This document shows positions 1 to 64,000 of a stretch of DNA of 64,000 nt, piece after piece. Under the pieces are notes generated by a model that saw only the letters and a list, made by a program, of their open reading frames with translations, ran no database searches and was not told the DNA's origin. The position numbers and the translations under genes are program-made. Where the stretch lies: the NCBI GenBank assembly GCA_034433775.1, contig DAOUAI010000032.1:206-64205 (forward strand), given 5' to 3'. How positions within the stretch are numbered: position 1 is the first letter of the stretch; each line of letters opens with the position of its first letter. This DNA is from Dehalococcoidia bacterium. Its GTDB lineage: Bacteria > Chloroflexota > Dehalococcoidia > GIF9 > UBA5629.

Positions 1-261
1 ATCATATCACCAGACCGTGTTAAGCAAGGCGAAACCGTAACCATAAGTGCAATGGTAACCAACAGTGGTGAAGTTAGTGGCAGCTATAGCGTGGTTCTAA
101 AAATAAAGGGGACAGTTGAAGGCGTGGAAGAAGTGCATCTAGGACCGAACACCAGTGAAAGAGTTAGCTTCGCCATCACTAAAAACACGCCCGGTTTTTA
201 CAATGTAGAGCTGGAGGGATTAACTGGTAGATTTGTTGTTGAAATGGAGTGGCAAGGCTAA
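1..261 (+). CDS. 3' end of a gene truncated by the window start; beta-rich CARDB-like/cell-surface type domain
   Basis: Frame is open from nt 1 into ORF 52..261; alternating hydrophobic/polar beta-strand pattern; no catalytic motif recognised. Confidence 0.35.
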   Translation: MISPDRVKQGETVTISAMVTNSGEVSGSYSVVLKIKGTVEGVEEVHLGPNTSERVSFAITKNTPGFYNVELEGLTGRFVVEMEWQG

Positions 262-749
262 TTCTCACTTTCCCCGGTCTTTCTCACAACCCTCCAGAGT
301 TTGTCCGGCTGCTCTATACGGTCGATATATAGAACTCCATTAAGATGGTCCAGTTCATGCTCTATCGCCTGCGCAAGAAGTCCTTCGCCTTTAATACGGA
401 CAATCTTACCCGACCTGTCTTGAGCCTTAATTTTGACCCAGATGGATCTCTTCAACTCACCTTGATACCCAGGGATACTGAGGCAGGCCTCTTCAACCAA
501 GCGTTCACCATACTTCTTCACAAATTCGGGGTTAATTAGAACAATAACCTCCTCTCCAGGAACTTCAATAACAGCCAATCTCAGTGGGACACCTACCTGG
601 GGTGCAGCAAGCCCCACCCCTGAAGCAGCACGCATGGTCTCAACCATATCATCAATCAGCCGCTGCACAGCACCATCAATACTGACTATTCTCTTGGCTT
701 TCTGCCTAAGGATAGGGTCAGGTAATACACGGATTGAGAGGATAGACAT
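258..749 (-). CDS. def: peptide deformylase
   Basis: GVGLAAPQVG, EACLSIPG and HELDHLNG (HExxH) motifs of the PDF family. Confidence 0.9.
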   Translation of the reverse strand: MSILSIRVLPDPILRQKAKRIVSIDGAVQRLIDDMVETMRAASGVGLAAPQVGVPLRLAVIEVPGEEVIVLINPEFVKKYGERLVEEACLSIPGYQGELKRSIWVKIKAQDRSGKIVRIKGEGLLAQAIEHELDHLNGVLYIDRIEQPDKLWRVVRKTGESEN

Positions 750-760
750 TCTAAGTAAAA

Positions 761-3196
761 TTAAAGCACATCTATCGGGTCAATGTCCACGGTCCAACCA
801 CGCTTGAAGACCATGGGAGCTAAAAACCCGGAAACATCGCTCCCGCAAAGAAGTATCTGCCACTGATAACGTCCCCGAATGCGGGACACAAAAGATGGTG
901 CTGGTCCAATCAAGCGGATATCCGGAGCCCCTTTTCTGTCAGCTTCACTCAGCAAGAGCTTGGCCACCCGTTGGGCTTCCTTGCGGCATGCGACTTCATT
1001 GGTATGAGTAAAAACCAAGCGAGCCAAACGCCCGAAAGGTGGATAACCAAACTGACGTCGGTAATTCAGTTCTTGTGCGTAGAAATCGGCATAATCATGC
1101 TTTGATGCTGCCTTGATAGCATAATGCTCCGGGCAGTAGGTTTGGATGATCACCCTGCCCGCCGTAAAACCACGCCCTGCCCTCCCCGCCACCTGACACA
1201 AAAGCTGGAATGTCCGTTCTCCAGCCCTAAAATCAGGAAAATTTAAACCGGTGTCTGCACTTATCACCCCCACCAATGTTACCCCTGGCAGATCGAGCCC
1301 CTTAGCCACCATCTGAGTGCCCACAAGTATATCCGCCTCGTGATTACGAAATCGGTTCAGCAACTCCTCGTGAGCCTTACGTCCCAATGTCACATCTCTA
1401 TCCCATCTGATGACCCGGGCCTGGGGGAAAATGCTACGAACCTCTTCCTCAACCTTCTGCGTACCTACACCTAGAAATTTAAGGCGCTGGTCAGAACATC
1501 GAGGACAACTACTAGGTAGCGCGACAGAATAACCACAGCGATGACAGACCAGCCTTTTTGTTGCTGAATGATACGTTAGAGCCACTGTACAACTCCTGCA
1601 ATTAAAAACAAAACCACAATGACGGCACTGAATAAATGTGGCAGTACCACGCCTGTTTAGAAACAAAATTATCTGTCCTCTATTATCTAATGTATCGGCT
1701 ATGGCTGATAAAAGTGCGCTGCTGAAAAGGCTTCGATTTCCCGTCTTAAGTTCATCTCTAAGATCTACAACCTCGACTTCAGGTAACGGCACAATACCCT
1801 GTAGCGCAATACGCTCTTTAAGCTCAACAAGTTCATAGTCCCCCTGTAGGGCCTTATAATACGTCTCGACATCCGGTGTTGCACTTCCCAAAATGACTAC
1901 AGCCCCAGTAAGCTGGGCCAGCTTAATCGCCACATCGCGGGCATGGTAGTACGGTGATTTATCTGATTGCTTATATGTCCATTCATGTTCCTCGTCAATA
2001 ATAATTAACCCGAGATCAGGTTGAGGAGCAAAAAGAGCACTTCTAGGACCAATGACCACATCACACATCCCGTCCCTTATACGACGCCACTCATCAAATT
2101 GCTCCCCCAAAGACAGACCACTATGAAGTACAGCTACTCGTCCCGGAAATCGCGCGGCGAAACGCTCTATTGTTTGAGAAGTCAGGGCAATCTCAGGCAC
2201 AAGACAAATACCACGCTTGCCCTGAGCAACAACCTCAGCCAGAGCTCTGAGATATATTTCAGTCTTACCACTGCCGGTAATGCCATGAAGCAGCAAGACT
2301 GGCGGTGATTTAAAACTGCTTCGCCGAGCTATTCGATCCAAAATCTTCTGCCATGCTTCTCTCTGTGCCCCGGTCAATTCTGGGGGCATAGAGAGACGGA
2401 CCTTCAGATGCGCTAGAGGGTCTCGCCTTACCTCAACAAGCTCTGTAGTCACCAATCCACGCTTTCTCAGCAACCCGATTACCGAATTTGAACAGACCAC
2501 CTTTTGTTTCACTTCAGCTGCACGTACAGCTTTACCCTGCTCAATTAGAAAGTCCAAGACTGCTGCCTGCTTATAAGCCCCTGTCTTTTTAAGACGAATG
2601 ACTTCACTTTCAACTGCTGGAGGCGTCAAGCCCAGCTTTAAGAAAAGCTCATGTTTAGGCTTGACCTTAGCTTGCTCAAGCTCTTGACTTTTAGACACAA
2701 GACGCCGTCGCATTAGTTGCTCAATCGCCAGCTCTGTCTTCCTCTTACCAAACGCCTTTTCGAGCTCTTTTATGCTTACCTTACCTTTACCTTCGAAGAA
2801 ATTTATTACTTGCTTGAGCTCTGACTCTAAATTACCAATATCAGATGGTTGCATCGTAAGCAGTAAAAATGTGACCAAACGACGTTCAAATCCGGGCGGC
2901 AACATTAAAGCAATAGCATCAAACAAAGGAGAGAGATAATATCTACTCAACCAAGAAGCAAGTTCGATGTGGAGAGAAGAAAGCAAAGGCGAAGGTGTAA
3001 TAATATCACTGATTGGTTTGGTGACCTCGATGCTGGGATAATCGCAAAGCCCGACAACTACACCCTGGACAATCTGAGAACCGAACGGTACCCAAACAGC
3101 CTGTCCAATCTCGATTGCTAAGTGTGGAGGTACAGAATAACAAAAACTATGTTGCCGGGCAAAAGGCACATTAACTGCCACATCTGCATAATTCAT
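761..3196 (-). CDS. priA: primosomal protein N' (replication restart helicase PriA)
   Basis: 811 aa; Walker A GITGSGKTEIYL, DEEH box, internal Cys-rich zinc-binding insert (CRHCG...CRSC...CHRCG...CPRC). Confidence 0.9.
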   Translation of the reverse strand: MNYADVAVNVPFARQHSFCYSVPPHLAIEIGQAVWVPFGSQIVQGVVVGLCDYPSIEVTKPISDIITPSPLLSSLHIELASWLSRYYLSPLFDAIALMLPPGFERRLVTFLLLTMQPSDIGNLESELKQVINFFEGKGKVSIKELEKAFGKRKTELAIEQLMRRRLVSKSQELEQAKVKPKHELFLKLGLTPPAVESEVIRLKKTGAYKQAAVLDFLIEQGKAVRAAEVKQKVVCSNSVIGLLRKRGLVTTELVEVRRDPLAHLKVRLSMPPELTGAQREAWQKILDRIARRSSFKSPPVLLLHGITGSGKTEIYLRALAEVVAQGKRGICLVPEIALTSQTIERFAARFPGRVAVLHSGLSLGEQFDEWRRIRDGMCDVVIGPRSALFAPQPDLGLIIIDEEHEWTYKQSDKSPYYHARDVAIKLAQLTGAVVILGSATPDVETYYKALQGDYELVELKERIALQGIVPLPEVEVVDLRDELKTGNRSLFSSALLSAIADTLDNRGQIILFLNRRGTATFIQCRHCGFVFNCRSCTVALTYHSATKRLVCHRCGYSVALPSSCPRCSDQRLKFLGVGTQKVEEEVRSIFPQARVIRWDRDVTLGRKAHEELLNRFRNHEADILVGTQMVAKGLDLPGVTLVGVISADTGLNFPDFRAGERTFQLLCQVAGRAGRGFTAGRVIIQTYCPEHYAIKAASKHDYADFYAQELNYRRQFGYPPFGRLARLVFTHTNEVACRKEAQRVAKLLLSEADRKGAPDIRLIGPAPSFVSRIRGRYQWQILLCGSDVSGFLAPMVFKRGWTVDIDPIDVL

Positions 3197-3216
3197 GCCA
3201 CCGCTTCAACCCTTGC

Positions 3217-3651
3217 TTATGCCTCTTCCTTAACCTCGGCACTATTTGCAGAACCTTCGGCTAGTTCACTCTCACCTATAGCCACCTCTGAACCACCCCC
3301 CACGATCATCCTCTCTCGCCTTTCCTTCAGGCGTGACTCCCGGGCACTAAGTTTACGTATATAGTACAATTTAGCTCTACGCACCTTGCCACGACGCACT
3401 ACTTCTACTTTCTCCAAAAAGGGAGAGTTGAAAGGAAAAGTATGTTCTACCCCAACACCATAAGCAACCTTTCTGATGGTAAAACTGCCGCCTCCACCAC
3501 CACGCCTTACCCTGACAACAAGCCCTTGCAAGGTCTGAACTCGCTCACGGTTAGCTTCTTTAACTCTAACACCAACTCTGACCGTATCTCCGGGAACGAT
3601 CTCGGGTATACTGGAACCTGTTTTAGATTGTGTAAGAATGCTACTATCCAT
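3217..3651 (-). CDS. rplS: 50S ribosomal protein L19 with acidic C-terminal extension
   Basis: L19 core (VRVGVRVKE...RVQTLQGLVV...RKVAYGVGVE) directly downstream of trmD as in the conserved trmD-rplS pair; about 30 extra C-terminal residues. Confidence 0.9.
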   Translation of the reverse strand: MDSSILTQSKTGSSIPEIVPGDTVRVGVRVKEANRERVQTLQGLVVRVRRGGGGGSFTIRKVAYGVGVEHTFPFNSPFLEKVEVVRRGKVRRAKLYYIRKLSARESRLKERRERMIVGGGSEVAIGESELAEGSANSAEVKEEA

Positions 3652-3664
3652 CTTCTATATCCCT

Positions 3665-4426
3665 CTAAGAACCAGTTTGAAAAACTTCATCGAGCAATTT
3701 TTTATCTTCGTCAGAGAGAGTAATCTTACTGAACAAGTCAGGACGTCGCTTAGCCGTCCGCATCAGACGCTGCTGGCGTCGCCATCTGGCAATGGCACCA
3801 TGGTCGCCAGAAAGAAGAACCGGTGGAATTGCCCAGCCCCGATAGACTGCTGGACGAGTATACTGTGGATACTCTAGCAAACCTTCAGTATAGGAGTCTT
3901 CACTCAACGAAGCTTCTGAACCAAGCACACCTGGTAAAAGCCTTACCACACTATCCAATACAACCATGGCAGCTACCTCACCCCCGCTTAACAAGTAATC
4001 ACCAATGCTAATCTCATCGGTGGTTAAATGCTCTGCAACCCTTTCATCAACACCTTCATAGCGCCCACAGATTAATATCATCGATTCATAGCTAGCCAGC
4101 TGCCTGGCGATTTCCTGAGTAAAAAGCCGTCCCTGTGGACTAAGCAAAACAACAGGCACACATGCTAAACCTACCTCCATCTTAATAGCCTCAACAGCCT
4201 CAAATATGGGTTCCGGCTTTAACACCATACCAGCACCGCCACCGTAAGGATAATCATCGACGGTGCGATGCTTATCGTGGGCATAATCGCGGATATTATG
4301 GAGCCTTATATCAACGAGATGGCGTTCTATGGCTCTCCTAACAATACTCGAGCCGATGAAACCATCAAACATCTGAGGGAATAAAGTTAGAACATCGATA
4401 CGCATTTTTACCTTACTGCTACTCAT
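3665..4426 (-). CDS. trmD: tRNA (guanine37-N1)-methyltransferase
   Basis: [13 protein letters not shown] start and SPOUT knot region; conserved synteny with rplS. Confidence 0.9.
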
Positions 4427-4898
4427 GCCCTCTACCGCTAAGAATCTCTATAGCATGCGGTAAGACAGGCAAAATGACCTCAAAACATTCCTTCACAGCT
4501 GCTGGACTACCGGGGAGATTGATGATCAAACACTTGCCCCGAATTCCAGCAACAGCCCGACTCAGTAATGCTTCCGGTTTCTTCTTTGCTGTTTCTATTC
4601 TCATCGCCTCACTCAAACCAGGAACCGTTTTATCAAGCACCATCGAAGTTGCCTCTGGAGTAACATCCCTAGCTGCCAATCCTGTGCCACCACTGGTCAC
4701 AATAAGATCGATACCTTCGACATCGGCCCACTCCTTCAAAGTAGCAGAAATAATATCAACTTCATCAGGTACTATGGCATACCTAACTATCTTAATACCA
4801 AGCTGGCTGATGTATTCACAGACCACCTTGCCACTCTCATCCCCCCTCTCACCACGCCAGCTCCTATCGCTTACCACCAATACTCCACCGAGCAACAT
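4419..4898 (-). CDS. mogA: molybdopterin adenylyltransferase MogA/MoaB family
   Basis: SDR-x-GxD N-terminus, TSGGTG motif, NLPGSP motif; 159 aa. Confidence 0.8.
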
Positions 4899-5058
4899 CT
4901 GTTTATTTTACCACATCCAATAAAAGCTTGAAACCGCTTGGTACCTTGACCTTTAACTACACAAAACAAGAACATCGTTTTTACACAATATATAGGTACT
5001 CATCTAAAAAATTGACTATATATCGACCAGAGCCAAGGTTACACAACTTTCTTGCGTG

Positions 5059-5164
5059 GTGAAAAATTGTGAAAAACCGTGAAAATTGGTGGGGAGGGTA
5101 TTGACAAATTGGGTAACAAGTGTTTTATAATGGTGAAAAGTGGGAAAAAGTGGGAAAAAGGAGG
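5059..5164 (+). promoter_or_regulatory. sigma70-like promoter flanked by phased GTGAA/GTGGG repeats (MraZ-box-like operator array) and an RBS
   Basis: GTGAA at 5059, 5069, 5079 and GTGGG at 5089 (exact 10-bp period); -35 TTGACA 5101-5106; -10 TATAAT 5126-5131; GTGAA 5133, GTGGG 5140, GTGGG 5150; RBS AAGGAGG 5158-5164; ATG 5172. Confidence 0.5.
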
Positions 5165-5171
5165 TAGCACG

Positions 5172-5534
5172 ATGATTGATTGCACGCAATATCGGATAGG
5201 TAACAGCAAGTTATTACGTTTTTTAAGGGACAACAATCACAACAATCTCGAGTTGCAGCTAATCCGCTTTTGGTCTCGCCATCCCCGAGCCAAGCTAAGC
5301 CTCTGTGCTATTGCCTGTGCTTTAGATGTAGCGAAAATCAATCTGAGAGATGCCATTAAGTCACTGGTCATCAAGGGGATACTTCAAGAACAAAACAATG
5401 GCAACGGACTGATCACCTACTCACTGAGTGAAAAGGCAGAGATCCAAGAATGCATAGAGGAGCTGACCAAACTGGACTGGCGTGAGGTCAAAATACTGGA
5501 ACGCCAGCTTGTAGGTGAGGCTATCTTAGTCTAA
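5172..5534 (+). CDS. hypothetical protein, first gene of the mraZ operon (120 aa)
   Basis: ATG 7 nt after AAGGAGG; the 5' part of the listed ORF (5079..5171) reads through the promoter itself and is not coding; no recognisable family. Confidence 0.5.
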   Translation: MIDCTQYRIGNSKLLRFLRDNNHNNLELQLIRFWSRHPRAKLSLCAIACALDVAKINLRDAIKSLVIKGILQEQNNGNGLITYSLSEKAEIQECIEELTKLDWREVKILERQLVGEAILV

Positions 5535-5539
5535 TAAAA

Positions 5540-5965
5540 ATGTTCCTTGGCGAGTACGAATACAAGGTCGACAGCAAAGGCAGACTGCCACTACCCCCGA
5601 AATTCAGACAAGAACTCGGAGGGGAATTGATGCTTACTAGGGGCGCAGAAAGGTGCATCGTCCTTTATCCGGCAGCAGAATGGCATAAGCTGGCTGAAAC
5701 ACTGGCATCACGTGCTGTTTCCCCAAACAAACTGCGTAAGCTAAACCGTGTACTTTTCGGCGCTGCATTCAGCCTAACGCTCGATAGACAGGGCAGAGTT
5801 GCACTTCCACAGCCGCTACGTCAGTACTCTCAGATAGAAGACATAGCTGTTATTGTCGGTGCCAACAACTGCATCGAAATATGGAATCCTGACCTCTGGA
5901 ACGCCGAAAAGGTATCTGCCGAGGAACAAGTCTGGCAGATCATAGAGAGCCTTGAGGGACAGTAA
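5540..5965 (+). CDS. mraZ: transcriptional regulator MraZ
   Basis: Two MraZ repeats (YKVDSKGRLPLP... and DRQGRVALP...); position first in the dcw cluster. Confidence 0.9.
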   Translation: MFLGEYEYKVDSKGRLPLPPKFRQELGGELMLTRGAERCIVLYPAAEWHKLAETLASRAVSPNKLRKLNRVLFGAAFSLTLDRQGRVALPQPLRQYSQIEDIAVIVGANNCIEIWNPDLWNAEKVSAEEQVWQIIESLEGQ

Positions 5966-6927
5966 TGAGTTTAACCATCATGCTACCAACCCATAGACCG
6001 GTAATGTTAAATGAGGTTATAGAAGCGCTGCAGGTCGAAGCCGGGAAACGTTATGTGGACTGCACGCTTGGCTCAGGAGGACATGCTGAAGCGATCCTTA
6101 AAAGAATTATGCCTTACGGGCAACTCCTCGGTATCGATACTGATATCGAAGCTATCAACCTTGTCAGAAGTAGACTTGCAAACTACGCAGGGTCCATGAT
6201 AATAGTGCACGATAACTTTGCCAACCTCAGTGCTATTTGCAAGGAAAACAATTTTTTGCCAGTGCATGGCATTCTCATCGACCTCGGTGTCTCTACAACA
6301 CAATTAGATGTACCGGATCGGGGTTTCAGCTTCCGCTACGATGCCTGCTTGGACATGCGTTTTAATAGGGCAGAAAGATTAACGGCCGCTGACATTGTAA
6401 ACACCTTCTCCGAAGAAGAACTAAATCATCTGATCCGCACATACGGAGAGGAAAGATATAGCCGACAGATAGCGCGTAATATTGTCAAGAACCGCCCTAT
6501 AGTCAGCACACTCCATCTGGCACGCGTTGTAGAACAAGTTACCGGTCACCGCCGTGGCAGAATCCATCCTGCAACCAAGACTTTTCTAGCACTACGCATC
6601 GCTGTTAATCACGAACTGGAAAACCTGGCCGCAGTCTTAAAACAAGCTGTGGAATGCCTTGAATCTGGCGGACGGTTGGTCGTTATTAGTTATCACTCCC
6701 TTGAAGACCGAATCGTAAAGCAATTTATAAATCGAGAAAGCAAGGGGTGTATCTGTCCGCCTGGAACCCCAGTCTGCCAATGTAACCATGTGCCCAGATT
6801 AAAAATAATATCAAAGAAGCCTGTTAGACCTTCTAGCAATGAAATCGGGGCTAACCCTAGGAGTCGCAGTGCTAAACTCAGAATAGCAGAACGCATTAAT
6901 ATTCAGCAGGAGGCTAACCAGTCTTAG
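5965..6927 (+). CDS. rsmH: 16S rRNA (cytosine1402-N4)-methyltransferase RsmH/MraW
   Basis: HRPVMLNEVIEAL, DCTLGSGGHAEAIL SAM-binding motif; start overlaps mraZ stop. Confidence 0.9.
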   Translation: MSLTIMLPTHRPVMLNEVIEALQVEAGKRYVDCTLGSGGHAEAILKRIMPYGQLLGIDTDIEAINLVRSRLANYAGSMIIVHDNFANLSAICKENNFLPVHGILIDLGVSTTQLDVPDRGFSFRYDACLDMRFNRAERLTAADIVNTFSEEELNHLIRTYGEERYSRQIARNIVKNRPIVSTLHLARVVEQVTGHRRGRIHPATKTFLALRIAVNHELENLAAVLKQAVECLESGGRLVVISYHSLEDRIVKQFINRESKGCICPPGTPVCQCNHVPRLKIISKKPVRPSSNEIGANPRSRSAKLRIAERINIQQEANQS

Positions 6928-6956
6928 ACGCTATAAATTTAAAAGGGAGGCGAACA

Positions 6957-8171
6957 ATGAAAAAAGTTATAGCAGCCATCGATGTAGGAACAACAAAGAT
7001 ATGTACCATAGTTGGTACGCTGGACTCGGGAGGCAATATCCAGGTACTCGGAGTTGGCCTTGTACCCTCGCATGGTATGCATAAAGGCATGGTGGTCAAT
7101 GTAGAAGAAGCTCGGGAATCAGTCGCTGAATCAGTGAGACGAGCCGAGCAAGCGAGCGGACTCAAAATAGAAAACGCTTACGTCGGGGTCACCGGGAGGC
7201 ATATAAGTTCTATGAATAGTCACGGAGTTGTTGCCATACCGCGCAATGACCGACTGGTACGACCGGACGACCTTAAGCGAGTCCTGTCCGCTGCTCAACA
7301 AATTAACCTGCCTGATGATAGAAAGATACTCCACGCCATACCACGTGGGTACATGCTAGACAACCAGGAAAGGATCAAAAATCCTGTAGGAATGCATGGT
7401 TTCAGGCTGGACGTAGAAACACACATCATAACCGCAGCTGTAGCCTCGGTACAAAACTTGGTCAAATGCATCCGCAGCGTCGGTGTCGAAATTCAGGACC
7501 TCATCCTGGAACCACTGGCCAGCGGTGAAGCAGTGCTGACACCGGAAGAAAGAGAGGTCGGGGTTATCCTCGCCGATATCGGCGGTGGTACCACCGACAT
7601 AGCAGTATTTAAAGAAGGTAGCATATACCATACATCCGTAATCCCTGTCGCTGGTTATCAAGTAACCAGCGACCTATCCATCGGTTTAGGACTACCTTTC
7701 GAAATTGCCGAAGCGATGAAAAAGAAATATGGCAATGTATACCCTGAGGTGCTCACTAAAAGCCAAGAGACTACTCTCACAGTCGAAGATGGGCACAGCG
7801 TCTCTTACAAAGATCTATGCAGTATCATAAAAGTGCGCATGGAAGAACTCCTTAGACTTATCCTCCTCGAAATGCCAGACTCGAATTATGCTTCTTTAGC
7901 TCCCGCCGGACTGGTACTCACTGGAGGTTCGTCCAAACTTGCAGGGCTTGAAGCTCTAGCCCGAACAACAATCCGCATCCCCACAAGAATTGGTGAGCCC
8001 ATGGGAGTATATGGCATAACGGACATCCTTCATGACCCAGCACACGCCACCGGAGTAGGGCTTTTACTCTGGGGTACAAGAAATCAAGATAAACCAGCAT
8101 GGGAAGCAAGAAAACAAAGCGGGGTTTTCAGTGGCTTTGTAAAGGCACTGAAAAAGTTCTTTGGTGTTTAA
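6957..8171 (+). CDS. ftsA: cell division protein FtsA
   Basis: Actin-like ATPase N-terminus AIDVGTTKICTIVG, DIGGGTTDIAVF phosphate-2 motif; RBS GGGAGG upstream. Confidence 0.9.
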   Translation: MKKVIAAIDVGTTKICTIVGTLDSGGNIQVLGVGLVPSHGMHKGMVVNVEEARESVAESVRRAEQASGLKIENAYVGVTGRHISSMNSHGVVAIPRNDRLVRPDDLKRVLSAAQQINLPDDRKILHAIPRGYMLDNQERIKNPVGMHGFRLDVETHIITAAVASVQNLVKCIRSVGVEIQDLILEPLASGEAVLTPEEREVGVILADIGGGTTDIAVFKEGSIYHTSVIPVAGYQVTSDLSIGLGLPFEIAEAMKKKYGNVYPEVLTKSQETTLTVEDGHSVSYKDLCSIIKVRMEELLRLILLEMPDSNYASLAPAGLVLTGGSSKLAGLEALARTTIRIPTRIGEPMGVYGITDILHDPAHATGVGLLLWGTRNQDKPAWEARKQSGVFSGFVKALKKFFGV

Positions 8172-8209
8172 AACATTAAAGAATAATAGAGAAAAGGAGG
8201 TTTTCAAGA

Positions 8210-9307
8210 ATGGCTAAATCAACATTCTCTATGGCACCAGCCAGAATTAAGGCTATCGGTATTGGTGGCGGCGGCTCAAATGCTATTACCAGAATGGTCA
8301 GAGAGGGAATCAAAGGTGTCGAGTTTATTACCATGAACACCGATGCCCAGGCTCTCGCCCTCTCCGAAGCACCTATAAGAGTCCAGCTAGGAGAAAAGCT
8401 TACCAGGGGTTTGGGTGCCGGCGGTGACCACACTGTAGGCGCTGCAGCCGCTGAGGAAAGCCGCCAGACTATCCAAGAAGTGGTCTCCGGTGCTGACATG
8501 GTCTTTATCACCGCAGGAATGGGTGGGGGCACCGGCACAGGTGGTATTCCAGTGGTTGCAGAAATAGCCAGGCAAAGTGGCGCTCTTACCATTGGCGTTG
8601 TAACCAAACCATTCAGTTTCGAGGGAACAAGGCGCTCCAAAGTAGCTGAAGAAGGCATTCTGAATCTCTGTGAAAAGGTCGACACACTTATAATAATCCC
8701 GAACGACCGACTCCTCGAACTCTGCGATGCCAAAACAACAGTGGACAATGCCTTCAGGCTGGCTGATGATGTACTCAGGCTTGCAGTCCAAGCTATCGCT
8801 GAAGTGGTAACCGTGCCTGGGCTCATCAACCTAGACTTCGCTGACATCAGATCGATAATGAAGAATGCTGGTCCAGCATGGATGTCCGTAGGACGAGCCA
8901 GTGGCCAGAACAGAGCAGTTGAAGCTGCCAGGGCAGCACTCGCCAGCCCTCTGCTAGATGTTTCTGTAAATGGCGCCAAAGGAGTACTATTCAATGTCAC
9001 CGGTGGCAGCAACCTTACCCTCTTCGAATGCAACGAGGCTGCCGAGGTCATAGCACAGGCAGTTGATCCTGACGCTAACATAATATTTGGCGTCGTTTTC
9101 AATCCACAGATGGAAGACGAGATACAGATTACAATAATAGCCACTGGATTCACTGCACAATACGGAGCCGGTGTGCCCACAGAGGCTGAGCTACGTCGCT
9201 TGCTCCGTGGTGTTGCCGAAGATAGCTTAGACGTCCCGTCTTTTCTACGACGTGCACCGCAGTACCCCGCTGCGCGCCCTGCACCTGCCCCCAAAATGCC
9301 CCTGTAA
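8210..9307 (+). CDS. ftsZ: cell division GTPase FtsZ
   Basis: GIGGGGSNAI and GMGGGTGTGG tubulin signature motifs; RBS AAGGAGG upstream. Confidence 0.95.
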   Translation: MAKSTFSMAPARIKAIGIGGGGSNAITRMVREGIKGVEFITMNTDAQALALSEAPIRVQLGEKLTRGLGAGGDHTVGAAAAEESRQTIQEVVSGADMVFITAGMGGGTGTGGIPVVAEIARQSGALTIGVVTKPFSFEGTRRSKVAEEGILNLCEKVDTLIIIPNDRLLELCDAKTTVDNAFRLADDVLRLAVQAIAEVVTVPGLINLDFADIRSIMKNAGPAWMSVGRASGQNRAVEAARAALASPLLDVSVNGAKGVLFNVTGGSNLTLFECNEAAEVIAQAVDPDANIIFGVVFNPQMEDEIQITIIATGFTAQYGAGVPTEAELRRLLRGVAEDSLDVPSFLRRAPQYPAARPAPAPKMPL

Positions 9308-9330
9308 CCCCCAGTCACCCCCTCCCCAAC

Positions 9331-9364
9331 AGAGCGGCAACTTAAAGTTGCCGCTCTGTTTTTA
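9331..9364 (+). terminator. rho-independent terminator after ftsZ
   Basis: Perfect 11-bp stem AGAGCGGCAAC/GTTGCCGCTCT with 5-nt loop, followed by GTTTTT. Confidence 0.7.
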
Positions 9365-9378
9365 AATTCAACTTCGAG

Positions 9379-9407
9379 TTGACAATATCTATATATTGGG
9401 TTATAAT
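9379..9407 (+). promoter_or_regulatory. sigma70-like promoter of nrdR-nrdJ with an AT-rich imperfect palindrome (candidate NrdR box) in the spacer
   Basis: TTGACA 9379-9384, 17-nt spacer, TATAAT 9402-9407; CAATATCTATATATTG at 9383-9398. Confidence 0.4.
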
Positions 9408-9437
9408 TTTGCTGTACCACAGCGTATAGGGGGTATC

Positions 9438-9992
9438 ATGAAGTGTCCCTATTGCGGTGATTCAGAGAGCAAGGTGATTGATTCCAGAGATGTAGGTGAT
9501 GGTATAAGGCGCCGCCGGCAATGTCTTCGTTGTCAGGCTCGATTCACCACATACGAGCAACCACAGCTACGCAACCTCTTCGTAATTAAAAAGGATGGCC
9601 GACGTGAGGAATTCAATCGTGATAAACTGCTTACCGGCGTCCGCAAAGCTTGCGAGAAGCGCCCACTACCCACAGGAAAAATCGACAAGCTGGTCGACGA
9701 CATTGAAGCTGAACTATACCGCCTCGGAAAAACAGAGATCCCTAGCTCCCTGATAGGAGACATGGTGATGGAAAGGTTGCATAACCTAGACCATATAGCC
9801 TATATTCGCTTTGCCAGTGTTTATCGCGAGTTTGCTGATATAGCCACACTAAAACAGGCAGTCGACACCTTGGTAGATACCAGGGCAAGAAGACCACCAG
9901 CTGGTCAATTGCCTTTATTACCGGAGGAAGAGTTAAAGTTTTCAGGGCACCGTCAACGCAGGCGAAGGCAAAATGATCAACCGTCAAAGTAA
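9438..9992 (+). CDS. nrdR: transcriptional repressor NrdR (zinc ribbon plus ATP-cone) with basic C-terminal tail
   Basis: MKCPYCGDSESKVIDSRD...RRRRQCLRCQARFTTYE zinc ribbon then ATP-cone; ATG 9438 preceded by AGGGGG; stop overlaps nrdJ start. Confidence 0.85.
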   Translation: MKCPYCGDSESKVIDSRDVGDGIRRRRQCLRCQARFTTYEQPQLRNLFVIKKDGRREEFNRDKLLTGVRKACEKRPLPTGKIDKLVDDIEAELYRLGKTEIPSSLIGDMVMERLHNLDHIAYIRFASVYREFADIATLKQAVDTLVDTRARRPPAGQLPLLPEEELKFSGHRQRRRRQNDQPSK

Positions 9993-12501
9993 GTTAAGCC
10001 CACAAGCTGCAACTAACCAAAACCGCATAGCCCGTGCTATTTTTGCAGCCGCGGAGGCTATGGGGATTACAGACAGGAAACTGCTGGAAGAGCTTACCGA
10101 TCAAGTTATACAAAGGCTAGAACCGAGACCTACTTTGCCAGGGATGGAGGATCTAGTGTCAAAACAGAGAAAACAAAGCCCCTCACACGCACAAATTAGA
10201 GATGCAGTCAAACAAGTCTTAGCAGGGAAAAAACAACAGACAACAGAGTCCCCACCCAGACTACTTGTCTCACAAGCACCCCCCGAGGCAGAAACAGGAT
10301 TGCACCTTTCTCAGAACGCATTGACTGTGCTTGAAAAAAGATACTTGAAAAGAGATAACCAAGGACAAGTTATCGAGACTCCCGAAGAAATGTTTCGCAG
10401 AGTGGCAAGACATATCGCCTCTGCGGAACTCAATTACGATCCTAAAGCCGATGTCAGCTTTTGGGAAGAGAAGTTTTACCAGCTTATGACCTCTTTGGAA
10501 TTCTTACCTAACTCCCCAACCCTTATGAACGCCGGTAGAGAACTCGGACAACTGTCTGCCTGTTTCGTCATTCCCGTCGATGATTCAATGGAATCCATAT
10601 TTGATGCTGTAAAATATACTGCTTTGATCCATAAAAGTGGTGGCGGCACCGGATTCTCCTTTTCCCGCTTGAGACCTAAAAATGACAGGGTGGGATCGAC
10701 TGGGGGCATCGCCAGCGGTCCAGTTTCTTTCATGCGAGCTTTTGACACGGCGACCGATGTTATTAAACAGGGGGGCATGCGTCGGGGGGCTAATATGGCT
10801 ATCTTAAACGTCGACCACCCCGATATTCTGGATTTCATTTTTGCCAAAGAAGACCCTAAAGCATTAACAAACTTTAACCTTTCAGTAGCCGTGACAGATA
10901 GCTTTATGCAAGCAGTGGAAAACGGAAAGGACTATGACCTGATAAATCCCCGAACCGGTGAGGCCACTGGCAAACTGAACGCTCAAGAAGTGTTTAGAAA
11001 GATTGCCGAAATGGCATGGCGGACCGGAGACCCTGGCATAGTCTTCATCGACACTATAAACAGGTACAACCCCACCCCTCATTTAGGAAGGATAGAAAGC
11101 ACCAACCCGTGCGGCGAACAGCCGCTGTTACCGTTTGAGTCCTGCAATCTCGGTTCTATAAACCTTTCTAAGATGGTCAAATACGAAAATGGTAATCCAG
11201 AGATTGACTTCGTTAAGCTGGGCGAGGTTATTAGACTCGGAGTACGCTTCCTCGACAATGTTATTGACGTCAACGAATTTCCATTACCTCAGATAGAAAG
11301 AATGACTAAGTCCACCAGAAAGATCGGACTCGGCGTAATGGGATTCGCTGATATGCTAATCAAGCTCTGTACCCCTTACAACTCTGAGGAGGCACTGCAA
11401 ATAGCAGAGAGACTCATGCGCTACATATCGGAAGAGGCAACCAAAGAATCTGTAAAACTGGGAATAGAACGGGGCGTGTTCCCTGCATTCAAGGGCAGCA
11501 TTTATGACACAGGCAATGGAATAAGACCGAGAAATGCCTCACGGACCACCATCGCCCCCACCGGTACGCTCAGCATAATTGCTAACTGTTCTAGTGGCAT
11601 TGAGCCACTTTTCGCACTCAGCTATACTCGTCATATCCTCGATGGCGCGGAACTCATCGAGGTTAACCCACATTTCGAAGCAATAGCTAAAAAAGAAGGC
11701 TTTTATTCACAGGAATTTATGGAGGGGCTGGCTAAAGGGAAACGGCTTAAGGATTTCGAAGGTATCCCCGGCTGGGTAAAAGAGGTTTTTGTCACCGCCC
11801 ATGATATTACCCCAGAATGGCACGTAAAGATGCAGGCAGCTTTCCAAAAATACACTGATAGTGCTGTCTCCAAGACAGTTAACTTGCCCCACGAGGCAAC
11901 GGTTGAAGATGTGGCAAAAGTGTTCCTGCTCGCTCACAAACTCGGTCTAAAAGGGATCACGATTTACCGCGACCGCAGTCGTGAAAGCCAGGTGCTGACA
12001 ACCGGTGATATTAAAGAACCTGCTTCCACAACACTGCTAAAACCAAGACATCGCCCTAAAGTTACTAAGGGGATCACTGAACGAGTGACGACAGGCTGTG
12101 GATACATATATGTTACGGTTAATTTCGATGAAAAGGGGATCTGTGAAGTATTTTCCAGCCTTGGCAAAGCAGGCGGCTGTGCGTCAGCACAACTAGAAGC
12201 TACCAGCAGGCTCATCTCCTTAGCCTTAAGATCGGGCATTGATACCGCTTCGATCACAAAACACCTCCGTGGTATCCGCTGTCCATCCGTTGCTTGGGAA
12301 GAAGGACGTGCTATCCTTTCATGTGCTGATGCTATCGCTAGTGTACTGGAGAAATATGTAAAAGACACAGGAACCGGTACTACTGACGATCAAGAAACGA
12401 CTAAGAACTGGGCAGGACAGTGTCCAGAGTGTGGGAATATCCTAATTTATCAAGAAGGTTGCCATATCTGTCCTAGCTGCGGCTACACTAAGTGCGGTTA
12501 G
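9973..12501 (+). CDS. nrdJ: adenosylcobalamin-dependent (class II) ribonucleotide reductase
   Basis: NPCGEQ active-site motif, thiyl-radical region, C-terminal CxxC...CxxC zinc ribbon; about 95-aa N-terminal region upstream of the canonical LTVLEKRYL start, so the true start may be downstream. Confidence 0.9.
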   Translation: MINRQSKLSPQAATNQNRIARAIFAAAEAMGITDRKLLEELTDQVIQRLEPRPTLPGMEDLVSKQRKQSPSHAQIRDAVKQVLAGKKQQTTESPPRLLVSQAPPEAETGLHLSQNALTVLEKRYLKRDNQGQVIETPEEMFRRVARHIASAELNYDPKADVSFWEEKFYQLMTSLEFLPNSPTLMNAGRELGQLSACFVIPVDDSMESIFDAVKYTALIHKSGGGTGFSFSRLRPKNDRVGSTGGIASGPVSFMRAFDTATDVIKQGGMRRGANMAILNVDHPDILDFIFAKEDPKALTNFNLSVAVTDSFMQAVENGKDYDLINPRTGEATGKLNAQEVFRKIAEMAWRTGDPGIVFIDTINRYNPTPHLGRIESTNPCGEQPLLPFESCNLGSINLSKMVKYENGNPEIDFVKLGEVIRLGVRFLDNVIDVNEFPLPQIERMTKSTRKIGLGVMGFADMLIKLCTPYNSEEALQIAERLMRYISEEATKESVKLGIERGVFPAFKGSIYDTGNGIRPRNASRTTIAPTGTLSIIANCSSGIEPLFALSYTRHILDGAELIEVNPHFEAIAKKEGFYSQEFMEGLAKGKRLKDFEGIPGWVKEVFVTAHDITPEWHVKMQAAFQKYTDSAVSKTVNLPHEATVEDVAKVFLLAHKLGLKGITIYRDRSRESQVLTTGDIKEPASTTLLKPRHRPKVTKGITERVTTGCGYIYVTVNFDEKGICEVFSSLGKAGGCASAQLEATSRLISLALRSGIDTASITKHLRGIRCPSVAWEEGRAILSCADAIASVLEKYVKDTGTGTTDDQETTKNWAGQCPECGNILIYQEGCHICPSCGYTKCG

Positions 12502-12513
12502 AGTCCTAAACAA

Positions 12514-13974
12514 TTGGAGGGGCATGTGGAAAACAGCGACCTCACTTTTTCCCAGGCTTTCAAACAGATAGCAAAAAGTGCAAACTCATCATTGCCACTA
12601 AGAAAAGCTCTGAACTCCATAGCCAAGAGCACCACTAAAGCCCTAAAGGCTACAGGCTGTACCATCATGCTCTTAAGCACACAAAGAGAACATCTGGACA
12701 TTGTAGCTGCCTTCGGTCTTAGCGATATGTACCTGAAAAAGGGAGCGCTAAATGCACGGAGGAGCCTCCACGAGGTTATGGAAGGAAAGATAATCTCAAT
12801 CTTCGATGCAAAAGAAGACCAACGGACTCAATATCCAGAAGCCGCAGGAATGGAAAGAATAAGCTCAATCCTAGCAGTTCCTATCCTACAGGGCGGAGAG
12901 GTAATCGGGCAAATTCGCATCTACACCCGCGAACCGACTCATTTTTCTCATGCTGAAAAAGACTTTGCATCAACAGTGGCCAATATAGTCTCCGTGGTAC
13001 TCGAAAAAGCCGAACTCCGCCAACTACTCAAGGACAAACATAAAGCAAGAGTAAGCAAAAGGCAGAGACTGGCTGAAGTCCCTAGATTACCGTCCTCATC
13101 ACTAAGGCCCTCTTCCTTTGGACATCCCAGTGAAGAAGAATTTGCCAAGCTGCTCGATTTTTACAGGATCGAATGGTTATACGAACCACGCTCTTTCCCT
13201 TTGTCATGGCAGGGCGGCAAGATAACAGAGATGTTTACCCCCGACTTTTATCTACCAGAATTGGACCTTTATATTGAACTCACAACTTTAAAACAAAGCC
13301 TGATCACAGAGAAGAACCGTAAAGTACGCCGCCTGCGTGAGCTTTACCCTGATATAAACATCAAACTTCTCACCAGAAACGATTATTTAAGACTATTAGC
13401 TAAATATGGCTACGGAAATCTAGGAGTTACAAAAGTACGAGGAATAGACCGTGTTCTTTTTAGCCATACGCAAATCCAGCGCCGTGTAAAAGCACTTGCG
13501 AAGCAAATTTCACGAGACTATGCTGGCAAGCAACTACTTTTAGTAGGTATCCTCAAGGGCGTTATTTGTTTCATGTCCGACCTTATGCAATATATATCAA
13601 TACCACTTGATATAGATTTTATGGCAATCTCATACTATGGCACCGACGCTGAAACAGTTGTGAAAATAACCAAGGATCTTACTACAAGCATTTCCGGACT
13701 GGATGTCATAATGGTAGAAGATATTGTAGATACAGGAATGACACTCAACTATGTGCTGGGGCACCTCACTTCATACAAACCAGCCAGCTTGCGCGTATGC
13801 ACCCTGCTAGACAAGCGAGTACGTCGCTTGGTCGATGTGCCACTACACTACATCGGTTTTGAAATCCCGGATGAGTTTGTAGTAGGTTACGGACTGGACT
13901 TCCGCGGAGAATACAGAAACCTGCCATTTATCGGCGTACTCAGTCCAGAGCTAACTGAAGAAAGACGAAAATGA
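12514..13974 (+). CDS. three-domain fusion: GAF sensor domain, DUF559/Vsr-like endonuclease-fold domain, hypoxanthine-guanine phosphoribosyltransferase
   Basis: N-terminal GAF fold (about aa 1-170); middle FTPDFYLPELDLYIELTT region resembling DUF559 (VDF...IELDG); C-terminal PRTase with VEDIVDTGMTL PRPP loop. ORF begins with TTG 12514; GTG 12526 five nt after GGAGG is the more likely start. Confidence 0.7.
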   Translation: MEGHVENSDLTFSQAFKQIAKSANSSLPLRKALNSIAKSTTKALKATGCTIMLLSTQREHLDIVAAFGLSDMYLKKGALNARRSLHEVMEGKIISIFDAKEDQRTQYPEAAGMERISSILAVPILQGGEVIGQIRIYTREPTHFSHAEKDFASTVANIVSVVLEKAELRQLLKDKHKARVSKRQRLAEVPRLPSSSLRPSSFGHPSEEEFAKLLDFYRIEWLYEPRSFPLSWQGGKITEMFTPDFYLPELDLYIELTTLKQSLITEKNRKVRRLRELYPDINIKLLTRNDYLRLLAKYGYGNLGVTKVRGIDRVLFSHTQIQRRVKALAKQISRDYAGKQLLLVGILKGVICFMSDLMQYISIPLDIDFMAISYYGTDAETVVKITKDLTTSISGLDVIMVEDIVDTGMTLNYVLGHLTSYKPASLRVCTLLDKRVRRLVDVPLHYIGFEIPDEFVVGYGLDFRGEYRNLPFIGVLSPELTEERRK

Positions 13975-13976
13975 GT

Positions 13977-14076
13977 TGCCCCAAGTAACCTCACCTTCCC
14001 GGCTCCACAATCCAACGCTTTTCGGCCTTCGCCTACCTTGCGTCAGTGCCTCACCGCTTCAGGCTTGACTACTTGG
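13977..14076 (+). terminator. long structured 3' region ending in a hairpin and T-tract
   Basis: TGCCCCAAGT (13977-13986) pairs with ACTTGGGGCA (14061-14070) around a 74-nt internally structured loop, then TTTTTT 14071-14076. Confidence 0.45.
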
Positions 14077-14214
14077 GGCATTTTTTAATATAACACACCT
14101 GAAACACTTTGTCAAGACCCTCTACTAGACTGCTCACTCCCACACGCGGTATAATGGGAGTCACTAAGTCGTTAGCTACCTTAATCTTTAATTCCTAAAA
14201 CAGGAGGAATACCG

Positions 14215-15453
14215 ATGGGGAAAATTTACATCATTGACGTAACTAACCGAGATGGCGTTCAGACTGCCAATCTGGGGTTGTCCAAACTTGAGAAAACAAT
14301 GATAAATCTTTACCTGAATGAGATGGGGGTCTTCCAATCAGAATTCGGATTCCCCACTACTCACCATGAAACTAATTACCTGCAAGCAAATCTAGAGCTG
14401 GCTGAGATGGGTGTGTTGAAGCCGATGAGGTTAGGAGGATGGATAAGAGCTACTGTAGACGACGTAAAGACCGCCTTCAAGCTTGTGCCAAATCTCAAAC
14501 ATCTCAACTTGTCAATTTCTACCTCTGACCAGATGATTCAGGGCAAATTTCTGGGTCGCAAGACCAGAGATGACATCATTCAAATGATGACCGAAGCAGT
14601 AGATGCCGCACGCGAGTATGGTGCTGAGTCAATAGGCGTAAACGCCGAAGATGCCTCGAGAACAGACTTAGATTTCTTAGTCAAATTTGCTTCTCAAGCA
14701 AAGTTACACGGTGCTCACCGTCTTAGATATTGTGACACCCTAGGATATGATAATCCCTTCACTATATACGAGACATCACGAACATTAGCAAAAGAAGTAG
14801 ACATACCTATAGAACTTCACTGCCATGGTGATCTTGGTATGGCAGTAGCTAATTCGCTCGCCGGAGCTAAAGGTGTGCTGGATGCCGGACAAGACGCCTA
14901 TATTAACACAACCGTGAACGGTATCGGAGAACGAGCTGGCAATGCCGATCTGGTCGCTACCGTCCTTGCAGTGACCAAATCTAAGGGATTCGCTGGAAAA
15001 TACCAGTTAGGTAACCACGTTAAACTTAACATGGCATGGAGGATAGCTAAATTTGCCAGTTACGCTTTTAAGGTGCCCATACCCATTAACCAACCAGGGG
15101 TCGGTGCCAATGCATTTGCTCACGCCTCGGGCATCCATGCCGATGGGGTCCTAAAAGACCCACAAAACTACGAACTGTACAGCTATACCGAGCTCGGAAG
15201 AGGTGAACCAGAACTTGTCGAGACTGGAAGCCAGATATGCACCGGTGAGTACGGCGGAATATCAGGCTTCAGACATGTCATGGGTAAAATGGCAGTAGAG
15301 TTCAAAGATAGTCAAGAGGCAGAAACAATACTGGAATTAGTCAGATACGCCAATGTCGCCTGCCAGAAGCCACTTGTTGAAGATGAATTGCTGTTTATTG
15401 CCAAATATCCACAAATCGCTAAAAAGTTATTGACACTTACACCGCTGGTATAA
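14215..15453 (+). CDS. HMGL-like (DRE-TIM) 2-isopropylmalate/citramalate/homocitrate synthase family protein lacking the C-terminal regulatory domain
   Basis: DVTNRDGVQ N-terminus, HCHGDLGMAVANSLAG metal site; 412 aa; RBS AGGAGG upstream. Confidence 0.75.
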   Translation: MGKIYIIDVTNRDGVQTANLGLSKLEKTMINLYLNEMGVFQSEFGFPTTHHETNYLQANLELAEMGVLKPMRLGGWIRATVDDVKTAFKLVPNLKHLNLSISTSDQMIQGKFLGRKTRDDIIQMMTEAVDAAREYGAESIGVNAEDASRTDLDFLVKFASQAKLHGAHRLRYCDTLGYDNPFTIYETSRTLAKEVDIPIELHCHGDLGMAVANSLAGAKGVLDAGQDAYINTTVNGIGERAGNADLVATVLAVTKSKGFAGKYQLGNHVKLNMAWRIAKFASYAFKVPIPINQPGVGANAFAHASGIHADGVLKDPQNYELYSYTELGRGEPELVETGSQICTGEYGGISGFRHVMGKMAVEFKDSQEAETILELVRYANVACQKPLVEDELLFIAKYPQIAKKLLTLTPLV

Positions 15454-15511
15454 TTCGCCTCTCAGATAGAAAGAAGCTGGTTTTATGAATTAAAGCTGAA
15501 AAACTGACTGG

Positions 15512-15961
15512 ATGGCAAAACTGAAAGCTCACTTAATGCCCATTGGAATAGTAAGAAACAAACTTGAAGAGCCAGGACAAAGGAGGTGGCAGAAAGTTAT
15601 CTCCGAAATAATCGTCGACAAGAAACTAGAAACAGCACTGGATGGCGTAGAAGAGTTCTCCCATCTCATAATTGTTTATTGGATGCATAAACTGCCCCAA
15701 AGGCAACAACCGCCAATAAAAGTGCATCCTCGAGGTGAGGACTCATTACCGCTAGTCGGAGTATTTGCCAGCCGGAGCCCAAGCCGCCCCAACCCGATAG
15801 GTATAACAGTAGTAAAGTTGCTTGAGCGCCAGGGAAATATCCTTAAAGTTGCAGGGCTTGACGCGATTAATGGAACACCATTGCTTGACATTAAGCCGTA
15901 CATCCCGTCCCATGATTCAATCAAAAATGCGGTAGTCCCAGAATGGCTTGAACCTAAATAG
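15512..15961 (+). CDS. tRNA m6t6A37 methyltransferase TsaA/TrmO (YaeB family)
   Basis: GVFASRSPSRPNPIG and DGTPLLDIKPY motifs of the UPF0066 beta-barrel family. Confidence 0.8.
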   Translation: MAKLKAHLMPIGIVRNKLEEPGQRRWQKVISEIIVDKKLETALDGVEEFSHLIIVYWMHKLPQRQQPPIKVHPRGEDSLPLVGVFASRSPSRPNPIGITVVKLLERQGNILKVAGLDAINGTPLLDIKPYIPSHDSIKNAVVPEWLEPK

Positions 15962-16023
15962 CCTGCCTATTAAAAAACAAACTTTGACACTGATAATAAA
16001 AAGCAGTTTAATATAAGCACAAA

Positions 16024-16098
16024 GCGGGTGTAATTCAGCGGCAGAATGCTTGCTTCCCAAGCAAGACGTCGGGAGTTCGAATCTCCTCACCCGCTCCA
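16024..16098 (+). tRNA. tRNA-Gly(CCC)
   Basis: Hand-folded cloverleaf: acceptor GCGGGTG/CACCCGC, anticodon loop TTCCCAA, T-loop TTCGAAT, 3' CCA encoded. Confidence 0.85.
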
Positions 16099-16119
16099 CA
16101 ATATTCCTGAGCTAGTAAA

Positions 16120-16320
16120 TTATCGTAACTCCACCTTATGATTTTCACCCGTTCCGTGCTCACACTCTTCACTTTCACAACACTCGCCCACTGCGCCTTC
16201 CATAGTGTACCCACAATTGGGACAGACTATTTTCTCGTCTGTGACCATAGTATCACCTTCTTCTATATAAAATTTATCCAAATCGCCTAAACACTTAGGA
16301 CACACCCACGACCTGACCAA
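16120..16320 (-). CDS. small zinc-ribbon protein (66 aa)
   Basis: CPKC...CPNC plus CCESEECEH cluster; no overlap with other genes. Confidence 0.5.
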   Translation of the reverse strand: MVRSWVCPKCLGDLDKFYIEEGDTMVTDEKIVCPNCGYTMEGAVGECCESEECEHGTGENHKVELR

Positions 16321-16452
16321 AGACGGATACCTCCCATTATGTCAAATGATGCCCTGCCCGACCTGCAAAGAAAACGCCATACCCCGTCAACCACTACCTC
16401 GATATCTCCGACTTGTCACACGCAGGACCTCCACAACATCAGACCGAAGTAT

Positions 16453-18261
16453 TTACAAATACTCCTTTATCTTTGCGGCCAACTTTCGGGGTATTCCTTT
16501 TGTCGAGGTAAGCTCCTCTACTGAAGCCGCCATTATCCGTTCCAATGAGCCAAACCTACGAAGTAAAGCCTTCTTGCGCTTTGGTCCCACACCCGGAATA
16601 GCATCGAGCAATGAGGTCATAGCGTCCCTTTGCCGCAATTTCCGGTGATACCCTAGGGCAAAACGGTGCGCTTCATCCCTCACTCTTTGAAGTAGATGCA
16701 AGGCTGCTGAAGTCCTTGGTATTTCAATCGGTGCCGGGTTGTTTGGTACAAACAAGTCCTCGTTTTCTTTAGCCAAACTAACAACAGGGATATGCTCAAT
16801 TTCAAGCTCTTTCATTACTTCTAAAGCTGCATTTAGATGCCCCCTGCCACCATCGATAAGAACAAGGTCAGGGGTCACCGACCACGTAGCTCCACCCACT
16901 AAGTAGCGCTTGAAACGTCTTGTTAGCATCTCCCGTATCATGGCATAATCATCGATGCAATCCATCACAATCTTGAAACGCCGATAGTGAGCTGGCTTTG
17001 CAAATCCCCTTTCAAAAACTACCATGCCACCTACCGCCGATCTACCCCGGATATTAGACACATCATAACCTTCTATTCTGATAGGGAGACTAGGTAAACC
17101 AAGCCTTTCCTTCAACTCTTCTAAAACTAAAGCTGTCTGCACTGTTGTCGACTGCTTTGCTTGATACATCAGTAGCCCCTGTCGGGCATTTTCGGCAACA
17201 GTATCCATTAACTGTTTTTTAACTCCACGTTGTGGCACAATCAACTTGACGACTGCACCCCTTAAACTCATCAACCACTTAGACAGGGTCTCCGGTTCCT
17301 CGACTGGATGCTGTAACAAGATAAGAGGTGGAATAGAAGTAGCCGAGGTGTAGTACTGCTTAACAAAACTGGTCAAGATTTGTCCAGGCTCCTCGCCATA
17401 AGTGCCATCCAACAGAAAATATTCACGCCCAATGAACCTATCGTTTCTTATAAAAAACACCACCACATAAGCCAGGTCCTTCGTTTGTTCCATAGCAATA
17501 GCATCGTAATCACCCCGCACTGCAACAGCTATTTTCTGTCCTTCAATAACCTTCTCTACAGCCCGAATCTGGTCCCGCAGCATAGCAGCCCTTTCAAAAT
17601 CTAACCTCTTCGACGCTTCGCCCATCTTTTGCTTCAGCTCACGAGCTACCAGCTCTTGCCTGCCCTCCAGAAATAAGATGACTTGTTTTATGATTTCCGC
17701 ATACTGCTCCTTACTCACAGCCCCAGTACAAGGACCGAGACAACGCTTGATATGATACTCAAGACATGGTCTTGTGGCATTCCCTGTAATAGCCTTACTG
17801 CAAGATCGGAAGGGGAATATCTTCTTTAGTAATCTTAGAGTCTGCCGCACCGAACTCGCGCTGGCAAACGGACCAAAATACCTGTCACCGTCCTTCACAA
17901 AACGCCGAGTGATGCGCACAGTTGGCCATTCCTCCTTCAAACCGATCTTTAGGTAAGGAAAACTCTTGTCATCCTTGAGACGGACGTTATAGCTCGGACG
18001 GTATTTCTTAATCAGGTTACACTCTAGAATAAGAGCTTCCTGTTCGGAATCAGTCACAATAGTCTCAATATCACTTATGTTGGCTACTAATTTCTGGTGC
18101 TTATCGGAAAGAGTAGAACCATGACTAAAATAAGCCTGTACACGGCTGCTCAGACACGCCGCCTTGCCCACATATATAACCTTGCCCCGGTTGTCCTTAA
18201 AAATGTAAACGCCGGGTTTCGCTGGCAATGTCTTAAGCTGCTGGACAAAAAACTTGGACAT
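16453..18261 (-). CDS. uvrC: excinuclease ABC subunit C
   Basis: N-terminal GIY-YIG (GVYIFKD...VIYVGKA), UvrBC motif, C-terminal RNase H-like and HhH domains; 602 aa. Confidence 0.9.
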   Translation of the reverse strand: MSKFFVQQLKTLPAKPGVYIFKDNRGKVIYVGKAACLSSRVQAYFSHGSTLSDKHQKLVANISDIETIVTDSEQEALILECNLIKKYRPSYNVRLKDDKSFPYLKIGLKEEWPTVRITRRFVKDGDRYFGPFASASSVRQTLRLLKKIFPFRSCSKAITGNATRPCLEYHIKRCLGPCTGAVSKEQYAEIIKQVILFLEGRQELVARELKQKMGEASKRLDFERAAMLRDQIRAVEKVIEGQKIAVAVRGDYDAIAMEQTKDLAYVVVFFIRNDRFIGREYFLLDGTYGEEPGQILTSFVKQYYTSATSIPPLILLQHPVEEPETLSKWLMSLRGAVVKLIVPQRGVKKQLMDTVAENARQGLLMYQAKQSTTVQTALVLEELKERLGLPSLPIRIEGYDVSNIRGRSAVGGMVVFERGFAKPAHYRRFKIVMDCIDDYAMIREMLTRRFKRYLVGGATWSVTPDLVLIDGGRGHLNAALEVMKELEIEHIPVVSLAKENEDLFVPNNPAPIEIPRTSAALHLLQRVRDEAHRFALGYHRKLRQRDAMTSLLDAIPGVGPKRKKALLRRFGSLERIMAASVEELTSTKGIPRKLAAKIKEYL

Positions 18262-18348
18262 AATCTTGAATTTATTGTAACACCGACCAGAAAACGAAAC
18301 AAAAGGTCAAACTATAAAACAAAAATATATAGCCCTATTTCCAACTTT

Positions 18349-19248
18349 ATGTTAAAATATAAACCGAAAATGCTTTCCGAAATTCGAGCGAGTACAGCTC
18401 CATTCCTTGATTACCTGACTAAAGAAAAGAAGTATTCCCAGAATACTCTGCTTGCCTATACAAGCGACCTGAATCAATTGATTGAATACATAGAGTCAGC
18501 AGTACCAGAAGAAGAACAAACACGGTTACGTCTGGATGCGAAGCTCCTATCTGGGTACTTGCATTCTCTTAAAGATAAGGGCTACAAACCCTCCACTGTA
18601 GCCCGTAAGGTTGCTGCCGCTAAGTCCTTCATCGCCTTCTTACTGGAGAAAGGCAAACTACAAGATGATCTGACCCCCATTTTAACCTCGCCTAAAGTAA
18701 GAAAACCTACACCAAAATCCCTGTCAGTATCAGACATCCGCAATCTGCTGGCTGAGCCAGCCAAGCTCTCTACCCCAGAAGCAAAGAGGGATAAGGCGAT
18801 GCTGGAATTACTGTACGCTACTGGCTTAAGAGCCAGTGAGCTTATGGCATTGAACGTAAAAGACATCAATCTCAAAAAGAATACTGTGAAATGCGTAAGT
18901 CGAGGTTCCAGAACAAGGGTTATACCGATTGACGATAAAGTCGCACAAGTTATCAAGGAGTATCGTGACAATGCTCGTTTACAGTTAACTAATGACGAAA
19001 AGGAAACCGCGCTGTTTGTAAATCGGCGCGGCGAACGGCTTACACGACAGGGTTTTTGGCAAATAGTACAGCATTATGCTAACAAGGCTGGGTTAGAGAT
19101 CAAGGTGACTCCACGCAATATCAGACACAGCTTCGCTATCCAAAAGCTAAAAAGTGGCGCTGACTTACAGTCAGTCAAAGAGCTTTTAGGGCATGCCCAT
19201 GTCTCCACAACCAAAGCCTATACACAAATAGAGCATATAGCGGATTAA
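18349..19248 (+). CDS. tyrosine site-specific recombinase XerC/XerD family
   Basis: R...HxxR...Y catalytic pattern (ATGLRASEL, IRHSFAI, LGHAHVSTTKAYT); ATG 18349 chosen because the upstream ORF part overlaps the uvrC start. Confidence 0.85.
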   Translation: MLKYKPKMLSEIRASTAPFLDYLTKEKKYSQNTLLAYTSDLNQLIEYIESAVPEEEQTRLRLDAKLLSGYLHSLKDKGYKPSTVARKVAAAKSFIAFLLEKGKLQDDLTPILTSPKVRKPTPKSLSVSDIRNLLAEPAKLSTPEAKRDKAMLELLYATGLRASELMALNVKDINLKKNTVKCVSRGSRTRVIPIDDKVAQVIKEYRDNARLQLTNDEKETALFVNRRGERLTRQGFWQIVQHYANKAGLEIKVTPRNIRHSFAIQKLKSGADLQSVKELLGHAHVSTTKAYTQIEHIAD

Positions 19249-19262
19249 GATAGCAAAGTGAG

Positions 19263-19517
19263 GTGTCGATGAAGAAAAAGAGGGCAAAACGAAGAGCAAG
19301 GTACCGGACGACAAAGCCAGCCGGAGGGGCCCCTAAGGGAACGACTGCAACCAGCCAGCCTTCCAAGGCAATAGTAACGGCAGCCGCAGGTACAGCAACT
19401 TTGTCACAAGCACAAAAAGAACAGCATAAATACTTACTGCCAGAGTTAAGGCAGATAGGCATTATAGCTGCTAGCTTGTTCTTAATTCTTATCATCCTGA
19501 GCTTTATACTAGGCTGA
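19263..19517 (+). CDS. small basic protein with one C-terminal transmembrane helix (84 aa)
   Basis: Lys/Arg-rich N-terminus, Ala/Thr-rich linker, hydrophobic IGIIAASLFLILIILSFILG tail; no homology recognised. Confidence 0.35.
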   Translation: MSMKKKRAKRRARYRTTKPAGGAPKGTTATSQPSKAIVTAAAGTATLSQAQKEQHKYLLPELRQIGIIAASLFLILIILSFILG

Positions 19518-19529
19518 AGGTAAAACGGA

Positions 19530-20165
19530 GTGAGTCTTGAGGCAAGCCGAGCCCGGCTATTTGAATCACTGCGCCGAGAGATATCAGATAGACGTGTGCT
19601 TTCGGCGATGGAACGGGTACCACGAGAACTCTTCGTGCCACCGGAATCCTACAACCTCGCTTACGAAGATATACCGCTAAGTATAGGTTACGGACAGACC
19701 ATCTCACAACCATTCATCGTGGCTTTGATGACACAGGCTCTGGGACTGAGAAGCGATGAGAAGGTGCTAGAAATCGGGACGGGGAGCGGTTACCAAACTG
19801 CAATACTCGCTGAATTAGCCAGATGGGTTGTCAGCGTTGAACGCATACCTGAACTTGCAGACTCTGCAAAAACAGTCTTGGATAAGCTTGGCTATAAAAA
19901 CATAGAGATCCATCTAGCAAGCGAAACTTTAGGCTGGCCACAAGGTGCTCCCTATGATGCCATAATAGTTACTGCTGGAGCACCACAAATCCCGCACACA
20001 TTACTCGAACAGTTGGCTAAAAATGGCAGAATGGTCATACCGGTAGGAACAAAATGGGAACAGGACTTATTCAAAGTCAGCAAGAAGGGCAACAAAGTCC
20101 TTGTTGATAACCTGGGTGGCTGCAGATTTGTACCGTTAATCGGCAAGGACGCCTGGGAAGACTGA
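19530..20165 (+). CDS. pcm: protein-L-isoaspartate O-methyltransferase
   Basis: QTISQPFIVA and LEIGTGSGYQTA SAM motifs; 211 aa. Confidence 0.9.
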   Translation: MSLEASRARLFESLRREISDRRVLSAMERVPRELFVPPESYNLAYEDIPLSIGYGQTISQPFIVALMTQALGLRSDEKVLEIGTGSGYQTAILAELARWVVSVERIPELADSAKTVLDKLGYKNIEIHLASETLGWPQGAPYDAIIVTAGAPQIPHTLLEQLAKNGRMVIPVGTKWEQDLFKVSKKGNKVLVDNLGGCRFVPLIGKDAWED

Positions 20166-20176
20166 AGTCCGGTTGC

Positions 20177-20848
20177 TTATATCCCAGCCCTGGGGATAAA
20201 AATGGATGGAATGTTCTCCTTAGGTACCAGAGCACCTACCGGGCACACATCCACACAAGCCAAGCAAGCTTCACACTCAGCCTCTGCTAGCGGCATACCA
20301 GCAAAAGTACTGACAACAGTATCAATACCCCGGAAAGCAAAATCAAGAGTGCCCGCACCTTTTTCGTGACACACCCAGACACATTTACCACAGAGAATGC
20401 ATTTGTTCGGGTCATATATAAATAGTGGATGGCTTGAGTCTACAGGTAGATTTCTGGGTATCTGTTTCAACCTCTTGGGCTTTAGCCTTAACTTCAAGCG
20501 AGCAGCTGTATCCTGAAGCCCGCACTTTCCATTTTTGGCACAGTGAGCGCAATCTAGGTGATGATGACTAATTAGAAATTCGAAAGCAGTGCTCCGTAGT
20601 TTGTTTACCCGAGGGGTATTAAGATGTACTACCATACCATCGCTTACTGGCTCGGTACAAGATGTGACCGGAAACTGCCTGCCTTCAATTTCCACAAAGC
20701 AAAGGCGGCAGGAAGCAAAAGGTGGATTTACTCCCCTGATAGCACAAAGATTGGGAATATAGAATCCGTTATCTAGAGCTACCCAGAGGATCTTTTCGCC
20801 TTTCCTGGCTTTAATCTCAATGCCATCGATAATGCAGTTAACTAACAA
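20177..20848 (-). CDS. HoxU/NuoG-N-terminal-like iron-sulfur protein ([2Fe-2S], His-ligated [4Fe-4S], two [4Fe-4S])
   Basis: CxxxxxxxxxCxxC...C 2Fe-2S pattern, HHLDCAHCAKNGKC, CILCGKCVWVCHE, CEACLACVDVCP. Confidence 0.75.
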   Translation of the reverse strand: MLVNCIIDGIEIKARKGEKILWVALDNGFYIPNLCAIRGVNPPFASCRLCFVEIEGRQFPVTSCTEPVSDGMVVHLNTPRVNKLRSTAFEFLISHHHLDCAHCAKNGKCGLQDTAARLKLRLKPKRLKQIPRNLPVDSSHPLFIYDPNKCILCGKCVWVCHEKGAGTLDFAFRGIDTVVSTFAGMPLAEAECEACLACVDVCPVGALVPKENIPSIFIPRAGI

Positions 20849-20930
20849 ACTGCGGCTCTCCCGGTCTAGAATATGACCCCAAGCTACCTGGTATTCGCAA
20901 CAATCATTACCAAACTAGTGCCTCCAAACC

Positions 20931-21461
20931 TTACCCCTTCTTTCGCCCGTGTTTCAAAAAATTCTCTTCCATAAAATCCACCAGCTCTTCAATTGCTTTT
21001 GGAGAAAAATTTCTAACCCCGCATTCAATCGGTTTCTCCGTCACAACAGCTATCAGGTTTTTCAAATCAAAGGCATTTACCTTATCTGAATCTCTGTAGA
21101 GCTTTATTTTTGGCACCTCGCTTTGCTTGAACCCTTCAGCGAGCAGAATATCATAATCTGCTCCCAGGATTTGTGCCGCCTCACCGAGGGAAAGCTCGTG
21201 CAACACCGGCTTAATCAACACCAGTTGAGTAGAAGAGAGTATCAAAGTCGCCGCACTCCCTGCTTGAATATGCCGCCAGCTATCCTTGTGTGCCTTATCA
21301 AAGGAGGGCTTAGCTAAAGCATGTTTTATGGTCCCCACCTTGTAACCGCGAGACTTCAACTTCACAATAAGTGACTCTATCAGCGTAGTTTTGCCTGATT
21401 TTGATGTGCCCACTATCGCAACAATCGGAGGTGTTCGTTTAACGGCTCTAGCGTTAGACAT
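20931..21461 (-). CDS. mobB: molybdopterin-guanine dinucleotide biosynthesis adapter MobB
   Basis: P-loop IVGTSKSGKTTLIE, 176 aa MobB length. Confidence 0.85.
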   Translation of the reverse strand: MSNARAVKRTPPIVAIVGTSKSGKTTLIESLIVKLKSRGYKVGTIKHALAKPSFDKAHKDSWRHIQAGSAATLILSSTQLVLIKPVLHELSLGEAAQILGADYDILLAEGFKQSEVPKIKLYRDSDKVNAFDLKNLIAVVTEKPIECGVRNFSPKAIEELVDFMEENFLKHGRKKG

Positions 21462-21921
21462 TAGAATAGCCCCAAGGTCGCCTATAAGCCTTCCTCCACG
21501 GTTCTCTTCTCAGGGAGATATAGTCTTTCACTGCTGCCTTGATCGCGCTAACTGCCAACGATGCACAATGGTAATTACCTTCTGGCAGCCCACCCAATGC
21601 CCGAGAAATGTCCTCCTCACAGATTGCCAGCACTTCAGCGATATCCTTGCCTTTGACCAGTTCGGTGGCAACACTTCCGCAAGCGACTGTAGCACCACAA
21701 CCATCTGTCCAGAATGTTACTTCCGCTACCTGTGCCCTGTCTACCTTAATCCACATCTTCATTACTTCACCACACTGGCTACAAACAACTGCAAAACCAT
21801 CAGCATCGCTGAGATCACCTAGATTCCGAGGATTCATCGCGTGGTCAACGACTCTCTCACCATACATCTCCTTCATCCTAGCCGTTATTTGCCTTTCAAG
21901 CTCATCAAATTGGTTGTCCAT
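21454..21921 (-). CDS. NifU/IscU-like Fe-S cluster scaffold protein
   Basis: NPRNLG, DGCGATVACGS and HCASLA Cys motifs typical of the U-type scaffold. Confidence 0.7.
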   Translation of the reverse strand: MDNQFDELERQITARMKEMYGERVVDHAMNPRNLGDLSDADGFAVVCSQCGEVMKMWIKVDRAQVAEVTFWTDGCGATVACGSVATELVKGKDIAEVLAICEEDISRALGGLPEGNYHCASLAVSAIKAAVKDYISLRREPWRKAYRRPWGYSNV

Positions 21922-22252
21922 GCTATCACTCCATCTGCTTTCAATCTATATCCAAGCCGAGCCTTTGTATAAAGTTAGCACCAAAATATCGACTGAACTC
22001 GAATTATAGCATCCTGTCTCACCTTTATCACGCAACATTGCAATCTCTTGAACGAGCGACAACGGCCCCAGCAGCGCTGCTGCAGCTATTTCGTCGCCTC
22101 TTACCCACGAGCCGTGCTAGACACTTCTATTCTCCTATCTGTTCCGGAAATAATCAAGTAACAAGAAAATACAATACCAGGATGACAATAGATGCGTGGT
22201 CTTATGAAAGCACCACTACAAATTGTACGAAAGGCCTGTAGATATAGACCTT

Positions 22253-23716
22253 CTACTTCCTGGAGAGCGTCCTTACTATCTTGCCGCTTCCGTCTCTGAG
22301 GTTCACTTCGAGGGGCATTTTCCCGGGAAGCGTATGTGTGGCACATGCCAGGCATGGGTCGTAAGGCCTGAAAGCCATTTCCACCATGTTTAGCAGTCCC
22401 TCTTTAACCTCAGGACCTTTCACAAACCCCATTGCGGCTTTCTTAACAGAAAGACAAATAGGAGCTGCATTATGCTGCGTAGCTACTATAAGATTGGCTC
22501 TTGTGACCAGCCCTCTATCATCGGTCTCATAATGGTGTATTAAAGTTCCCCTTGCTGCCTCAACACACCCGATACCTATCCTCTTGAGTCTTAAGTTCAT
22601 ATTCCGTATATCCTTGCTGGTTAAAAGAGGTTCATTCGCTATCCGCTGCATGTCCTCAGCAGCCTGAAGCGCTTCTATTAACCGTGCCCAGTGGAAAGCT
22701 AGGGTATGATTGCTGGGCTTGCCCCCTAACGTGTCAAACATCTCCTCATACGCTTTCTGCGCCAGAGGAGTTGCCATACCATCGGCAGCATTCAGCCGGG
22801 CAAGAGGACCAACACGATATAACGATGTCTTATCTCCCTCTATCAATCCATTCCAACCCAATTTTCTAAGGTGAGTCAATCTGATATATGTCCAGGGTTC
22901 AACCCACTCGCCAATGTAATCAACATAGTCCCTGGGGTCGAACAATGCATACTCATTTCCTTTAGTGTCTGTGACTCTAATTTTACCTTCGTAGAAATTC
23001 ACTTTTTTGTCGGCATCCACCAGTCCCATGTTATAGACATTTAGCTTATAAGCATCGTGCAAGATCAGGTCAAGGTATTTCTTTTCGCCAAGCACAGCCT
23101 CTTTGAATAGCTTAAGGGCAAATTGAGCAAACTCCACTGAATCATTTGCCGTGTCTCTAATCCATTTTCTTTCTTCCTCGGTGACACCTCTAGGTACACC
23201 ACCAGGTAACCCGCCTTCAGGATGGGGTGCCTTGCTACCGACAAGGCGAATGATATCGCGGCATCGTTTTCTTATGTCAATTACTTTTTTCCCTATATCT
23301 AACCCCACCCTGCCAATAACGCCGAGTATATTCCTTGCCGCCGGATCAGCATCTGGACCGACAACAAAGTCCGGGGCAGAGAGGAAGAAAAAGTGAATAT
23401 AGTGGTCTTCGAGCATAAACGCATTATAGTGGAGCTGCCTTACCAATTTTGCCGCCGGGGTGGGCTCAACGCTATACACATCGTCCACTGCCTTTGTAGA
23501 TGCCATATTATGGGGTGTAGGACAAACGCCACAAATATTAGGTGTTATCCTTGGCATCTCCTCCACTGGTCTACCAATGCAGAACCTTTCAAAACCTCTT
23601 AGCTCAACCACCTGCCAGTAGGCATCTTCCACGTTACCCTTGTTGTCCAAAAAAATCTCAATTTTACCGTGTCCCTCGAGCCTTGTAATCGGGTTTATAG
23701 TTATATTCTTTGCCAT
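22253..23716 (-). CDS. [NiFe] hydrogenase large subunit, group 3 (MvhA/VhuA-like)
   Basis: N-terminal Ni-binding NICGVCPTPH, C-terminal DPCLACATH followed by a cleavable extension; 487 aa. Confidence 0.9.
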   Translation of the reverse strand: MAKNITINPITRLEGHGKIEIFLDNKGNVEDAYWQVVELRGFERFCIGRPVEEMPRITPNICGVCPTPHNMASTKAVDDVYSVEPTPAAKLVRQLHYNAFMLEDHYIHFFFLSAPDFVVGPDADPAARNILGVIGRVGLDIGKKVIDIRKRCRDIIRLVGSKAPHPEGGLPGGVPRGVTEEERKWIRDTANDSVEFAQFALKLFKEAVLGEKKYLDLILHDAYKLNVYNMGLVDADKKVNFYEGKIRVTDTKGNEYALFDPRDYVDYIGEWVEPWTYIRLTHLRKLGWNGLIEGDKTSLYRVGPLARLNAADGMATPLAQKAYEEMFDTLGGKPSNHTLAFHWARLIEALQAAEDMQRIANEPLLTSKDIRNMNLRLKRIGIGCVEAARGTLIHHYETDDRGLVTRANLIVATQHNAAPICLSVKKAAMGFVKGPEVKEGLLNMVEMAFRPYDPCLACATHTLPGKMPLEVNLRDGSGKIVRTLSRK

Positions 23717-23736
23717 TTCTACTAACTCCTTACTCC

Positions 23737-24702
23737 CTATATTCTTTTGCGCACCAGCGCTGACACCGGCGCCGAGAACCGGTAGAGGTAGCCGGCAAGG
23801 TCGTCTATTTTATCCACAAGCCTCTTTACTTCCTTTTCATCATCAGCATCTAGCATAGAAGCTAATGCAGAGACAAACTTCGTCCCAGCATCTTGTACCC
23901 CTTCCACAGGACCAAAGCAACCCCTGCACGGCAAGTTTATCTTCATGCAGACCTCACCACATCCCGAACGGGTCGCTGGTCCCAGACAAAGTACCCCTTG
24001 CGCAAGAAAACATGTATCCGGGTTAGCTTCCACTTCATGAATACGCTTGACGTCCTTCAACGCAATTCGTGGAGGCTTTGTTTTGTTCCGCTCACAAGTA
24101 TCACAAAGAGCTTTGTGAGGGGCTAAGGTTGAACCTCGCGGTGGCAACTTGCCCGCCAAAACCGCGTTGACCGCACTGGCTATCAGATCAGGTGGTGGTG
24201 GACAACCTGGAAGGTAATAATCAACATCTATAATCTGATTAAGAGCATATACCTGCTCATAAAACTCAGGCAGCGTCAACTCTTTGCCATTTACCTTGGA
24301 TTTGGGCTGAGGGACATTACCTTTTGGGTTCACAACAGTGGGCGCATCACGATAAACCCAGTTAAATATATCCTCTTTAGTAGTAAAATTCGCCATTCCC
24401 GGCGTACCACCAAAACAAGCGCAAGCACCAAAAGCGAGTACTAACTGCGATTTTCGTCTTAAGAGTTCTGCTACCTCTTCATGGTCGGAATTCCTCACAT
24501 GCCCATTGATAATGCTCAAGGCTATTTCTTTGTCCTTCAGCTCCTCAATGTGGTGGTACTTAAAGTCCATAGCCACTGGCCACAGTATGATATCCACAGC
24601 CTCAGCCACCTGCAAAACTGCCTCGTTCAGGTCAACTACAGCCTCGTCACAACCACCACAACTACCCAGCCAACAGATTGCAACCTTCGGTTTATTCGCC
24701 AT
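23737..24702 (-). CDS. [NiFe] hydrogenase small subunit with C-terminal ferredoxin-like extension (MvhG-like)
   Basis: CWLGSCGGCDE proximal cluster, GACACFGG, additional C-terminal Cys clusters; 321 aa. Confidence 0.85.
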   Translation of the reverse strand: MANKPKVAICWLGSCGGCDEAVVDLNEAVLQVAEAVDIILWPVAMDFKYHHIEELKDKEIALSIINGHVRNSDHEEVAELLRRKSQLVLAFGACACFGGTPGMANFTTKEDIFNWVYRDAPTVVNPKGNVPQPKSKVNGKELTLPEFYEQVYALNQIIDVDYYLPGCPPPPDLIASAVNAVLAGKLPPRGSTLAPHKALCDTCERNKTKPPRIALKDVKRIHEVEANPDTCFLAQGVLCLGPATRSGCGEVCMKINLPCRGCFGPVEGVQDAGTKFVSALASMLDADDEKEVKRLVDKIDDLAGYLYRFSAPVSALVRKRI

Positions 24703-24718
24703 CGCTTGTTCTCCTTCC

Positions 24719-25156
24719 TTACCTTTTTGCTTTTGCAGCAGCTAATGCTCGACTCACCGGTTTGATCTTCTTTACCGGTCCCATACTGCGCAAAGTTTCA
24801 GTCATATCTTTAACATGATTAAGTATCTCTTTACCTTCGGGGTCTGAAGAGAGCACTATGCGCACCCGCTCCGTCTCGATACCGTAAGAACTCAGCAACT
24901 TTCTCAATAGATAAACTCTCTTCCGTGCCTCAAAATTACCGTCCTGATAATGGCAGTCCCCCTCAGGACAACCTAAAATAAGAACACCGTCAGCCCCGTT
25001 CTTAAATGCATCTACAATATGGGCGGCATCTATTTTGCCGCTACAAATTATAGGCACCCAGTTCTTTATTTGGGCAGCTAGCTGAGCCTCATCAGCCAAA
25101 TATCCCCAACTAAATTTGCAAGAAAAACAGACTAATTTAGGTTCGAAATTGTTCAC
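24719..25156 (-). CDS. MvhD/FlpD-like [2Fe-2S] hydrogenase delta subunit
   Basis: LVCFSC..., ICSGKIDAAHIVDAFKNGADGVLILGCPEGDCHY pattern; 145 aa. Confidence 0.8.
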   Translation of the reverse strand: MNNFEPKLVCFSCKFSWGYLADEAQLAAQIKNWVPIICSGKIDAAHIVDAFKNGADGVLILGCPEGDCHYQDGNFEARKRVYLLRKLLSSYGIETERVRIVLSSDPEGKEILNHVKDMTETLRSMGPVKKIKPVSRALAAAKAKR

Positions 25157-25183
25157 TTCTCCTCCTTACATCTTAGTTTGTAG

Positions 25184-26977
25184 TTACTGCAACGCCGCAT
25201 AAACTTTATCGATTTTCTCGTAAGTCAGGTCCTCGACCATTTTTCTGGCATCAGAAGGGCAAGCAGCTACACACATGCCACAAGACTTGCATCGGAACAT
25301 ATCAGTGGCAGAGATGATTTTGCCCTCTCTCTCCACAAGATGCGCTGACCCGTAATTACAGGAGTACACACAAATTCCACACCCGCTGCATCTATCCTCA
25401 TCCACCTGGACAGAATAAAGTGACTTCTCAAACCCAATAGATATGCAGGCTTTGCATGATACACAGGGACCACAAGTAGCGCATCTTTTCGCTTCCTCTA
25501 TAGCTTCATCGAGGGTAAGCCCTCTTTCAAACAACTGAAAATGCATCCTCTGCTCAGGCGGTATCCAGACCACCTCAGTTGGCGGCTTATAGTTGGATCT
25601 GAGCGGGATATCGAATTTCTCAAAGTCTCTTCGTCTACCCTCAGTCATATTCAGTCCCCTGAGATACCTGTGGATAGACTCAGCGGCTTCCATCCCTTCT
25701 TTCATCGCCTCAACCATGAACCCTATCCGGCGGACATCACCACCAATAAAGACGTCACGGAATTTAAGACTTTGTAAGGTGTGAGGGTCAACGGCCAGCC
25801 TGCCCCTCTCATCGAGAAGCATCTCATTCTCTAGAACAACCCGGTCAGGCCCCTGCCCTATAGTTATTATAAGAACGTCTCCATCCAGCTCTATCGTGTC
25901 CGATAAGTCAAACTTCGGATTAAATCCCTGCTCATCAAAGACACAGGTACACTTTGGAGACACAATCTTTCTGAACCTGCCTGCTTCACCAATTATCTTC
26001 TGTACACCCCGGGAATATACTATTTGAATTCCCTCTTCCCAGGCTCCCCTTATTTCCTCCTCATCGGCAGGAATACCATCGCGAGAACTTTTATCTTCGC
26101 ACTCCAAACATACCACAGTTACCTCGCCCCCAAGTCTCCTCACCGAGCGCGCAACATCAAACGCCACATTCCCACCACCAATCACAATCACCTTGCGGTA
26201 CTTAAAATAGTCGGGCTCGATATTCCCATGGCTGATCTCGTAAAGCAAAGTATGCCCGTACAACACTCCGGATAGGTCCTGCCCCTCCACTGGTTTACCA
26301 TCGAAGGTCAATATTCTGGGGTAAGGCGTCCCTTTCGCCAAAAATATTGCCTTATACCCCTGCATCCTCAATCTTTCAAAAGTAAGCTTACCTTTACCTA
26401 CCTCAGAATTAAACTTGACATCTATCCCGGCAATCCGTACCAGATTGTCAATGGTAGTCTTTAGCACGTCGTCCGGAAGACGGTAGTCAGGTATAAGCCA
26501 CAAAGCCCCACCCAGCCTGTTTGAAGCTTCAAAAATCGTCGGCTTGTACCCTCTCTTCGCCAGATAGTAGGCACACATCAGACCACCCGGCCCACCCCCC
26601 ACAATCGCCACATTTTCCTTGTCTTTGACTATGTTCAGTTCCTCCCTTTGGTTCAAGTAGTCCGTATAATAGTCTGAGAGGAACCTTTTTAACAGCCTGC
26701 GCCTTATCGCTCCACCTTTGGTCTTATAGTTGCACTCAAGTTCACACAAACCACAAATATAGCCGCAGATGTTGAAAAACGGGTTCTTTTCGTAGAGGTA
26801 ATCACCTATCTGAATTATGCCATTTTTGGCTGACTCGATATCCCTGGGCAAAAGGGAGATAAGCACATTAGTCCGCTGGATATCTTCGTTGATGGGACAT
26901 TTAATCTGACATGGGGGTAACAACTGCTTGACAGCCTCCTCCACATGCGCTCCACCAGTGGTTACTGTACGCCACAT
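25184..26977 (-). CDS. GltD/HdrA-like FAD- and NAD(P)H-binding flavoprotein with N-terminal [4Fe-4S] and C-terminal 2x[4Fe-4S] ferredoxin domain
   Basis: CGYICGLCELEC, VAIVGGGPGGLMCAYYLAKRGY dinucleotide fold, second VIVIGGGNVAFD fold, C-terminal CATCGPCVSCKAC...CSGCGICVYSC...CKSCGMCVAACP. Confidence 0.75.
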   Translation of the reverse strand: MWRTVTTGGAHVEEAVKQLLPPCQIKCPINEDIQRTNVLISLLPRDIESAKNGIIQIGDYLYEKNPFFNICGYICGLCELECNYKTKGGAIRRRLLKRFLSDYYTDYLNQREELNIVKDKENVAIVGGGPGGLMCAYYLAKRGYKPTIFEASNRLGGALWLIPDYRLPDDVLKTTIDNLVRIAGIDVKFNSEVGKGKLTFERLRMQGYKAIFLAKGTPYPRILTFDGKPVEGQDLSGVLYGHTLLYEISHGNIEPDYFKYRKVIVIGGGNVAFDVARSVRRLGGEVTVVCLECEDKSSRDGIPADEEEIRGAWEEGIQIVYSRGVQKIIGEAGRFRKIVSPKCTCVFDEQGFNPKFDLSDTIELDGDVLIITIGQGPDRVVLENEMLLDERGRLAVDPHTLQSLKFRDVFIGGDVRRIGFMVEAMKEGMEAAESIHRYLRGLNMTEGRRRDFEKFDIPLRSNYKPPTEVVWIPPEQRMHFQLFERGLTLDEAIEEAKRCATCGPCVSCKACISIGFEKSLYSVQVDEDRCSGCGICVYSCNYGSAHLVEREGKIISATDMFRCKSCGMCVAACPSDARKMVEDLTYEKIDKVYAALQ

Positions 26978-27034
26978 AATTTACCTCCTTTAACTGCACG
27001 CTGATGCCTGCCAGAAAATCAGCAAAGCCAAAAT

Positions 27035-27063
27035 ATAATACAAAATTACTTACTGTTGTGCAA
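27035..27063 (-). promoter_or_regulatory. sigma70-like promoter for hydrogenase operon B
   Basis: On the minus strand TTGCAC (27063-27058), 17-nt spacer, TATTAT (27040-27035); RBS AAGGAGG immediately upstream of the 26977 start. Confidence 0.4.
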
Positions 27064-27090
27064 GATGCCCATTGTTAAAAGTTGGAGCGC

Positions 27091-27140
27091 TTAAAAAGTA
27101 ACCCCGTCTCTTATCGAGACAAAGTCCTCAGGGGGACTAA
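27091..27140 (-). terminator. putative intrinsic terminator of hydrogenase operon A
   Basis: Minus-strand hairpins AGTCC-CCCTGA-GGACT and GTCTC-GATAA-GAGAC followed by GGGGTTACTTTTT, just after the hoxH-like stop. Confidence 0.4.
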
Positions 27141-27151
27141 CAGAGACAATC

Positions 27152-28615
27152 TCAGTTCGTCAGCTCTCCCAAAAGTTCGCCCTTCTGTGAGATAAGCTGC
27201 ACTCTGAACGGCATCTGGCCTAGAACGTGTGTGGAGCAAGAGAGACAGGGATCGTAACAGCGGATCGCCACTTCTACCCGGTTGAGGATACCCTCAGTGA
27301 CCTTGCCATTTTTTATGAACTCCTTAGCCACCTCATACACCGCACGGTTCATTGCCCAGTTGTTGTTACCTGTGGCCACAATAAGATTAACCTTCAGGAT
27401 CTTACCAGTATCATCCACCCAGTAATGATGAAACAAAGTGCCCCTGGGAGCTTCGATAACTCCCACACCTTGCTCGTTATATTTTCCGGACTCTACAATC
27501 AAATCTGTAGAACAAATATCCTTATCTTCCAGCAATTGCTGAGCTCTTTCCAAAGAATAAAGTAATTCGATGAGACGTGCATAATGGTAGTAGAGCGAAC
27601 CTTCCACTATGCCATTCTTACCCAAGCTTTTAAAATTTTTGAGCTCTGATTGGGCCCTATAAGTTGATATCGCCCCACAGACATTCAAACGAGCCAGAGG
27701 ACCAGCCCTGTAGACTCCCTTCGGATAACCTTGCTTTTTATAAAAGGGGAACTTGAGATATGACCAGTCTTCCACATACTCATTGATGATATTCAGGTAG
27801 TTAGCAGGATCGAACTGGTCTTCAAGAACCTTACCTTCAGCATCAATTAGCCTCAATTTGCCATCATAAAGTTCGAGATTATTGTCTTTGTCCACCAATC
27901 CCAGATATCCTGTAGGAAAGCTTGCACATGTACAGACAAAATCTTTGTTGCGCTCATAAAATTGCTTTATTATCCCAATAGCAGCCTCAGCATCAGCTAT
28001 CATCTGGTCAATTTGTCTGAGAAAACGGTCGCGGTCAGATGGTGATAACGCTGTGTTCATGCCCCCGGGCACTGCACCATTAGGATGAACCTTTTTCCCG
28101 CCGATGGCTTGAATAATTGCCTGCCCGAAACCACGAAGCCTCACACCTTTGATAGCAAGCTCGGGGTTCGTCTCAATCAACCCCACCACATTCCGCTTCG
28201 CTGGCTCATAGTCCAGCCCCAGAAGTAAATCTGGACTAGCCAGATGGAAAAAGTGGAGAGCATGCGACTGGATAAATTGTCCCATATGCATTAGCTCTCG
28301 AAGTAACTTTGCCGGTCGGGTCAGTTCAACACCAAGAATTGCATCGCAAGCTTTGGCAGAGGCTAAATGATGGCTCACCGGGCAGATACCACAAATTCGC
28401 GGAGTGATCACAGGCATCTCCCAGAACACTCTGCCCTCGCAGAACTTCTCAAAGCCACGGAATTGAGTCACATGAAATCGAGCATCCAGAACATTCCCGT
28501 TATCATCAAGTTGAATGGTCACCTTACCGTGACCCTCAAGCCTGGTGACCGGGTTTATCTCAATTGTTTTACGATTTTCAGGAATTTCCTTGGTCTTCTT
28601 AACTTCAGTCGCCAT
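27152..28615 (-). CDS. [NiFe] hydrogenase large subunit, group 3 (HoxH-like)
   Basis: [12 protein letters not shown]-terminal Ni site, [10 protein letters not shown]-terminal site; 487 aa. Confidence 0.9.
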
Positions 28616-28627
28616 TCTGCACCTCTT

Positions 28628-29164
28628 TTAATCAAAGCGCATCATTTCACTGGGCAACACAGGTATCCGCCCCTCCAATAGTTCCTTTAAAGCGTAGAGA
28701 ATTGCCTTGGCATCTGGAGGACAACCTGGCACATAGCAGTCCACCTTTACCACGTGGTTCACCGGCTTCACCTGCTCCAGCAACGCTGGTACCCCGGGTG
28801 GACGAGGTATTTTCCCATCACAGGTGCTCTCAGTCTCAATATAGGCACGCCTTAGCACCTCATCTTTGTCAAATGTACTGCGCATTCCACAGACTCCACC
28901 AAAACAAGCGCAATCACCCCAAGCCATCAAAATCTTACAGTTAGCCCTGAGTTCTTTCAAAACCTCTTCTTCCTCCGTATTTCCTACCGAACCTTCCACT
29001 ATACCTACGTCCACTGGCGAGAACTCCTTGATATCGGTGATCGGGCTCCTAGTAAACTCAACCGCATTAAGTAATTCCACTATCGCCTCATCTATATCTA
29101 GAAATGACATATGACATCCGGAACAAGCTTCCAGCCAAACAGTAGCTACCTTCACTTTCGCCAT
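28628..29164 (-). CDS. [NiFe] hydrogenase small subunit, short group-3 type (HoxY-like)
   Basis: WLEACSGCHMS, GDCACFGG, VPGCPP; 178 aa with proximal cluster only. Confidence 0.85.
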   Translation of the reverse strand: MAKVKVATVWLEACSGCHMSFLDIDEAIVELLNAVEFTRSPITDIKEFSPVDVGIVEGSVGNTEEEEVLKELRANCKILMAWGDCACFGGVCGMRSTFDKDEVLRRAYIETESTCDGKIPRPPGVPALLEQVKPVNHVVKVDCYVPGCPPDAKAILYALKELLEGRIPVLPSEMMRFD

Positions 29165-29189
29165 AGAAACAACTCCCTCTATTTAGTGA

Positions 29190-31184
29190 TTACCTGCTGA
29201 GCCGCCTGTCGACCTCGCTGATGAGTTCCCAGTCAGCACGAATTCCTTCCGGTGGCCTGACAAGCCGCGTGGTATGTTTAGTTAGGCCATCGATGGTAGT
29301 ATAAGTCCCGCTGACCTCTGTCCAGAGTGGTGACGGCAATACCACGTCTGCTTCGGAGACAACACCAGACATAAAGCTTGCCTGTGCCACGAGGAATTCA
29401 ATACCGCTAGGACGAGCTGCCAATCCAGGCAACTCGGAGCAATCTTCACCTAAGAGTAAGTACAAAGCCTTTATGGAACCGTCTTTGAGTAACTTTGCCA
29501 AACTGAACTCACCACTATTGACCACCTCCGTATTCCAGAGCCCAACGCTATTTCCTCCCGGCTTTAACCACAGCGTCTTCAATGTCCGTCCCCCGTCTCC
29601 AAATAAGCTCGCTAGGCCAAAAAGCAATGCTACCAATCCCGGCTTCTCTTGCTGCAAAAACCCCTGCCCATAGATAACAACACAGCGCTTTGCCTTAGCT
29701 ACCATAGAAGCAGCACTCTTCAGTCCTTCATAATCAAGACCTGCGCGCTCACAAACATCTGCTGGCTTAATGTCCGAAAGCGAAGCAGCAAACTTTTTGT
29801 TCCTGGCCGGGTTGCCGATCACACCTTCGTCAATAATTATTCTAGACAAAGCTTTAATGGCTAACTCTTCCTTACCTTTGTCCGGACACAACCACAACAC
29901 CGCTTGATAAGGAAAACTGTTTCTCACAGCGTCGAAAACAATGAGATTCGCCCCATTTCGCCTGACTGCACGGACAATGAGGGAACCAATCACAGGATGG
30001 GTCTCCAGAGGATCAGCGCCAGCCACAAACAGGCAATCGGCCTCCAATAGTTCCTCGACTGAGCGGAGTTCGAGGTCTTTTAACTCCTTTTTACCATCTG
30101 ATGCTTGCAATGCCTGCCCGACAACCCTGAAATAATCCCCATCCAGGCTATCAAGTCGCTTACTTCCTAGAGAGCCCGTTATAAACTCCTTGAAAGCCCT
30201 GGCAGACTCGTTAGATAATTGGCTCGAAATCAACCCAGCAATACTATTAGCGCCGTGACGTGTCTTCATATCCCGTAACTTGGTAGACACAATCTCTATA
30301 GCCTCCGCCAAGGAACAAGGCTCTAGCTTACCGTTGCTCCGCTTTAGCGGGGTCAGAATGCGTTTGGCAGTTACCTGCGAGAAAGAAAAACGCCCTTTCC
30401 TGCACAGCAGACCACGCGGTTTGGAAAGGTCAGGGCTGTCAATTTTCACTACCCTGTTGTCTTTGATAAATGCCTTAATCTCACAGCCGACACCGCATAT
30501 CGGACAAACACTTGTCACCTGCTCACATTCTGAACTCCTGCCCTTATAAGCGCTGGACTTTGAGAAAATAGCACCGGTGGGACAAACCTGGAAACAAGCC
30601 CCGCAAGAAATGCATGAGGACTCCCCAAGTGGTTGACCCAGGTCAGCCACCACCCTGTCCCGCCAGCCACGGTAACCAAAGTCCAGAATATGGATACCAG
30701 CAAATTCGTCACACGCCCGTATGCAGCGTCCACAAAGAACACATCGGTTATGGTCAACAACCAGATATTTGTTCACCGAGTCCACGGGCAATGATGGCCA
30801 GGAAAGGGGATATCGTAAGTTGTCCATCTGATAGCGATAAGCGAGTGCCTGTAATTCACATTCTCCACTAGCTACACATTGTGCACATAGATGGTTTTTC
30901 TCGGTAAACATCAACTCGAGGATGAGACGACGATATTTCTCCAGTTTTTCAGTATGTGTCTGCACTACCAAACCATCCCGTGCAGGATAAGTACAGGCCG
31001 GCATCACTCGCCTTTCTCCTTCTATTTCCACCAGACAGAGCCTGCAAGCAGCCACATCGCTCAGCCCATCGTAATGACACAGCGTTGGAAGGTCGATATT
31101 ATTCGCCTTGCAAACCTCAAGGATAGTATCACCTTCTTTCCCTTTGACCTGTTTCCCGTTGATGGTTAAAGTAATCTCGTTCAT
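29190..31184 (-). CDS. NuoG/HoxU/FdhA-like subunit: N-terminal 2Fe-2S plus 4Fe-4S domains followed by a partial molybdopterin-oxidoreductase-like domain
   Basis: CxxxxxxxxxxCxxC 2Fe-2S, HLCAQCVASGEC, CVLCGRCIRACDE, CISCGACFQVCP, MopB-type CPICGVGCEI plus RILTPLKR; 664 aa. Confidence 0.8.
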   Translation of the reverse strand: MNEITLTINGKQVKGKEGDTILEVCKANNIDLPTLCHYDGLSDVAACRLCLVEIEGERRVMPACTYPARDGLVVQTHTEKLEKYRRLILELMFTEKNHLCAQCVASGECELQALAYRYQMDNLRYPLSWPSLPVDSVNKYLVVDHNRCVLCGRCIRACDEFAGIHILDFGYRGWRDRVVADLGQPLGESSCISCGACFQVCPTGAIFSKSSAYKGRSSECEQVTSVCPICGVGCEIKAFIKDNRVVKIDSPDLSKPRGLLCRKGRFSFSQVTAKRILTPLKRSNGKLEPCSLAEAIEIVSTKLRDMKTRHGANSIAGLISSQLSNESARAFKEFITGSLGSKRLDSLDGDYFRVVGQALQASDGKKELKDLELRSVEELLEADCLFVAGADPLETHPVIGSLIVRAVRRNGANLIVFDAVRNSFPYQAVLWLCPDKGKEELAIKALSRIIIDEGVIGNPARNKKFAASLSDIKPADVCERAGLDYEGLKSAASMVAKAKRCVVIYGQGFLQQEKPGLVALLFGLASLFGDGGRTLKTLWLKPGGNSVGLWNTEVVNSGEFSLAKLLKDGSIKALYLLLGEDCSELPGLAARPSGIEFLVAQASFMSGVVSEADVVLPSPLWTEVSGTYTTIDGLTKHTTRLVRPPEGIRADWELISEVDRRLSR

Positions 31185-31186
31185 CC

Positions 31187-34100
31187 TTATTCTCCTACCT
31201 CAAGGTCGCATCTCAGGCACCTTTTAGCTTCCCTTCTGGCTTCTTCTTCTGTAAGAGGCAGTTCTATCTCTTCAAAGCTCTGCCGCCTTTTCTCTACGGG
31301 AAGCGTTGGTGCCTCTCGCCGGGGTTGTTCTTTCCATATTTCTTTAGCCACATCAATAGGCAACTCTTCAGCAATCTCAACTTTACGTTTAAGCTCGTGC
31401 AACTCCACTCTAGATGTATCTCCCCTGAGATACTTGTCTATAGCTATAGCCGCCCTCCTCCCGTCAGCAATAGCATATATTACCATGTCAGGACCCCTGA
31501 CAAAGTCACCGCCAGCGAAAATGCCAGGGACATTAGTAGCTAAAGTGTTGGAGTCGATTCGAAGTCGATCCCACTCTGTTCTTTCCAGGCGGCTATCCGG
31601 GGGCAAGAAAGAGAGGTCTGGCGCTTGCCCCACAGCAGCAATTACTGCGTCTGCCTCCACCACGAAATCAGAGCCCGGGATAGGTGCTGGCCTGCGTCTA
31701 CCGCTTGCATCGATATCTCCCAACTCCATGCGAACGCACCGCAAACCTGTGACCTTCCAGTTCTCACTCAAAATCCGCACTGGGTTGACTAAGAAGTTCA
31801 TCTTAACCCCCTCAGCCACTGCCCCCTCATATTCCACCTCGGACACTGGCATCTCCTCTCGAGTGCGGCGGTAATAGATGTTCACCTCTTCTGCCCCGAG
31901 TCTTAGCGCAGCACGTGCTGAATCTATAGCCACATTACCGCCACCGATAACAGCTACTCTCCGCTCGATCTTCGTCTGCCTACCAATTTTGACATCACGC
32001 AAAAAAGTGAGGCCATAATAAAGACCGGTCAGTCCCTCCACCTCGCCAGGAATCCCTATCCGCTGGCTTTTTTGTGCTCCTGCGGCGATAAAAACCGCAT
32101 CGTAGCCACTTTGCAGAAGGTGCCTCACACGGAAATTCTCGTTTATCGGTGTGCTATACCTGATCTCCACCCCCCGCTTTGCAATGTACTCGATTTCCTG
32201 TTCGATAACTTTACGCGGTAAGCGGAACTCCGGGATGGCTACAGCAAGCATCCCACCACCCACTGGAAGCGCTTCAAACACCGTCACACCATATCCCATC
32301 TGCGCCAAGAAATAGGCACAGCTAAGACCTGTTGGACCAGCCCCGACCACAGCCACCTTCTGAGGCTTAGTCCTGGGAAAAGGCTGAGGTGGGGGCACTT
32401 TATCGAGATTATCAAAATACCAATCGGCAGCAAATCGCTTGAGTGCCCGAATAGCCATAGGTTCATCAATATCTTTTCGCCGGCACTTGTATTCGCATGG
32501 ATGATGGCAGATTCGCCCACATATTGCTGGGAATGGGTTGCGTTCTCTGATAGTCTCCACCGCCTCCAAATACTCCCCGGCAGCAATATGAGCAATATAT
32601 TTCGGGATATTAATGCCCACCGGGCAAGTATGCTGACAAGGTGACGGAAATAACGCCTGACATACTGCAGCCGGGCACCGCTTGTCCATGATATGGGCTT
32701 CGTACTCCTCCCTGAAATGTCGCACAGTAGTCAGCACAGGATTAGGCGAAGTCTGCCCGAGTCCACAAAGTGAGCAGGAGCTTACCATCTCAGCAAGTTC
32801 TTCGATGGTGCTCAAGTCTTCCATCGTTCCCTCGCCGTTCGTTATCTTGGTCAGTAATTCTAGCATCTTAGGTATCCCTGCCCGACAGGGAGTGCACTTA
32901 CCGCACGACTCGTCTCTGGTGAACTGGAGGAAAAACTTAGCCACATCAACCATACAGCTATCTTCGTCCATTACCACCAGACCTCCAGACCCCATAATCG
33001 CGCCGAGACTGGTGATAGACTCATAGTCTACAGGTGTGTTAATATGCTGAGTAGGAATAACACCACCAGAAGGCCCCCCCATCTGCACCGCCTTAAATCT
33101 CTTGCCTTCTGGTATGCCACCGCCGATATCAAAGATTATTCTTCCCAACCTCGTCCCCAGAGGGACTTCAACCAGCCCGGTGTTGTTTATTTTTCCTACT
33201 AGACAAAGTACCTTCGTGCCCTTACTTCTTTCCGTACCCACAGCTGAAAACCAGTCTGCTCCCTTCCAGATGATTTGCGGCACGTTTGACCAGGTCTCTA
33301 CATTATTAATAGTGGTCGGCTTACCAAAAAGTCCTTTGTTCGCAGGAAACGGCGGACGCTGCCGTGGGTTGCCACGCCTACCCTCAATAGATATTAAAAG
33401 TGCTGTTTCTTCACCACAGACAAAAGCCCCCGCCCCAGGGAAAATATCAAGGTCAAATTCAAATCCTGTGCCCAGTATATTTTTCCCCAGTAACCCATGT
33501 TCTCGGGCCTGCTCAATAGCATGTCGTAACGTTTCAATAGCTAAAGGATACTCAGCTCGTATATAGGCATACCCTTGGCGCACATTACCGATAGCGTAAG
33601 CACCTATTGTCATTCCCTCGATTATGGAGTGCGGATTGCCCTCCAAAACGGCACGGTTCATATACGCCCCGGGGTCACCTTCGTCGCCGTTACATACCAC
33701 AAATTTCTCATCCCCAGGCGCGTTGCGAACAAACCCCCACTTAGTAGCTGCAGGGAATCCAGCACCACCACGCCCCCTTAAACCGGACTTCCGAACCTCA
33801 TCCAGGACTTCATCAGGGGACATTTGCGTTAATACCTTAGCCAACGCCTGGTAGCCATCCCTGGCAATATATTCCTCGATATCCATCGGGTCAATATCCT
33901 GATTATGCATTATCCTTATCTCTTGAAATCCAAAAGGGGGAGACTCAGTATCCAGCACCCATTCTGCTACCGGTGTCCCTTTGATAAGATGCTGGTCAAC
34001 AATGCGCTGCACTTTATCCTCAGAGAGGTCAGCGTAGATAAATCTCCTCTTATTTCCAGGCTCAATAACAGTAATTACAGGTTCACGCCCGCATAGTCCA

Positions 34101-34315
34101 ATGCAGCTTGCCTTTAACACAACTACATCAGACAACTTCCGAGATGCTATCTCGCGCTCGAGAGCCGCCAGTATCCGGTTTGCCCCTGAGGATATACCAC
34201 ATGTACCTAGATGCACTCTGACCTGTATCTTCTTTTCCCGCTCTGCAACTTTAGCCTGAGCCTGTTCCTTCCAGCTTGAAAGCTCTTTCACTGACGCAAG
34301 TGGCTTTACAATCAT
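31187..34315 (-). CDS. fusion of NuoF/HoxF-like NADH-binding FMN/[4Fe-4S] subunit (with N-terminal thioredoxin-like 2Fe-2S domain) and a C-terminal GltD-like NAD(P)H:FAD oxidoreductase
   Basis: GRGGAGFPAATKWGF and ESCGKCTPCR (NuoF core); extra clusters CSLCGLG, CPAAVCQALFPSPCQHTCP, CGRICHHPCEYKC; VAVVGAGPTGLSCAYFLAQMGY plus VAVIGGGNVAIDSAR dinucleotide folds; 1042 aa. Confidence 0.8.
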   Translation of the reverse strand: MIVKPLASVKELSSWKEQAQAKVAEREKKIQVRVHLGTCGISSGANRILAALEREIASRKLSDVVVLKASCIGLCGREPVITVIEPGNKRRFIYADLSEDKVQRIVDQHLIKGTPVAEWVLDTESPPFGFQEIRIMHNQDIDPMDIEEYIARDGYQALAKVLTQMSPDEVLDEVRKSGLRGRGGAGFPAATKWGFVRNAPGDEKFVVCNGDEGDPGAYMNRAVLEGNPHSIIEGMTIGAYAIGNVRQGYAYIRAEYPLAIETLRHAIEQAREHGLLGKNILGTGFEFDLDIFPGAGAFVCGEETALLISIEGRRGNPRQRPPFPANKGLFGKPTTINNVETWSNVPQIIWKGADWFSAVGTERSKGTKVLCLVGKINNTGLVEVPLGTRLGRIIFDIGGGIPEGKRFKAVQMGGPSGGVIPTQHINTPVDYESITSLGAIMGSGGLVVMDEDSCMVDVAKFFLQFTRDESCGKCTPCRAGIPKMLELLTKITNGEGTMEDLSTIEELAEMVSSCSLCGLGQTSPNPVLTTVRHFREEYEAHIMDKRCPAAVCQALFPSPCQHTCPVGINIPKYIAHIAAGEYLEAVETIRERNPFPAICGRICHHPCEYKCRRKDIDEPMAIRALKRFAADWYFDNLDKVPPPQPFPRTKPQKVAVVGAGPTGLSCAYFLAQMGYGVTVFEALPVGGGMLAVAIPEFRLPRKVIEQEIEYIAKRGVEIRYSTPINENFRVRHLLQSGYDAVFIAAGAQKSQRIGIPGEVEGLTGLYYGLTFLRDVKIGRQTKIERRVAVIGGGNVAIDSARAALRLGAEEVNIYYRRTREEMPVSEVEYEGAVAEGVKMNFLVNPVRILSENWKVTGLRCVRMELGDIDASGRRRPAPIPGSDFVVEADAVIAAVGQAPDLSFLPPDSRLERTEWDRLRIDSNTLATNVPGIFAGGDFVRGPDMVIYAIADGRRAAIAIDKYLRGDTSRVELHELKRKVEIAEELPIDVAKEIWKEQPRREAPTLPVEKRRQSFEEIELPLTEEEARREAKRCLRCDLEVGE

Positions 34316-34332
34316 CTTGTCCCCCTAATCAC

Positions 34333-34872
34333 CTAACTATAGGAATCTAGGATTTCTTTTAATTTGCTTGGCTTCACTTTTCTATGCACATCATGCCCAA
34401 TGGCTATCACCGGCGACAAACCACAGCAACCGAGACATCTGACCGTTTCCAATGAAAACTTACCATCAGGGGTAATACCCTTGGGCTCCAGACCATAGTC
34501 CTTCTTTAATGCCTTCAAAATCCTCTCGGACCCCTTAACATAGCAACTCGTCCCCGTACAGACTTGAATAACATGTTTACCCTTTGGCACAAGAGAGAAA
34601 AAGTGGTAAAAACTGACTATACCATAGACCTCACTCAAGGGCACTTTCATCTCAGCCGAGACCACTCGTAACACTTCAGGCGGTAAATAACCTACAATCC
34701 CCTGCACCTGCTGCAATACCCGTATTATAGCCCCCGCCTTCCCAGCATTTTCATCTACCACCTTAAGTATCCGCTGCAAAACCTCTCGGTTAATACCCTC
34801 CGCTGTTTTTGTTGCCGTAGCAGTACCTGTTTGCTGCACAGTTGCCCCCTTTGATATTTGAGTATGATTCAA
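34333..34872 (-). CDS. NuoE/HoxE-like thioredoxin-fold [2Fe-2S] subunit
   Basis: VCTGTSCYVKG...CLGCCGLSP 2Fe-2S ligand pattern of the 24-kDa subunit family. Confidence 0.85.
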   Translation of the reverse strand: MNHTQISKGATVQQTGTATATKTAEGINREVLQRILKVVDENAGKAGAIIRVLQQVQGIVGYLPPEVLRVVSAEMKVPLSEVYGIVSFYHFFSLVPKGKHVIQVCTGTSCYVKGSERILKALKKDYGLEPKGITPDGKFSLETVRCLGCCGLSPVIAIGHDVHRKVKPSKLKEILDSYS

Positions 34873-35240
34873 ACTTCCTGCAAGATTATGTCATATTAGC
34901 ACTCAAGCCAGTAACCGCAAAACCTCTCCTTATAAAGTATCCCTGAACTAACACATTGCTTACATCGTACTTTTTGCCTAGATTCAAACCGGACTTTCAG
35001 CCACAGCCAAACATATTGCCACCTGTAACTGTGCCATGGCTCGTACACTGTACATTTTATCATATACAAGCATCTTATAAAGGTAAAAGATGTCCTGCCC
35101 TCAAAAGCACAACGCAACCCGTTAGTTTTAACTGAGGCAAATTGACCATAGCAATACTGATGGATTAAACAGCAATAGAACAACCAAAGCCCTTGAGGGA
35201 AAACGCATTAAAACATCGAGAACAAAAAGATAGAACACAG

Positions 35241-35313
35241 TAGGCCGTGCAGGAATCGAACCTGCGACACCCTGATTAAAAGTCAGGTGCTCTACCGACT
35301 GAGCTAACGGCCC
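35241..35313 (-). tRNA. tRNA-Lys(TTT)
   Basis: Hand-folded: acceptor GGGCCGT, anticodon loop CTTTTAA, T-loop TTCGATT; no encoded CCA. Confidence 0.85.
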
Positions 35314-35396
35314 ATCAGTCTATGCACATTATAGCAACCACAGCTAGTTAGAACAAAGATGGAAACTGCAGAAAACTGCCCCCTAACGAAGAGACG

Positions 35397-35693
35397 CTAT
35401 TTACTAGGCTCTTCTCCGGACTCCTCTGCGGAAAGAATAGTATGGATATACTGCGCCAGAGCCGGGTGTATATCACAGATGAAACCATCCCGGGTCGCTT
35501 CTACCGAGAAGGTCAACCTCCCAGGCTTTCGTGGTGAGTTATCGAACTTGTGCAACCCGGAATCGTCCCACGGCATCTCTTTGCCCAACACCTCCAGCAT
35601 GCCTCTTACATCGCGAGGCTGTTGAAGTACCACCTCGAAGCGTAATTGCTTAGCTAAAAGGTTAAGTTGGTCCGTTCTTAATTTTATCCTCAT
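35397..35693 (-). CDS. hypothetical protein (98 aa)
   Basis: ORF co-oriented with flanking minus-strand genes; a plus-strand 88-aa ORF overlaps it; no family recognised. Confidence 0.35.
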   Translation of the reverse strand: MRIKLRTDQLNLLAKQLRFEVVLQQPRDVRGMLEVLGKEMPWDDSGLHKFDNSPRKPGRLTFSVEATRDGFICDIHPALAQYIHTILSAEESGEEPSK

Positions 35694-35858
35694 AGCTTGG
35701 CCTTTACTCCTAATATTAGAACCTTCTTACTGTCACCCCAAATTAATCTCTATTGTCCAATGGGACGTGAGAAAGTTTACCACTTTCGCCACCCTCAAAT
35801 CAATAATCACACCGGACACATGGTCCCAGCGTTTCATAATCACTATACAAGCCCGAGT

Positions 35859-36584
35859 TCATACGCTGAGAAATTGAGCAAGGGATATTGCATTGTAGAC
35901 TGCATAGGCTTGCGCGTCGTTATTAAAGTAAACATATACCGCCCTCAGGTCCCTACCTATCTCGTTAATCTTTGCCGCCCATGCTCTTAGTTCTTCGTCG
36001 CTATAACAGCTCCAGTACAACCCTCTGCTACCGTGAAAACGAAAATAGGCAAAATCGGCTGTAGCCACGACCGGGCAAGTAAAACCGGGCATATCAAAGA
36101 CACATAGTCCAACATTGTACTGTCTCAAAATAGCAAAAATTTTACTATCAAGCCAGGACTCGTTACGGAATTCAAATGTATGCTGGTAACCAGAAGGTAA
36201 AGCCTCCAGGAAAGCTCTCAGGACACTTTCATTGCGCTTCATGCCTGGTGGTAGCTGGTATAAGAGTGGCCCCAGCTTATTACGTAAAAAACCAGCATGA
36301 TCCAAAAAAGTCCGCAGTGGCTCTTCAGCGTTCCTCAGCCTCTTTATGTGCGTGATAAAACGGTTGACTTTCACAGCAAAAACAAAGTCCGGGGGCGAAG
36401 CTTCATACCAACTTGTAAAAGCCCGCTCGGAGGGTAGCCGGTAAAAACTGTTGTTGAGTTCTACTGTCTTAAAGTGCTGTGAATAGAATTCTAACCATTT
36501 CGTCTTGGTAAGTCCCTCAGGGTAAAAAAGCTCCCGCCAGTGATCGTAGTGCCAGCCACTGGTGCCGATAAGATACACAGCCAT
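35859..36584 (-). CDS. DUF72 (UPF0759, YecE-like) family protein
   Basis: IGTSGWHYDHW start and overall DUF72 length and pattern. Confidence 0.75.
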   Translation of the reverse strand: MAVYLIGTSGWHYDHWRELFYPEGLTKTKWLEFYSQHFKTVELNNSFYRLPSERAFTSWYEASPPDFVFAVKVNRFITHIKRLRNAEEPLRTFLDHAGFLRNKLGPLLYQLPPGMKRNESVLRAFLEALPSGYQHTFEFRNESWLDSKIFAILRQYNVGLCVFDMPGFTCPVVATADFAYFRFHGSRGLYWSCYSDEELRAWAAKINEIGRDLRAVYVYFNNDAQAYAVYNAISLAQFLSV

Positions 36585-36730
36585 CCTCGCCCCCCTCTGT
36601 AAACTATATAAAATTTATGAGTACTACCTTCTCCACCTTTCAAGCTGTGTCTTCCCCCCTTTCTAGGCAGAGACAGGCTCGAATTGGAAATGTCACTGGA
36701 TTACCTAAATGCAAATTTGTTTGACAAAAC

Positions 36731-37507
36731 TCATAGTTGTGATAGATCGAATTTCATGCCATCACGCGCTGCAATGACCCTTGTACCAGTTTTCTCACTC
36801 AATTCTCGTGCTATTTCCCAAGGCTTCGACCTCCATATAGACATGCCAAAATGCGTCAATATCGCCACTTTTGGCTTTACCTCGTCGATGATTTTTTTGG
36901 CTTCTGGAATAGCTAGATGGTCAACGCCCTCCCTGGGCTCGAGCATGACCACATTCATCACCAGCAGTTCACCACGGTAATAATCAGCCAAGCCCTCAAA
37001 ATACTTGGTATCGGTGATCCAGGCAATAGTATGCTTGGGAGTATTGAAAACAAAGCCGTAAGTTTCCACAGGGTGTTTATGCCGTATAGGGGTAGAAAAA
37101 GACACATCTCCTACTGTATAATGCCCGCCTTCCTTCAAAATTTCTATTCTTTCAGGGTAATCATGCGTGTACGGAAAGACCACAGCCCCCTCACCAAAAG
37201 CATCGGCAGGTGCAAACAAGACTCCCTTGTGTTTGAAACCACCCTCAGTCATCGCCTCGATCATGATATTGATGTCGCCGGAATGGTCGATATGTTTGTG
37301 TGACAGGATAATAGCCTGAAGATGAGCAGCATCCAGCTTCTTCTTAGCACTATACACAAGGCATCCGGGACCAGGGTCTAAAAGCAATTCGGTACCACCG
37401 AAGCTAAGCCAAGTACCACCAGAGGCTAGCAACTGTCTGGTGACCACAAACCGAGCACCAGCAGTACCCAAGAAAATTATGGAATCATCGAAATTCGGCA
37501 CCGTCAT
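36731..37507 (-). CDS. MBL-fold metallo-hydrolase
   Basis: SHKHIDHSGD (HxHxDH) zinc motif, downstream His/Asp ligands. Confidence 0.8.
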   Translation of the reverse strand: MTVPNFDDSIIFLGTAGARFVVTRQLLASGGTWLSFGGTELLLDPGPGCLVYSAKKKLDAAHLQAIILSHKHIDHSGDINIMIEAMTEGGFKHKGVLFAPADAFGEGAVVFPYTHDYPERIEILKEGGHYTVGDVSFSTPIRHKHPVETYGFVFNTPKHTIAWITDTKYFEGLADYYRGELLVMNVVMLEPREGVDHLAIPEAKKIIDEVKPKVAILTHFGMSIWRSKPWEIARELSEKTGTRVIAARDGMKFDLSQL

Positions 37508-37574
37508 AATTATACCAAGTTATAGCTAGCCCTTTTAATTGTATTTTGCTAAAATTTCGCCTAAAGTACCAATT

Positions 37575-38495
37575 ATGAAAGACCTGCAAACCGATATCGC
37601 TAAACTCATTAGAGAGTATTACGATAAGACCAGCAACCTTCTGACCATAGGCACAGTGGAATCTGCCACAGGGGGAAGGATCGGGGACAAAATAACTAAT
37701 GTTGCTGGTAGTTCCGATTATTACAAAGGTTCCATCGTTGCTTATAGCAACGAGATAAAAGCTAGAATCGTGGGGGTGAAAAAGGAGACATTGAGAAAGC
37801 ATGGTGCTGTAAGTCGTGAGACCGCCCAGGAAATGGCAGAAGGTGGCAGAAAACTCCTCAGGGTAGATATTTGTGTATCAGATACAGGAATCGCTGGACC
37901 TGCTGGTGCCACTCCAGAAAAACCCGTAGGGCTTTTCTATATCGGGCTTTCAGCTAAAGACGCCACATGGGTCAGAGAATACCGCTTCCCGGGCGACCGC
38001 GAGGAGAATAAACAAAAAGCTGCTGAAGCAACATTGGAGCTATTAAAAGAATACTTACAAACCCGCCTCAAGGGAACGTCGGAGACCCCTCTCGAAGAAA
38101 AACATGTGGTCACTTGCTTTTTAGAACATAAAGGCAAAATCCTGCTCCTGAGGCGAAGCGCCAAGGTGAGCACATACCGTCGGAGTTGGGCTGGCGTCAG
38201 CGGCTATATAGAAACAAACGATATAGACCAGGCATATACCGAAATAAGTGAAGAAACAGAACTTTACAAGAACGATCTGAAACTTGTCCGCAAAGGGGAG
38301 CCCATCGAGGTCATCGATCAAAACCTGAACAGAAGATGGATTGTGCACCCATTCCTCTTCCACGTCAAGAACCCTGATAAAATCAAAATCGACTGGGAAC
38401 ATACGGAACTCAGATGGATTAAACCCGGCGAACTAAGAAAATACCACACTGTTCCCGGGTTGAAGGAGGCACTTGACCGCGTATATAAGCGATAG
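37575..38495 (+). CDS. fusion of CinA-C/PncC-like NMN deamidase domain and a C-terminal NUDIX hydrolase domain
   Basis: TVESATGGRIGDKITNVAGSSDYY (PncC signature) then a NUDIX box region (GYIETNDIDQAYTEISEETEL); ATG 37575 chosen by spacing to the ESATGG motif. Confidence 0.75.
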   Translation: MKDLQTDIAKLIREYYDKTSNLLTIGTVESATGGRIGDKITNVAGSSDYYKGSIVAYSNEIKARIVGVKKETLRKHGAVSRETAQEMAEGGRKLLRVDICVSDTGIAGPAGATPEKPVGLFYIGLSAKDATWVREYRFPGDREENKQKAAEATLELLKEYLQTRLKGTSETPLEEKHVVTCFLEHKGKILLLRRSAKVSTYRRSWAGVSGYIETNDIDQAYTEISEETELYKNDLKLVRKGEPIEVIDQNLNRRWIVHPFLFHVKNPDKIKIDWEHTELRWIKPGELRKYHTVPGLKEALDRVYKR

Positions 38496-38602
38496 GCAGA
38501 TACTAAGACTAAGAAAAGGCTTCGTCTGCGCGCCTCCGAATACACAAGCCATGCTAAGTCTAAAACCTTGTCATCTCAAATATAGAAGGAAATTTTGCAA
38601 AG

Positions 38603-40123
38603 TTGCTAGCTAGAGTAAAAACTGCCGCCATAGTGGGTCTGGATGCCCAGATAGTAGAGGTCGAGGTCGACATAGCCAGCGGACTGCCAACAACAGTTAT
38701 AGTTGGACTACCGGACACTGCTGTGCAAGAGGCAAGAGAACGGGTCCGTGCTGCCATCCGCAATTCGGGCTGCAGTTTTCCTGCTCGAAGGATTACGATA
38801 AACCTAGCTCCGGCTGACCTCAAGAAAGCTGGACCAGCATACGACCTTCCGATCGCGATCGGCATACTGCTCAGTTCAGGACAAATCAATGCTGATGTTT
38901 CACAGACTATGTTCCTTGGAGAACTCTCTCTAGACGGTGCTTTACGACACACTCAGGGCATACTGCCAATGGTGTCGCTGGCTCGCGAGAAAGGACTGCC
39001 TCAGGTCTTTGTACCTGCCGCCGATGCAAGAGAAGCCGCTTTAATAAAAGGTATAAGTATCTTTCCCATTATTTCACTGGCCCAACTGGTCAGCCACTTT
39101 CGAGGCGAGACAATAATTTCCGAATATCAATCAGACACATCGTGGCAAAGCACAGATACAAGCCATGCTTCAGTGGACCTCTGTCACATAAAAGGACAGG
39201 AACATGCCAAGCGTGCCTTGGAGATAGCTGCCGCTGGCGGACACAACGTACTGATGTCCGGACCTCCAGGTAGCGGGAAAACCATGTTGGCTCGCTCACT
39301 GCCCTCGATAATGCCAGGGATGACCTTCGACGAAGCCCTAGAGGTGACCAAAATATACAGTGTCAGCGGGCTTCTTTCTCCCGATACTCCTCTTATAACC
39401 CAACGCCCTTTCCGCTCACCGCACTACACTATCTCACACGCCGGTCTCGTTGGTGGGGGGCACTGGCCCCGCCCCGGCGAAATAAGTCTGAGCCACCGTG
39501 GTGTGCTTTTCCTCGACGAATTCCCTGAATTCAGCCATATCGCCTTAGAGTCCCTGCGCCAACCGCTTGAGGACAAGGTTGTCACCATCAGTCGGGCACA
39601 AGGAAGTGTAACTTTCCCGGCAAATTTCATGCTTGTAGCTGCAATGAATCCCTGCCCTTGCGGCTATTATGGCGACCCTACCAAAGAATGTAAGTGCTCC
39701 TCGGGGGAAATCTCCCGCTATCAGAAGCGGATTAGCGGTCCACTTTTAGACCGCATAGATATCTTTATCGAAGTGCCTCGCTTGGAATACGAAAAACTCA
39801 CCGATGAGTCACTCTGTGAGACCTCGAGTGACGTCCGCAGCAGAGTAGAAGCCGCTAGAAGGACCCAACAACACAGATTCCGCGGCACAAAACTGACCTG
39901 CAATGCCGAGATGACACCAGTAGAGGTCAAGGAATTCTGCCGTCTGGAAACTGAAGCCCAGAGTTTGCTAAGAGCAGCTATGAAGCAATTCCATTTCACC
40001 GCTCGCTCTTTTCACCGCATACTCAAGCTCGCCAGGACCATCGCCGACCTAGATTGTACAGATGCTATCAAACCCCACCATCTTGCAGAGGCATTTCAAT
40101 ACCGTCAGCGGGGGCCCACTTAA
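38603..40123 (+). CDS. YifB/ComM family Mg-chelatase-like AAA+ ATPase
   Basis: N-terminal Lon-like domain, Walker A GPPGSGKTMLA, sensor and arginine-finger region; 506 aa. Confidence 0.85.
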   Translation: MLARVKTAAIVGLDAQIVEVEVDIASGLPTTVIVGLPDTAVQEARERVRAAIRNSGCSFPARRITINLAPADLKKAGPAYDLPIAIGILLSSGQINADVSQTMFLGELSLDGALRHTQGILPMVSLAREKGLPQVFVPAADAREAALIKGISIFPIISLAQLVSHFRGETIISEYQSDTSWQSTDTSHASVDLCHIKGQEHAKRALEIAAAGGHNVLMSGPPGSGKTMLARSLPSIMPGMTFDEALEVTKIYSVSGLLSPDTPLITQRPFRSPHYTISHAGLVGGGHWPRPGEISLSHRGVLFLDEFPEFSHIALESLRQPLEDKVVTISRAQGSVTFPANFMLVAAMNPCPCGYYGDPTKECKCSSGEISRYQKRISGPLLDRIDIFIEVPRLEYEKLTDESLCETSSDVRSRVEAARRTQQHRFRGTKLTCNAEMTPVEVKEFCRLETEAQSLLRAAMKQFHFTARSFHRILKLARTIADLDCTDAIKPHHLAEAFQYRQRGPT

Positions 40124-40195
40124 ATCAACTCAAAAGAGCAACCTCTAATGTAGTGCAGGACTAAACATAAAGATGACTGCTGCTAGCCCTGATAG

Positions 40196-40912
40196 CTAGC
40201 CCCGCTCGTTGGACCGCCTAAAGGAATCCGGTAATTCAAATTCAGCCCGTCCAGCAGTACATTTATCAAGGCTCCGCATCACACCATGAAGACGATGATA
40301 AGGTATTGAAACCAGTAAGTCCTCGGGATTATACCCTTGCAATCGTCGACTAGTATAGTCCATAAGGCTCACATTAAGTTCGCCACTCACAAGCGGATAA
40401 GCTACAGCTTGATGACAGGTTGAACCAGACATTTCCAGTTTAGGAGGTATACCTGTAGAATACATGTCGAGCGTGACTAAACGGCATGCCTGCAAAGCAT
40501 TACAGATAAACAGCACTACATCAGGCTCGAACTCGGCTTTTTCCATAGGGGATAGGACAACATGCTCAGCAAGACCCAAAGGTGGTGCCGTAGATAAATA
40601 TTGAACCCGATGGAACGCGGCTATGGAACAGAACAGCTTCTCGCCCCTCACCAAGAATTCCTTAAGCGCTTTATCACCTTCACCTTTTGGTCTCTCGGTC
40701 AACCCCAAGTGCCATGACCCTCCCCGGCAAGAGGAACTTTCCGCCGTAAGGTCGATGATCTCCCCATCCCGTGCCTTAAGAAAAGCCTCGCACACACGAT
40801 GTCTCCCGGAAATTGCCTCGCCCGGGGGCTTCATCGAATAAGTGATGGCCACAGGACTTCCAATGAGCCCGATGACAGCTTTGATCTCCTCGGTATAGCT
40901 TTTCCACTCCAT
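40196..40912 (-). CDS. hypothetical protein, DUF169-like
   Basis: About 240 aa with conserved Cys; family assignment is from memory of the length and pattern only. Confidence 0.45.
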   Translation of the reverse strand: MEWKSYTEEIKAVIGLIGSPVAITYSMKPPGEAISGRHRVCEAFLKARDGEIIDLTAESSSCRGGSWHLGLTERPKGEGDKALKEFLVRGEKLFCSIAAFHRVQYLSTAPPLGLAEHVVLSPMEKAEFEPDVVLFICNALQACRLVTLDMYSTGIPPKLEMSGSTCHQAVAYPLVSGELNVSLMDYTSRRLQGYNPEDLLVSIPYHRLHGVMRSLDKCTAGRAEFELPDSFRRSNERG

Positions 40913-40937
40913 TTTTGCCTCCTTTTTATGAAGTGCC

Positions 40938-41273
40938 TTACTGGACTAGCTTCATAGTTATTAAGGCTGCGACCATATAAAGGAAAACGCCGGTAACCAC
41001 CGATGGCACAAGTCCCCACCGCTGTAACATAAATATCATAGCAAAAGCGTACAAGGCCCATGCCGGAAGTAATAATAGCATACCACGGAAATACGATACG
41101 GTTGCATTAGCACCCCCGGTCAAGTATATACTGACCAGTGTTACTACCGTAACACTGGGGAAGAAAGCCACGAAAGCGGCGAGTAACCCTTTGCCGGAGC
41201 TGCCAAAATAAGTCACCACGGCGACGATTGTTCCACCAATTAAGAAATACAGGAGCAGCAGCTTTACACTCAT
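40938..41273 (-). CDS. small integral membrane protein (3 predicted TM helices)
   Basis: Three hydrophobic stretches of about 20 aa each; 111 aa. Confidence 0.5.
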   Translation of the reverse strand: MSVKLLLLYFLIGGTIVAVVTYFGSSGKGLLAAFVAFFPSVTVVTLVSIYLTGGANATVSYFRGMLLLLPAWALYAFAMIFMLQRWGLVPSVVTGVFLYMVAALITMKLVQ

Positions 41274-41381
41274 AAGTCGCCTCCGGAAAAGAGTTTATTT
41301 CCAGCCCCCAGACTTCACACCTCGAGCACAGACAAGCCCATCAGAGTTACAAAAGTAAAAATTTATCGCTCTGGAAACCCA

Positions 41382-42815
41382 CTACAACCCCAGCCTGGGT
41401 TTGTGCCCTGCCCAAGGTCTTGCCTGTTCAAGCTGTGCCGCTAGACGGAAAAGCGTTGCCTCATCACCAAAGCGGCCCACAAAATGGACACCGACAGGAA
41501 GACCATCAGTATTCCAGAATAGCGGCACTGACATAGCTGGCTGCCCTGTGATATTACATATAGGTGTAAAAGGAACAAATTCGGCAGCCCGACGTTGAGC
41601 ATAGAATGGGTCGTCGGGGGGACAGTCAAACGAGCCGAGAGGCAACGGCGGCTCAGCTAAAGTTGGTGTGAGCCAGACATGGTAATCAAGGAAGAACTTA
41701 GCTACTTCTCTCGAAAATCTTTGCAGCAGATTCACTGCAATTAAGTATTCTGATGCAGTCCGCCGACGCCCCATCTCATAAATAGCCCAGGTTGCTGGCT
41801 CAAACTGCTCCGGCACCGGTCTCTTGCCCATAGCCAGAGCAGCAGCTTCAATCGTTGAAGCACATCCGGCTGCCCAAACGGTCATGAATGCACGATTCAC
41901 CAATTCACTATCCACCACTGGCGAAAACTCAATCATCTCGTGACCAAGCTCAGCACATAGCCTTGCTGCGTCTAGGACCGCGGTAACACAATCAGAGTGT
42001 ACTGCAGCACCTGTAGGAGCCTTAACAGTAAAAGCAATACGAAGACGTCCTGGTGGCACGCCTACTTCGCTCTTGAAAGGACGACGCCTTGGTGGTGCCC
42101 AGTAAGGATCACCCGGGCTTGGTCCGCAAGTAGCATCAAGAAGGGTTGCGCTGTCACGAACAGTGCGCGTCAAAGCATGTTCCACCACCAGCCCACCCAT
42201 AATGTCGCCAAAATCAGGACCCAAGGGATTCCGGCCACGTGTCGGTTTCAACCCGAAAAGCCCGCAGCAGGACGCTGGGATACGAATCGAGCCACCGCCA
42301 TCATTGCCATGAGCCATGGGTACCATTCCAGCAGCTACAGCGGCTGCTGACCCACCGCTGGAACCACCCACCGTTTTCGTTAAATCCCAAGGATTATGGC
42401 ACGGACCAAATAACCGTGGCTCTGTAGTCGGCAAAAGTCCGAACTCTGGCGTGTTAGTCTTACCCAAGATGATCAACCCGGCACGCTTCAGCCTTATCAC
42501 GAGCTCACTATCGCTGGAAGATATGAAGTCAGCTAGAAAGGCACTACCCAGGGTCATGCGGACTCCCTTATACGATGCCAGGAGGTCTTTAAGCAAAAAA
42601 GGCACCCCGGTGAATGGTCCCTTGGGCAACTTGCCAGTGGCTAAAGCACGAGCCTGGTCATACATAGGTGTGACCACAGCATTAAGTAACGGGTTCAACC
42701 TCTCAATTCTTTCAATAGCTGCATCTACAAGCTCTAGCGGCGTAACTTCCTTGCGTTTGACCAGTTCTGCCTGAGCAGTGGCATCAAGAAAAGCCAGTTC
42801 GTCCGCCTTTATCAC
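41382..42815 (-). CDS. amidase-signature family amidase
   Basis: [16 protein letters not shown] amidase signature, Ser-cisSer-Lys triad context; 477 aa. Confidence 0.85.
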
Positions 42816-42840
42816 TTCCCACCTCCTTAAAAATAAATGC

Positions 42841-43113
42841 CTATTTCTCCACCCGCCTCAGCTCAAAGACTACTGGATTTGCCGGATCGGGGCAGGCAAT
42901 AGTAGTCTTATGCTGACTTGGTTCCCACGGGAAACCACCACCCAACTGTAGAACCGAAACAAACGGAAATAAAACATAGAACGCCCAGCAGCACATACCA
43001 GGTGGAGTCATGTCGCCGATCACGAATTCGTCCCCCACCTTATGACCAGCAGCACAATGTCCCTCTTGCGAGACAACCTTGGCAACCACTTCATAGGACT
43101 CTCCCTGAGACAT
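42841..43113 (-). CDS. TIGR04076-family small Cys/His-rich protein (91 aa)
   Basis: [32 protein letters not shown]...[15 protein letters not shown]; start at ATG preceded by GGAGGTG; the upstream 37 codons of the listed ORF are not needed. Confidence 0.55.
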
Positions 43114-43331
43114 ATACCCACACCTCCTTACATTTTCAAGGCAATCATTGCAACACAAGCCACCACACAAAACCTCCACCATTAAACAGTGATCAAAAAT
43201 TAGGTGGCAAGCAACACAGGGCAACAAGTGGAAACGAAGAGTCCCATCAAACCAACCGCCTCACCGTCTGTTTCGAAACTAATGATATCCTACTCCCTAG
43301 CGTGCTTGCCACCAAGAAAAAACTGACAGCT

Positions 43332-43724
43332 TTACTTAACTTCTACTGTAGCCCCAGCCTCTTCCAGCTTTTTCTTTATTGTAGCTGCCTCTTCCTTACC
43401 TATACCCTCCTTGACAGGCTTCGGGGCGCTTTCCACAAGCTCTTTAGCCTCCTTCAGCCCCAAAGTGGTAACCTCTCGCACTGCTTTGATCACATTGATC
43501 TTATTCTCACCAACCTCCTTTAAAATGACCGTAAATTCGGTCTTCTCTTCCTCAGCTGGTGCAGCTGCCACTGATGCACCTGGAGCCGTTGGGGCTGCAG
43601 CTACTGCTACTGGTGATGCAGTGATGCCAAACTCCTCCTCTAGAGCTTTAACCAACTCGGCTAACTCCAAAACCGTCATCTTTTTTACCGCTGCTATAAT
43701 TTCCTCTTTTGTCATTGTTATCAC
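43332..43724 (-). CDS. rplL: 50S ribosomal protein L7/L12
   Basis: Ala/Glu-rich hinge and a conserved C-terminal domain ([20 protein letters not shown]...[20 protein letters not shown]). Confidence 0.9.
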
Positions 43725-43819
43725 TCCTTTTCCTTAGAATAATCACTTCAGCCCAGATTGTTTTCCGGGACTGTTTTTTTCACTCGAGCTTCAGCCTTTA
43801 ATCCTCACATCCGATAATC

Positions 43820-44356
43820 TTAATTTCCCCCAATCTGCTGGGCCCTGAGATTCAACACGCTGACAAACGACCGTAACGGGGCAGCCAACATGTTATGTAA
43901 AATTTGCAACGGTGCTTGCAATTGACCGATCAACCTGGCAAGTAAAACTTCTCGCGATGGTAATGTAGCCAAACTTGATACCCCTTCAGCATTCAATAGC
44001 TTGTCGCCTAACACTCCACCTTTGATCTGCAGCACCGATCCGGATGACTGAATATATTCCCGCAAGACACGCGCTGGCTTGACCACATCATCAAAACAGA
44101 ATGCTAAAGCCACAGGACCGTTCAACAATACACTCAATTGCTGTACACCAGCTTTCTCAGCGGCAAACCTAGCTAAGGTATTTTTCACCACACGATATTC
44201 AATACCCTCGTCCGCGAGCAAGCGACGAAGCTGCATTACTTCCCTCGCCGTTATTCCTCGGTAATCTACAGCTATAGCTATAGAACAACGAGATAGCCTT
44301 TCAGCTAATTCCTCTATAACTTTTTTCTTTTTTTCTTTCTCTTTCGGCATATACAC
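43820..44356 (-). CDS. rplJ: 50S ribosomal protein L10
   Basis: L10 fold and synteny with rplL. Confidence 0.9.
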   Translation of the reverse strand: MYMPKEKEKKKKVIEELAERLSRCSIAIAVDYRGITAREVMQLRRLLADEGIEYRVVKNTLARFAAEKAGVQQLSVLLNGPVALAFCFDDVVKPARVLREYIQSSGSVLQIKGGVLGDKLLNAEGVSSLATLPSREVLLARLIGQLQAPLQILHNMLAAPLRSFVSVLNLRAQQIGGN

Positions 44357-44530
44357 ACCCCCTATAACCTAAAAAAGTCCTTGTGCCTAGGCATCAAGGA
44401 CTTCTACGAAAACTTCCTTTCTGGTCAGCCTAGGCAGGCCTGCAATTTAAGCCCTAAGAGGCACCTGCGGTTATGGGCACAGACCAAAATTTATGCTATT
44501 TTCAGTTAACCAAAATCCAGCCTCTTAAGC
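44357..44530 (-). promoter_or_regulatory. rplJ leader region (candidate L10-L12 autoregulatory leader)
   Basis: 174-nt untranslated gap between rplA and rplJ, the canonical position of the L10 leader. Confidence 0.4.
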
Positions 44531-45232
44531 TTAGGACAAAAGCGTCTTCAAGTCAAGTCTGATCCCTGGTCCCATGGTGGTCGATAGGAAAGCACTGCGG
44601 ATGTACTGTCCCTTTGCTCCGCTGGGCCGAGCTCTCACTACAGACTCCACCACTGCATTTAGATTGTCCAGGAGTTGGTTATCAGCAAAGCTGATTTTGC
44701 CAATCGGTACATGGATAATCCCCGTCCTATCCAAGCGGAACTCTACCCTGCCTTTGCGAGCATCAGCTATAGCCCGCGGTAAGTCCTCTGCAGATACCAC
44801 GGTCCCTGACTTGGGATTAGGCATCAGCCCCTTGCGCCCTAATATCCTGCCTAACTTACCCACTTTACCCATCATGTCCGGTGTTGCAATGCCAACATCG
44901 AAGTCAAGCCAGCCGTCCTCTATCTTCTTAATAAGCTCATCACCACCCACATAATCAGCACCAGCCCCCTCAGCACTTCGAGCAGCCTCGCCTTGGGCAA
45001 AGACTAAAACCTTGATTCTCTTGCCCAGCCCATGTGGCAAAATAGCTATGCCACGTACTTGCTGCTCAGCGCTTCTCGGGTCAAGCCCCATCCTTAAATG
45101 TAGCTCAACAGTCTCATCAAACTTGGCAAATGCAGCCTTCTTGGCTAATGCAATGGCCTCGTTTGGTGGATAAGCAATCGCTCGATCCAAGACTTTGACA
45201 GCGCTCTGATATTTTTTACCTCTAGTCGTCAT
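44531..45232 (-). CDS. rplA: 50S ribosomal protein L1
   Basis: L1 family sequence, 233 aa, synteny. Confidence 0.9.
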
Positions 45233-45235
45233 ATT

Positions 45236-45658
45236 TTATTCCACCTTGATACCCATACTACGTGCTGTACCTTCAACAATTTTTGCTGCGGCCTCAACGT
45301 CCCGTGCATTCAAATCTTTCATCTTGAGTTTAGCAATTTCATAAAGCTTAGACCGCGATAAAGTGCCTGCACTCTGCCTACCCGGAGTACCACTTCCCTT
45401 TTCGATGCCTAAAGACTTCTTCAGCAAATCGGAAGCTGGAGGTGTTTTAGTGACAAAACTGAACGACCTGTCTTCATATATGGTTATTTCCACCGGTACG
45501 ATAGAGCCAGCCTGCGATTTAGTCCTCTCATTGTAGTCCTTACAAAAAGCCATGATATTGACACCGTGCTGACCAAGAGCTGGTCCTACCGGTGGAGCAG
45601 GTGTTGCTTTACCAGCCTCGATCTGCAATTTTATAACTGCTTTAATCTTTTTAGCCAT
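45236..45658 (-). CDS. rplK: 50S ribosomal protein L11
   Basis: [29 protein letters not shown] start. Confidence 0.9.
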
Positions 45659-45660
45659 CC

Positions 45661-46194
45661 TTATAACCTCTGAACCTGTAAGAAATCAAGCTCCACAGAC
45701 GTCTCACGACCGAACAACGTTAGCAATACTCTAACTTTGCCCCTTGTCTCATTTATCTCATCAACAACCCCCACAAAATCAGTGAATGGCCCGTCGACCA
45801 CACGCACACTATCGCCCTTCCGAAATCCTATCTTTACTCTAGGAACGCCCTCTTTCATCTGCTTCAATATAGACTCCACCTCCGATTCAGACAGTGGCGT
45901 CGGTTTGCTACCACTGCCTACAAAACCGGTTATTCCTGGTGTATTCCGCACCACATTCCAGCTCTTATCATCCATTTTCATCTGCACAAGCACGTATCCC
46001 GGGAATACTTTTTTCGTCACTGTCCTGCGCTGCCCACCTTTGACCTCTATCTCTTCTTCGGTTGGAATCACAACCTGGAAAATCTTGTCCGCGGCGTCCA
46101 TGAACTTCACTCGCTGCTCCAGAGCTTTCTTTACACGCTCTTCATACCCAGAATAAGTATGCACGATATACCACTTTCTATCATTGTCAGTCAT
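45661..46194 (-). CDS. nusG: transcription termination/antitermination factor NusG
   Basis: NGN domain plus KOW motif ([11 protein letters not shown]). Confidence 0.9.
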
Positions 46195-46200
46195 GGAAAA

Positions 46201-46431
46201 TTAGCTCCCGCCCAAGAAGATTTTAGACACGAGTTCTGCAAAACCGTAGTCCAGAACTCCTAAAATGAGCCCGACTGCAACACATAAAGCAATAACCATA
46301 AGCGTCAACCGCAAGGTCTCCTGTCTTGATGGCCAAACAACTTTCCTTAACTCACCAACGATGTCGCTGATAAAAGCGAACCTTGAACGTTTTTTGGGCT
46401 TGGCAGTCTGAAGCTGAGCTTTCTTCACCAA
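46201..46431 (-). CDS. secE: preprotein translocase subunit SecE
   Basis: Single C-terminal TM helix, position between rpmG and nusG; non-ATG (TTG/GTG) start. Confidence 0.8.
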   Translation of the reverse strand: MVKKAQLQTAKPKKRSRFAFISDIVGELRKVVWPSRQETLRLTLMVIALCVAVGLILGVLDYGFAELVSKIFLGGS

Positions 46432-46434
46432 AGA

Positions 46435-46602
46435 TTATCTGGTCTCCCGGTGGAGTGTGTGAGCATGACAACGTGGACAATACTTACGTAACTCCAACCG
46501 CTGCGGGTCATTCTTCTTATTCTTCGTGGTAGTATAGGTCCTCTCCTGGCATTGAGTACACGCCAAGTGGATAATACCACGAGATTCACCTTTCTTAGCC
46601 AT
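46435..46602 (-). CDS. rpmG: 50S ribosomal protein L33 (55 aa, below the ORF-track length cutoff)
   Basis: Hand translation [55 protein letters not shown] with CxxC...CxxC zinc ribbon. Confidence 0.8.
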
Positions 46603-46604
46603 GA

Positions 46605-47802
46605 CTATTCTAATATCTTGCTGATAGCACCAGCACCAACTGTTCTGCCACCCTCTCTAATAGCAAAACGCAGCCCGGATTCCAAGGCAACCGGGTATAT
46701 CAACTTAACAGTCATCTTTATATTATCTCCAGGCATTACCATCTCAACACCCTTGGGCAACTCGATAGTGCCAGTGACATCCAATGTTCGTATATAAAAC
46801 TGAGGCTTGTAACCATTAAAGAAGGGGGTGTGACGCCCACCTTCCTCTTTTGTCAACACGTACACCTCAGCTTCAAAATGCGTGTGGGGCGTGATAGAGC
46901 CAGGAGCAGCCAGGACCTGCCCCCTCTCGATTTCATCACGCTCTATGCCTCTGAGCAGACAGCCAACCGCATCGCCAGGCTCTGCAAACTCAAGCGTTTT
47001 ATGGAACATCTCCAAGCCCGTTATCACGGTCTTGCGTGTTTCTTTGATGCCAACAATCTCAACTTCATCACCTACCTTCGCCACACCACGCTCCACCCTG
47101 CCTGGCTACTGTGCCACGCCCCTTGATTCCAAAAACGTCTTCGACCGGCATCAAGAACGGCTTATCCTTCGGTCTAACAGGCAATGGAACCCACTCGTCG
47201 ACAGCATCCGTCAGCTGAAGAATCTTGCCGCACCACTGACACTCCCTCTTACCACAGCCGCACTCCAAAGCTTTTAACGCGCTTACTCTAACCACAGGCG
47301 TCTTGTCACCCGGGAAACCGTATTTTGCAAGTAACTCCCTAACTTCAAGTTCAACAAGCTCGAGCAGCTCTTCGTCCTCCATAGCATCTACCTTGTTCAA
47401 TGCTACCAGCATACTGGGCACCTCGACCTGGCGAGCCAGAAGAATATGCTCTCTGGTCTGGGGCATAGGACCATCGGGAGCACTCACCACCAGTATCGCA
47501 CCATCCATCTGGGCTGCACCTGTAATCATGTTCTTTATATAGTCGGCATGCCCGGGGCAGTCCACATGAGCATAATGGCGTTTCTCAGTCTCATACTCAA
47601 TATGAGCGATAGCAATCGTCAAACCGCGTGCTTTCTCCTCAGGAGCATTATCTATAGAATCAAATGAGCGAAACTGAGTTGGTCCATTCTTCGACAACAC
47701 CAGCGTAATCGCTGAGGTCAAAGTGGTCTTGCCATGGTCCACATGACCAATTGTCCCTACATTAACATGCGGTTTGGTTCGCTCAAAAACCTTCTTTGCC
47801 AT
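46605..47802 (-). pseudogene. tuf: elongation factor Tu split by an apparent 2-nt deletion (frameshift near 47103)
   Basis: N-terminal ORF ([22 protein letters not shown]) ends ...[17 protein letters not shown]; C-terminal part resumes in the +1 frame as [15 protein letters not shown]; the junction corresponds to canonical GRGTVVTGRVERG. Confidence 0.85.
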
Positions 47803-47826
47803 TTTTAAAACCCTCCTTTTCTACCG

Positions 47827-47899
47827 AGCCCACAACCAGATTCGAACTGGTGACCCCGTTCTTACCAAGAACGTGCTCTACCTGCTGAGCTATGTGGGC
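47827..47899 (-). tRNA. tRNA-Thr(GGT)
   Basis: Hand-folded: acceptor GCCCACA/TGTGGGC, anticodon loop TTGGTAA, T-loop TTCGAAT. Confidence 0.85.
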
Positions 47900-47984
47900 A
47901 ACTAATTACGTTATCCCTTTTCAGGGTTACCAAAATTTTTATCAGATTATACACTATTTTAATAAACTCTCCAAGATTTGCAAG

Positions 47985-48070
47985 TGGTGGAGGGGGTAGG
48001 ATTCGAACCTACGCAGCCTTCAGGCGGCAGATTTACAGTCTGCTCCGATTGTCCACTCCGGCACCCCTCC
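47985..48070 (-). tRNA. tRNA-Tyr(GTA), long variable arm, CCA encoded
   Basis: Acceptor GGAGGGG/CCCCTCC, anticodon loop CTGTAAA, long variable arm, T-loop TTCGAAT; close resemblance to E. coli tyrT. Confidence 0.85.
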
Positions 48071-48085
48071 CAGACAATACACGAT

Positions 48086-48158
48086 AGCCCGAGAGGGGAG
48101 TCGAACCCGCTAACCTACCGATTACAAGTCGGTTGCGCTACCATTGCGCCACTCGGGC
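48086..48158 (-). tRNA. tRNA-Thr(TGT)
   Basis: Acceptor GCCCGAG/CTCGGGC, anticodon loop CTTGTAA, T-loop TTCGACT; one C-C mismatch in the T-stem. Confidence 0.7.
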
Positions 48159-48330
48159 AAACAAGCTTAGCACTCTGGCTTCGCCTTGAACTATGCTCAA
48201 TTTCAGGCTCTTAGTATAAATAAAGAGAAGAGTAAAAGTCAAACTAAGCGAGGCATTTTACTCTCAGGTGATAAGGTCTTGTCTGTTATCTAAGGTGTGT
48301 CTTCTTCACCTTGAATGATAACAACCTCAG

Positions 48331-48957
48331 CTATTCGACCCCAGCACCTGAAACAAGCCTTTGACCGGCAATAAAAGCCTCGTCCAATGCTGCTGGATAT
48401 CGCAGAATGGCCCCCTTCTCATCAATCCCGGAAAAGGTTACCTCACCAGCATAGTCCACATCTAGAGTCGCGAACAAGCTCTTCACCGTCGCTATCGCTG
48501 GCCGGAACAGGTTGTGTACCTTCCTCCCACCCACCGAAACGAACAGTCCACTACGTTCCTTACCCGAGGGAATAGACACCGGCAGCTTGAGGACATACTT
48601 TACAACCCAGAGCGCCTGGCAGCGGTCAATCATAGCCTTAGTCTGAGCTGTCAGCCCCATGAAGAAAATCGGTGACGCTAATACGATACGATCTGCTTCC
48701 CTTAAATCAACGTGCAACCACTGCATATCATCATTTACAACACATTTGCCTGTGTTCAAACAACCATCACAATGCCGGCAAGGAGCAATGTCCAGCTCAC
48801 TAAGCACAACAGTCTTGACCTTAGCTCCCTGTTCAGCAGCACCAGCCATTACACGCTGAAGGAGAACATCCGTATTGCCATTACGCCGGGGGCTACCAGC
48901 TATACCCAGAACCTTTATATTTCGGACTACCTCTTTCTTTTCCTTGTTATTAAACAT
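48331..48957 (-). CDS. iron-sulfur flavoprotein (Isf) / NADPH-dependent FMN reductase family
   Basis: KVLGIAGSPRRNGNTDVL flavodoxin-like start plus compact Cys motif CRHCDGCLNTGKC; start ATG 48957. Confidence 0.75.
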   Translation of the reverse strand: MFNNKEKKEVVRNIKVLGIAGSPRRNGNTDVLLQRVMAGAAEQGAKVKTVVLSELDIAPCRHCDGCLNTGKCVVNDDMQWLHVDLREADRIVLASPIFFMGLTAQTKAMIDRCQALWVVKYVLKLPVSIPSGKERSGLFVSVGGRKVHNLFRPAIATVKSLFATLDVDYAGEVTFSGIDEKGAILRYPAALDEAFIAGQRLVSGAGVE

Positions 48958-49226
48958 TCTGTGTTCACCTGAATACAGTAACAAACAAAACTTTCTGCTC
49001 CTCATTCGGGACACTCATGCTGGGACAGACTGCCACAAAATGCATTAAGGTGACACAACTCATTATACTTTAGCAACACAACGATTATCTAATCATCGCC
49101 CGCAAAACACGAAAACAGAAATGGCAAAGCCGGTCCGGCACAATATATTTTGCAGGCAACAGCACAAATAGGCTAAAATTAAAAGCACTTTTTATTTTAT
49201 CAAACCGAAACCCAGCGAGGGAGAAA

Positions 49227-49928
49227 ATGATAAAGGACAAAATACTACAACAAGCCAGGAAAGAAAAAAGAACACTGCTCACCGAGATCGAATCCAAAGA
49301 CCTTCTAGAAGAGGCTGGGATACCTGTTGCCAAGGCTAAGTTAGCACGGACAAGGTCCCAAGCAATTTCCTTAAGCAAAGAGATGGGGTTCCCTGTGGCA
49401 CTGAAAATCGTTTCACCTGATGTAATCCATAAAAGCGATTCCGGTGGTGTCAAACTTGGACTTCGCAATGCAACCCAAGTTAGCAAAGCTTACAGTGACA
49501 TACTTTCCTCAGTGAAACAGCGCCATCCTGATGCAAGAATTTATGGTGTCTCAGTCCAGAAGATGGCTCGCCCGGGGATAGAAGTTATAATCGGCATGAC
49601 AAAAGATGCACAATTTGGCCCAGTGCTGATGTTCGGACTCGGTGGAATCCTAGTCGAGGTTCTAAAGGATGTTGCTTTCAGAATAGTACCACTCACAAAA
49701 AGAGATGCCAGAGAAATGATAAAAGAGATAAAAGGCTACCCGCTGCTCCAGGGTTACAGAGGACAAGAGCCTGCGGATATTGCTTTCCTTGAAGAATTGC
49801 TGATAAAAGTCTCCAACTTTATCGAGAAAAACCCTGAGATAAAAGAGTTGGACCTCAATCCCGTTTTCGCTTATAGAAGCGGAGCAGTAGCGGTGGATGC
49901 CCGGGTGATTCTGGAACCTTTTTCATAA
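49227..49928 (+). CDS. ATP-grasp domain protein, ADP-forming acetyl-CoA synthetase beta / succinyl-CoA ligase beta-like
   Basis: LLEEAGIPV, ALKIVSPDVIHKSDSGGVKLGL, IEVIIGM ATP-grasp pattern; no alpha (CoA-binding) partner in the window. Confidence 0.65.
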   Translation: MIKDKILQQARKEKRTLLTEIESKDLLEEAGIPVAKAKLARTRSQAISLSKEMGFPVALKIVSPDVIHKSDSGGVKLGLRNATQVSKAYSDILSSVKQRHPDARIYGVSVQKMARPGIEVIIGMTKDAQFGPVLMFGLGGILVEVLKDVAFRIVPLTKRDAREMIKEIKGYPLLQGYRGQEPADIAFLEELLIKVSNFIEKNPEIKELDLNPVFAYRSGAVAVDARVILEPFS

Positions 49929-50002
49929 TCACCTTCAAGCTTGGATACACAAAAACTCGCGCTTGAACACCACCCGTAAGATACCCTGCCTTGCCTAAAA
50001 TA

Positions 50003-50038
50003 GCTTAATTGCAGCTAAAGACAAAACTGCAATTAAGC
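50003..50038. terminator. perfect 12-bp stem-loop between convergent transcripts
   Basis: GCTTAATTGCAG ... CTGCAATTAAGC with 12-nt loop; U-rich run follows on the minus strand only. Confidence 0.4.
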
Positions 50039-50096
50039 ACACTCTATCAGCAAGGTAAATAAAGAGGTTAGCAGGGAAATTAGTCTTTAAATAAAA

Positions 50097-50170
50097 CGAC
50101 CCCGATGGGATTCGAACCCACGATCTCCACCGTGACAGGGTGGCATGTTAGTCCGCTACACTACGGGGCC
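50097..50170 (-). tRNA. tRNA-Asp(GTC)
   Basis: Acceptor GGCCCCG/CGGGGTC (one G-U), anticodon loop CTGTCAC, T-loop TTCGAAT, discriminator G. Confidence 0.8.
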
Positions 50171-50640
50171 ACGCTCTATGAGAAAGCTCTACTATAAGGG
50201 CAACAGCCCTTAAAATCTAGAAGTAAGTCTACCAACACTACATCAGAAGTGTCAAGGATTGTACTCGTCCAGTACACCAGTGACACATATTCTCAATTGT
50301 TTAATGGAAAGCTGCAGCTAGATTCCCCTTACCTGTCCTCTCCCGCAAGGGGGAAAGGGATAAAAAGGTAGCTCTCCCACAGAGGTGAGAGGACTTTTCT
50401 CCATTGATAGGAGAATTCTTCCTTCTCTCCTCCCTTGACGAGAAAGCTCTTCCTTCCTCCTCTCTTTTGGCGGGAGAGGACTAAGGTGAGGGTGAAATAA
50501 AGCAGCCGGTGTCCTTCCCGTTTCTGCTACGTCCTGTGTCGTCCATCTATCTGAACGAGATCAGGAATCCCCAGCTCTTCAGAATTAGCTCGTGCCAGCT
50601 TGACAGTTATTCGAAACGTCTGTTACCATGAATTGACAAA

Positions 50641-50713
50641 GGGGATATAGCTCAATAGGGAGAGCACTGCGTTCGCATCGCAGGGGTCGGGGGTTCGAAT
50701 CCCCCTATCTCCA
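50641..50713 (+). tRNA. tRNA-Ala(CGC)
   Basis: Acceptor GGGGATA/TATCTCC with G3:U70 alanine identity pair, anticodon loop TTCGCAT, T-stem GGGGG/CCCCC. Confidence 0.8.
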
Positions 50714-50968
50714 TTTAATTTCAATAGAGCTAACAGGGAAATTTTGGCAACCTTATTTAATAGCTCGGCCCCATTGAGAATCTTATCCAAGACATCATTT
50801 TTCTGAAAGTTAACTTAGCCCGCTAGGTTTACACACGTGCTACAACCGTACGATACTCCTCGGTATCTCTAGAAGCACATTCAATGCAGTCCTGCTCGCC
50901 AGAAGGATAGAGACTTGCAAAATATGATTGATATGCGCATCTGATTATTTCTGCTAAAATAGTGTTCA

Positions 50969-53656
50969 TTGAAGAGGGAAATGGTAACAGGTAATTATAC
51001 TGAGCTGGATAAAAGCATATTTGCCGCTATAAAAACACTAAGCAAGAAAGTAGACCGCTCTTTCACCACACAGCAGATCGCTGATTTAGCATTATGTGAA
51101 CTTCAAAAAATAATGCCCGGGGTAGACTGCTGGATACTAATTATCGACCGAGATCAAAAGATGCCTTCTCTTATCGCACATCATAGCTTAAATACAGGGA
51201 CAATAGAAAGAATAGTCGACGACAAAACAACCAAAAGCATCATCTCCCAAACCATCGCATCAGCACAACCTGTGGTTATATCTAACCTGCTTGCCGCGCA
51301 GAAATACAACGAAAGGCTGGTTCAGTCTGGATATCTTTCCTTCGCCAGCATTCCAATTAAAGCAGCAAACAGGATAATAGGCATTTTAGGACTTGCTTCG
51401 AACATCGAGTCCAGAATTACAACTCAAGAAATAGAAGTGCTTGACACATTCGTTTACTTCCTTGCAACTATCCTCGAGAAATCACTCATCCAACAACGAA
51501 ACCAAGAGAATGAGAAAACTCTGGCTTTAGTCAACAACTTGACCAAGATCATCACTTCAAGCCTGAATTTAAATGAGGTATATGAATGGTTTGCAGAGGA
51601 ATTAAGAAAAATTATGGATGTCGATTGGGCAAGTATTGTAATCATAGAGGGAGATAAGCTGAGATTTTACGCTATGTCCTCAAAAATAGACTCCGCCTGG
51701 CAGACAGGAGATGTTGTGCCACTCGCTGGGACAGCTACAGAATACGTAGCTACAACGAAAAAACCATTTATAGAACCCGACTTGGCGAAGAAAAGGAAAT
51801 TCTGGACAGGAAAGTACCACCTGGAACGCGGTGTAAGGTCAATAGTCTATTTACCTTTACTGGCAGCAGGTGAAGCCTTCGGAGCACTGATCATCGCCAG
51901 CCATCGTCCCCGCGCTTATGGAGAAAAGGAGCTAAACCTGTTAAGAAATGTCGTGGGTCAAATAGCGCTACCCATTAGAAACACACGGCTATTTGAGGAA
52001 GCGGAACAAAAAAGACAACTCCTCGCTTCGATTGCCCGTGTAACCAAGACCATAGTCTCAGATATAGATTTTAGCAAGGTTTTCCAGAGCTTCACTGAAG
52101 AGCTACAAAAGTTAGTGCATTTCGACTGGGCCTCCATAACAGTGGTCGAAGGAGATCGAGTAAAGTTTTTGGTCACATCACACGATGCGCCAGCAGAGCT
52201 ACAAACCGGCAAGACCCGCCCGCTTAAAAACTCGATAACAGGCCTGGTATTGAAGGAAAAGAGAACCATCATCCAGACTGACACAGCCGAGGACCGATTA
52301 TCACCTGTTGATGAAATTAAATTCAGCGCAGGTTCTAGGTCCTCTATCCATATTCCCCTATACGGTAAAGGAGAGGTGTTTGGGAGCTTGAACCTCTTCA
52401 GTTATAAACAAAACGCCTACGGCGAAAAAGAAAGAGAAATACTGGAACAACTTGCAAATCAGATAGCGGGAGCTATTTGGAGCGCTCAGCTTTACGCCAA
52501 AACCGAGCAACAAGCACGAACAGATGAGCTTACAGGATTGTACAACCGCCGTTACTTCGAGGAGTGCCTTAACCGTGAGATTGGACGCCATTCTCGATAC
52601 GGTGGCATTTTGTCATTAGTCATCTTAGACCTTGATTCGTTCAAAACCTACAATGACATTCGGGGGCACCTTGCAGGCGATAAAATACTCAGCCGAATAG
52701 GACAACTAATAAAAAGAACGATCAGAAATATCGACCTAGCTTTTCGCTATGGCGGCGATGAGTTTGCACTCATCTTGCCACAAACAGGGATAGAACAAGC
52801 TTACGTGGTGGCTGAGCGTGTACGCAGACAAATCAGCAACAAAATGTGGGCTAAGCAACTTTTATTCACTGCCAGTTTTGGACTAGCCACATGGCCAGGT
52901 GATGGCACAACTGCTGACGAACTATGCAATGCTGCTGACCAGGCGCTGTATTACGCCAAAAGGACTGGCGGAAACCGAATACAAGTGGCGGCGAAGACCC
53001 TCCTGACTTCGACGGATAGCCATTTAACCACCGGGACTACAGCAGAAAAAGGTATCCTGAGCATTATCCATGCTTTAGCCGCTGCCGTCGAAGCCAGAGA
53101 CATCTATACCCATGGTCACTCACAGAGGGTCCGTGATTACGCTATAGCTTTAGCCGAAGCACTGGGTTTGCCCACTGACAGGACAATCAACTTAAGCACC
53201 GCAGCTCTGCTACACGATATAGGTAAAATCGGCATCCCCGATGAGCTGCTTAGAAAAAACGATAAAATGACTGCCGAGCAATGGGAGATTATCCAGTCAC
53301 ACACAAAGCTGGCAGCCGCGATAGTTGGGCGCATACCTAGCCTGACCCCTTGTCTACCCGCTATACTTCACCACCACGAAAGATGGGACGGTAAGGGTTA
53401 TCCCACAGGACTCCAGGGTGAAGCCATTCCGCTAGAAGCCCGCATTCTAGCTATCGCTGATGCCTTTGAAGCTATGACAGCCTCTAGACCCTACCACCAG
53501 CCTATGCCACTCAGTCGAGCAATAGAGGAACTGAAGCGCAACTCTGGTACTCAATTCGACCCCAAGCTAGTCGAGGTCTTTCTAAATATCGTACCTGAAC
53601 TTTCCACCAAGTCTGCACGACAAAGACCCCATAGCGAAGAACGTATCAGACTATAA
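50969..53656 (+). CDS. multidomain c-di-GMP signalling protein: tandem GAF domains, GGDEF diguanylate cyclase, HD-GYP phosphodiesterase
   Basis: Three GAF-like repeats (DWASIVIIEGD..., DWASITVVEGD...), RYGGDEF (intact GGDEF), HD-GYP motifs HDIGKIGIP and HHHERWDGKGYP; 895 aa. Confidence 0.85.
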   Translation: MKREMVTGNYTELDKSIFAAIKTLSKKVDRSFTTQQIADLALCELQKIMPGVDCWILIIDRDQKMPSLIAHHSLNTGTIERIVDDKTTKSIISQTIASAQPVVISNLLAAQKYNERLVQSGYLSFASIPIKAANRIIGILGLASNIESRITTQEIEVLDTFVYFLATILEKSLIQQRNQENEKTLALVNNLTKIITSSLNLNEVYEWFAEELRKIMDVDWASIVIIEGDKLRFYAMSSKIDSAWQTGDVVPLAGTATEYVATTKKPFIEPDLAKKRKFWTGKYHLERGVRSIVYLPLLAAGEAFGALIIASHRPRAYGEKELNLLRNVVGQIALPIRNTRLFEEAEQKRQLLASIARVTKTIVSDIDFSKVFQSFTEELQKLVHFDWASITVVEGDRVKFLVTSHDAPAELQTGKTRPLKNSITGLVLKEKRTIIQTDTAEDRLSPVDEIKFSAGSRSSIHIPLYGKGEVFGSLNLFSYKQNAYGEKEREILEQLANQIAGAIWSAQLYAKTEQQARTDELTGLYNRRYFEECLNREIGRHSRYGGILSLVILDLDSFKTYNDIRGHLAGDKILSRIGQLIKRTIRNIDLAFRYGGDEFALILPQTGIEQAYVVAERVRRQISNKMWAKQLLFTASFGLATWPGDGTTADELCNAADQALYYAKRTGGNRIQVAAKTLLTSTDSHLTTGTTAEKGILSIIHALAAAVEARDIYTHGHSQRVRDYAIALAEALGLPTDRTINLSTAALLHDIGKIGIPDELLRKNDKMTAEQWEIIQSHTKLAAAIVGRIPSLTPCLPAILHHHERWDGKGYPTGLQGEAIPLEARILAIADAFEAMTASRPYHQPMPLSRAIEELKRNSGTQFDPKLVEVFLNIVPELSTKSARQRPHSEERIRL

Positions 53657-53806
53657 ATTTGGTCAGTATAGCCCCACTGTAAACTCTGGCTACTAAAATT
53701 ATTCCTAAGATACCTCAATCACAAACTACACCGATCGCACATATTGCCCTCAAAAAACATGAATGCTAAAATAGCACGACTAAGCCAACTCATCCTGTTT
53801 TTGTAA

Positions 53807-55165
53807 ATGGCAGCAATAAGCCAGATACTCGCCACCACTATCTTTCTGGCGATGTTCGCCGTAATCATAAGCGGCAGGGTACATCGTTATATACCAGCCG
53901 TTGTCGGTGCTGCCCTTGTAATTACGCTTGTATTCCTGCTAGTTATGCAAAGCCCATCTTCAGCAATTAATGTGCTAAATATCAACCAGCTCGTGCAACT
54001 GAGATTCTGGGTACCAGGGAAAGAACAGATAGAATCTGATGGAGTCAACTGGCAAACTGTAATCTTCATCGCCGGTATGATGACTATGGTAGAAGGACTA
54101 AGCAAAGTAGGCTTTTTCCGCTGGATATGTCTTCATATGGCAAGGTTGGTCAATTACCAAGTGCTTCCCATCCTTGTTGTCTTTATGGTGCTCTCAGCTT
54201 TTCTAGCAATGTTTATTGATAGCATTACAGTGCTACTGTTTCTTGCTTCGACCACTATAGAGCTGTCCCGGTTGCTCAAATTTGATCCTGTTCCTATGAT
54301 AATCGCTGAAATCTTTGCTGCCAATACAGGGGGCAGCGCTACCATGTGCGGTGACCCACCGAATATAATTATCGGTACTGCATTCGGCTATACTTTCACA
54401 GACTTTGCCATCAATACTGGACCTATTGCTTGGGCAGGCATGGTCGTGAGCATCGTATATTTCTACTTCTGCACGCGCCGTGCTCTTGTTTCCAAGCCTG
54501 CCTCCCACTCACCGCAAGACCGATACCCAGAACCAAATGAGGCTATTGTGAACAAAAAGTTGTTCTGGCTATTTACGGCGATTTTTATCTTTATAGTGTT
54601 GCTGCTCATTACACATGCGGAGACAGGGCTCTCGGTGGCTCTTATCGGTGTTATCGCCGCTATCTTGACCTTGCTCACAGGCAGAAAGGAGTCTGCTGGC
54701 ATCATCAAAAGGTTAGACTGGCGCACTTTGCTCTTTTTAATTGGACTGTTCATCTGCGTAGGCGGACTGGAAGAGACCGGAGTACTCAAAATCGTGGCAG
54801 GACACATCGAAAAAATGTCAGGAGGAAAGCTGATCCTAGTGATACCTATGATTATATGGGCCTCTGCATTCGCCTCGGCTATAGTGGACAATATCCCATT
54901 TGCAGCCACAATGGTACCAGTGATAAGTAGCCTATCTCATAGCACTGGACTTAGCCTATCTACATTGAGCTGGAGTTTAGCCTTGGGTACGGATATCGGT
55001 GGCAACGCTACTCCAATTGGAGCATCAGCTAACGTAGTCGGCACTGCTATTGCAGAAAGGGAAGGCTATCCCATTAGCTGGGGTAGGTTTCTAAAATATG
55101 CTTTGCCAGCGACAATCCTCGTTGTTGCCCTATGTCATTTATTACTAGTTTTGAGGTATACTTAA
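53807..55165 (+). CDS. ArsB/NhaD-superfamily ion transporter (about 12 TM)
   Basis: Highly hydrophobic 452-aa protein with internal-repeat topology typical of ArsB/NhaD/CitMHS permeases. Confidence 0.7.
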   Translation: MAAISQILATTIFLAMFAVIISGRVHRYIPAVVGAALVITLVFLLVMQSPSSAINVLNINQLVQLRFWVPGKEQIESDGVNWQTVIFIAGMMTMVEGLSKVGFFRWICLHMARLVNYQVLPILVVFMVLSAFLAMFIDSITVLLFLASTTIELSRLLKFDPVPMIIAEIFAANTGGSATMCGDPPNIIIGTAFGYTFTDFAINTGPIAWAGMVVSIVYFYFCTRRALVSKPASHSPQDRYPEPNEAIVNKKLFWLFTAIFIFIVLLLITHAETGLSVALIGVIAAILTLLTGRKESAGIIKRLDWRTLLFLIGLFICVGGLEETGVLKIVAGHIEKMSGGKLILVIPMIIWASAFASAIVDNIPFAATMVPVISSLSHSTGLSLSTLSWSLALGTDIGGNATPIGASANVVGTAIAEREGYPISWGRFLKYALPATILVVALCHLLLVLRYT

Positions 55166-55169
55166 AGCT

Positions 55170-56042
55170 ATGTTTGAAAGCATCCTTGTTGCTTTAGACG
55201 GTTCAAAGCTAGCTGAACAAGCATTGCCTTACACTGCAGAGATAGCTAATGCATTCGTCTCTGAGATTTTTCTGATTAAGGTGTGCCGGATTGAAGAAAC
55301 AGAATTTAGATCCGTTTCTCAGGCTTACCTTAATAAGCAGGCAGAACAACTGAGAAAAAAACTGATTGGAGAAGTCAGAATCGATACTGCAGTTCCACTA
55401 GGCAGACCTGCACAGGAGATTATCAGATACGCCATAGAAAAGAATATCAGCCTTATTATCATAACATCAACCGGGCGCTCGGGCATAATCCCTCGGTTGC
55501 TAGGTAGCACTGCTAACGAAATAATTCATTCCGCTAAAGTGCCGCTACTTGTGGTCAAGGTCTCTAAATCACCACCTTCTTCGGTAAAATTAAAACGACT
55601 TCTCGTGCCGCTTGATGGCTCGGAAAGAAGTGAAGCAATACTACCCTATACTGCTAGACTGGCACAGAATCTATCTGCCGAGGTGATCTTGATACAAATA
55701 GTCGCTCCTGGTAGACATGTCCACACCATTGGTGGCTTGGACTATGTCTACTTCAAAGACAAAGATATGGAATCTATGAAATCAAAGGCACAAGAATACC
55801 TTGACAGAATAGTTGCCAGGCTAGCCAGAGAGCACATGACCATAAAGCGTGAGATAAGAATCGGTGAACCGTCCTCAGAGATAGTCAGTTATGCTGATGA
55901 AAATCATTGTGACTTAATTACAATGTCGAGCCACGGGCACTCGTACATGGAAAGATGGACTTACGGTAGCGTGACATATAAAATCTTGCACTCCAGCAAC
56001 CGACCTGTACTCATTCTGCCGCTGAAAACCACCGATACCTAA
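55170..56042 (+). CDS. tandem universal stress protein (2x UspA domains)
   Basis: Two repeats each with ILVALDGS / LLVPLDGSE starts and ...ITMSSHGHS ATP-binding ends. Confidence 0.85.
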   Translation: MFESILVALDGSKLAEQALPYTAEIANAFVSEIFLIKVCRIEETEFRSVSQAYLNKQAEQLRKKLIGEVRIDTAVPLGRPAQEIIRYAIEKNISLIIITSTGRSGIIPRLLGSTANEIIHSAKVPLLVVKVSKSPPSSVKLKRLLVPLDGSERSEAILPYTARLAQNLSAEVILIQIVAPGRHVHTIGGLDYVYFKDKDMESMKSKAQEYLDRIVARLAREHMTIKREIRIGEPSSEIVSYADENHCDLITMSSHGHSYMERWTYGSVTYKILHSSNRPVLILPLKTTDT

Positions 56043-56125
56043 GCTGACCTTGAATACTTGACGATGCTTATCTCCTAATGCTATCCTTAGCTTAAATAAA
56101 TGCACTTTGAAACGAGGAGAAATTA

Positions 56126-56461
56126 ATGAACTACGAACGCGAATTGCTAAAAGGTAGTACCGACTCTTTGCTTTTATCTCTGATCAACAACCAACCGATG
56201 TACGGTTATCAGATCATTAAAGAACTGGAGCGAAGAAGCAACGGCTACTTCCAGTTTAAAGAAGGCACTCTTTACCCGGCATTGCACCGGTTGGAGAAGG
56301 CCGGGCTTATTTACGGCAAGTGGCAAAAATTGCCTAACGGACAGGAAAGACGTTATTACTATATAACCCTGAAGGGGCAAAAAATGCTGGCAGAAAGACT
56401 GGCAATATGGCAAGATTTTTCCACAGCGGTTTCTTTGATTATGCAGCCAGCAAGCAATTGA
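56126..56461 (+). CDS. PadR-family transcriptional regulator
   Basis: YGYQIIKEL...GTLYPALHRLEKAGLI winged-helix signature. Confidence 0.85.
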   Translation: MNYERELLKGSTDSLLLSLINNQPMYGYQIIKELERRSNGYFQFKEGTLYPALHRLEKAGLIYGKWQKLPNGQERRYYYITLKGQKMLAERLAIWQDFSTAVSLIMQPASN

Positions 56462-56473
56462 CGGACTGTTATA

Positions 56474-57379
56474 GTGGCACCAATTAAGTTGAGTTATTTT
56501 GAAAACCTAAAAAGATATTTAAGGCTCGACCCCGAGCTCGAAAGTGATGTGATAAAGGAAATCTATACTCACTTAGAAGACAGAAGTCACGAACTAAAAG
56601 AGTCGGGACTCTCCGAGGAAGAAGCTACAAACATTGCCACTAGAATTTTAGGGCCACCGCAGTTAGTTGCTCGCCAGATATATGAAGTTTACAGCCAAGG
56701 CACATGGCGCCAAGCGCTATGTGCCGGATTGCCCCACCTCCTGATAGCTCTACTATTTGCTCTACATTTTTGGAACAACGTTTTCTCTTTAGCGATAGTG
56801 CTTGTTCTCGTCGTTAGCGTTACCATTTATGGTTGGTGTCACGGTCGACCGAACTGGCTGTTCCCATGGCTAGGCTATTCATTAGTCCCGGTAATAGCCA
56901 CTGGAGCCCTCCTGATTTATCTGCCAGGAGCCTGGTCATGGTTTGCAATTCTAGCCTACATACCCCTAGTCCTCCCTGTCATTATCTCCGTTACCAAAGC
57001 ATCTTTAAAGCGGGACTGGCTTTTCACTTCATTAATGTTGCTTCCCCTGCCCATAACAATAGGCTGGATAGTCGCCCTGTTGGGAAATATTAACTTATTA
57101 TGGAAAGAGCAAATTCAACACTTTGCGCCTATGATCGCTTTAAGTTTTTCCGTTCTAGCAATAGCCGCGGCTACTTTCATCCGTATGAAACAACGTTGGG
57201 CGAAGTTTGGAACTTTAATAGTGTTCGAATCAATCGTCTTCATTATGATTGTTTACGCTGGCAAAAGCTCTGTAAGTCCAGTTACCTGGCTACTCATCGC
57301 CTTGCTCGGTTTGTTCCTTCTCTTTGGTCCAGCTCTACTGGCACAGAACTTCACTAGAAATCACTCAAAACCAGCCTAG
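56474..57379 (+). CDS. membrane protein with N-terminal DUF1700-like helical domain (PadR partner)
   Basis: N-terminal LKRYLRLDPELESDVIKEIYTHLED... then 5-6 TM helices; gene pairing with padR. Confidence 0.65.
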   Translation: MAPIKLSYFENLKRYLRLDPELESDVIKEIYTHLEDRSHELKESGLSEEEATNIATRILGPPQLVARQIYEVYSQGTWRQALCAGLPHLLIALLFALHFWNNVFSLAIVLVLVVSVTIYGWCHGRPNWLFPWLGYSLVPVIATGALLIYLPGAWSWFAILAYIPLVLPVIISVTKASLKRDWLFTSLMLLPLPITIGWIVALLGNINLLWKEQIQHFAPMIALSFSVLAIAAATFIRMKQRWAKFGTLIVFESIVFIMIVYAGKSSVSPVTWLLIALLGLFLLFGPALLAQNFTRNHSKPA

Positions 57380-57452
57380 ATTTCCAAACAATTCAACCTC
57401 TATCCCCTTATCAAAGCACCAAATTATGTCACAGTGGGAGGTATGCTGGAAA

Positions 57453-57896
57453 TTATTTCCACAGCCCTTTATGCAACTGCTTAGCCTCATTCTCTGCCTC
57501 CACCAGATATTTTTGGTACCTCGTGTCAGGCAAATACGCCCTAGCAAGAGCATAGCCATTCCTTACCATTTCTGCGTTAACAAACACACCATTCGCATAC
57601 ACATAACGTAATAGTCTTCCAAAGTCATCTCGATCAGAAACATCCTTTTCCATCTTGACCCGTTTTCCCATAACCAACCGCTCATTGAACTGCTTCGCCT
57701 CTAAATAGTACGGCTCATTTTTCTCCGGAGCGTCAATGCCGATATAACGCACGTGGTAGCCTCCTTCAACTACAATAGTGTCACCATCAATAACCCGTAT
57801 TACCCTAGCTGTCTCAACATCGCCAGCACACCCCACCACCAGCAAAAAAACAACCAGTGCTAAAGCAACAGAGTTTCTCCATTGAACCAAAGGCAT
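57453..57896 (-). CDS. thermonuclease (SNase-like) lipoprotein
   Basis: Signal peptide with lipobox LVVGC; VIDGDTIVV...VRYIGIDAPE SNase catalytic motifs; start ATG 57896. Confidence 0.8.
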   Translation of the reverse strand: MPLVQWRNSVALALVVFLLVVGCAGDVETARVIRVIDGDTIVVEGGYHVRYIGIDAPEKNEPYYLEAKQFNERLVMGKRVKMEKDVSDRDDFGRLLRYVYANGVFVNAEMVRNGYALARAYLPDTRYQKYLVEAENEAKQLHKGLWK

Positions 57897-58029
57897 CGCA
57901 CTTATTAATTTCACAATCTCATTCAATCTCGCTAGCTGTTCAAACAGCAATAAATTGTGAAATAGGGCAGACAAGGTAAAGGATATACACTAAGAAGATA
58001 CCAGCAAAACTCTGAATATTATCAACCTT

Positions 58030-59070
58030 CTACCACAGACCTTGCTGTGCGGGATGACCCTTCCGATAAACAAGTCCAAGATGCTCATAGGCAAGCTTTG
58101 TAGCTGCCCTGCCTCTGGGAGTACGCTCTATAAACCCTAATTGAAGTAAATAAGGCTCGTATACATCCATTATTGTATCGGCCTCTTCACTGATAGATGC
58201 GGCTATAGTCTCCAAGCCAACCGGTCCACCGTTAAATTTCTCAATAATAGTATGCAATATTTTATGGTCAATCTCATCCAGTCCAAGAGAATCTACTTCC
58301 AGCCTTAGAAGTGCCTCAATCGCCACCGACTCGGTAATCACACCATCAGCTACCACCTGAGCATAATCGCGCACTCTTTTGAGAAGACGATTAGCAACCC
58401 GGGGTGTCCCTCGAGCCCGACAGGCAATTTGACTTAGCCCCCCTTCGTCTATTTCGATATGCAGCAGGTCTGCAGACCGCCTGAGGATCTTTTTGATTGA
58501 CATATCGTCATAAAAATCGAGACGGTACACAGCACCAAACCTATCCCTTAAAGGCGGACTCATCAAAGCATAGCGAGTCGTAGCCCCAATCAAGGTGAAT
58601 GGTGGCAAGTTTAAACGGAGGCTACGCGCTCCCGGTCCTTTACCAATCACTATATCTATAACAAATTCCTCCATCGCTGGATAAAGGACTTCCTCCACAG
58701 GATGGCTAAGCCGGTGAATCTCGTCAATGAAAAAACTGTCGTTCTTCTGCAGGTTAGTCAAGATAGCTGCTAAGTCACCGGGACGTTCTATCGCTGGTCC
58801 TGACGTGACCTTGATATTAACCCCCATCTCAGCAGCAATAATATAAGCCAGAGTAGTCTTACCCAAGCCGGGTGGCCCATAAAACAAAATGTGGTCTAGT
58901 GGTTCGCTTCTTTTTTTAGCTGCAGCAATCGCTATTTCTAAATTTGCTTTAACTTTGTCTTGACCAATAAATTCTTCCAAACGTCGGGGGCGGAGCCTGG
59001 TATCCAGCGATACATCGTCTGCACTTGGCTTGGCTGAAATTATCCGTGTCCTTGTTTCTTTCTCCTTCAT
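58030..59070 (-). CDS. ruvB: Holliday junction branch-migration ATPase RuvB
   Basis: [23 protein letters not shown] Walker A, RuvB winged-helix C-terminus. Confidence 0.9.
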
Positions 59071-59358
59071 TTTACCGCTGCATAACTTCGTAATTAACCG
59101 TCACCGCACCACATTATAGCATTATATCTGCATATTTCCCTACTCCGTTGCTGTAACTAATCCAGTTATTGTAAAAGTTCTAGCGATACATGACAAAACA
59201 CCGGTCGACACCAAACCCGATCCTGCAGAAAAGGCAGCTAAATTCCAGAAGTCGTGGCAAAACGGGCAAACAAACCAGAACTAACCCTTCCCACCACATT
59301 CGAAATTTTTAAGTTCGGATGTATTTTCAACCTTATCCCCACCAAGAGACCAATTTCT

Positions 59359-62300
59359 CTAGAGCGCAGGTAACATATCTCGATCGACAGGGACAGCTTC
59401 CTCCTCTGAAGACAAAGCCCGCGCCGGAATAAGCTTGCCTATAATTACATTCTCCTTGAGACCAAGCAGGCGGTCTGTCTTCCCCCAAATCGCCGCTTCC
59501 GTCAAAACTCTAGTAGTCTCCTGGAACGAAGCAGCAGATAGCCAGCTGTCAGTATTCAAAGAGGCACGAGTGATACCCAAAAGAACAGTCTGGGCTGTAG
59601 CTGGCTCACCACCTTCCGCCAGTACTTTAGCGTTTATGCTCTCATACTCAAATCGGTCAACCAGGTCACCAGGTAAAAGGTCAGTATCACCAGGAGACTC
59701 AATGCGTACACGCCTCAACATCTGGCGGATGATAATTTCAATGTGCTTATCATTGATATTGACACCCTGCGAGCGATAGACCTTTTGCACTTCCTCAGCC
59801 AAGTATTGCTGTACGGCATCCCTGCCCATTATGCGCAGAATATCTTGCGGGTCGATCACCCCATCTGTCAGTTGTTCCCCGGCTTTCACTCTATCTCCTG
59901 GCTTGACCCGGATGCGACTTCCAGAAGGAATTACATATTCACGTTCCTCAACTTCCTCATACCCGATAAAGATTTGCCTGTTGCGGACGGTCACAGTACC
60001 AGAAACCCTGGCTATAATAAGGGAGTCATCGGCAACTGCCAGACGCTGCTCAGCTATTTCCTCTGGAGACCGAGAGGCTATAGAAGCGAGTCTGGTTCCA
60101 GCCTCGACCCATTGCCCATCAGTCACCAGCAAGGTAGCTCCTGAGGGCAAAGAATACTCGTCCTGATAGTATTCAGAACTGACAACCTTGACCTTCCGCA
60201 TATCCTGAGTCTCGATCACATCGTCCACAACACCATCGATCTCAGAAACAACAGCCACACCTTTCGGGACCCTAGCCTCAAACAACTCTTCGACTCTCGG
60301 CAAACCTGTAGTGATATCGGCACCGACCACGCCCCCTGTATGGAAAGTCCGCAAAGTTAGCTGTGTGCCGGGTTCACCGATACTTTGAGCAGCAATGATA
60401 CCCACAGCAGTGCCAATAGCTACCAACCCTCGTCTAGCTAGATCCCGCCCATAGCAATGCTGACAGATACCTCGCTTTGAACGACAACTCAAAGGTGACC
60501 TGACATAAACCTGCGTAATACCTGCATCGATAATTTGTTTCGCCTTATCCTCATTTATTTCTTCATTTCTGCGAACAATAACTTCACCGGTCACCGGATT
60601 AATAACATCAGCAGCCGCCAAACGTCCCAAGATTCGCTCACTCAAAGGTGGCAATAATCCCTTGTCAGGCTTGTCAAACAACCAGACACCTTCCTCGGTA
60701 CCACAGTCCTTTTCCAGAATAATCAAATCTTGAGCCACATCTATAAGTCGGCGTGTAAGATAACCAGCATCAGAAGTTCTCAGCGCAGTATCAGCTAGAC
60801 CCTTGCGGGCTCCATGAGTTGAAATAAAATACTCTATTACATCGAGCCCCTCACGAAAACTGGAGCGGATAGGAAAGTCTATTATCCTGCCAGAAGGGTC
60901 GGTCATAAGACCGCGCATCCCAGCCATCTGTCTAATCTGCGAGATGTTACCTTTAGCACCCGATGTTGCCATCATATAAAGTCCGCCATAACGATCAAGC
61001 GATTGGGCGACAGTATCTGTAATCTTATCTGTGGTCTCCGACCACACCTGGATTGCACTACTATATCTCTCGTCTTCTGTAATCAATCCCCGATCGTATT
61101 GACTTTCAATAACAGCTATCTTTTCCTCGCCTTCTTCTAAAATCTTCGCTTTGTTCTTCGGCACCTCGATGTCCTTGGCAGCAATGGTTACTCCTGATTT
61201 GGTAGCAAACTCAAACCCTAAGCGTTTAAGGCTATCGAGCATTGTCACCGTAGGAGCGCTTCCTAATACACGATAACAATCCAATACCAAACGTTTAAGT
61301 GAGGCTTTGTCCATTACCTGATTACAGAAGCGGAACTCAGGTGGCAGCACTTCATTGAACAAAATCCGCCCTACACTGGTTTTCAGCCTTGCCCCTCCCG
61401 ATTCAAGCCTCACCTCTATCTCGGCATGTAATTCTACGGCACCCGTCTCATAAGCCAGCTTAGCTTCATCAAAACTACCAAAGACCATCCCTTCCCCTCT
61501 AGCCCCCGGACGGGTGATAGTAAGATAATAACAGCCTAGTACCATATCTAGCGTAGGTGTCATCACAGGTTCACCACAGCTTGGTAGTAGCATATTATGA
61601 ATACTAAGTACGTGTTCCTTCGCTTCCCTAACTGCTGCCCGAGAGAGAGGCACATGAACTGCCATCTGATCGCCGTCGAAATCCGCATTAAAGGCAGCGC
61701 AAACTAACGGGTGGATCTGAATCGCACTGCCTTCGATAAGAACCGGCTCGAAAGCCTGAATGCTCAAGCGGTGCAAAGTGGGAGCCCTGTTAAGCAAAAC
61801 CGGACGTTCTTTAACCACTTCAGCCAGAATATCCCATACCTCAGGTCTTGCTCTTTCTACCTGTCTGCGGGCGCTCTTAATGTTGTGAGCATAGCCCTGA
61901 TCGATAAGGCGTCTCATTACAAAAGGCTTAAATAACTCCAGGGCCATATGTTTAGGTAAACCACACTGATGTAATTTTAATTCAGGTCCAACAACAATAA
62001 CTGAACGGCCACTGTAGTCCACCCGCTTGCCCAATAAGTTCTGACGGAAACGTCCCTGCTTCCCCCGAAGCATATCCGATAGAGACTTCAGCCTGTGAGT
62101 TCCGCTCACTGCAGCCGCTCGTCCCCTGCGCCCACTATCAACAAGCGCGTCAACAGCCTCTTGAAGCATTCTTTTCTCGTTACGAATGATTATCTCAGGG
62201 GCACCCAGGTCTATCAACCGCTTAAGACGATTATTACGATTAATCACCCGGCGGTAAAGGTCATTAAGATCGCTGGTAGCAAACCGCCCCCCATCAAGTT

Positions 62301-63246
62301 GCACTATGGGGCGAAGATCTGGGGGTAACACCGGGAGAACAGTCAATATCATCCACTCCGGCTTATTACCACTGCGCCAAAAAGCCTCTACCACCCGCAA
62401 CCTCTTTATCGCCTTTTTGCGGCGCTGCCCAGAACTAGAACGAACCTCGTCCCAGAGTTCCTGCCGCAACTTCTCCAGATCCATATCCCTCAAAATGTCA
62501 AGGATTGCCTCCGCCCCCATAGCAGCTTTAAAGAAATCGCCATAATCCCCCTTCAACTCCTGATATTGATTTTCAGTGAGGAGCATCAACGGCTGCAAGT
62601 TTTCAAGAATTGATATCCTTTCCTGTAACATGTCCTGAAGTTCCGCTTTCTCCTCTTCAAACTCACGCCGCAACTCGTTTATTTTCGTGATTGTCTCCAG
62701 ATTTGAAGTAGGCTGTCCCTTAGCTTGCTCATGAGAAATGCGTTTCTCCAGTGCTGCTTCCCTTTTCGAAACCCGCTGTCTAAGGCTTTCTTTCAGTCTT
62801 TTAACTACTTCGTCACGAGCCTGAGTATCAACCGAGGTGACAATATACTGCGCAAAATACAGAACTCGCTCGAGATTACGAGGGGAAATATCCAAGAGCA
62901 ATGCCAATCTGCTGGGTATCCCCTTGGCAAACCAGACATGAGCCACCGGTGCGGCTAGTTCAATATGCCCCATGCGTATTCTACGTACACGGGAGTGCTC
63001 TACTGTAACGCCACACCTATCACAAGTCACACCCCGATACCGTATCTTTTTATATTTTCCACAATAGCATTCGTAGTTCTTTGTCGGTCCAAAAATTCTT
63101 TCGCAAAAAAGCCCATCCTTTTCCGGTTTTAGAGTGCGATAGTTTATCGTCTCTGGTTCAGTTACTTCACCATAAGACCAGCTTCGAATCTGCTCTGGCG
63201 AAGCCAGTGAGATTCGAACAGCATTGAAATCATTTACTTCTATCAT
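59359..63246 (-). CDS. rpoC: DNA-directed RNA polymerase subunit beta'
   Basis: N-terminal zinc-binding CxxC...CxxC, NADFDGD catalytic motif, 1295 aa. Confidence 0.95.
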
Positions 63247-63258
63247 CTTGCCTCTCCC

Positions 63259-64000
<742 letters not shown>

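Follow-up and report, generated by a model that had tools for sequence, protein, structure and literature searches.

The stretch of DNA analyzed here, referred to as the window, is 64,000 nucleotides long and carries a set of cell division genes on its + strand. A gene for a 120-aa MarR/ArsR-like winged-helix protein comes first, followed after a gap of 5 nt by mraZ and then by rsmH, ftsA and ftsZ; the neighbors on the - strand are rplS, trmD (3665-4426) and a MoCF/MogA-like gene (4419-4898) (Table 1). No strong internal promoter was found within the unit by the promoter scan. The stripped-down dcw operon proposed in a preliminary description of this DNA is real, consisting of mraZ, rsmH, ftsA and ftsZ and then a terminator, and a minimal dcw arrangement has already been described for Dehalococcoidales and SAR202, where it was likened to that of Mollicutes (PMC10608941). 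The winged-helix gene that precedes mraZ had not been mentioned in that description. Among genomes, the nearest to the window is L001, a Dehalococcoidia MAG whose winged-helix protein and MraZ are 93% and 99% identical, respectively, to those of the window. As judged from the sequence, the segment 5101-5164 is best explained as a combined promoter and operator serving a unit of five genes, namely the winged-helix gene, mraZ, rsmH, ftsA and ftsZ.

Table 1. Features of the division-gene locus, in window coordinates.
Feature	Position	Strand	Remarks
Promoter stretch	5056-5174	+	GTGGTGAAAAATTGTGAAAAACCGTGAAAATTGGTGGGGAGGGTATTGACAAATTGGGTAACAAGTGTTTTATAATGGTGAAAAGTGGGAAAAAGTGGGAAAAAGGAGGTAGCACGATG
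Three GTGAAAA(A) units	5059-5088	+	exact 10-bp period
Box U1, GTGGG	5089-5093	+	first base 12 nt ahead of that of the -35
-35 hexamer, TTGACA	5101-5106	+	found by pattern search
Box S1, TTGG	5109-5112	+	within the promoter spacer, 20 bp from U1; weak
Box S2, GTGT	5120-5123	+	first of four conserved in-phase boxes
-10 hexamer, TATAAT	5126-5131	+	19-nt spacer after the -35
Box S3, ATGG	5130-5133	+	shares the last two bases of the -10
GTGAA	5133-5137	+	out of phase, 7 bp from D1
Box D1, GTGGG	5140-5144	+	at the predicted transcription start
Box D2, GTGGG	5150-5154	+	10 bp past D1
Shine-Dalgarno, GGAGG	5160-5164	+	of the winged-helix gene; next in-phase position past D2
Winged-helix gene (120 aa, MarR/ArsR-like)	5172-5534	+	ATG at 5172; first gene of the unit
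mraZ	5540-5965	+	Pfam MraZ, E = 3.6e-35; TIGR00242, 109.7 bits (cut-off 98.35)
rsmH (mraW)	5965-6927	+	Pfam Methyltransf_5, E = 1.5e-111
ftsA	6957-8171	+	Pfam FtsA and SHS2_FTSA
ftsZ	8210-9307	+	Pfam Tubulin and FtsZ_C
Intrinsic terminator after ftsZ	9328-9368	+	strong terminator-like hairpin at 9328-9360, its 15-bp stem having 8 G-C pairs, then a T run

The promoter hexamers had been reported as flanked by repeats, and both their identity and this placement were confirmed. A generic promoter scan was blank at 5101-5131 because it allowed only spacers of 16-18 nt, whereas the TTGACA/TATAAT pair is separated by 19; a direct pattern search recovered it. The same arrangement prevails among relatives: of 93 anchored orthologous promoters, 74 combine TATAAT with a 19-nt spacer and 14 combine CATAAT with one of 18 nt, and GGTATTGACAAA around the -35 is almost invariant. 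The conservation of so long a spacer hints at regulation beyond simple occlusion. Transcription is predicted to start at ~5138-5140, giving a predicted 5′ leader of 33 nt that holds D1 and D2. The window has a second consensus promoter at nrdR (9379-9407), with a spacer of 17 nt.

All seven pentamers listed in the preliminary description were found on the + strand, GTGAA at 5059, 5069, 5079 and 5133 and GTGGG at 5089, 5140 and 5150, and none of these pentamers occurs on the - strand of the stretch 5059-5164. Tandem Repeats Finder delimited period-10 arrays at 5059-5085 and 5136-5160. The phased spacing that had been claimed for the repeats applies to 5059-5089 and to 5140-5150, which keep a period of 10 bp, but not to the copy at 5133; similarly, the A-tract said to follow each repeat is missing after the U1 unit GTGGGGAGGG. 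Three in-phase boxes, GTGT at 5120, ATGG at 5130 and TTGG at 5109, had gone unreported.

Low-complexity repeats could arise by chance in an AT-rich intergenic region such as this one, which is A-rich and has a G+C content of 37%. However, when the 273-bp intergenic region was shuffled 20,000 times by dinucleotides, no shuffle contained at least four repeats in a 10-bp phased run (0/20,000), and at least seven GTGRR were rarely reached (P = 4e-4). Furthermore, the 77 distinct orthologous promoters share the core although their flanks have diverged, and we consider the probability of a chance origin to be close to nil. A second phased run of at least three GTGRR was absent from both strands of the 64 kb window. 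The pattern TGK-N7-TGK-N7-TGK-N7-TGK likewise occurs as a single copy on the two strands, at 5121-5153, with ~0.15 copies expected by chance. GTGG-N6-GTGG is present seven times in the window, and the D1-D2 pair is the only copy outside long open reading frames; the six others, each lying within a long open reading frame, were rejected as regulon sites. A cluster of eight GTGRR on the - strand at ~16090-16195 was also set aside, being unphased and adjoining a tRNA-Gly gene.

The orthologous promoters, drawn from Dehalococcoidia MAGs and metagenomes, comprised 77 distinct sequences among the 93 anchored ones and fell into 36 clusters at 85% identity. With offsets counted from the start of the -10 and a background for NTG[GT] of 2.3% per position, this motif was frequent at exactly six offsets: -37, -17, -6, +4, +14 and +24. 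The four downstream-most of these correspond to S2, S3, D1 and D2, each of which is kept in 79-97% of the 77 promoters. At D1 (+14) the sequence is GTGG in 70 promoters and ATGG in four (74 in total; 33/36 clusters), and at D2 (+24) it is GTGG in 71 and ATGG in four (75 in total; 34/36 clusters). The two are invariably 10 bp apart in the 77 promoters, and 21 of the 22 genome loci have D1 placed 8 nt past the -10. Variation at both boxes is limited to a change of G to A at position 1, and position 4 is A in none of the 77 (0/77). This suggests that ATGG, the sole variant seen at D1 and D2 in relatives, is an acceptable form of the box, and it is as ATGG that S3 (+4) shows NTG[GT] in 75/77 promoters and 34/36 clusters. 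S2 (-6) conforms to NTG[GT] in 61/77, including GTGT in 44 and ATGT in 14, and in 31/36 clusters. The four boxes from S2 to D2 begin 6 nt ahead of the -10 and end 22 nt beyond it. They form a direct array with the core (G)TG(G/T) at ~10 bp, MraZ-binding arrays having at least three such repeats. When the repeat phase was followed across the aligned orthologous promoters, as had been suggested in the preliminary description, it was these four boxes that proved conserved, and not the upstream GTGAA units.

A scoring matrix trained on the D1 and D2 boxes of relatives, with the window lineage left out, gave 17.3 bits at 5140 and at 5150, the D1 score ranking in the top 0.004% of window positions. 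The corresponding values were 9.5 bits at 5130, 6.2 at 5089 and 2.8 at 5109, and S2 scored poorly on this matrix built from D1 and D2. Only D1 and D2 are fully canonical GTGG, and the conservation of S3, which overlaps the -10, could reflect promoter function alone.

The two remaining offsets, U1 (-37) and S1 (-17), are more variable. U1 is GTGG in 45/77 promoters and NTG[GT] in 51/77, and S1 is NTGG in 48/77 (GTGG in 23, ATGG in 14, TTGG in eight and CTGG in three). Their distribution follows the type of locus: among promoters in front of the short winged-helix gene, U1 is present in 47/60 and S1 in 45/60, and each is found in 3/14 of those in front of a long variant of the gene; U1 also occurs in one of the three loci without the gene. 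On this sequence distribution, U1 and S1 are treated as optional auxiliary sites of one subclade that flank the -35.

The downstream boxes might be read in terms of RNA or protein rather than of a repressor bound to DNA. One such explanation, which dispenses with a repressor, is that the purine-rich GTGGGAAAAA units represent a leader-RNA or translation-enhancer sequence combined with promoter architecture (an UP element and a discriminator). The location of D1 and D2 in the predicted leader, beside the Shine-Dalgarno sequence, the lack of structure in this A-rich leader and the conservation of the phased A-tracts upstream are all consistent with it. Yet the GTGG cores are conserved better than the A-rich spacers between them and keep a strict 10-bp register, two of the boxes, S2 and S3, precede the predicted start, and the identical motif is a DNA operator in Escherichia coli. 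In addition, the leader gave no Rfam match at E <= 1 and no stable fold (z-score 0.34), and we regard this explanation as highly improbable. A coding explanation was also considered, given that a 151-aa extended open reading frame begins at GTG 5079 and that some homologues have N-terminal extensions. It was rejected: among loci, the -10 and the start codon are separated by 38 to 44 nt, in steps that are not multiples of 3, so the frame between boxes and start codon is lost and the conservation of the boxes is not due to coding; moreover, the boxes also precede mraZ.

The most conspicuous repeats of the stretch, the three upstream GTGAA units, behaved differently from the boxes around the -10. 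GTGN at the positions equivalent to 5059, 5069 and 5079 was found only in the window, in L001 and in a further relative (L025), and no unit was present in 72 of the 77 promoters. The contigs of L001 and L025, DAOUCT010000072.1 and Ga0078972_1000844, are nearly identical to that of the window. Even in L025, whose MraZ is 98% identical to that of the window, one of the three units is TTGA. Each unit scored about -0.5 bits on the matrix, ~18 bits below D1 and D2, and has A as its fourth base, departing from the core (G)TG(G/T); the box cores reported in the literature are GTG(G/T) (PMC12957436). The proposal that these units are MraZ boxes was not borne out, and from the sequence comparison they are at best very weak MraZ sites. 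The GTGAA at 5133 was not supported as a box either, its equivalent being GTGA in only 2/77 promoters.

Instead, what the relatives share in this stretch is a series of A-tracts. Runs of at least four A start at -67 to -65 and at -56 to -54 from the start of the -10, and AAA also occurs at about -44 and about -33, giving a period near 11 bp without GTG; in the window, the A-tracts begin at 5062, 5072 and 5082. UP elements and phased A-tract bends sit upstream of strong sigma-70 promoters. Like them, the stretch has A/T tracts upstream of the -35, once per helical turn and at conserved positions, and it differs from them in that the window lineage alone has GTG before each A-tract, which is why the stretch resembled MraZ boxes. 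The upstream GTGAA units are thus best read as phased A-tracts that gained a GTG prefix in one lineage, and the conserved phased A-tracts themselves most likely represent a promoter feature of the UP-element or bent-DNA type.

These observations bear on whether the whole of 5059-5154, GTGAA units included, could be a single extended MraZ array, on which an oligomer or filament of MraZ occupying both flanks would wrap the promoter. The exact 10-bp spacing of 5059, 5069, 5079 and 5089 in the window lineage reproduces the four-box geometry of Mycoplasma genitalium, and TG(G/T) cores recur every 10-11 bp from 5089 to 5150 except at the -35. Furthermore, at high concentration MraZ can accommodate boxes that are spaced further apart (PMC12957436). 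However, the rarity of the units among orthologous promoters, the TTGA in L025, their low matrix scores, an A at position 4 that is never found in the conserved boxes, and the A-tracts of the relatives, with their 11-bp period and no GTG, all argue against a functional array of this length, which we consider unlikely.

The winged-helix gene is a conserved part of the locus. It is syntenic in 23/24 genome loci and 74/80 metagenome loci, and the order mog (reverse), winged-helix gene, mraZ, rsmH, ftsA, ftsZ was found in 22/24 species-representative genome loci; in one locus (L023) the operon is kept and no mog match was found. Among the 80 metagenome loci, which were retrieved by MraZ, the gene lies immediately upstream of mraZ in 72, and a version with 38-39% identity is present in two more. 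Homologues of ~120 aa form 44 clusters, a variant with a ~50-aa insertion occurs in 14/77 distinct loci, and only 167 family members were recovered at E <= 0.001 when a profile was run against 1.84 billion representative proteins. The protein has no Pfam or NCBIfam match above the curated cut-off, giving sub-threshold hits to GntR, PaaX and HTH_27 only. In the AlphaFold2 model (mean pLDDT 79.6), the winged-helix fold is accompanied by two helices at the C-terminus, and the best PDB matches of this model in Foldseek belonged to the MarR family (AdcR, ST1710, ZitR) and the ArsR/SmtB family (HlyU, SmtB, CadC), with query-normalised TM-scores of ~0.44-0.58. This conserved, previously undescribed and unannotated gene would, as judged from the predicted structure, encode a small DNA-binding protein.

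Autoregulation is common for regulators encoded first in an operon, and the boxes might be bound by the winged-helix protein, whose gene separates the operator from mraZ, either in place of MraZ or together with it. In the stronger version of this idea, the boxes are the operator of the winged-helix protein, through which it autoregulates the operon, and MraZ is not a ligand at all. The gene is indeed the first behind the promoter and its product has a MarR/ArsR-like fold, and U1 and S1 are common with the short gene and rare with the long variant. On the other hand, dimers of the MarR and ArsR families normally bind inverted repeats, and no inverted repeat that might serve as such an operator was found within 5089-5164 or in the consensus of 60 aligned promoters. 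The boxes match experimentally defined MraZ boxes and the layout of E. coli. An mraZ-unlinked paralogue of the gene in L024 has no such array upstream, which is weakly informative as this copy seems frameshifted and has a single GTGG beside its Shine-Dalgarno sequence.

Loci without the winged-helix gene provide further evidence on this point. The gene is absent from three loci (L055, L097 and L102) and only a deletion remnant is left in a fourth (L091), and all four keep the promoter and two or three GTGG/ATGG boxes at 10 bp. In the three loci lacking the gene entirely, the boxes come immediately after the -10, with mraZ as the next gene, and in L055 their register is that of the window. Similarly, a large sister clade has priA, rplS and trmD in reverse, followed by mraZ, rsmH, ftsA and ftsZ, without the winged-helix gene or mog. 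Three of its four sampled loci (L106, L108 and L109) carry GTGG-N6-(G/A)TGG and a third G-rich box after the -10, namely GGGG in L106, GTGG in L108 and GTGG past a 9-nt spacer in L109; the fourth (L107) had no clear array within 200 bp. Because the boxes are retained at mraZ both in the gene-less loci and in the sister clade, they appear to travel with mraZ and to predate the insertion of the winged-helix gene. The persistence of S2-D2 where the gene is missing runs counter to a role as the operator of the winged-helix protein, and we judge such a role very unlikely.

A more complex scenario is that, in one Dehalococcoidia clade, the gene was inserted between an ancestral MraZ operator and mraZ, and that two DNA-binding proteins now jointly control a minimal division operon; we put this forward only tentatively, as a rather unlikely one. 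The conserved 19-bp spacer, the GTGG sites flanking the -35 at a distance of 20 bp and the four phased upstream GTG(A/G) units of the window lineage might be part of a second layer of control, possibly through an extended MraZ assembly across the promoter or through interplay between the winged-helix protein and MraZ.

We next consider MraZ as the ligand of the boxes. The MraZ encoded in the window has low identity to the Mycoplasma proteins, and phmmer matched it to PDB MraZ chains with E values of 1e-13 to 7e-12. It nevertheless aligns without gaps to M. genitalium MraZ (PDB 9qlr) and to 1n0e, with K13, R15 and R86 kept in identical numbering, and D11, K13, R15, D82 and R86, which cover both DXXXR motifs, are invariant in 15 clade members. 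In the cryoEM structures of M. genitalium MraZ, K13, R15 and R86 read T-G-(T/G), with one subunit per box and four boxes bound cooperatively (PMC12957436). The restriction of changes at D1 and D2 to G to A at position 1 fits this reading. Together, these observations argue that the preliminary description correctly placed an MraZ operator at this promoter, as far as the conserved core with the GTGGG units at 5140 and 5150 is concerned, but that it wrongly extended the operator to the upstream GTGAA units and to 5133.

We therefore favor, as the probable function of 5101-5164, an MraZ operator of four (N)TG(G/T) boxes (5120, 5130, 5140 and 5150) on the promoter of the division unit, through which MraZ would repress its own synthesis; we infer the binding, the start site and the direction of regulation from the sequence. 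The four direct boxes, at a 10-bp period, bracket the -10 and would cover the predicted start. MraZ translated from the same transcript would most likely bind S2, S3, D1 and D2 cooperatively, one subunit entering each major groove as in M. genitalium. The bound protein would then deny RNA polymerase access to the -10 and the start site, exerting negative feedback on the winged-helix gene, mraZ, rsmH, ftsA and ftsZ.

If this is correct, the box logic of known MraZ operators would extend to uncultured Dehalococcoidia, whose dcw cluster is reduced as in Mollicutes. The 77 natural promoter variants indicate which changes the boxes tolerate: A may replace G at position 1, and position 4 is never A. 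A further lesson is that the repeat that catches the eye in a real element, in this case the threefold GTGAA, may be its least conserved part. Most of the interest of the case lies in the inserted regulator gene, which is predicted to be co-transcribed with the division genes and is a candidate for an additional division regulator in a lineage that is not yet genetically tractable.

To our knowledge, experimentally defined MraZ operators come from only a handful of bacteria (E. coli, Bacillus subtilis, Mollicutes, Burkholderia and Corynebacterium). An mraZ gene directly downstream of the operator is typical of them, though not strictly defining, and this is not the arrangement in the window and most of its relatives. 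In B. subtilis, there are three GTGG[A/T]G boxes with 4-nt spacers, which were removed by a swap of the -35 and -10 and apparently overlap the core promoter (bioRxiv 10.1101/2022.02.09.479790). The window shares with it the GTGG core, the 10-bp period and the position at the mra promoter, and differs in the number of boxes and their flanks and in that mraZ is the first gene in B. subtilis. In Burkholderia cenocepacia there are four repeats; as in E. coli, they lie past the -10 and extend over the transcription start (PMC7761207).

The E. coli Pmra operator is described as three GTGGG (TGGGN) direct repeats (Eraso et al. 2014, as cited in PMC7761207 and PMC12957436). Read as a control, the Pmra sequence of E. 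coli K-12 is TTGACA-17-TAAACT, then 7 nt, then GTGGG-N5-GTGGG-N5-GTGGG. Both promoters thus have direct GTGGG units with a 10-bp period that begin 7-8 nt past the -10 and end just before the Shine-Dalgarno sequence or start codon, and both belong to an operon that encodes MraZ, with autorepression presumed. However, the window has two GTGGG units, its other in-phase boxes (GTGT and ATGG) lying upstream and straddling the -10, and its promoter spacer is 19 nt instead of 17. Its first gene is the winged-helix gene and not mraZ, and its operon contains no mur, further fts or peptidoglycan genes.

In M. genitalium, the operator consists of three AAAGTGT-N3 units followed by AAAGTGG, with the transcription start inside box 1 (PMC12957436). 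All of its boxes are downstream of the -10, whereas two of the four in the window bracket this element, and one of the window boxes starts with A. The resemblance is otherwise close: each operator serves a minimal dcw unit of mraZ, rsmH, ftsA and ftsZ, in a lineage that reportedly has none of the wall-synthesis genes of this cluster (PMC10608941), each has its start at a box, that of the window being predicted, and in each the boxes number four, recur every 10 bp and have A-rich flanks, AAAGTGG being present twice in the window.

The dcw promoter is separated from mraZ by a gene for a winged-helix protein of the MarR/ArsR-like type, after whose end mraZ begins at a distance of only 5 nt. A Pfam search of the 120-aa product returned no family above the cut-off, and the family is small, with 167 representatives in 1.84 billion proteins. 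The gene is conserved in most of the Dehalococcoidia clade to which the window belongs; a sister clade, in which mraZ is the first gene of the unit, is without it.

Positions of the winged-helix gene and of the predicted signals at the end of the five-gene unit
Feature	Position	Strand	Description
Winged-helix gene	5172-5534	+	MarR/ArsR-like, 120 aa; between dcw promoter and mraZ
Intrinsic terminator	9328-9368	+	15-bp stem with 8 G-C pairs, T run; immediately 3′ of ftsZ
Predicted consensus promoter 5′ of nrdR	9379-9407	+	TTGACA, 17 nt, TATAAT

A longer variant of the winged-helix protein was found at L033, L060, L078, L103 and 10 other orthologous loci; it carries an insertion of ~50 aa, with a sequence like LEEDDHFLVLKDKDKVIARWSATGVT.EEI, after the N-terminal MVIDC..QNR segment. 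At these loci, the auxiliary boxes flanking the -35 element, U1 (GTGGG) and S1 (TTGG), are mostly missing. We also observed a paralogue unlinked to mraZ (L024, 3930-4390), which adjoins a 573-aa membrane-transporter-like ORF. This paralogue is apparently frameshifted; other genes of that MAG, at L014, carry frameshifts too, so assembly errors may be the cause.

At three sister-clade loci that lack both the winged-helix gene and the divergent mog gene (L106, L108 and L109), the predicted MraZ boxes begin 3-6 nt past the -10 element and are followed by a longer stretch, of ~40-90 nt, to the mraZ start codon. This start places the boxes in a register relative to the -10 element that is shifted between the clades. 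The perfect TTGACA and TATAAT hexamers of the dcw promoter are themselves 19 nt apart (5107-5125), and this spacing is kept in 74 of the 93 promoters compared across orthologous loci; elsewhere in the window, nrdR is preceded by a promoter with a 17-nt spacer. Such firm conservation of a suboptimal spacer suggests that the dcw promoter could be under regulatory constraint.

On the mog side of the intergenic region, a GTGT motif occurs twice on the - strand, the strand of mog, 24 bp apart at 4960-4990 (ATTGTGTAAAAACG...TTTTGTGTAG), and the GTGAAAAA unit at 5066-5079 is the other arm of an inverted repeat that includes one of the two motifs. Across the whole window, the GTGRR class, which covers GTGAA and GTGGG, shows a strong strand bias (134 on the + strand vs 347 on the - strand; for GTGGG, 23 vs 82). 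Eight GTGRR pentamers cluster on the - strand at 16090-16195, next to a tRNA-Gly(CCC) gene (16024-16098); these pentamers are unphased and do not form an MraZ-like array.

The intrinsic terminator downstream of ftsZ, a strong one, is the boundary of the five-gene unit. Beyond it, the spacer of the nrdR promoter is occupied by a 16-bp near-palindrome, CAATATCTATATATTG (9382-9397), which looks like an NrdR box; if it is one, autoregulation of nrdR would be implied.

Follow-up and report, generated by a model that had tools for sequence, protein, structure and literature searches.

Hypoxanthine phosphoribosyltransferase of a Dehalococcoidia clade carries a GAF domain and a T7 endonuclease I-like domain that may act as a regulatory hub

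Hypoxanthine phosphoribosyltransferases convert hypoxanthine or guanine, with PRPP, into IMP or GMP and rank among the most thoroughly studied salvage enzymes. Known bacterial examples (Hpt; TIGR01203, with the structures 1r3u, 2geb, 3o7m and 1g9s) are stand-alone proteins of about 180 aa. Among other phosphoribosyltransferases, PyrR combines UPRTase activity with RNA binding. The PurR protein of Bacillus consists of a DNA-binding domain and a PRT-fold domain whose ligands are PRPP and (p)ppGpp (PMC8789054), and the regulation of HPRT itself by (p)ppGpp and by its oligomeric state is an active topic (PMC6783271). Bacterial proteins related to a phage nuclease also bear on the locus described here: proteins from Dehalococcoides and Thermomicrobium were already placed with the family of T7 endonuclease I (Steczkiewicz et al., 2012; PMC3424549, table entry 54). 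The phage enzyme, the gene 3 product (PDB 1fzr, 1m0d, 2pfj, 3cae), is a junction resolvase and a domain-swapped homodimer.

The window analyzed here comprises 64,000 nt of contig DAOUAI010000032.1 from a Dehalococcoidia bacterium. Positions 12,514–13,974 of its plus strand form one open reading frame, without interruption, coding for a GAF domain, a middle domain that we designate X, and a complete HPRT (Table 1). The original prediction described a single ORF of 486 aa combining three domains. The continuous frame was confirmed, and profile searches and modelling located GAF, X and HPRT on the one polypeptide, but the length had to be corrected: the in-frame GTG at 12,526 is almost certainly the real start, because it is preceded at 5 nt by the sequence GGAGG and the homologs open with M/V-ENSDL and are 482–483 aa long (108 of the 120 homologs), giving a protein of 482 aa. 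Residue numbers in this work are those of the 486-aa ORF, and subtracting 4 converts them to the numbering of the 482-aa protein.

The same architecture, initially considered unusual, turned out to be the one in which HPRT normally occurs throughout a large Dehalococcoidia clade: over 120 clusters of proteins share 72–96% identity with the protein over 97–100% of its length (94% coverage in one of them), and GAF-X-HPRT occurs as the same single reading frame in 43 species genomes. An assembly or frameshift artefact merging three separate genes might be suspected, given that X and hpt exist as separate genes in other lineages and that their gene calls overlap in the relative L001, possibly from a frameshift. 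However, those clusters come from independent assemblies and share the uninterrupted frame, which is also the one seen in the 43 genomes, and the domain junctions are kept, with an all-pairs identity of 78% in the linker and 68% at the X-HPRT junction; we thus consider the chance of an artefact to be negligible.

Table 1. Features of the region coding for the GAF-X-HPRT protein, with positions in the window.
Feature	Position	Strand	Remarks
Sigma-70-type promoter TTGACA-17-TATAAT	9379..9407	+	12/12 consensus match only; precedes nrdR
nrdR (Zn-ribbon + ATP-cone)	9438..9992	+	MKCPYCG used as start, lying 3′ of the promoter
Class II-type ribonucleotide reductase (nrdJ)	9973..12501	+	Ribonuc_red_lgN, Ribonuc_red_lgC, TSCPD; ends 24 nt before GTG 12526
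Shine-Dalgarno GGAGG	12516..12520	+	Read from sequence; 5 nt before GTG 12526
GAF-X-HPRT gene	12526..13974	+	482 aa + stop codon; mechanical ORF from TTG 12514 = 486 aa
GAF domain	12598..13005	+	Residues 29-164; PF01590 and PF13185 over cut-offs
Long GAF exit helix + basic linker	12949..13113	+	Helix, residues 146-185 (model); linker, ~183-200
Domain X, T7-endonuclease-I-like PD-(D/E)XK domain	13117..13416	+	Residues 202-301; profile and AlphaFold2 model
E207 codon	13132..13134	+	Invariant first-helix Glu (E13 in segment numbering) = T7 endonuclease I E20
D244 codon, invariant PDF motif	13243..13245	+	= T7 endonuclease I D55
E255-L256-T257-T258 codons	13276..13287	+	Invariant E255 = T7 E65; Thr257 at the catalytic Lys67 position
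HPRT domain	13453..13941	+	Residues 314-476; TIGR01203 and end-to-end alignment to 1r3u
PRPP-binding loop VEDIVDTGMTL	13714..13746	+	Residues 401-411; aligns with VEDIIDSGLTL of 1r3u
Terminator-like stem + T-run	13977..14087	+	GCCCCAAGUA...UACUUGGGGC, inner hairpins; end of the transcription unit

The HPRT domain was recognized by NCBIfam TIGR01203 (HGPRTase) with 196.3 bits, over an equivalog cut-off of 150, and by Pfam Pribosyltran (PF00156; residues 318–463) with 94.4 bits over a cut-off of 26.3. Over its last 170 residues the protein can be aligned from end to end with the solved HGPRT 1r3u (E = 1.2e-56), and the motifs LKG, the SYYG loop, VEDIVDTGMTL, LDK and FVVGYGLD..YRNLP are all matched in this alignment. 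Four of the motif segments (VEDIVDTGMTL, SYYG, LLDK and FVVGYGLDFRGEYRNLP) correspond to 1r3u column for column and show little or no variation in 51 orthologs, while residues 402–411 of the PRPP loop are invariant in the full-length alignment. The roles that we ascribe to these residues (the PRPP loop, the Ser-Tyr of loop II, the Lys after strand 5 and the C-terminal motif) are presumed from HPRT structures. The canonical HPRT with an intact PRPP loop that had been predicted is thus present and, with all the substrate and PRPP motifs of known Hpt proteins, it looks like a fully competent, housekeeping enzyme; no second hpt gene was found in the window. The difference from stand-alone Hpt proteins lies in about 310 additional N-terminal residues, made up of GAF and X. 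A long N-terminal extension is also found in the TilS/HprT bifunctional protein, a name that many homologs carry as their JGI label. However, a TilS/PP-loop ATPase domain was not detected in the window protein, whose extension is GAF plus X, and the label appears to be a mis-annotation carried over through similarity in the HPRT part.

The N-terminal GAF domain, also predicted originally, is supported by two Pfam families scoring above their gathering thresholds at residues 29–164 (PF01590, 40.4 bits vs. 22.4; PF13185, 40.6 vs. 28.6), and its closest relatives are the PtsP-type GAF domains (PDB 3ci6, 3trc) and the GAF domain of NifA. The subgroup of GAF domains that bind cyclic nucleotides, from PDE and cyclases, is marked by an NKFDE-type motif, and none was found when residues 1–190 were searched for it (N[KR]..D[ED]-like). 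The lack of this motif and the PtsP- and NifA-type relatives make cAMP and cGMP, suggested before as candidate ligands, unlikely. The domain is followed by a long exit helix and by a basic linker (around residues 183–200) with a net charge of +7. In a full-length AlphaFold2 model (pLDDT 62.5, pTM 0.40) the GAF part was confident (pLDDT ~75–90) and the linker was not; the model was too poor for reading domain packing because the alignment of orthologs, all with at least 72% identity, is too shallow.

Domain X was modelled separately by AlphaFold2 with a mean pLDDT of 83.4 and shows a PD-(D/E)XK fold, with the alpha-beta-beta-beta-alpha-beta core of restriction-endonuclease-like proteins. T7 endonuclease I belongs to the sole family detectable for X by sequence. 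In a Pfam scan of the middle segment (E <= 10) the only match was Phage_endo_I (PF05367), as it was for five stand-alone homologs, with scores below the gathering threshold of 29.1 (14.5 bits for the window protein; 25.1 bits, E = 1.6e-5, for homolog P0140), and in the PDB a profile of the X family found T7 endonuclease I and nothing else (3cae, E = 3.8e-5; range to 0.012). Additionally, X matches endonuclease and Holliday-junction-resolvase families of PHROGs, and tblastn retrieved phage proteins annotated as endodeoxyribonuclease I with around 29–33% identity. A Foldseek search of the PDB yielded weak matches only (E >= 0.012), probably because the chains of T7 endonuclease I are domain-swapped. 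X and the phage enzyme share the order of their motifs, namely F..SE in helix 1, TPDF, a hydrophobic residue followed by E in strand 3, a basic helix and a conserved Pro. Judging from these matches, the T7 endonuclease I family has a cellular offshoot in X. Its identity to the phage enzymes is around 30%, and X is a cellular, housekeeping domain tied to hpt.

The middle domain had been likened to DUF559/Vsr, without the usual His. The restriction-endonuclease-like fold and the absence of the His stand: a conserved, Vsr-type catalytic His was sought after the third strand and is absent, and the sole nearly invariant His of X is H204, in the sequence FAHPSE ahead of helix 1. Membership was rejected, since X matched neither DUF559 (PF04480) nor a Vsr HMM at E <= 10, as well as no NCBIfam model, leaving a similarity at the level of the fold; moreover, X has a Glu/Asp/Glu triad that is missing from Vsr.

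This triad comprises the counterparts of the three acidic metal ligands of T7 endonuclease I (Table 1); E207, D244 and E255 are invariant in the X family, together with T257, T258, K267, K270 and R272, and X also keeps a basic helix (KNRK.R). In contrast, the E-x-K of the phage enzyme, which contains its catalytic Lys67, is E-x-T in all of 409 distinct sequences of the X family, of which 390 (95%) have K or R at position E+5, a residue that could act as a stand-in for the missing Lys. The invariant acidic triad exceeds what a pure scaffold would need, and favours either catalysis or the metal-dependent binding of a ligand by X.

X might be a working nuclease or a structure-specific nucleic-acid-binding module that ties purine salvage to the degradation or processing of DNA or RNA; HPRT would recycle the released purines, and the nucleotide products would be acted on, or sensed, by the N-terminal modules of kinase-like or GAF type. 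T7 endonuclease I helps to degrade the host DNA into nucleotides for the phage, and the invariance of its metal triad and basic helix in X, the possible replacement of the canonical Lys and the fusion of X to a cytidylate-kinase-like (NMP-kinase-type) domain are in line with such a function. The same can be said of the Arg-rich, RGG-like repeats that precede X in several Dehalococcoidia and of a conserved basic peptide in the same place in Dormibacterota, but these tails are not general: the tails before X have a mean net charge of about 0, with +3 or more in just 16% of them, and basic or RGG-like tails as a family-wide feature were rejected in this charge survey as lineage-specific. Also against a nuclease, the position of the catalytic Lys is invariably occupied by Thr, and it aligns with Ala in the T7 endonuclease I chain 2pfj, which we take to be the inactive K67A mutant that still binds junction DNA. 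Furthermore, the products of an endonuclease are oligonucleotides and not free bases, so that X and HPRT would have to be bridged by several more enzymes, none of which is consistently encoded nearby. We therefore regard a nuclease or nucleic-acid-processing X as rather unlikely, and the accompanying recycling of purines as unlikely to the same degree.

X is present in at least 595 species genomes of Chloroflexota, Dormibacterota, Methylomirabilota and others, and the family amounts to 3,933 clusters at 50% identity; nevertheless, neither Pfam nor NCBIfam has a separate entry for the family, whose proteins simply bear the labels 'hypoxanthine phosphoribosyltransferase', 'TilS/HprT' or 'hypothetical protein'. 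Cultured carriers include Dehalococcoides mccartyi, Thermomicrobium roseum, Sphaerobacter thermophilus and Halanaerobium hydrogeniformans. A search of the literature for a link between X and HPRT, for GAF-HPRT, for a PRTase with an endonuclease fold and for PF13189 found nothing relevant. Of the 80 best loci, 79 have X and HPRT joined in one frame, and the remaining one has X directly upstream of hpt. A stand-alone X, or a CMK-like-X, was found directly upstream of hpt in eight independent contexts, with an overlap of 4 nt in L092 and L094 and gaps of 5–126 nt elsewhere, and with neighbouring genes that are unrelated between contexts. The stand-alone gene codes for about 120 aa and its stop codon overlaps, or nearly abuts, the start codon of hpt; the Anaerolineae locus L002 is an example of such a natural split, with an X of 122 aa and an Hpt of 179 aa. 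In Chloroflexota and neighbouring phyla, hpt appears to be invariably accompanied by X, in fused or translationally coupled form. Comparisons across lineages revealed no conserved neighbours besides hpt. From this linkage, X is a dedicated partner of HPRT, either fused to it or encoded directly upstream, and the recurrent fission and fusion implies that both would work as one physical unit, in presumed contact. Of the three domains X is the most constrained, with an all-pairs identity of 90.6%, against 85.1% in HPRT and 72.0% in GAF. It surpasses HPRT in conservation at 82 of 84 loci, a difference that is inflated by the selection of these loci by similarity to X.

On the other hand, the module N-terminal to X varies and can be missing, a GAF domain or a cytidylate-kinase-like P-loop domain. 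GAF precedes X in 43 loci; Cytidylate_kin2 does so in eight of 10 proteins in one scanned batch and in three of 10 in a second batch, as well as in L086.

A MerR-type HTH gene adjoins X, or is fused with it, in one lineage, and this bears on whether X-HPRT could be a moonlighting regulator comparable to PurR and PyrR, in which the disabled nuclease domain would attach to DNA or RNA and the PRT domain would read PRPP, a purine or (p)ppGpp, so as to govern purine genes. Both proteins are precedents, and the likeness is conceptual, in that a PRT-fold domain is joined to a module of nucleic-acid-binding lineage with PRPP or (p)ppGpp as the signal (PMC8789054); likewise, the loss of the catalytic Lys with retention of the rest of the site fits binding without cutting. 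Nevertheless, the nucleic-acid-binding modules of PurR and PyrR are not homologous to X, and the PRT domain of the window protein is a genuine HPRT that passes an equivalog cut-off and seems fully competent, unlike the inactive, degenerate sensor domain of PurR. Additionally, the X domains of different phyla share 60–75% identity, more than is usual when a DNA-binding domain is specific for an operator, and searches for riboswitches or other Rfam elements near the X-hpt loci and in the window returned only tRNAs. The contig with MerR-X has fragmented genes and might contain an assembly error, for which reason we downgraded this fusion as a firm architecture. A regulator of this type is, in our opinion, improbable. 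The RGG-like repeats and the adjacency of MerR in some lineages are in any case hints of nucleic-acid binding by X, and they count, like the invariant acidic triad and the K or R at E+5, against a role as a hub.

In a broader formulation, X would be a nuclease-derived domain, so far unrecognized, that obligatorily accompanies HPRT in Chloroflexota, Dormibacterota, Methylomirabilota and relatives, adding a second, nucleic-acid-linked activity, be it Mg-dependent binding or cutting of structured DNA or RNA gated by purine or PRPP, or a PurR-like regulation. We advance it tentatively, as a possibility on the doubtful side; if true, HPRT in those phyla would be part of a sensor-effector unit, beyond a metabolic enzyme.

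In the window, a terminator is followed by the promoter, nrdR, nrdJ, a gap of 24 nt, the HPRT gene and a terminator-like stem. The sequence at 9379..9407 is likely the promoter of an nrdR-nrdJ-hpt unit, and the 3′ stem has a minimum free energy of -33.6 kcal/mol (z = -3.17; none of 200 shuffled sequences folds as well), with a terminator-like site at 14,056–14,079 followed by ATTTTTT. Domain searches agreed with the original reading that nrdR and a reductase gene lie directly upstream. The proposed fit of the fusion with this context held for the window, where promoter and terminator delimit one unit, but only partly for the family: synteny with nrdR-nrdJ is confined to the closest clade, which accounts for all 22 syntenic loci among the 41 with GAF-X-HPRT, and is absent wherever X-HPRT or stand-alone X was examined. 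Matches to an NrdR-box consensus numbered 12 vs. 7.9 expected by chance, and none was at the operon promoter. The gene lies within an ftsA-ftsZ-nrdR-nrdJ housekeeping block, with synteny kept across 22 genomes, and X/hpt adjoins clpXP-tig, ftsEX, tatAC-nusB and similar genes in other lineages.

These neighbourhoods are pertinent to another idea put forward originally, that the combination of sensor, nuclease fold and PRTase is a signal-activated anti-phage defence effector. The domain order does superficially resemble that of defence effectors, and PADLOC returned matches to PD-(D/E)XK-containing candidates (best, PDC-S69, E = 8.6e-4, 17 bits); however, these are at noise level, spanning only around 50 residues about the PD..E motif, and too weak for membership. 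Every locus examined has housekeeping neighbours and a single copy, the GC content of the gene is native (44.6% vs. 47.2% for the window), identity to the query decreases smoothly between the closest Dehalococcoidia and the other phyla, and the HPRT domain is an equivalog-level match to a housekeeping enzyme. A function in defence is consequently very improbable.

We favour instead, at an even chance, that the protein is a housekeeping HPRT in a lineage-typical, three-module form, in which the X-HPRT core, with X as a regulatory hub, has received an additional sensor. The conserved and ancient core is the pair of X and HPRT, to which lineages have added swappable ligand-binding modules N-terminal to X. 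In it, X probably acts as a dimerising regulatory hub that, like T7 endonuclease I, would be a dimer, binding Mg2+ together with a ligand that bears phosphate. This hub would anchor a pair of HPRT domains and determine how active they are or how they oligomerise, and GAF would pass a metabolite signal to it via the long exit helix. The gating of purine salvage by allostery, as proposed originally, is thus plausible and our preferred interpretation; we infer the contact between X and HPRT, the dimerisation, the allosteric control and the nature of every ligand from the relationships described above. Co-transcription with nrdR and nrdJ in the Dehalococcoidia clade implies that purine salvage would be expressed together with the synthesis of deoxynucleotides.

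Working out the role of X would explain a conserved gene pair and correct a widespread annotation. It might reveal that slow-growing bacteria dependent on salvage, Dehalococcoidia among them, regulate the salvage of purines in a new way or, alternatively, that the PD-(D/E)XK fold has a new, non-nuclease use. For this purpose, the fission/fusion series X|hpt, X-HPRT, GAF-X-HPRT and CMK-like-X|hpt offers natural constructs that are ready for experiments.

The interval 12514–13974 (+) is a single uninterrupted ORF whose product carries, both above the Pfam gathering threshold, a GAF domain (residues 29–164) and a phosphoribosyltransferase domain (residues 318–463), separated by a middle domain, X (numbering follows the 486-aa ORF; subtract 4 for the 482-aa protein). 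The GAF and canonical HPRT assignments of the original prediction are thus borne out: the equivalog-type NCBIfam model TIGR01203 (HGPRTase) gives 196.3 bits, above its cut-off of 150, the C-terminal 170 residues match solved bacterial HPRTs over their full length (1r3u, E = 1.2e-56), and alignment to these structures locates the LKG turn, the SYYG loop, LLDK, FVVGYGLD..YRNLP and an intact PRPP loop, VEDIVDTGMTL. The predicted length of 486 aa derives from the mechanical TTG start (12514) of an ORF that does exist; nevertheless, of the 120 homologs closest to it, 108 are 482–483 aa long, those inspected begin with M/V-ENSDL, and an in-frame GTG (12526) lies 5 nt downstream of a GGAGG (12516–12520), which together argue that the TTG start is probably wrong and that translation of a 482-aa protein begins at the GTG.

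The three-part frame recurs in over 120 clusters of proteins from independently assembled sequences (identity 72–96%, coverage 97–100%, in one case 94%) and is common to 43 species genomes among the best 80 loci containing X. The fusion is therefore not an artefact, a reading to which we give practically no credence. Gene GC (44.6%) is near that of the window (47.2%), and no second hpt was found across the 64 kb. The protein is real yet ordinary for its lineage; contrary to what had been proposed, its architecture is not unusual and was already present in databases, under the names "hypoxanthine phosphoribosyltransferase" or "TilS/HprT", the latter being wrong.

Our main result is that X is a dedicated partner of HPRT. 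When one genome per species was scanned, X turned up in at least 595 species, and its profile retrieved 3,933 clusters at E ≤ 1e-3 (448 at E ≤ 1e-30) from 1.84 billion representatives. Among the best 80 loci of the species scan, 43 encode GAF-X-HPRT, with record titles naming only Dehalococcoidia, Dehalococcoidales, Chloroflexia or Chloroflexi/Chloroflexota, and 36 encode X-HPRT (Dehalococcoidia, Dormibacterota, Thermomicrobia/Sphaerobacter, Limnocylindrales and Chloroflexia); in the remaining one, from Methylomirabilota, a separate hpt lies directly downstream of X. A search with the X segment as the sole query gave 2,954 proteins, of which the 120 listed were all 110–203 aa long and 61–76% identical to the segment; on long contigs, stand-alone X genes are directly 5′ of an hpt of ca. 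157–193 aa. A fourth architecture joins X to Cytidylate_kin2 (PF13189), and was seen in 8 of 10, and then in 3 of 10, proteins scanned. PF13189 is an uncharacterised P-loop kinase-like family; in the literature searched it was mentioned only in a DolP study (preprint and eLife, once per version), on an unrelated topic. The N-terminal modules of X, putatively ligand-binding, are thus interchangeable: none, GAF, or P-loop kinase-like.

The sole exception to X-hpt adjacency is a cluster with the order gcvH / FHA / MerR / hpt / BFN / MerR / X / gcvP(T), in which hpt is two genes away. It resembles the mycobacterial garA-Rv1828-Rv1830 region, with X in the position that follows the second MerR gene. 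In one of its members (L096) MerR and X were called as a single 315-aa gene on a contig carrying fragmented genes, and this fusion may be an assembly indel. Beyond the X-hpt pair, the neighborhoods compared had nothing in common. We infer that X and HPRT act as one unit, because such a fission/fusion series is the classical signature of this. Incidentally, a second HPRT-like frame (5856–6197) starts 4 nt after the GAF-X-HPRT gene of locus L028, is cut short by the end of the locus and could be a tandem hpt duplicate; a Chloroflexota-typical X-HPRT locus in a Sphingomonadaceae-labelled MAG (L052, JBLNDL010000094.1) probably reflects contamination during binning and not carriage by a proteobacterium.

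Features of the window and of loci of relatives carrying X (L numbers)
Feature	Location	Remarks
Terminator	9328–9360	15-bp stem; 3′ of ftsZ
Promoter	9379–9407	12/12 consensus; upstream of nrdR
nrdR	9438–9992	Zn-ribbon and ATP-cone
Class II-type RNR	9973–12501	followed by a 24-nt gap, then the HPRT gene
Domain X	residues ca. 202–301	between GAF and HPRT
Terminator-like stem and T-run	ca. 13977–14087	z = -3.2 vs. shuffles; 3′ of the HPRT gene
Promoter-like site	14126–14155	ahead of a homocitrate-synthase-like gene
Stand-alone X, then hpt	L002	24-nt gap
Stand-alone X, then hpt	L092, L094	4-nt overlap
Stand-alone X, then hpt	L093	5-nt gap
Stand-alone X, then hpt	L001	gene calls overlap
Cytidylate_kin2-X	L087 1024–2016; L091 5001–6221; L086 2276–3343	hpt directly downstream
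X, gcvH-to-gcvP(T) cluster	L005 6001–6342; L006 3298–3639	one lineage
MerR-X, gcvH-to-gcvP(T) cluster	L096 6001–6948	same lineage
Arg/Lys-rich repeats, X-HPRT	L067, L070, L072, L073, L077	ca. 190–300 aa before X
Arg/Lys-rich repeats or Dormibacterota basic peptide	L055, L066, L068, L083	

The middle domain had been likened to DUF559/Vsr, which holds at the level of fold but not of family: neither matched X even at E ≤ 10, and no Pfam or NCBIfam family exceeded its threshold. The only family to appear, and consistently, was Phage_endo_I (T7 endonuclease I), with E-values of 0.028 (window protein) and, at best, 1.6e-5 (homologs; 25.1 bits, cut-off 29.1). PHROGs comparisons retrieved endonuclease and Holliday-junction-resolvase families (E = 6e-8 to 8e-6), a 58-member profile run against all PDB entries hit T7 endonuclease I alone (3cae, 3.8e-5, followed by 2pfj, 1m0d and 1fzr), and tblastn against phages found endodeoxyribonuclease I-annotated proteins of T7-like Pelagibacter phages (ca. 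29–33% identity). These sequence comparisons place X in the endonuclease I lineage. The assignment has a precedent, since Dehalococcoides and Thermomicrobium proteins were grouped with endonuclease I, with no mention of HPRT (Steczkiewicz et al., 2012, table entry 54; PMC3424549).

The metal ligands of T7 endonuclease I (E20, D55 and E65) align with E207, D244 and E255 of X, which are invariant in the family alignment and lie at the expected places in the model of X (helix 1, strand start and next strand, respectively). Conversely, the position of K67, the lysine of E-x-K, is Thr in all 409 distinct family sequences, 406 of which have the motif E-x-T-T; the junction complex 2pfj has Ala at exactly this position, which we take to be the inactive K67A mutant. 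K267, K270 and R272, on the helix following the E255 motif, are also invariant. Together, these patterns indicate that X retains a predicted metal- and phosphate-binding site without the canonical general-base/electrostatic Lys, and catalysis by X is doubtful.

Nor is X, clearly, a decayed relic or a passive linker, judging from its conservation: all-pairs identity among 51 full-length orthologs was highest in X (90.6%), followed by HPRT (85.1%) and GAF (72.0%), and X was closer to the query than HPRT in 82 of 84 loci (mean 70 vs. 62%), a gap exaggerated by the choice of these loci by similarity to X. A catalytically active nuclease, or a binder of nucleic acids, linked to salvage would agree with the invariant acidic triad, with a K or R at E+5 in 95% of family members, and with the long Arg/Lys-rich, RGG-box-like tandem repeats (KPKRRRGSRGGRRHKK..., SRSGRGRRGRGGRQTD...) found ahead of X-HPRT in other Dehalococcoidia; in Dormibacterota, a conserved basic peptide (WRRPVRQRSRLVRRSGP) is immediately N-terminal to X. 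However, basic tails are not general, net charge before X averaging ca. 0, and we consider this role possible but unlikely.

The closest relatives of the GAF domain are those of PtsP (EI-Ntr; PDB 3ci6, 3trc) and NifA, which sense metabolites such as 2-oxoglutarate or glutamine rather than cyclic nucleotides, and a search of the domain for an NKFDE-type motif was negative. Despite the low overall quality (pLDDT 62.5) of the full-length model, the GAF part is confident, and a single 40-residue helix (146–185) is modeled from GAF towards X, apparently like that of dimeric GAF signalling proteins. We give roughly even credence to a scheme in which X would bind HPRT, in cis in GAF-X-HPRT and in trans when the two are encoded separately, would dimerise like T7 endonuclease I and would set the activity or oligomeric state of HPRT, with GAF adding a metabolite input. 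This would be relevant because in other bacteria it is the oligomeric state of HPRT that controls how sensitive the enzyme is to (p)ppGpp (PMC6783271). That X-HPRT is instead a moonlighting regulator, in the manner of PurR or PyrR, seems quite improbable. The protein is an HPRT with a conserved, uncharacterised accessory domain of the endonuclease I lineage, which turns a very well-studied enzyme into a concrete, testable question. In the literature searched we found no account of X and HPRT as obligatory partners across phyla, nor of how extremely X is conserved, of its invariant Lys-to-Thr change or of its swappable sensor modules.

From the layout of terminators, promoters and gaps, the nrdR, RNR and HPRT genes look like one operon. 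The terminator-like element closing it is unusual, with a 10–11-bp outer stem (GCCCCAAGUA / UACUUGGGGC) around ca. 80 nt with inner hairpins. The proposed nrdR-nrdJ context thus stands for the window, but the order is kept in only 22 of 41 GAF-X-HPRT loci, all of the closest clade, and was absent from distant GAF-X-HPRT, all X-HPRT and all stand-alone X loci; this synteny is a clade-level arrangement and not a family property. The genomic context, the PADLOC result and the equivalog-level HPRT match all contradict the defence effector offered as an alternative, which we regard as very improbable. No riboswitch was found, and no match to a NrdR-box consensus lies at the operon promoter. A 6-4-6 palindrome, CAATAT-CTAT-ATATTG (9382–9397), lies within the spacer of the nrdR promoter; it does not match that consensus and might serve NrdR, or a different regulator, as an operator.

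Elsewhere in the window, an ORF of ca. 900 aa (50963–53653, +) matches the GAF query weakly, in several segments (E = 5e-7 over the whole sequence), and may encode a multi-GAF signalling protein. Five of the seven tRNA genes cluster at 47.8–50.7 kb (47827–50713); the other two are at 35241–35313 and 16024–16095 (+), the latter overlapped by a spurious minus-strand ORF (15917–16099).

Follow-up and report, generated by a model that had tools for sequence, protein, structure and literature searches.

The bifurcating [NiFe] hydrogenase HydABCSL of Acetomicrobium mobile, a member of the Synergistetes (PDB 7T2R/7T30; PMC8880783), carries a ferredoxin-like domain with clusters B3 and B4 at the C-terminus of its HydB subunit. 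In known enzymes, the ferredoxin branch runs through this domain, which is also where ferredoxin docks. In NfnABC/StnABC (PDB 9BOV, 9N5U, and 8OH5), BfuB keeps B3/B4 for ferredoxin, and a GltD module is inserted in subunit A, where it feeds the mid-potential chain. Zinc, instead of clusters, occupies the B2 and B5 sites of archaeal NfnABC. The defining feature of the archaeal hybrid [FeFe]/[NiFe] complexes (group F; Greening et al., PMC11216029, Cell 2024) is a HydA(H-cluster)-HyhS fusion. Their HydB is described with a “glutamate synthase domain,” for which 7MFM chain I was the model and which was guessed to bind a low-potential acceptor, “likely ferredoxin,” not NADP. Hox (group 3d; HoxEFUYH; PDB 5XF9) and MvhADG-HdrABC (group 3c; PDB 5ODC, 9SFI, and 9SW2) are also related to the locus described here, and a cytoplasmic Vhu-type hydrogenase has been reported to be conserved in Dehalococcoides and Dehalogenimonas.

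The hydrogenase region of a Dehalococcoidia bacterium was analyzed at positions 20177-34872 of a 64,000-nucleotide stretch, referred to as the window. All of the genes described below are intact minus-strand ORFs with strong family matches. They encode two complete cytoplasmic group 3 [NiFe] hydrogenases that differ in their flavin or pyridine-nucleotide module, as an earlier sequence-only reading had proposed, and the coordinates given by that reading were confirmed. That reading counted 14 co-directional genes, whereas we found 12 with family support. The sole additional ORFs, one of 84 aa (22101-22355) overlapping the operon B large-subunit gene at its 3′ end and one of 95 aa (34896-35183) just upstream of the span, had no Pfam match. 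Both large subunits keep the nickel-iron ligand motifs, CxxC near the N-terminus and DPCxxCxxH near the C-terminus, followed by a C-terminal extension. Within the window, neither hyp genes nor a maturation protease gene was found. The interpretation that we favor, at somewhat better than even chances, is that the region encodes two separate cytoplasmic [NiFe] hydrogenases: operon A (34872-27152), in which NADP(H) replaces or shares the place of ferredoxin, and operon B (26977-22253), which is Mvh-like.

Operon A starts with HydC/BfuC (34333-34872; PF01257, 4.7e-49; best NCBIfam model HoxE), a NuoE/HoxE-like, thioredoxin-like [2Fe-2S] subunit whose start is perhaps 11 codons further downstream, giving the 168 aa called in relatives. 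A HydB/BfuB-GltD fusion of 1042 aa follows (31187-34315; Pfam Complex1_51K, NADH_4Fe-4S, Fer4_20, and Pyr_redox_2). HydA/BfuA (29190-31184; Fer2_4, NADH-G_4Fe-4S_3, Molybdop_Fe4S4, and Molybdopterin) is a long NuoG-like conduit subunit of 664 aa with a [2Fe-2S] site, several [4Fe-4S] sites, and a molybdopterin-like domain, and its residues 1-650 aligned with residues 1-650 of 7T2R_A (2.7e-116). The small subunit HydS (28628-29164; PF01058, 3.3e-30) is short, with 178 aa and a cysteine pattern that provides ligands for the proximal cluster alone. The large subunit HydL (27152-28615) matched 7T2R_D (8.4e-184, 59% identity) and has a DPCLSCSTH motif followed by a 24-aa C-terminal extension. For each of the five subunits, a 7T2R chain was the best or nearly the best solved match, and operon A belongs to a family with a proven bifurcating member, in line with the earlier proposal of a bifurcating or confurcating arrangement. 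The NuoEFG-type diaphorase had been taken as the mark of a Hox enzyme. A plain Hox (group 3d) operon was rejected; the subunit sequences place operon A among the HydABCSL/Bfu-type enzymes, its HydA being of the long type.

The fusion protein is composed of two parts. Residues 32-556 form the NuoF/HydB core (7T2R_B, 1.5e-209), with an N-terminal thioredoxin-like domain, the FMN/NADH site, the B1 cluster, and the B2-site ligands. Residues 558-1042 form a complete GltD/NfnL module of ~485 residues that carries 2x[4Fe-4S], FAD, and an NADPH motif, and the best solved matches for residues 558-1037 were 9BOV_A, 9N5U_A, and 8OH5_C. The HydB alignment ended at residue 556, which corresponds to position 540 of 597 in A. 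mobile, and C560, the first GltD cluster cysteine, is located 8 residues past the B2-site ligand C552. The ferredoxin-like C-terminal domain (B3/B4) is absent from the fusion, for which Pfam gave Fer4_20 and no ferredoxin domain, and the junction had no gap in 83 fusions from many phyla. As read from these alignments, the GltD/NfnL module stands in for the ferredoxin-like C-terminal domain of HydB without any linker. The B2-site ligands C454, H541, C547, and C552 correspond to C438, H525, C531, and C536 of A. mobile, and the Bfu features GGPSG, the F of the GAGAF loop, and the N-terminal domain are kept. Among the 83 fusions, GGGNxA and YRR were found in 82-83, and the FAD motif GxGxxG and the C-terminal CxxC were invariant or nearly so. 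However, the AFM motif of bifurcating HydB is AYM in the fusion, which counts against a bifurcation-type reading.

Homology shows that electrons from the NiFe site of operon A can run via HydS and along the FeS chain of the long HydA, reaching B1 and the FMN of HydB, the binding site of NAD(H). NADP(H) would then replace ferredoxin as the second partner, or share its place, and H2 would be coupled to NAD(H) at the FMN and to NADP(H) via the usual ferredoxin branch. The predicted reaction is 2 H2 + NAD+ + NADP+ <-> NADH + NADPH + 2 H+. In the H2-forming direction, oxidation of NADH (~-280 mV) would be pulled by NADPH (~-380 mV in cells). If this pull holds, H2 formation would be feasible up to ~100 Pa versus a few Pa, according to our own calculation with the Nernst equation and the E′ values quoted in PMC9304861. 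Given the zinc at B2 and B5 of NfnABC, conservation of the B2-site ligands is no proof that electrons can pass on to the GltD module. The two adjacent enzymes had been suggested to couple simultaneously to NADH, NADPH, and possibly ferredoxin. A link to NADH plus NADPH is reasonable for operon A because it bears a conserved NADPH-type module, but the two operons are separable, as described below.

The NuoF-GltD fusion is widespread rather than rare. At least 80 species-level genomes, spread over many phyla of bacteria and archaea, encode it at full length, and its partners differ, including [NiFe], [FeFe], GltB-like, and HdrA/MvhD-like proteins. A GltB-like protein adjoins the fusion in 29 of 85 loci, indicating that the GltD clusters may chiefly act as an adaptor for a partner protein. 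The fusion occurs in a HoxE, HoxF-GltD, HoxU, S, L form in Acidobacteriota and some further phyla. In the literature, we found a single mention of the fusion, that in archaeal hybrid hydrogenases (PMC11216029), and the acceptor guessed there counts against the NADP(H) reading of the operon A module. A description of the exact operon type was not found in the literature, consistent with the earlier view that it had not been described.

Operon B begins with a 597-aa flavoprotein (25184-26977; 5JCA_L, 6.2e-51; Pfam and NCBIfam), which joins an NfnL/GltD-like FeS-FAD part to a C-terminal 2x[4Fe-4S] ferredoxin domain. It has an additional CxxCxxCxxCxxC motif and a conserved CLECEDK in place of YRR, the NADPH signature. 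This protein had been read as GltD/HdrA-like with three [4Fe-4S] sites. The GltD likeness was confirmed, but no HdrA chain was matched at E<=1e-15, and the invariant cysteines suffice for four or five clusters. Conservation of the family in Dehalococcoidia is high, with at least 74% identity across its best 120 clusters. The next genes encode an MvhD-like [2Fe-2S] subunit (24719-25156; PF02662, 2e-31; matches to VhuD and the HdrA2 C-terminus), an MvhG-like small subunit of 321 aa with cysteines for three clusters (23737-24702; PF01058; VhuG model over its full length), and an MvhA-like [NiFe] large subunit (22253-23716; motif reading and family matches). The latter contains NICGVCPTPH and DPCLACATH, followed by a 26-aa extension, and was placed on the group 3c side of the neighbor-joining (NJ) tree. 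Neither HdrB nor HdrC was found with operon B. The idea that GltD-like subunits mark group 3b was not supported, as no sulfhydrogenase chain matched the GltD modules even though such chains were present in the searched library. Against 3b references, both large subunits scored 88-113 bits, versus >340 bits against 3c, 3d, and Bfu references. The Mvh-like hydrogenase of operon B would pass electrons to the NfnL/GltD-like FeS flavoprotein, not to HdrABC, and the operon would most simply encode an H2:NAD(P)+ or H2:ferredoxin oxidoreductase.

Operon B is followed by genes for a NifU_N/IscU-like Fe-S scaffold (21454-21921; PF01592, 1.1e-32), a MobB-family P-loop protein (20931-21461; PF03205, 1.4e-37), and a stand-alone HoxU-like subunit (20177-20848; Pfam), in agreement with the earlier description. 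The NifU_N gene has a promoter-like site with an extended -10 (22031-22003) and overlaps the MobB gene by 8 nt. It is kept after operon B in three related loci (L003, L012, and L084). In L009, it comes after operon A and is directly followed by the HoxU-like gene. NifU and MobB are likely Fe-S assembly or maturation helpers. The HoxU-like protein (223 aa, with [2Fe-2S] and three [4Fe-4S] motifs) shares 37% identity with HydA residues 4-211; by this similarity, it is a paralogue of the HydA N-terminus. Short BfuA/HoxU subunits of this kind go together with the fusion in other phyla, and the protein probably serves the HydBC-GltD core as an alternative short BfuA.

The region had been read as a single hydrogenase supercluster, and we considered whether operons A and B build one supercomplex or an obligate functional pair, for example with operon B filling or draining, via direct contact, a pyridine-nucleotide or ferredoxin pool shared with operon A. 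The operons adjoin in tandem in the clade of the window (the window, L003, L012, L084, and L085) and divergently in the more distant L009, which hints at a functional link. Moreover, the HoxU-like gene lies beyond operon B here, though it is directly 3′ of the operon A large-subunit gene in L010 and L011. However, operon A occurs without operon B within 6-10 kb in four loci (L001, L007, L010, and L011), and in L086 and L087, the four genes of operon B form a unit by themselves. The two large subunits are 39% identical and fell into different clades of the NJ tree. Just downstream of the operon A large-subunit gene, a terminator-like hairpin with a T-run was found on the minus strand (27100-27126; fold -14.8 kcal/mol, z-score -1.9); it is modest, giving weak to moderate evidence, and relatives have a stem of different sequence at this position. 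A promoter-like site upstream of operon B (27035-27062, minus strand; consensus match and conservation) contains a -10-like TATTAT(AT) box kept in relatives, followed by a conserved AGGAGGT ribosome-binding site. Given the separate occurrence of A and B and these elements between them, the supercluster is mainly a juxtaposition, not one machine, and a supercomplex seems very improbable to us. The operons look like separable units in a lineage-specific juxtaposition and are probably transcribed separately.

For operon A itself, two other readings were weighed. It is conceivable, though we think it unlikely, that the GltD clusters replace B3/B4 and dock ferredoxin and that the FAD provides an NADP(H) site in addition. 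In such a four-substrate enzyme, a bifurcating hydrogenase would be joined to an Nfn-like transhydrogenase, so that H2, NAD(H), NADP(H), and ferredoxin would all be connected. In NfnSL, the homologous large-subunit clusters lead to ferredoxin, Greening et al. guessed ferredoxin as the likely acceptor, and the Bfu core features of HydB are intact. However, in Tsib NfnABC, ferredoxin sits between the HydC C-terminal domain and the BfuB ferredoxin-like domain, a fold absent here, and the cluster has no ferredoxin gene except that of the HoxU-like protein. A dual-cofactor hydrogenase without bifurcation, in which H2 would reduce either NAD+ (FMN site) or NADP+ (FAD site) independently and in an energetically uncoupled way, is a still more doubtful candidate. 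Its NuoEFG core is common to the non-bifurcating relatives Hox, Fdh, and complex I, the large subunit falls in a clade that also holds the group 3d reference, and the AYM motif would suit it. On the other hand, operon A keeps the N-terminal domain and the B2-site ligands, which are absent from non-bifurcating homologues according to Feng et al., and its GltD module is attached precisely where the low-potential branch exits, whereas NfnABC/Stn carry theirs on the HydA chain. We retain the reading with NADP(H) at the place of ferredoxin as the preferred one.

Compared with known systems, operon A is homologous to the A. mobile enzyme in all five subunits, with HydA, HydB, and HydL near full length. 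The two share the long HydA, the single-cluster HydS, and in HydB the N-terminal domain, B1, the B2-site ligands, GGPSG, and the F motif; the large subunits are sister branches in the tree. They differ in that the GltD/NfnL module takes the place of B3/B4 in operon A, A. mobile Cys476 is Thr, AFM is AYM, and the host belongs to Dehalococcoidia. NfnABC/StnABC also combine a BfuBC core with a GltD/NfnL-type NADP(H) module, and NfnB and StnB aligned to HydB residues 31-557 (E ~1e-200), but in operon A this module is on the BfuB C-terminus and the NiFe module is on the mid-potential chain. The archaeal hybrid complexes likewise combine HydC and a NuoG-like conduit subunit with a group 3 [NiFe] large subunit, whereas in the window an H-cluster domain is absent and the small subunit is of the ordinary short type. 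Hox resembles operon A in its NuoE/F/U-type diaphorase, its short small subunit, and its large subunit (47% identity, same broad clade), but operon A has the long HydA instead of a ~240-aa HoxU, and its HydB has extra Bfu features and the GltD module. For operon B, MvhADG-HdrABC offers the MvhA-, MvhG- (three clusters), and MvhD-like subunits; HdrA, HdrB, and HdrC are replaced by the NfnL/GltD-like flavoprotein as partner. In D. mccartyi, vhuG, vhuA, and the maturation protease have consecutive GenPept accessions, whereas no protease gene follows the operon B large-subunit gene. An analogous domain move is known for HdrA with a GltD module, which adjoins mvhADG in Bathyarchaeota. The host protein there is HdrA, not HydB, from another enzyme family, but GltD is likewise at the ferredoxin-reducing site, and NAD(P)H has been proposed to replace ferredoxin.

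Twelve intact, co-directional minus-strand genes were found across 20177-34872, each backed by Pfam and NCBIfam matches. Operon A (34872-27152) encodes a NuoE/HoxE-like subunit (HydC, 34333-34872), a 1042-aa fusion of NuoF and GltD (the HydB-GltD fusion, 31187-34315), a 664-aa NuoG-like subunit (HydA, 29190-31184), a 178-aa small subunit (HydS, 28628-29164) and a 487-aa large subunit (HydL, 27152-28615). Operon B (26977-22253) encodes a 597-aa GltD-like flavoprotein with a C-terminal ferredoxin domain (25184-26977), MvhD (24719-25156), a 321-aa small subunit (23737-24702) and a 487-aa large subunit (22253-23716). Genes for NifU_N (21454-21921), MobB (20931-21461) and a 223-aa HoxU-like protein (20177-20848) form the tail. 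The two [NiFe] hydrogenases and their modules, as described in the sequence-only reading, were confirmed as intact genes with family matches. Its count of fourteen genes was reduced to 12; the remaining ORFs are small and without a family match, and one of them overlaps a real gene. Small ORFs at 22101-22355, 34896-35183 and 35397-35693 were rejected as cluster genes because they had no Pfam match. The N-terminal CxxC and C-terminal DPCxxCxxH motifs were kept in both large subunits, followed by a cleavable-looking extension. Cysteines for one cluster were present in the short small subunit of operon A and for three clusters in the long one of operon B. Neither hyp genes nor a maturation protease gene were found in the window. 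The Rfam scan of the window returned only tRNAs, indicating that the intergenic regions hold no riboswitch or leader. The genes for NifU_N and the P-loop protein MobB (20931-21921, minus strand) overlap by 8 nt, and the pair also follows operon B in homologous loci of other genomes (L003, L012 and L084).

The identity of the operon A enzyme was examined against solved structures. Its genes follow the order C-B-A-S-L, and chains from the electron-bifurcating NiFe-HydABCSL that Acetomicrobium mobile (A. mobile) carries (7T2R; PMC8880783) were the top solved matches for HydA, HydB and HydL; HydC and HydS were assigned by Pfam and NCBIfam. HydA matched 7T2R_A with residues 1-650 onto 1-650 (2.7e-116), HydB matched 7T2R_B across residues 32-556 (1.5e-209), and HydL matched 7T2R_D with 59% identity (8.4e-184, 615 bits), compared with 464 bits for group 3d Hox (5XF9_D) and 390-424 bits for group 3c Mvh. 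In a neighbor-joining tree of large subunits, midpoint rooted and without bootstrap support, operon A HydL and its Dehalococcoidia relatives were sister to A. mobile HydL, within a broader clade that includes the 3d reference. The N-terminal domain, the B2-site ligands, GGPSG and the F of the GAGAF loop are special to bifurcating HydB (Feng et al.). The N-terminal thioredoxin-like domain is present in the window HydB, and C454, H541, C547 and C552 correspond to the A. mobile B2-site ligands C438, H525, C531 and C536, a site that may carry either [2Fe-2S] or zinc. Of the FMN/NAD loop motifs that set bifurcating HydB apart (AFM, F282 and GGPSG), GGPSG and the F of GAGAF were kept in 83 of 83 fusions, and AFM was changed to AYM in all of them. 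A. mobile Cys476 is replaced by Thr in the window HydB, as in other Bfu enzymes (Feng et al.). The earlier assumption that GltD-like modules mark group 3b was not borne out. Group 3b was rejected for either large subunit, the scores being 88-113 bits against sulfhydrogenase and >340 bits against 3c, 3d and Bfu references, and the GltD-like proteins matched no sulfhydrogenase chain.

The HydB match to 7T2R_B stops at residue 556, corresponding to position 540 of the 597-residue A. mobile protein. No ferredoxin-type domain was found in HydB by Pfam; Fer4_20, of the GltD type, was found instead. After residue 556 lies a complete GltD/NfnL module, consisting of Fer4_20 (two [4Fe-4S] clusters), the FAD motif GxGxxG, the NADPH-type signatures GGGNxA and YRR (residues 815-817), and a terminal CxxC. 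The top solved matches for residues 558-1037 were the GltD inserts of NfnA/StnA (9BOV_A, 9N5U_A and 8OH5_C), then NfnL. The module is joined without a linker: its first cluster cysteine (C560) lies 8 residues past the B2-site ligand C552. In solved Bfu enzymes, electrons pass from FMN through the mobile HydC [2Fe-2S] cluster to the B3/B4 domain, which serves as the low-potential exit, and ferredoxin docks between the HydC domain and the BfuB ferredoxin-like domain. Since B3/B4 serves ferredoxin in those enzymes, it is the ferredoxin-branch module that has been exchanged here for an NADP(H)-type flavoprotein. Judged by these alignments, operon A is a Bfu-type NiFe hydrogenase in which the ferredoxin domain is exchanged for a GltD module.

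The distribution of the fusion was then surveyed. The best 120 database clusters were all ~1030 aa and at least 63% identical, mostly from Dehalococcoidia/Chloroflexota MAGs, and the database names of the homologues were only "FAD-dependent oxidoreductase" or "NuoF". When one genome per species was scanned, 598 related stretches came up; the 80 best were without exception fusions that span most or all of the query, and nearly every one is full length. These 80 came from Dehalococcoidia, Aminicenantes, Bacteroidota, Acidobacteriota, Zixibacteria, Planctomycetota, Desulfobacterota, Spirochaetota, Asgard archaea, Theionarchaea, Thermoplasmatales and others. The HydB-GltD junction was free of gaps across 83 aligned fusions; the B1 ligands, AYM and the FAD motif were invariant (83/83), and the B2-site ligands, YRR and the terminal CxxC were found in 82-83 of the 83. 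The gapless junction and invariant motifs favor a single ancient fusion, and the alignment argues for purifying selection on it, the NADPH site included. Clustering at 50% identity gave ~15 full-length fusions among the top 150 representatives, indicating a family that is phylogenetically broad and low in sequence diversity.

The partners were compared among 85 loci with a full-length fusion. A HoxU-like protein with a ~527-aa GltB-like (PF01645) protein was found in 29 loci, [FeFe] HydA in 13, HoxU with NiFe small and large subunits in 11, long HydA with NiFe small and large subunits in 12 (all Dehalococcoidia), and HdrA/MvhD-like partners in 4; the partner was unresolved or the contig truncated in 16. 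In the fusion tree, sequences group by partner type, and those of Dehalococcoidia with a long HydA form a monophyletic clade. The GltB-like context, the commonest and present in bacteria and archaea, consists of NuoE and the fusion, a ~230-aa HoxU-like protein and then the ~527-aa protein with a glutamate-synthase FMN domain, downstream of the fusion gene (L014-L017, L021, L026, L028, L033, L036, L037, L040, L041, L045-L048, L051, L053-L055, L057, L058, L064, L069, L077 and L081). Such clusters may encode a Bfu-core-coupled glutamate-synthase-like enzyme. At L002 (9534-13244), in a 1.03-Mb Dehalococcoidia genome (CP070810.1), intact NuoE and fusion genes are followed only by a 48-aa Fer2_4 fragment and unrelated genes, the hydrogenase part having apparently been lost or decayed. 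In a Balneolales locus (L034, 3805-16198), a fusion-type NiFe cluster is followed by a second set of NuoE, NuoF, HoxU and small and large subunits; in L023 (9541-15902), the fusion is followed by a second NuoE and a 616-aa NuoF.

The fusion family is widespread and essentially uncharacterised. Apart from Greening et al. (PMC11216029), no published description of the fusion was found in keyword literature searches (Bfu/BfuB, HoxF, NuoF, and hydrogenase with GltD/glutamate synthase), and it is not mentioned in Losey 2020. Greening et al. (Cell 2024) reported archaeal hybrid [FeFe]/[NiFe] complexes with a HydB carrying a "glutamate synthase domain", for which ferredoxin was put forward as a guess. 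Analogously, it has been proposed that the GltD insert at the ferredoxin site of type III HdrA may swap ferredoxin for NADH. The cofactor content of BfuBC was called absolutely conserved in the Bfu survey (PMC9304861). The survey was blind to the fusion, because its domain query demanded a C-terminal ferredoxin domain (IPR017896) and metagenomic data were left out.

The large subunit of operon B shares 39% identity with that of operon A. Its scores for A. mobile HydL and for the Mvh/Vhu references were about the same, with Hox scoring lower, and it was placed on the 3c side of the neighbor-joining tree (no bootstrap, midpoint rooted). Together with the three-cluster small subunit and MvhD, this placement indicates that operon B is Mvh-like. 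The solved relatives of its flavoprotein were NfnL (5JCA_L, 6e-51), NfnA, StnA, DPD and GltD. HdrA models covered only a generic FAD loop and a ferredoxin motif, and no HdrA chain matched at E<=1e-15. An identity as HdrA was rejected on these matches, so that of the label "GltD/HdrA-like" given in the sequence-only reading, the first half stands and the second falls. Neither HdrB nor HdrC turned up among the ORFs of the window that were scanned. The GltD N-terminal cluster cysteines, the FAD motifs, the C-terminal pair of [4Fe-4S] sites and an extra five-cysteine motif were invariant in 15 homologues, and a conserved CLECEDK stands where the YRR signature is expected. The best 120 clusters of this family in Dehalococcoidia are at least 74% identical, and in a 1.75-Mb genome (L086) operon B is a free-standing four-gene unit. 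In that operon-B-only genome, NuoE, a 636-aa NuoF with a C-terminal ferredoxin domain and a NuoG-like protein are encoded ~7 kb away (1-2686, minus strand); this is a Bfu-type core without the fusion, in an organism of the same class. A cytoplasmic "Vhu" hydrogenase was reported in Dehalococcoides and Dehalogenimonas, in descriptions that name only VhuA and VhuG, and operon B is probably its counterpart. By these comparisons, operon B encodes an Mvh-like hydrogenase that is conserved in Dehalococcoidia and paired with an NfnL-like partner.

By homology, H2 is split at the NiFe site of the operon A enzyme, and electrons can pass through HydS and HydA to B1/FMN and the NAD(H) site. In the alignments, a GltD module whose NADPH-type site is conserved takes the place of the domain that forms the low-potential exit. 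Electrons from FMN would pass to the HydC cluster, perhaps the B2 site, then to the two GltD clusters, FAD and NADP+, and the overall reaction would be 2 H2 + NAD+ + NADP+ <-> NADH + NADPH + 2 H+. The zinc found at the B2 and B5 sites of one archaeal NfnABC is a caveat for a path via B2. The frequent GltB-like neighbour points to a partner protein as a further possible recipient of electrons from the GltD clusters. Cellular potentials are about -280 mV for NAD, about -380 mV for NADP and -414 mV for H2 at 1 bar (Bfu survey, PMC9304861). Using these values, our Nernst calculation gave H2 up to ~3 Pa from NADH alone and up to ~150 Pa from NADH and NADPH together (mean -330 mV), indicating that NADPH could pull the reaction as reduced ferredoxin does in HydABC.

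Several readings of operon A were weighed. The most far-reaching, which we consider improbable as a whole, is that the HydB-GltD fusion defines a ferredoxin-independent Bfu class, in which the FMN/FeS bifurcation site has NADP(H) in place of ferredoxin for its low-potential partner. Operon A would then encode an H2:NAD+/NADP+ bifurcating (or NADH + NADPH confurcating) hydrogenase, with the same core at work behind [FeFe] hydrogenases and GltB-like enzymes across many phyla. In a rival reading, operon A is a four-substrate enzyme that still uses ferredoxin, which is the published guess for the glutamate synthase domain of HydB (PMC11216029); the B3/B4 domain, through which ferredoxin is served in solved Bfu enzymes, is absent from the window HydB. 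Another rival is an uncoupled dual-cofactor hydrogenase, with NAD(H) and NADP(H) sites both present; the window HydB keeps the N-terminal domain and B2-site ligands of a proven bifurcating enzyme and reads AYM in place of AFM. The bifurcating or confurcating link among H2, NADH, NADPH and possibly ferredoxin in the sequence-only reading was partly supported, by the match of operon A to this proven enzyme; the missing B3/B4 domain bears on its ferredoxin branch.

A further rival is that the products of operons A and B form a supercomplex. The tandem A-B layout, whose recurrence elsewhere had been proposed as a check, was found, along with NifU, MobB, HoxU and the flanking genes, in the close relatives L003 and L012 and in the closest long ones, L084 and L085 (GCA_034432055.1 and a JGI contig); in the more distant L009 operon B lies next to operon A in divergent orientation. 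On the other side, operon A occurs without B in L001, L007, L010 and L011, and operon B without A in L086 and L087. The operon A large-subunit gene is followed by a hairpin and T-run (-14.8 kcal/mol, z-score -1.9), and the region upstream of operon B holds a -10-like TATTATAT box plus an AGGAGGT ribosome-binding site, both conserved in relatives. The "supercluster" as one arrangement was not upheld by these findings, and we read operons A and B as two enzymes that are loosely associated in the genome rather than as a single machine. In L010 and L011 the HoxU-like gene comes right after the operon A large-subunit gene, and in L009 it comes after NifU. Its product is 37% identical to the HydA N-terminus and is similar to the short BfuA/HoxU found alongside the fusion in other phyla. 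Because this gene abuts operon A in L010 and L011, an insertion of operon B and the NifU-MobB pair between operon A and the HoxU-like tail seems to have taken place in the window clade.

The window is ordinary chromosomal core (priA, trmD, ftsA, ftsZ, ribonucleotide reductase, uvrC, ribosomal proteins, rpoC and ruvB). A tRNA gene (35241-35313, minus strand) lies just upstream of operon A. The HoxU-like end of the cluster is separated by ~1 kb, which holds a PCMT methyltransferase gene (19530-20165), from a tyrosine recombinase gene with XerC/D-like integrase domains (18097-19248, plus strand). No sign of recent mobility of the cluster was seen, since L084 and L085 carry these flanking genes as well. 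A DUF169 gene is located ~5 kb upstream of operon A (40196-40912, minus strand), and another lies directly 3' of the operon A large-subunit gene in L001 (7496-8248); DUF169 is possibly a recurring neighbour of operon A. The EF-Tu gene (46605-47802, minus strand) is split into two overlapping ORFs in different frames, one for the GTP-binding domain (47068-47802) and one for domains 2 and 3 (46605-47096), an apparent frameshift due to an assembly or sequencing error or a pseudogene.

How electrons are split in Bfu enzymes, and what defines the low-potential exit, is still debated. A natural and widespread swap of the ferredoxin domain for an NADPH flavoprotein offers a direct test of that exit. 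If coupling persists with NADP(H), ferredoxin is dispensable for the bifurcation site, and anaerobes would have a ferredoxin-free means of balancing NADH, NADPH and H2; should ferredoxin still bind, the place where it does so would be revealed by the variant. The value of this locus therefore lies more in the domain swap, as a natural experiment on the choice of low-potential partner in Bfu enzymes, than in the "supercluster". Annotation of cytoplasmic hydrogenases in the abundant subsurface Dehalococcoidia needs revising, and plain group 3d or 3b labels for such loci are likely a misreading, now corrected.

Compared with known systems, operon B has MvhA, a three-cluster MvhG and MvhD in common with the group 3c Mvh-Hdr complex but lacks its bifurcating HdrA/HdrBC partner. 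Operon A differs from group 3d Hox in its 664-aa HydA, where Hox has a ~240-aa HoxU, and in a HydB with the N-terminal domain and B2 site, whereas HoxF is without the extra Bfu clusters. In NfnABC/Stn, the GltD/NfnL module lies inside subunit A, BfuB keeps B3/B4 and there are no hydrogenase subunits; here the module is at the BfuB C-terminus, HydA is without a Pyr_redox domain, and NiFe small and large subunits are present. The archaeal hybrid hydrogenases share the HydB-GltD fusion with operon A, which has no HydA(H-cluster)-HyhS fusion: no Fe_hyd_lg_C domain occurs in the cluster, and the small subunit is a free protein of 178 aa. As in the NiFe-Bfu enzyme of A. mobile, the five HydABCSL subunits are encoded together, but the window HydB is without the C-terminal ferredoxin-like B3/B4 domain.

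Follow-up and report, generated by a model that had tools for sequence, protein, structure and literature searches.

Organization of the locus

The window analyzed in this study, a 64-kb stretch of DNA, contained a four-gene cassette on the minus strand (26977..22253). ORF calling placed the genes in the order flavoprotein, mvhD, mvhG, and mvhA, with intergenic gaps of 27, 16, and 20 nt, which agreed with the gene order and tight spacing given in a preliminary description of this DNA. All four starts were preceded by an AAGGAGG-like sequence, i.e., by strong ribosome-binding sites. Table 1 summarizes the corresponding features. The upstream neighbor operon encodes a second hydrogenase of the Bfu type, which is predicted to be bifurcating and includes hydL. 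The terminator-like hairpin behind hydL appears to separate the two hydrogenase operons from each other. A promoter-like site was also found in front of the flavoprotein gene, although such patterns were no more frequent in the DNA than in shuffled sequence.

Table 1. Positions of the cassette genes, flavoprotein regions, and flanking signals in the 64-kb window
Feature	Position	Strand	Description
Flavoprotein	25184..26977	-	597 aa; GltD/NfnL-like Fe-S flavoprotein with C-terminal ferredoxin domain
Flavoprotein residues 20-100	26678..26920	-	Truncated form of the N-terminal Fe-S region of GltD: C23, C27, C71, C75, C78, C82, K97
Flavoprotein residues 118-442	25652..26626	-	Rossmann domains for FAD (GGGPGG) and NAD(P)H (GGGNVA)
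Flavoprotein residues 472-515	25433..25564	-	Displaced N-terminal GltD segment EEAKRC499xxC502, then C505, C508, C511
Flavoprotein residues 516-582	25232..25432	-	2x[4Fe-4S] ferredoxin domain like that at the C-terminus of HdrA
MvhD	24719..25156	-	145 aa, GTG start; [2Fe-2S] adaptor subunit (FlpD)
MvhG	23737..24702	-	321 aa; long small subunit, three [4Fe-4S] clusters, without Tat signal
MvhA	22253..23716	-	487 aa; large subunit ([NiFe]) whose C-terminal extension serves protease maturation
Promoter-like site TGCACA-16-TATTAT	27035..27062	-	58 nt 5' of flavoprotein start; pattern match only
Terminator-like hairpin and T-run	27100..27126	-	3' of upstream hydL; pattern match only

Hydrogenase subunits and absence of hdrB and hdrC from the window

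MvhA matched the Pfam family NiFeSe_Hases (1e-34), carried the motifs RICGVCP and DPCLACATH, and had 7t2r_D (381 bits) among its PDB matches. MvhG matched Oxidored_q6 (1e-22) and contained 13 invariant cysteines, while MvhD matched FlpD (2e-31) and contained four. As a Tat motif was sought in MvhG and none was found, the complex is predicted to be cytoplasmic. All three subunits resembled those of the MvhADG-HdrABC and VhuADGU-Hdr complexes of methanogens ([NiFe] group 3c), which likewise combine MvhA, a long three-cluster MvhG, and a [2Fe-2S] MvhD. Against the M. thermolithotrophicus chains, the scores were 364 bits for MvhA (5odc_F), 230 bits for MvhG (5odc_E, residues 6-316 versus 3-293), and 89 bits over the full length of MvhD (5odc_D). 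The score of MvhG against the short HydS was 86 bits.

The absence of hdrB and hdrC from the window, which had also been claimed, was reproduced by three approaches. A six-frame scan of the 64 kb for CCG motifs returned only one 86-codon stretch, located off-frame inside an ATP-grasp gene (49227-49928). Pfam detected no CCG or Hdr domains in 57 of the larger ORFs of the window, and when an HdrD-like protein encoded at related loci served as the tblastn query, nothing in the window matched.

Domain architecture and family placement of the flavoprotein

The flavoprotein matched Pyr_redox_2 (5e-30), Fer4_20, and a C-terminal Fer4 dicluster in Pfam. The highest single bit score against PDB sequences was obtained with NfnI-L (5jca_L, 177 bits), whereas the alignments to StnC (8oh5_C) and NfnA (9bov_A) spanned residues 20-574, and the best Foldseek matches were 9n5u_A, 8oh5_C, and 9bov_A. 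As judged from these best full-length sequence and fold matches, the protein has its closest counterpart in the NfnL-like, non-bifurcating middle domain of Bfu-type NfnA/StnC, found in the NfnABC and StnABC transhydrogenases (9bov, 9n5u, 8oh5), at an identity of only 26-28%. Twenty cysteines were invariant in 38 orthologues, Lys97 was unchanged in 38/38, and the number of clusters was counted as 4-5. The protein had been described as GltD/HdrA-like; the GltD part of that label was borne out, while the HdrA part applied only to the ferredoxin domain. An identity as HdrA was rejected because only the last ~65 residues were HdrA-like and no HdrA occurred among the best 50 fold matches.

The alignment to 9bov_A and the published A7 ligands of Csac NfnA (Cys108/Cys147/Cys151/Lys170; PMC11829005) were used to assign the proximal cluster. 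This alignment equates C27/C75/C78/K97 with the ligands (C108/C147/C151/K170) of the proximal [4Fe-4S] cluster, which is Lys-ligated. As in NfnA/StnC, the first GltD CxxC was displaced behind the NAD domain. HMMER aligned residues 472-523 to residues 12-67 of T. maritima NfnB, and the cysteines of the displaced segment were invariant; the arrangement is read as a circular permutation that would complete the distal cluster. The GltD module of the neighboring HydB fusion likewise ends in RCxxC. Unlike NfnA/StnC, the flavoprotein lacks the N-terminal [2Fe-2S] domain and the Fdh/NuoG-like domain, and its operon has no BfuB/BfuC partner; it instead has the HdrA-type ferredoxin domain and MvhD. The large subunits of NfnSL/NfnAB (NfnL, NfnB, SudA) share the GltD-like fold at 30-32% identity and also have a separate [2Fe-2S] protein as partner. 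However, the flavoprotein differs from them by Lys instead of Glu at the proximal cluster, the permuted Fe-S motif, and the additional C-terminal domain, and the cassette has no PyrK-like NfnS.

The 2'-phosphate loop read LE.EDK..[RK]DGIPAD in place of YRRxxxEMPA; the NADPH loop differs from those of NfnA/StnC and of the NfnL group. Without the canonical YRR, NADH has at least the same likelihood as NADPH of being the nucleotide of the flavoprotein. As the loop departs from the family consensus, the identity of the nucleotide and, in principle, even its binding are only predicted.

The best PDB matches of the ferredoxin domain were residues 570-634 of HdrA (9sfi_A, 5odc_A, 7bkb_A), with 46.7 bits compared with ~25 bits to ordinary ferredoxins, and the domain matched positions 568-627 of NCBIfam HdrA2. 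In methanogens, this part of HdrA is the entry point of MvhD electrons (PMC9012536, PMC13518236), and it is proposed to serve here as the docking and electron-entry site for MvhD. The AlphaFold model, of moderate quality (pLDDT 67.8, Fe-S regions <50), yields no cluster distances; thus, the docking site is placed by homology alone. In contrast to MvhADG-HdrABC, the cassette lacks the thioredoxin-reductase-like flavin domain and the inserted ferredoxin domain of HdrA as well as HdrBC, and its flavin module, which has an NAD(P) site, resembles GltD/NfnL. The predicted acceptor is a pyridine nucleotide and not a heterodisulfide, and bifurcation is not expected.

Conservation of the cassette and natural fusions

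All of the 44 related genome loci whose contig reached far enough carried these four genes in identical order. These loci were mostly from uncultured Dehalococcoidia, with two Syntrophales-like. All ligands of the Fe-S, Ni-Fe, and [2Fe-2S] centers, including the Ni-Fe cysteines of MvhA, were invariant among relatives, and the identities of the four proteins co-varied (r = 0.82-0.91, 34 loci). The four-gene association is well beyond chance. The genes flanking the cassette varied between loci.

In one relative (P0124, 42% identity), the flavoprotein and MvhD formed a natural fusion, followed by mvhG, mvhA, and hycI. FlpD was found at the C-terminus of 8/10 tested relatives of ~650-730 aa, and MvhD in the fusions was joined after the C-terminal ferredoxin domain.

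Predicted function and electron path

The four genes probably encode one soluble, cytoplasmic hydrogen:NAD(P)+ oxidoreductase that is linear, non-bifurcating, and likely bidirectional; a probability of roughly 0.55 is assigned to this reading. The [NiFe] site of MvhA would split H2, and single electrons would move along MvhG by way of its three [4Fe-4S] clusters and then reach the [2Fe-2S] cluster of MvhD, a subunit that would dock on the ferredoxin domain of the flavoprotein. From the two clusters of this domain, and perhaps a third at C505/C508/C511, electrons would enter the permuted GltD module with its two clusters, of which the last before FAD would be ligated by Cys27, Cys75, Cys78, and Lys97. 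The single FAD would gather two electrons and give a hydride to NAD(P)+, acting as a plain converter between one- and two-electron transfer, as in StnC and Bfu-type NfnA, and not as a bifurcation site. The route from H2 through MvhD and a flavin to pyridine nucleotide, suggested earlier, fits these data and is supported by the strict conservation and by the fusion preceding mvhG and mvhA.

Nevertheless, for a bare wire the number of clusters in the flavoprotein seems higher than required. This would suit an electron-bifurcating [NiFe] hydrogenase, in which the NfnL-like FAD, with or without nearby clusters, replaces the HdrA flavin and couples H2 oxidation to the reduction of both NAD(P)+ and ferredoxin, or works by confurcation. 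NfnL/NfnB, with the same fold, bifurcates at this FAD, MvhD brings a [2Fe-2S] cluster as NfnS does, and Arg166, equivalent to R201 of NfnB, is conserved. However, R201 is also kept in the non-bifurcating StnC and does not discriminate. The FAD of StnC was shown to be non-bifurcating (PMC10482914), and the Lys at the proximal cluster, together with NfnA/StnC as nearest kin, counts against bifurcation. Moreover, the sole flavin must also perform hydride transfer, the position of MvhD in the fusions points to a linear chain, and the neighboring operon already supplies a bifurcating hydrogenase of the Bfu type. Bifurcation is therefore considered unlikely. Of the earlier proposal that NAD(P)+ and/or ferredoxin is reduced, the NAD(P)+ part was retained and the ferredoxin part was not.

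Neighboring genes in relatives

Some genes found near the cassette in relatives could signal extra partners. An HdrD-like CCG protein (Fer4 and two CCG domains) adjoined the cassette in 8/44 relatives, with EtfAB where the contig reached, and HdrD-like and/or Etf genes were present at 9/35 loci with long flanks. An Hdr-type partner is thus possible for the wider cassette family. The cassette might then be only the first half of a larger system, passing electrons to the HdrD-like protein and EtfAB, or to another client of MvhD, with pyridine nucleotide as second donor or acceptor. In a preprint (10.1101/2021.08.23.457424), Hdr/Etf genes were noted beside group 3c hydrogenases of Chloroflexi, and MvhD is an adaptor common to several enzymes (PMC6085437). 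However, the HdrD-like/Etf genes were absent from most relatives, varied in position and orientation, and had no homologue in the window. In addition, EtfAB with an HdrD-like Fe-S oxidoreductase is a known self-sufficient module. For the present cassette, this larger assembly seems slightly less probable even than bifurcation.

A membrane histidine kinase and a single-domain response regulator occurred near the cassette at 17/44 loci, mostly directly after mvhA, and in one 58%-identical relative the flavoprotein carried the receiver domain as a C-terminal fusion. In analogy to regulatory hydrogenases, the complex might form an H2 or redox signaling device with these proteins. Regulatory hydrogenases, however, have no C-terminal extension and need no maturation protease, whereas MvhA keeps the extension and protease genes accompanied the cassette at 11/35 loci. 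The kinase and receiver were also absent from the window and its four closest relatives, the FAD/NAD module was fully conserved, and a role of the pair in controlling the enzyme or its expression is just as conceivable. A sensing role is thus very improbable.

Comparison with other hydrogenases and reuse of the module

The proposed hydrogen:NAD(P)+ oxidoreductase would share its cytoplasmic location and the predicted interconversion of H2 and NAD(P)H with the soluble NAD(P)-linked [NiFe] hydrogenases, namely, group 3d Hox/SH, group 3b sulfhydrogenase, and NiFe-HydABCSL, and A. mobile HydL (381 bits) was about as close to its large subunit as MvhA. However, the diaphorase is unrelated, being a GltD-like FAD protein with MvhD instead of HoxFU/NuoEFG-like FMN subunits or HydB/HydG, and the small subunit belongs with the long MvhG rather than with the short HoxY/HydS. 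In the known HdrA that carries a GltD domain as an insertion, MvhADG is likewise coupled genetically to an NAD(P)H module of the GltD type, and an NADH-H2 link has been proposed, but there a complete HdrA acts with HdrBC, whereas here only the C-terminal ferredoxin domain of HdrA is present.

In other lineages, GltD-Fd-MvhD fusions of the same flavoprotein family (35-37% identity), with the HdrA-type ferredoxin domain, adjoined DUF5981/MTHFR genes at four loci, with MTHFR itself at 2/4 and CODH/ACS (Wood-Ljungdahl) genes beside 3/4. Their partner is methylene-tetrahydrofolate reductase and not a hydrogenase, their MvhD is fused, and they lack the C505/C508/C511 motif, except P0134. No name for these fusions was found in the literature searched, and no paper found in the literature search described MvhADG paired with such a flavoprotein. 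Since the module recurs beside DUF5981/MTHFR, it acts like a transferable interface to NAD(P)H. The flavoprotein-MvhDGA cassette would most likely represent a soluble hydrogen:NAD(P) oxidoreductase of a new kind.

Gene content, conservation, and surroundings of the cassette

The preferred reading of the flavoprotein–mvhD–mvhG–mvhA cassette, given a probability of roughly 0.55, is an H2:NAD(P)+ oxidoreductase that resides in the cytoplasm, probably works reversibly, and passes electrons along one linear chain. The four ORFs were found at 26977–22253 on the minus strand, exactly as in the preliminary description. They are separated by gaps of 27, 16, and 20 nt in gene order, with an AAGGAGG-like ribosome-binding site ahead of each start. 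The number of terminator-like and promoter-like patterns in the sequence, including the two listed in the table, was not above that in shuffled sequence.

Features of the cassette and of the neighboring clusters
Feature	Position	Strand	Remarks
HydC-like	34872..34333	-	Upstream hydrogenase cluster
HydB	34315..31187	-	1042 aa; residues 32-556 match A. mobile HydB, 702 bits
NuoG/HydA-like		-	Upstream hydrogenase cluster; 664 aa, molybdopterin-like domain
HydS		-	Upstream hydrogenase cluster; 178 aa
HydL		-	Upstream hydrogenase cluster; 615 bits to 7t2r_D (A. mobile HydL)
Terminator-like hairpin	27126-27100	-	Between upstream hydrogenase gene and flavoprotein gene; pattern match only
Promoter-like site	27062-27035	-	Between upstream hydrogenase gene and flavoprotein gene; pattern match only
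Flavoprotein	26977..25184	-	597 aa; Pyr_redox_2, Fer4_20, Fer4 dicluster (Pfam and NCBIfam)
MvhD	25156..24719	-	145 aa, GTG start; Pfam FlpD 2e-31
MvhG	24702..23737	-	321 aa; Pfam Oxidored_q6; best NCBIfam model VhuG
MvhA	23716..22253	-	487 aa; Pfam NiFeSe_Hases; best NCBIfam model VhuA
NifU-like scaffold	21921..21454	-	Downstream of cassette
MobB	21461..20931	-	Downstream of cassette
Orphan HoxU-like	20848..20177	-	223 aa; [2Fe-2S] and [4Fe-4S] motifs

A genome scan with the flavoprotein returned 51 loci, of which 44 hold an orthologue at 63–98% identity and 35 of these have long enough flanks. The 44 loci are mostly labelled Dehalococcoidia or Chloroflexota, with one Smithella and one uncultured deltaproteobacterium, and the flavoprotein is 98% identical to that of a Dehalococcoidia MAG (L001). 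The gene order was kept in every related locus whose contig reached far enough, and the surroundings varied. The identities of the four proteins co-vary (r = 0.82–0.91, 34 loci), and all predicted ligands are invariant, namely, 20 Cys in the flavoprotein, 4 in MvhD, 13 in MvhG, and the four Ni–Fe Cys in MvhA. The cassette is inherited as a unit and was apparently transferred as a unit between phyla. Coincidental adjacency of flavoprotein and hydrogenase was rejected from this conservation, the identity co-variation, and a natural fusion. A maturation protease adjoins the cassette in 11 of the 35 loci. Two loci with other labels (L040, a 'Candidatus Methanolliviera' bin, and L005, a 'Bacteroidales' bin) carry a cassette 75–78% identical to the Dehalococcoidia version and are probably misbinned Dehalococcoidia contigs. 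On the 1.35-Mb contig of L052, mvhD is broken into a 43-codon and an 83-codon ORF (9815–10238), and it is whole (140 aa) on a near-identical short-read contig, L053; the split is likely an assembly frameshift.

Upstream of the cassette (27152–34872, minus strand) lies another [NiFe] hydrogenase, which belongs to the Bfu/HydABCSL type. Residues 558–1037 of its HydB constitute a complete NfnL-like NADPH module with a Lys ligand (412 bits to residues 102–567 of Csac NfnA), and the cluster looks like a hybrid of a bifurcating NiFe hydrogenase and NfnABC in which the NADPH module has shifted from subunit A to subunit B. That both hydrogenases form one operon or complex is unlikely, because they are separated by a terminator-like hairpin and a promoter-like site, and because a Bfu-type hydrogenase is near the cassette in only 7 of the 35 loci, at times inverted.

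The three genes downstream on the same strand (20177–21921) occur together with the cassette only in the four closest relatives (L001–L004). Two loci from archaeal MAGs, L048 and the Hermodarchaeota-labelled L047, have a HoxU-like gene (30% identical) immediately ahead of a GltD-like gene (33% identical). In addition, an ORF for a XerC/D-type tyrosine recombinase (18097–19248, plus strand) overlaps the start of the divergent uvrC (16453–18261, minus strand) by approximately 165 nt, and the true start of the recombinase probably lies further downstream.

Hydrogenase subunits

MvhA carries the Ni–Fe ligands in CGVCP (C62/C65) and DPCLACATH (C455/C458), invariant in 41 sequences, and has the C-terminal extension. 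MvhG aligned over its full length with methanogen MvhG (5odc_E, 230 bits), including the medial/distal-cluster domain, and is of the long small-subunit type with three [4Fe-4S] clusters. MvhD aligned end to end with methanogen MvhD (5odc_D, 89 bits). The bit scores of MvhA were 381 to A. mobile HydL, 364 to MvhA, 355/348 to Vhu/Mvh, and 310 to the group 3d SH; as pairwise scores rather than a tree, these would put MvhA at about equal distances from methanogen MvhA and A. mobile HydL.

With the MvhA motifs, a long MvhG, and MvhD, the predicted makeup of the hydrogenase is that by which group 3c is structurally defined, yet the HdrABC partnership that defines this group is lacking within the 64-kb window. 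Unlike groups 3d (Hox/SH) and 3b, the cassette has no HoxFU/NuoEFG-like or HydB/HydG-like diaphorase, and its small subunit is of the long MvhG type, in contrast to the short one of group 3d. The chemistry predicted for the cassette is the same as that of group 3b/3d enzymes, whereas the diaphorase is unrelated. Papers on the 'Vhu' hydrogenase of Dehalococcoides mccartyi and Dehalogenimonas name VhuA and VhuG only, and searches by locus tag gave no result. The genome scan returned 'uncultured Dehalococcoidaceae' and no cultured strain.

Family placement of the flavoprotein

The flavoprotein had been described as GltD/HdrA-like. The GltD part of this description stands, as the body is NfnL-like, whereas the HdrA part holds for the C-terminal ferredoxin domain only. 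HdrA chains matched the flavoprotein only at residues ~516–593, and none was among the top 50 Foldseek matches of its AlphaFold model (pLDDT 67.8, moderate). HdrA has a thioredoxin-reductase-like FAD domain, an N-terminal cluster, and an inserted ferredoxin domain, which the flavoprotein lacks, whereas the C-terminal 2x[4Fe-4S] ferredoxin domain appears common to both.

The remainder has a GltD-like fold with FAD and NAD(P)H Rossmann domains, as in NfnL/NfnB. The best single PDB score was obtained with P. furiosus NfnI-L (177 bits). The only chains spanning residues 20–574 in one alignment were the NfnL-like middle parts of Bfu-type NfnA/StnC (9bov_A, Csac NfnA; 8oh5_C, StnC), and chains of this type were the top four Foldseek matches. 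Residue-level features also place the flavoprotein with the Bfu NfnA/StnC subtype rather than with NfnB/NfnL. The N-terminal CxxCx4Cx3CP motif is without its first two cysteines, and the lost segment recurs after the NAD domain as EEAKRC499xxC502 (HMMER-aligned to residues 12–67 of T. maritima NfnB). The GltD module fused to the neighboring HydB has the same RCxxC at its end. The fourth-ligand position of the flavin-proximal cluster is occupied by Lys97 (LLKRF), which is unchanged in 38 orthologues and invariant in a 46-sequence alignment, whereas NfnB/NfnL have Glu there (KLERF/RLERF), so that their three-Cys-plus-Glu cluster is not found here. In Csac NfnA, the first cluster next to FAD is held by Cys108/Cys147/Cys151/Lys170 (PMC11829005), and these residues map to Cys27/Cys75/Cys78/Lys97 in the alignment to 9bov_A.

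A missed N-terminal extension bearing the absent CxxC was rejected, because a stop lies one codon before the ATG, and because residues M1 and W2 show conservation. CLEC (C290/C293) was also rejected as a redox-active disulfide, since only 22 and 20 of 38 orthologues have its first and second cysteine, respectively.

The flavoprotein also differs from these families in its partners and domains. NfnSL/NfnAB have a PyrK-like small subunit (NfnS/NfnA), and none was found in the cassette or the window. Bfu NfnA/StnC carry N-terminal [2Fe-2S] and C-terminal Fdh/NuoG-like domains, whereas the flavoprotein has no Fer2_4 or Molybdopterin domain. The BfuB (NuoF-like) and BfuC (NuoE-like) genes that share their operon are here in the separate upstream cluster, behind the terminator-like hairpin. 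Identity to every solved relative is 26–32%. On these comparisons, the flavoprotein appears to be a separate branch outside the characterized families, a member of neither HdrA, NfnL/NfnB, nor Bfu NfnA/StnC yet with parts of each.

Nucleotide specificity

GGGNVA, the second Rossmann motif, is preserved. The 2'-phosphate loop reads YRRxxxEMPA in NfnL, StnC/NfnA, and the hydrogenase-linked fusion P0124 (a relative from the protein search), YYRRTREEMP in the neighboring HydB::GltD fusion, and CLE-SxxEMPA in other relatives. In the clade of the flavoprotein, YRRxxxEMPA is replaced by a conserved LE.EDK..[RK]DGIPAD with a five-residue acidic insertion. As a general rule for Rossmann folds, NAD is favored when strand beta-2 ends in an acidic residue and NADP when paired arginines are present. 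By this rule, the loss of YRR and the acidic LE.ED conserved in its stead suggest NADH as a candidate substrate; GxGxxA and the retained Lys296 and Arg/Lys299 make NADPH possible.

Ferredoxin domain and link to MvhD

Residues 516–582 form a two-cluster ferredoxin domain, for which the best PDB matches were the C-terminal ferredoxin domains of HdrA (residues 570–634 in 9sfi_A; also 5odc_A and 7bkb_A). When the isolated C-terminus was compared with the PDB, it scored 46.7 bits to HdrA versus ~25 bits to ordinary ferredoxins. In the methanogen complex, electrons from MvhD reach the flavin via this HdrA domain (PMC9012536), and a VhuD helix joins both terminal regions of HdrA in holding the hydrogenase (PMC13518236).

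A search of 1.84 billion representative proteins turned up natural fusions, which support the flavoprotein–MvhD link independently. In P0124 (729 aa, 42% identical), FlpD/MvhD is joined directly behind the ferredoxin domain, and the gene is followed by mvhG, mvhA, and hycI. FlpD was at the C-terminus in 8 of 10 scanned relatives of ~650–730 aa. A DUF5981 gene follows four of five examined fusions of 35–37% identity. Such ~700-aa GltD-like, ferredoxin, and MvhD fusions beside DUF5981 were located in L055 (4199–8109), L058 (1416–5213), L061 (6001–9646), and L064 (293–3364), where an MTHFR gene is present in two of the four loci and CODH/ACS genes (Wood–Ljungdahl clusters) lie beside three. This arrangement would be a candidate NAD(P)H-linked methylene-tetrahydrofolate reductase using MvhD without HdrABC. 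The flavoprotein–ferredoxin–MvhD unit therefore looks like a portable pyridine-nucleotide interface for different catalytic partners, with MvhGA as its partner in the cassette.

Proposed electron pathway

The data support the set of cofactors, the kinship of the proteins, and a physical connection of the flavoprotein to MvhD; the order in which the carriers follow one another, the direction of electron flow, the choice of nucleotide, and the lack of bifurcation are inferences. Electrons would start at the [NiFe] site, pass the three [4Fe-4S] clusters of MvhG, and reach the [2Fe-2S] cluster of MvhD. They would then enter the HdrA-type domain with its two [4Fe-4S] clusters, to which a further cluster on C505/C508/C511 may be added, and move through the distal and then the Lys-ligated proximal [4Fe-4S] clusters to FAD and NAD(P)+.

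Bifurcation, with H2 oxidation also coupled to ferredoxin reduction, would accord with the kinship of the flavoprotein with NfnL and its surplus of clusters. However, it is unlikely in view of the Lys ligand of the proximal cluster, the single flavin, the position of the MvhD fusion, and the Bfu-type bifurcating hydrogenase already encoded next door. The experimentally shown non-bifurcating flavin is that of StnC (PMC10482914). Arg166 (R201 of NfnB) is conserved in the flavoprotein, but this is uninformative either way because it is also conserved in StnC. The more specific proposal of a new class of bifurcating [NiFe] hydrogenase, in which the NfnL-like FAD, the Lys cluster, and C505/C508/C511 replace HdrA, both NAD(P)+ and ferredoxin are reduced, and relatives are perhaps switched by a receiver domain, is slightly less probable still.

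Hdr, Etf, and kinase genes

That the window holds no hdrB or hdrC, as the preliminary description had stated, was borne out by three scans. A six-frame scan of the window for the CCG-domain Cys pattern found a single 86-codon stretch, in an alternative frame inside an ATP-grasp gene (49227–49928). No CCG or Hdr domain was found in Pfam scans of 57 of the larger window ORFs, most of which have housekeeping roles (PriA, FtsA/Z, NrdR, ribonucleotide reductase, UvrC, ribosomal proteins, EF-Tu, and RpoC). A tblastn search of the window with an HdrD-like protein from related loci gave no match.

In relatives, an HdrD-like protein (Fer4 and two CCG domains) was near the cassette in 8 of the 44 loci, and HdrD-like and/or Etf genes in 9 of the 35. 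EtfB, ferredoxin-fused EtfA, and HdrD-like genes adjoin the cassette in L010 (8209–9849), L012 (7319–9319), and L037 (5825–9179), and such genes also lie beside it in L013, L016, L022, L038, L039, and L046. Their placement and orientation differ, and some of the HdrD-like proteins have a long N-terminal extension. This minority of relatives, together with a preprint noting Chloroflexi group 3c hydrogenases near Hdr/Etf genes (10.1101/2021.08.23.457424), would fit a bigger assembly that also includes a partner of the HdrD/Etf type or another kind, but the absence of these genes from the window and most loci and their inconstant position make it doubtful.

A histidine kinase and a single-domain response regulator were near the cassette in 17 of the 44 loci, usually directly after mvhA; these genes are not in the window. 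The kinase is of a membrane type (6TM_PilS, HisKA, and HATPase), and examples of the pair lie in L052 (12976–14784) and L053 (5551–7434). In the relative P0121 (58% identical; L056 601–2775), a receiver domain is fused to the flavoprotein C-terminus, ahead of mvhD–mvhG. A sensory role of the complex, to which the kinase/receiver pair and the P0121 fusion could point, is highly improbable, because these genes are missing from this lineage and no catalytic feature of the enzyme has been lost. The simpler reading is that the enzyme is regulated, and the receiver fusion and neighboring kinase suggest phosphorylation-dependent control.

Relation to known systems and significance

The closest proposal in the literature concerns Bathyarchaeota, in which HdrA, encoded beside mvhADG, carries a GltD insertion (PMC12054007); that version retains HdrA and HdrBC, whereas the cassette is without HdrBC. 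Full-text searches of the literature open to reading without subscription turned up no account of MvhDGA paired with a GltD/NfnL-like protein, and among the GltD-like proteins covered by a 2021 review, none has a hydrogenase partner.

The role of group 3c hydrogenases in bacteria without the methanogenic heterodisulfide is an open question in surveys of hydrogen metabolism. The cassette, read as an H2:NAD(P)+ oxidoreductase, offers a concrete, testable answer for a large, widespread uncultured group of Dehalococcoidia and some Syntrophales. If this is true, MvhD connects the hydrogenase to an NAD(P)H flavoprotein that is complete in itself, which would be a third, structurally unrelated link from [NiFe] to pyridine nucleotides besides the Hox/SH and sulfhydrogenase diaphorases. 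No new principle would be involved unless bifurcation or signaling proves true. The data also suggest that MvhD and the HdrA-type ferredoxin domain are a portable docking interface independent of HdrA. The reading of 'MvhADG' in metagenomes as Hdr-linked bifurcation would need revision in these lineages.
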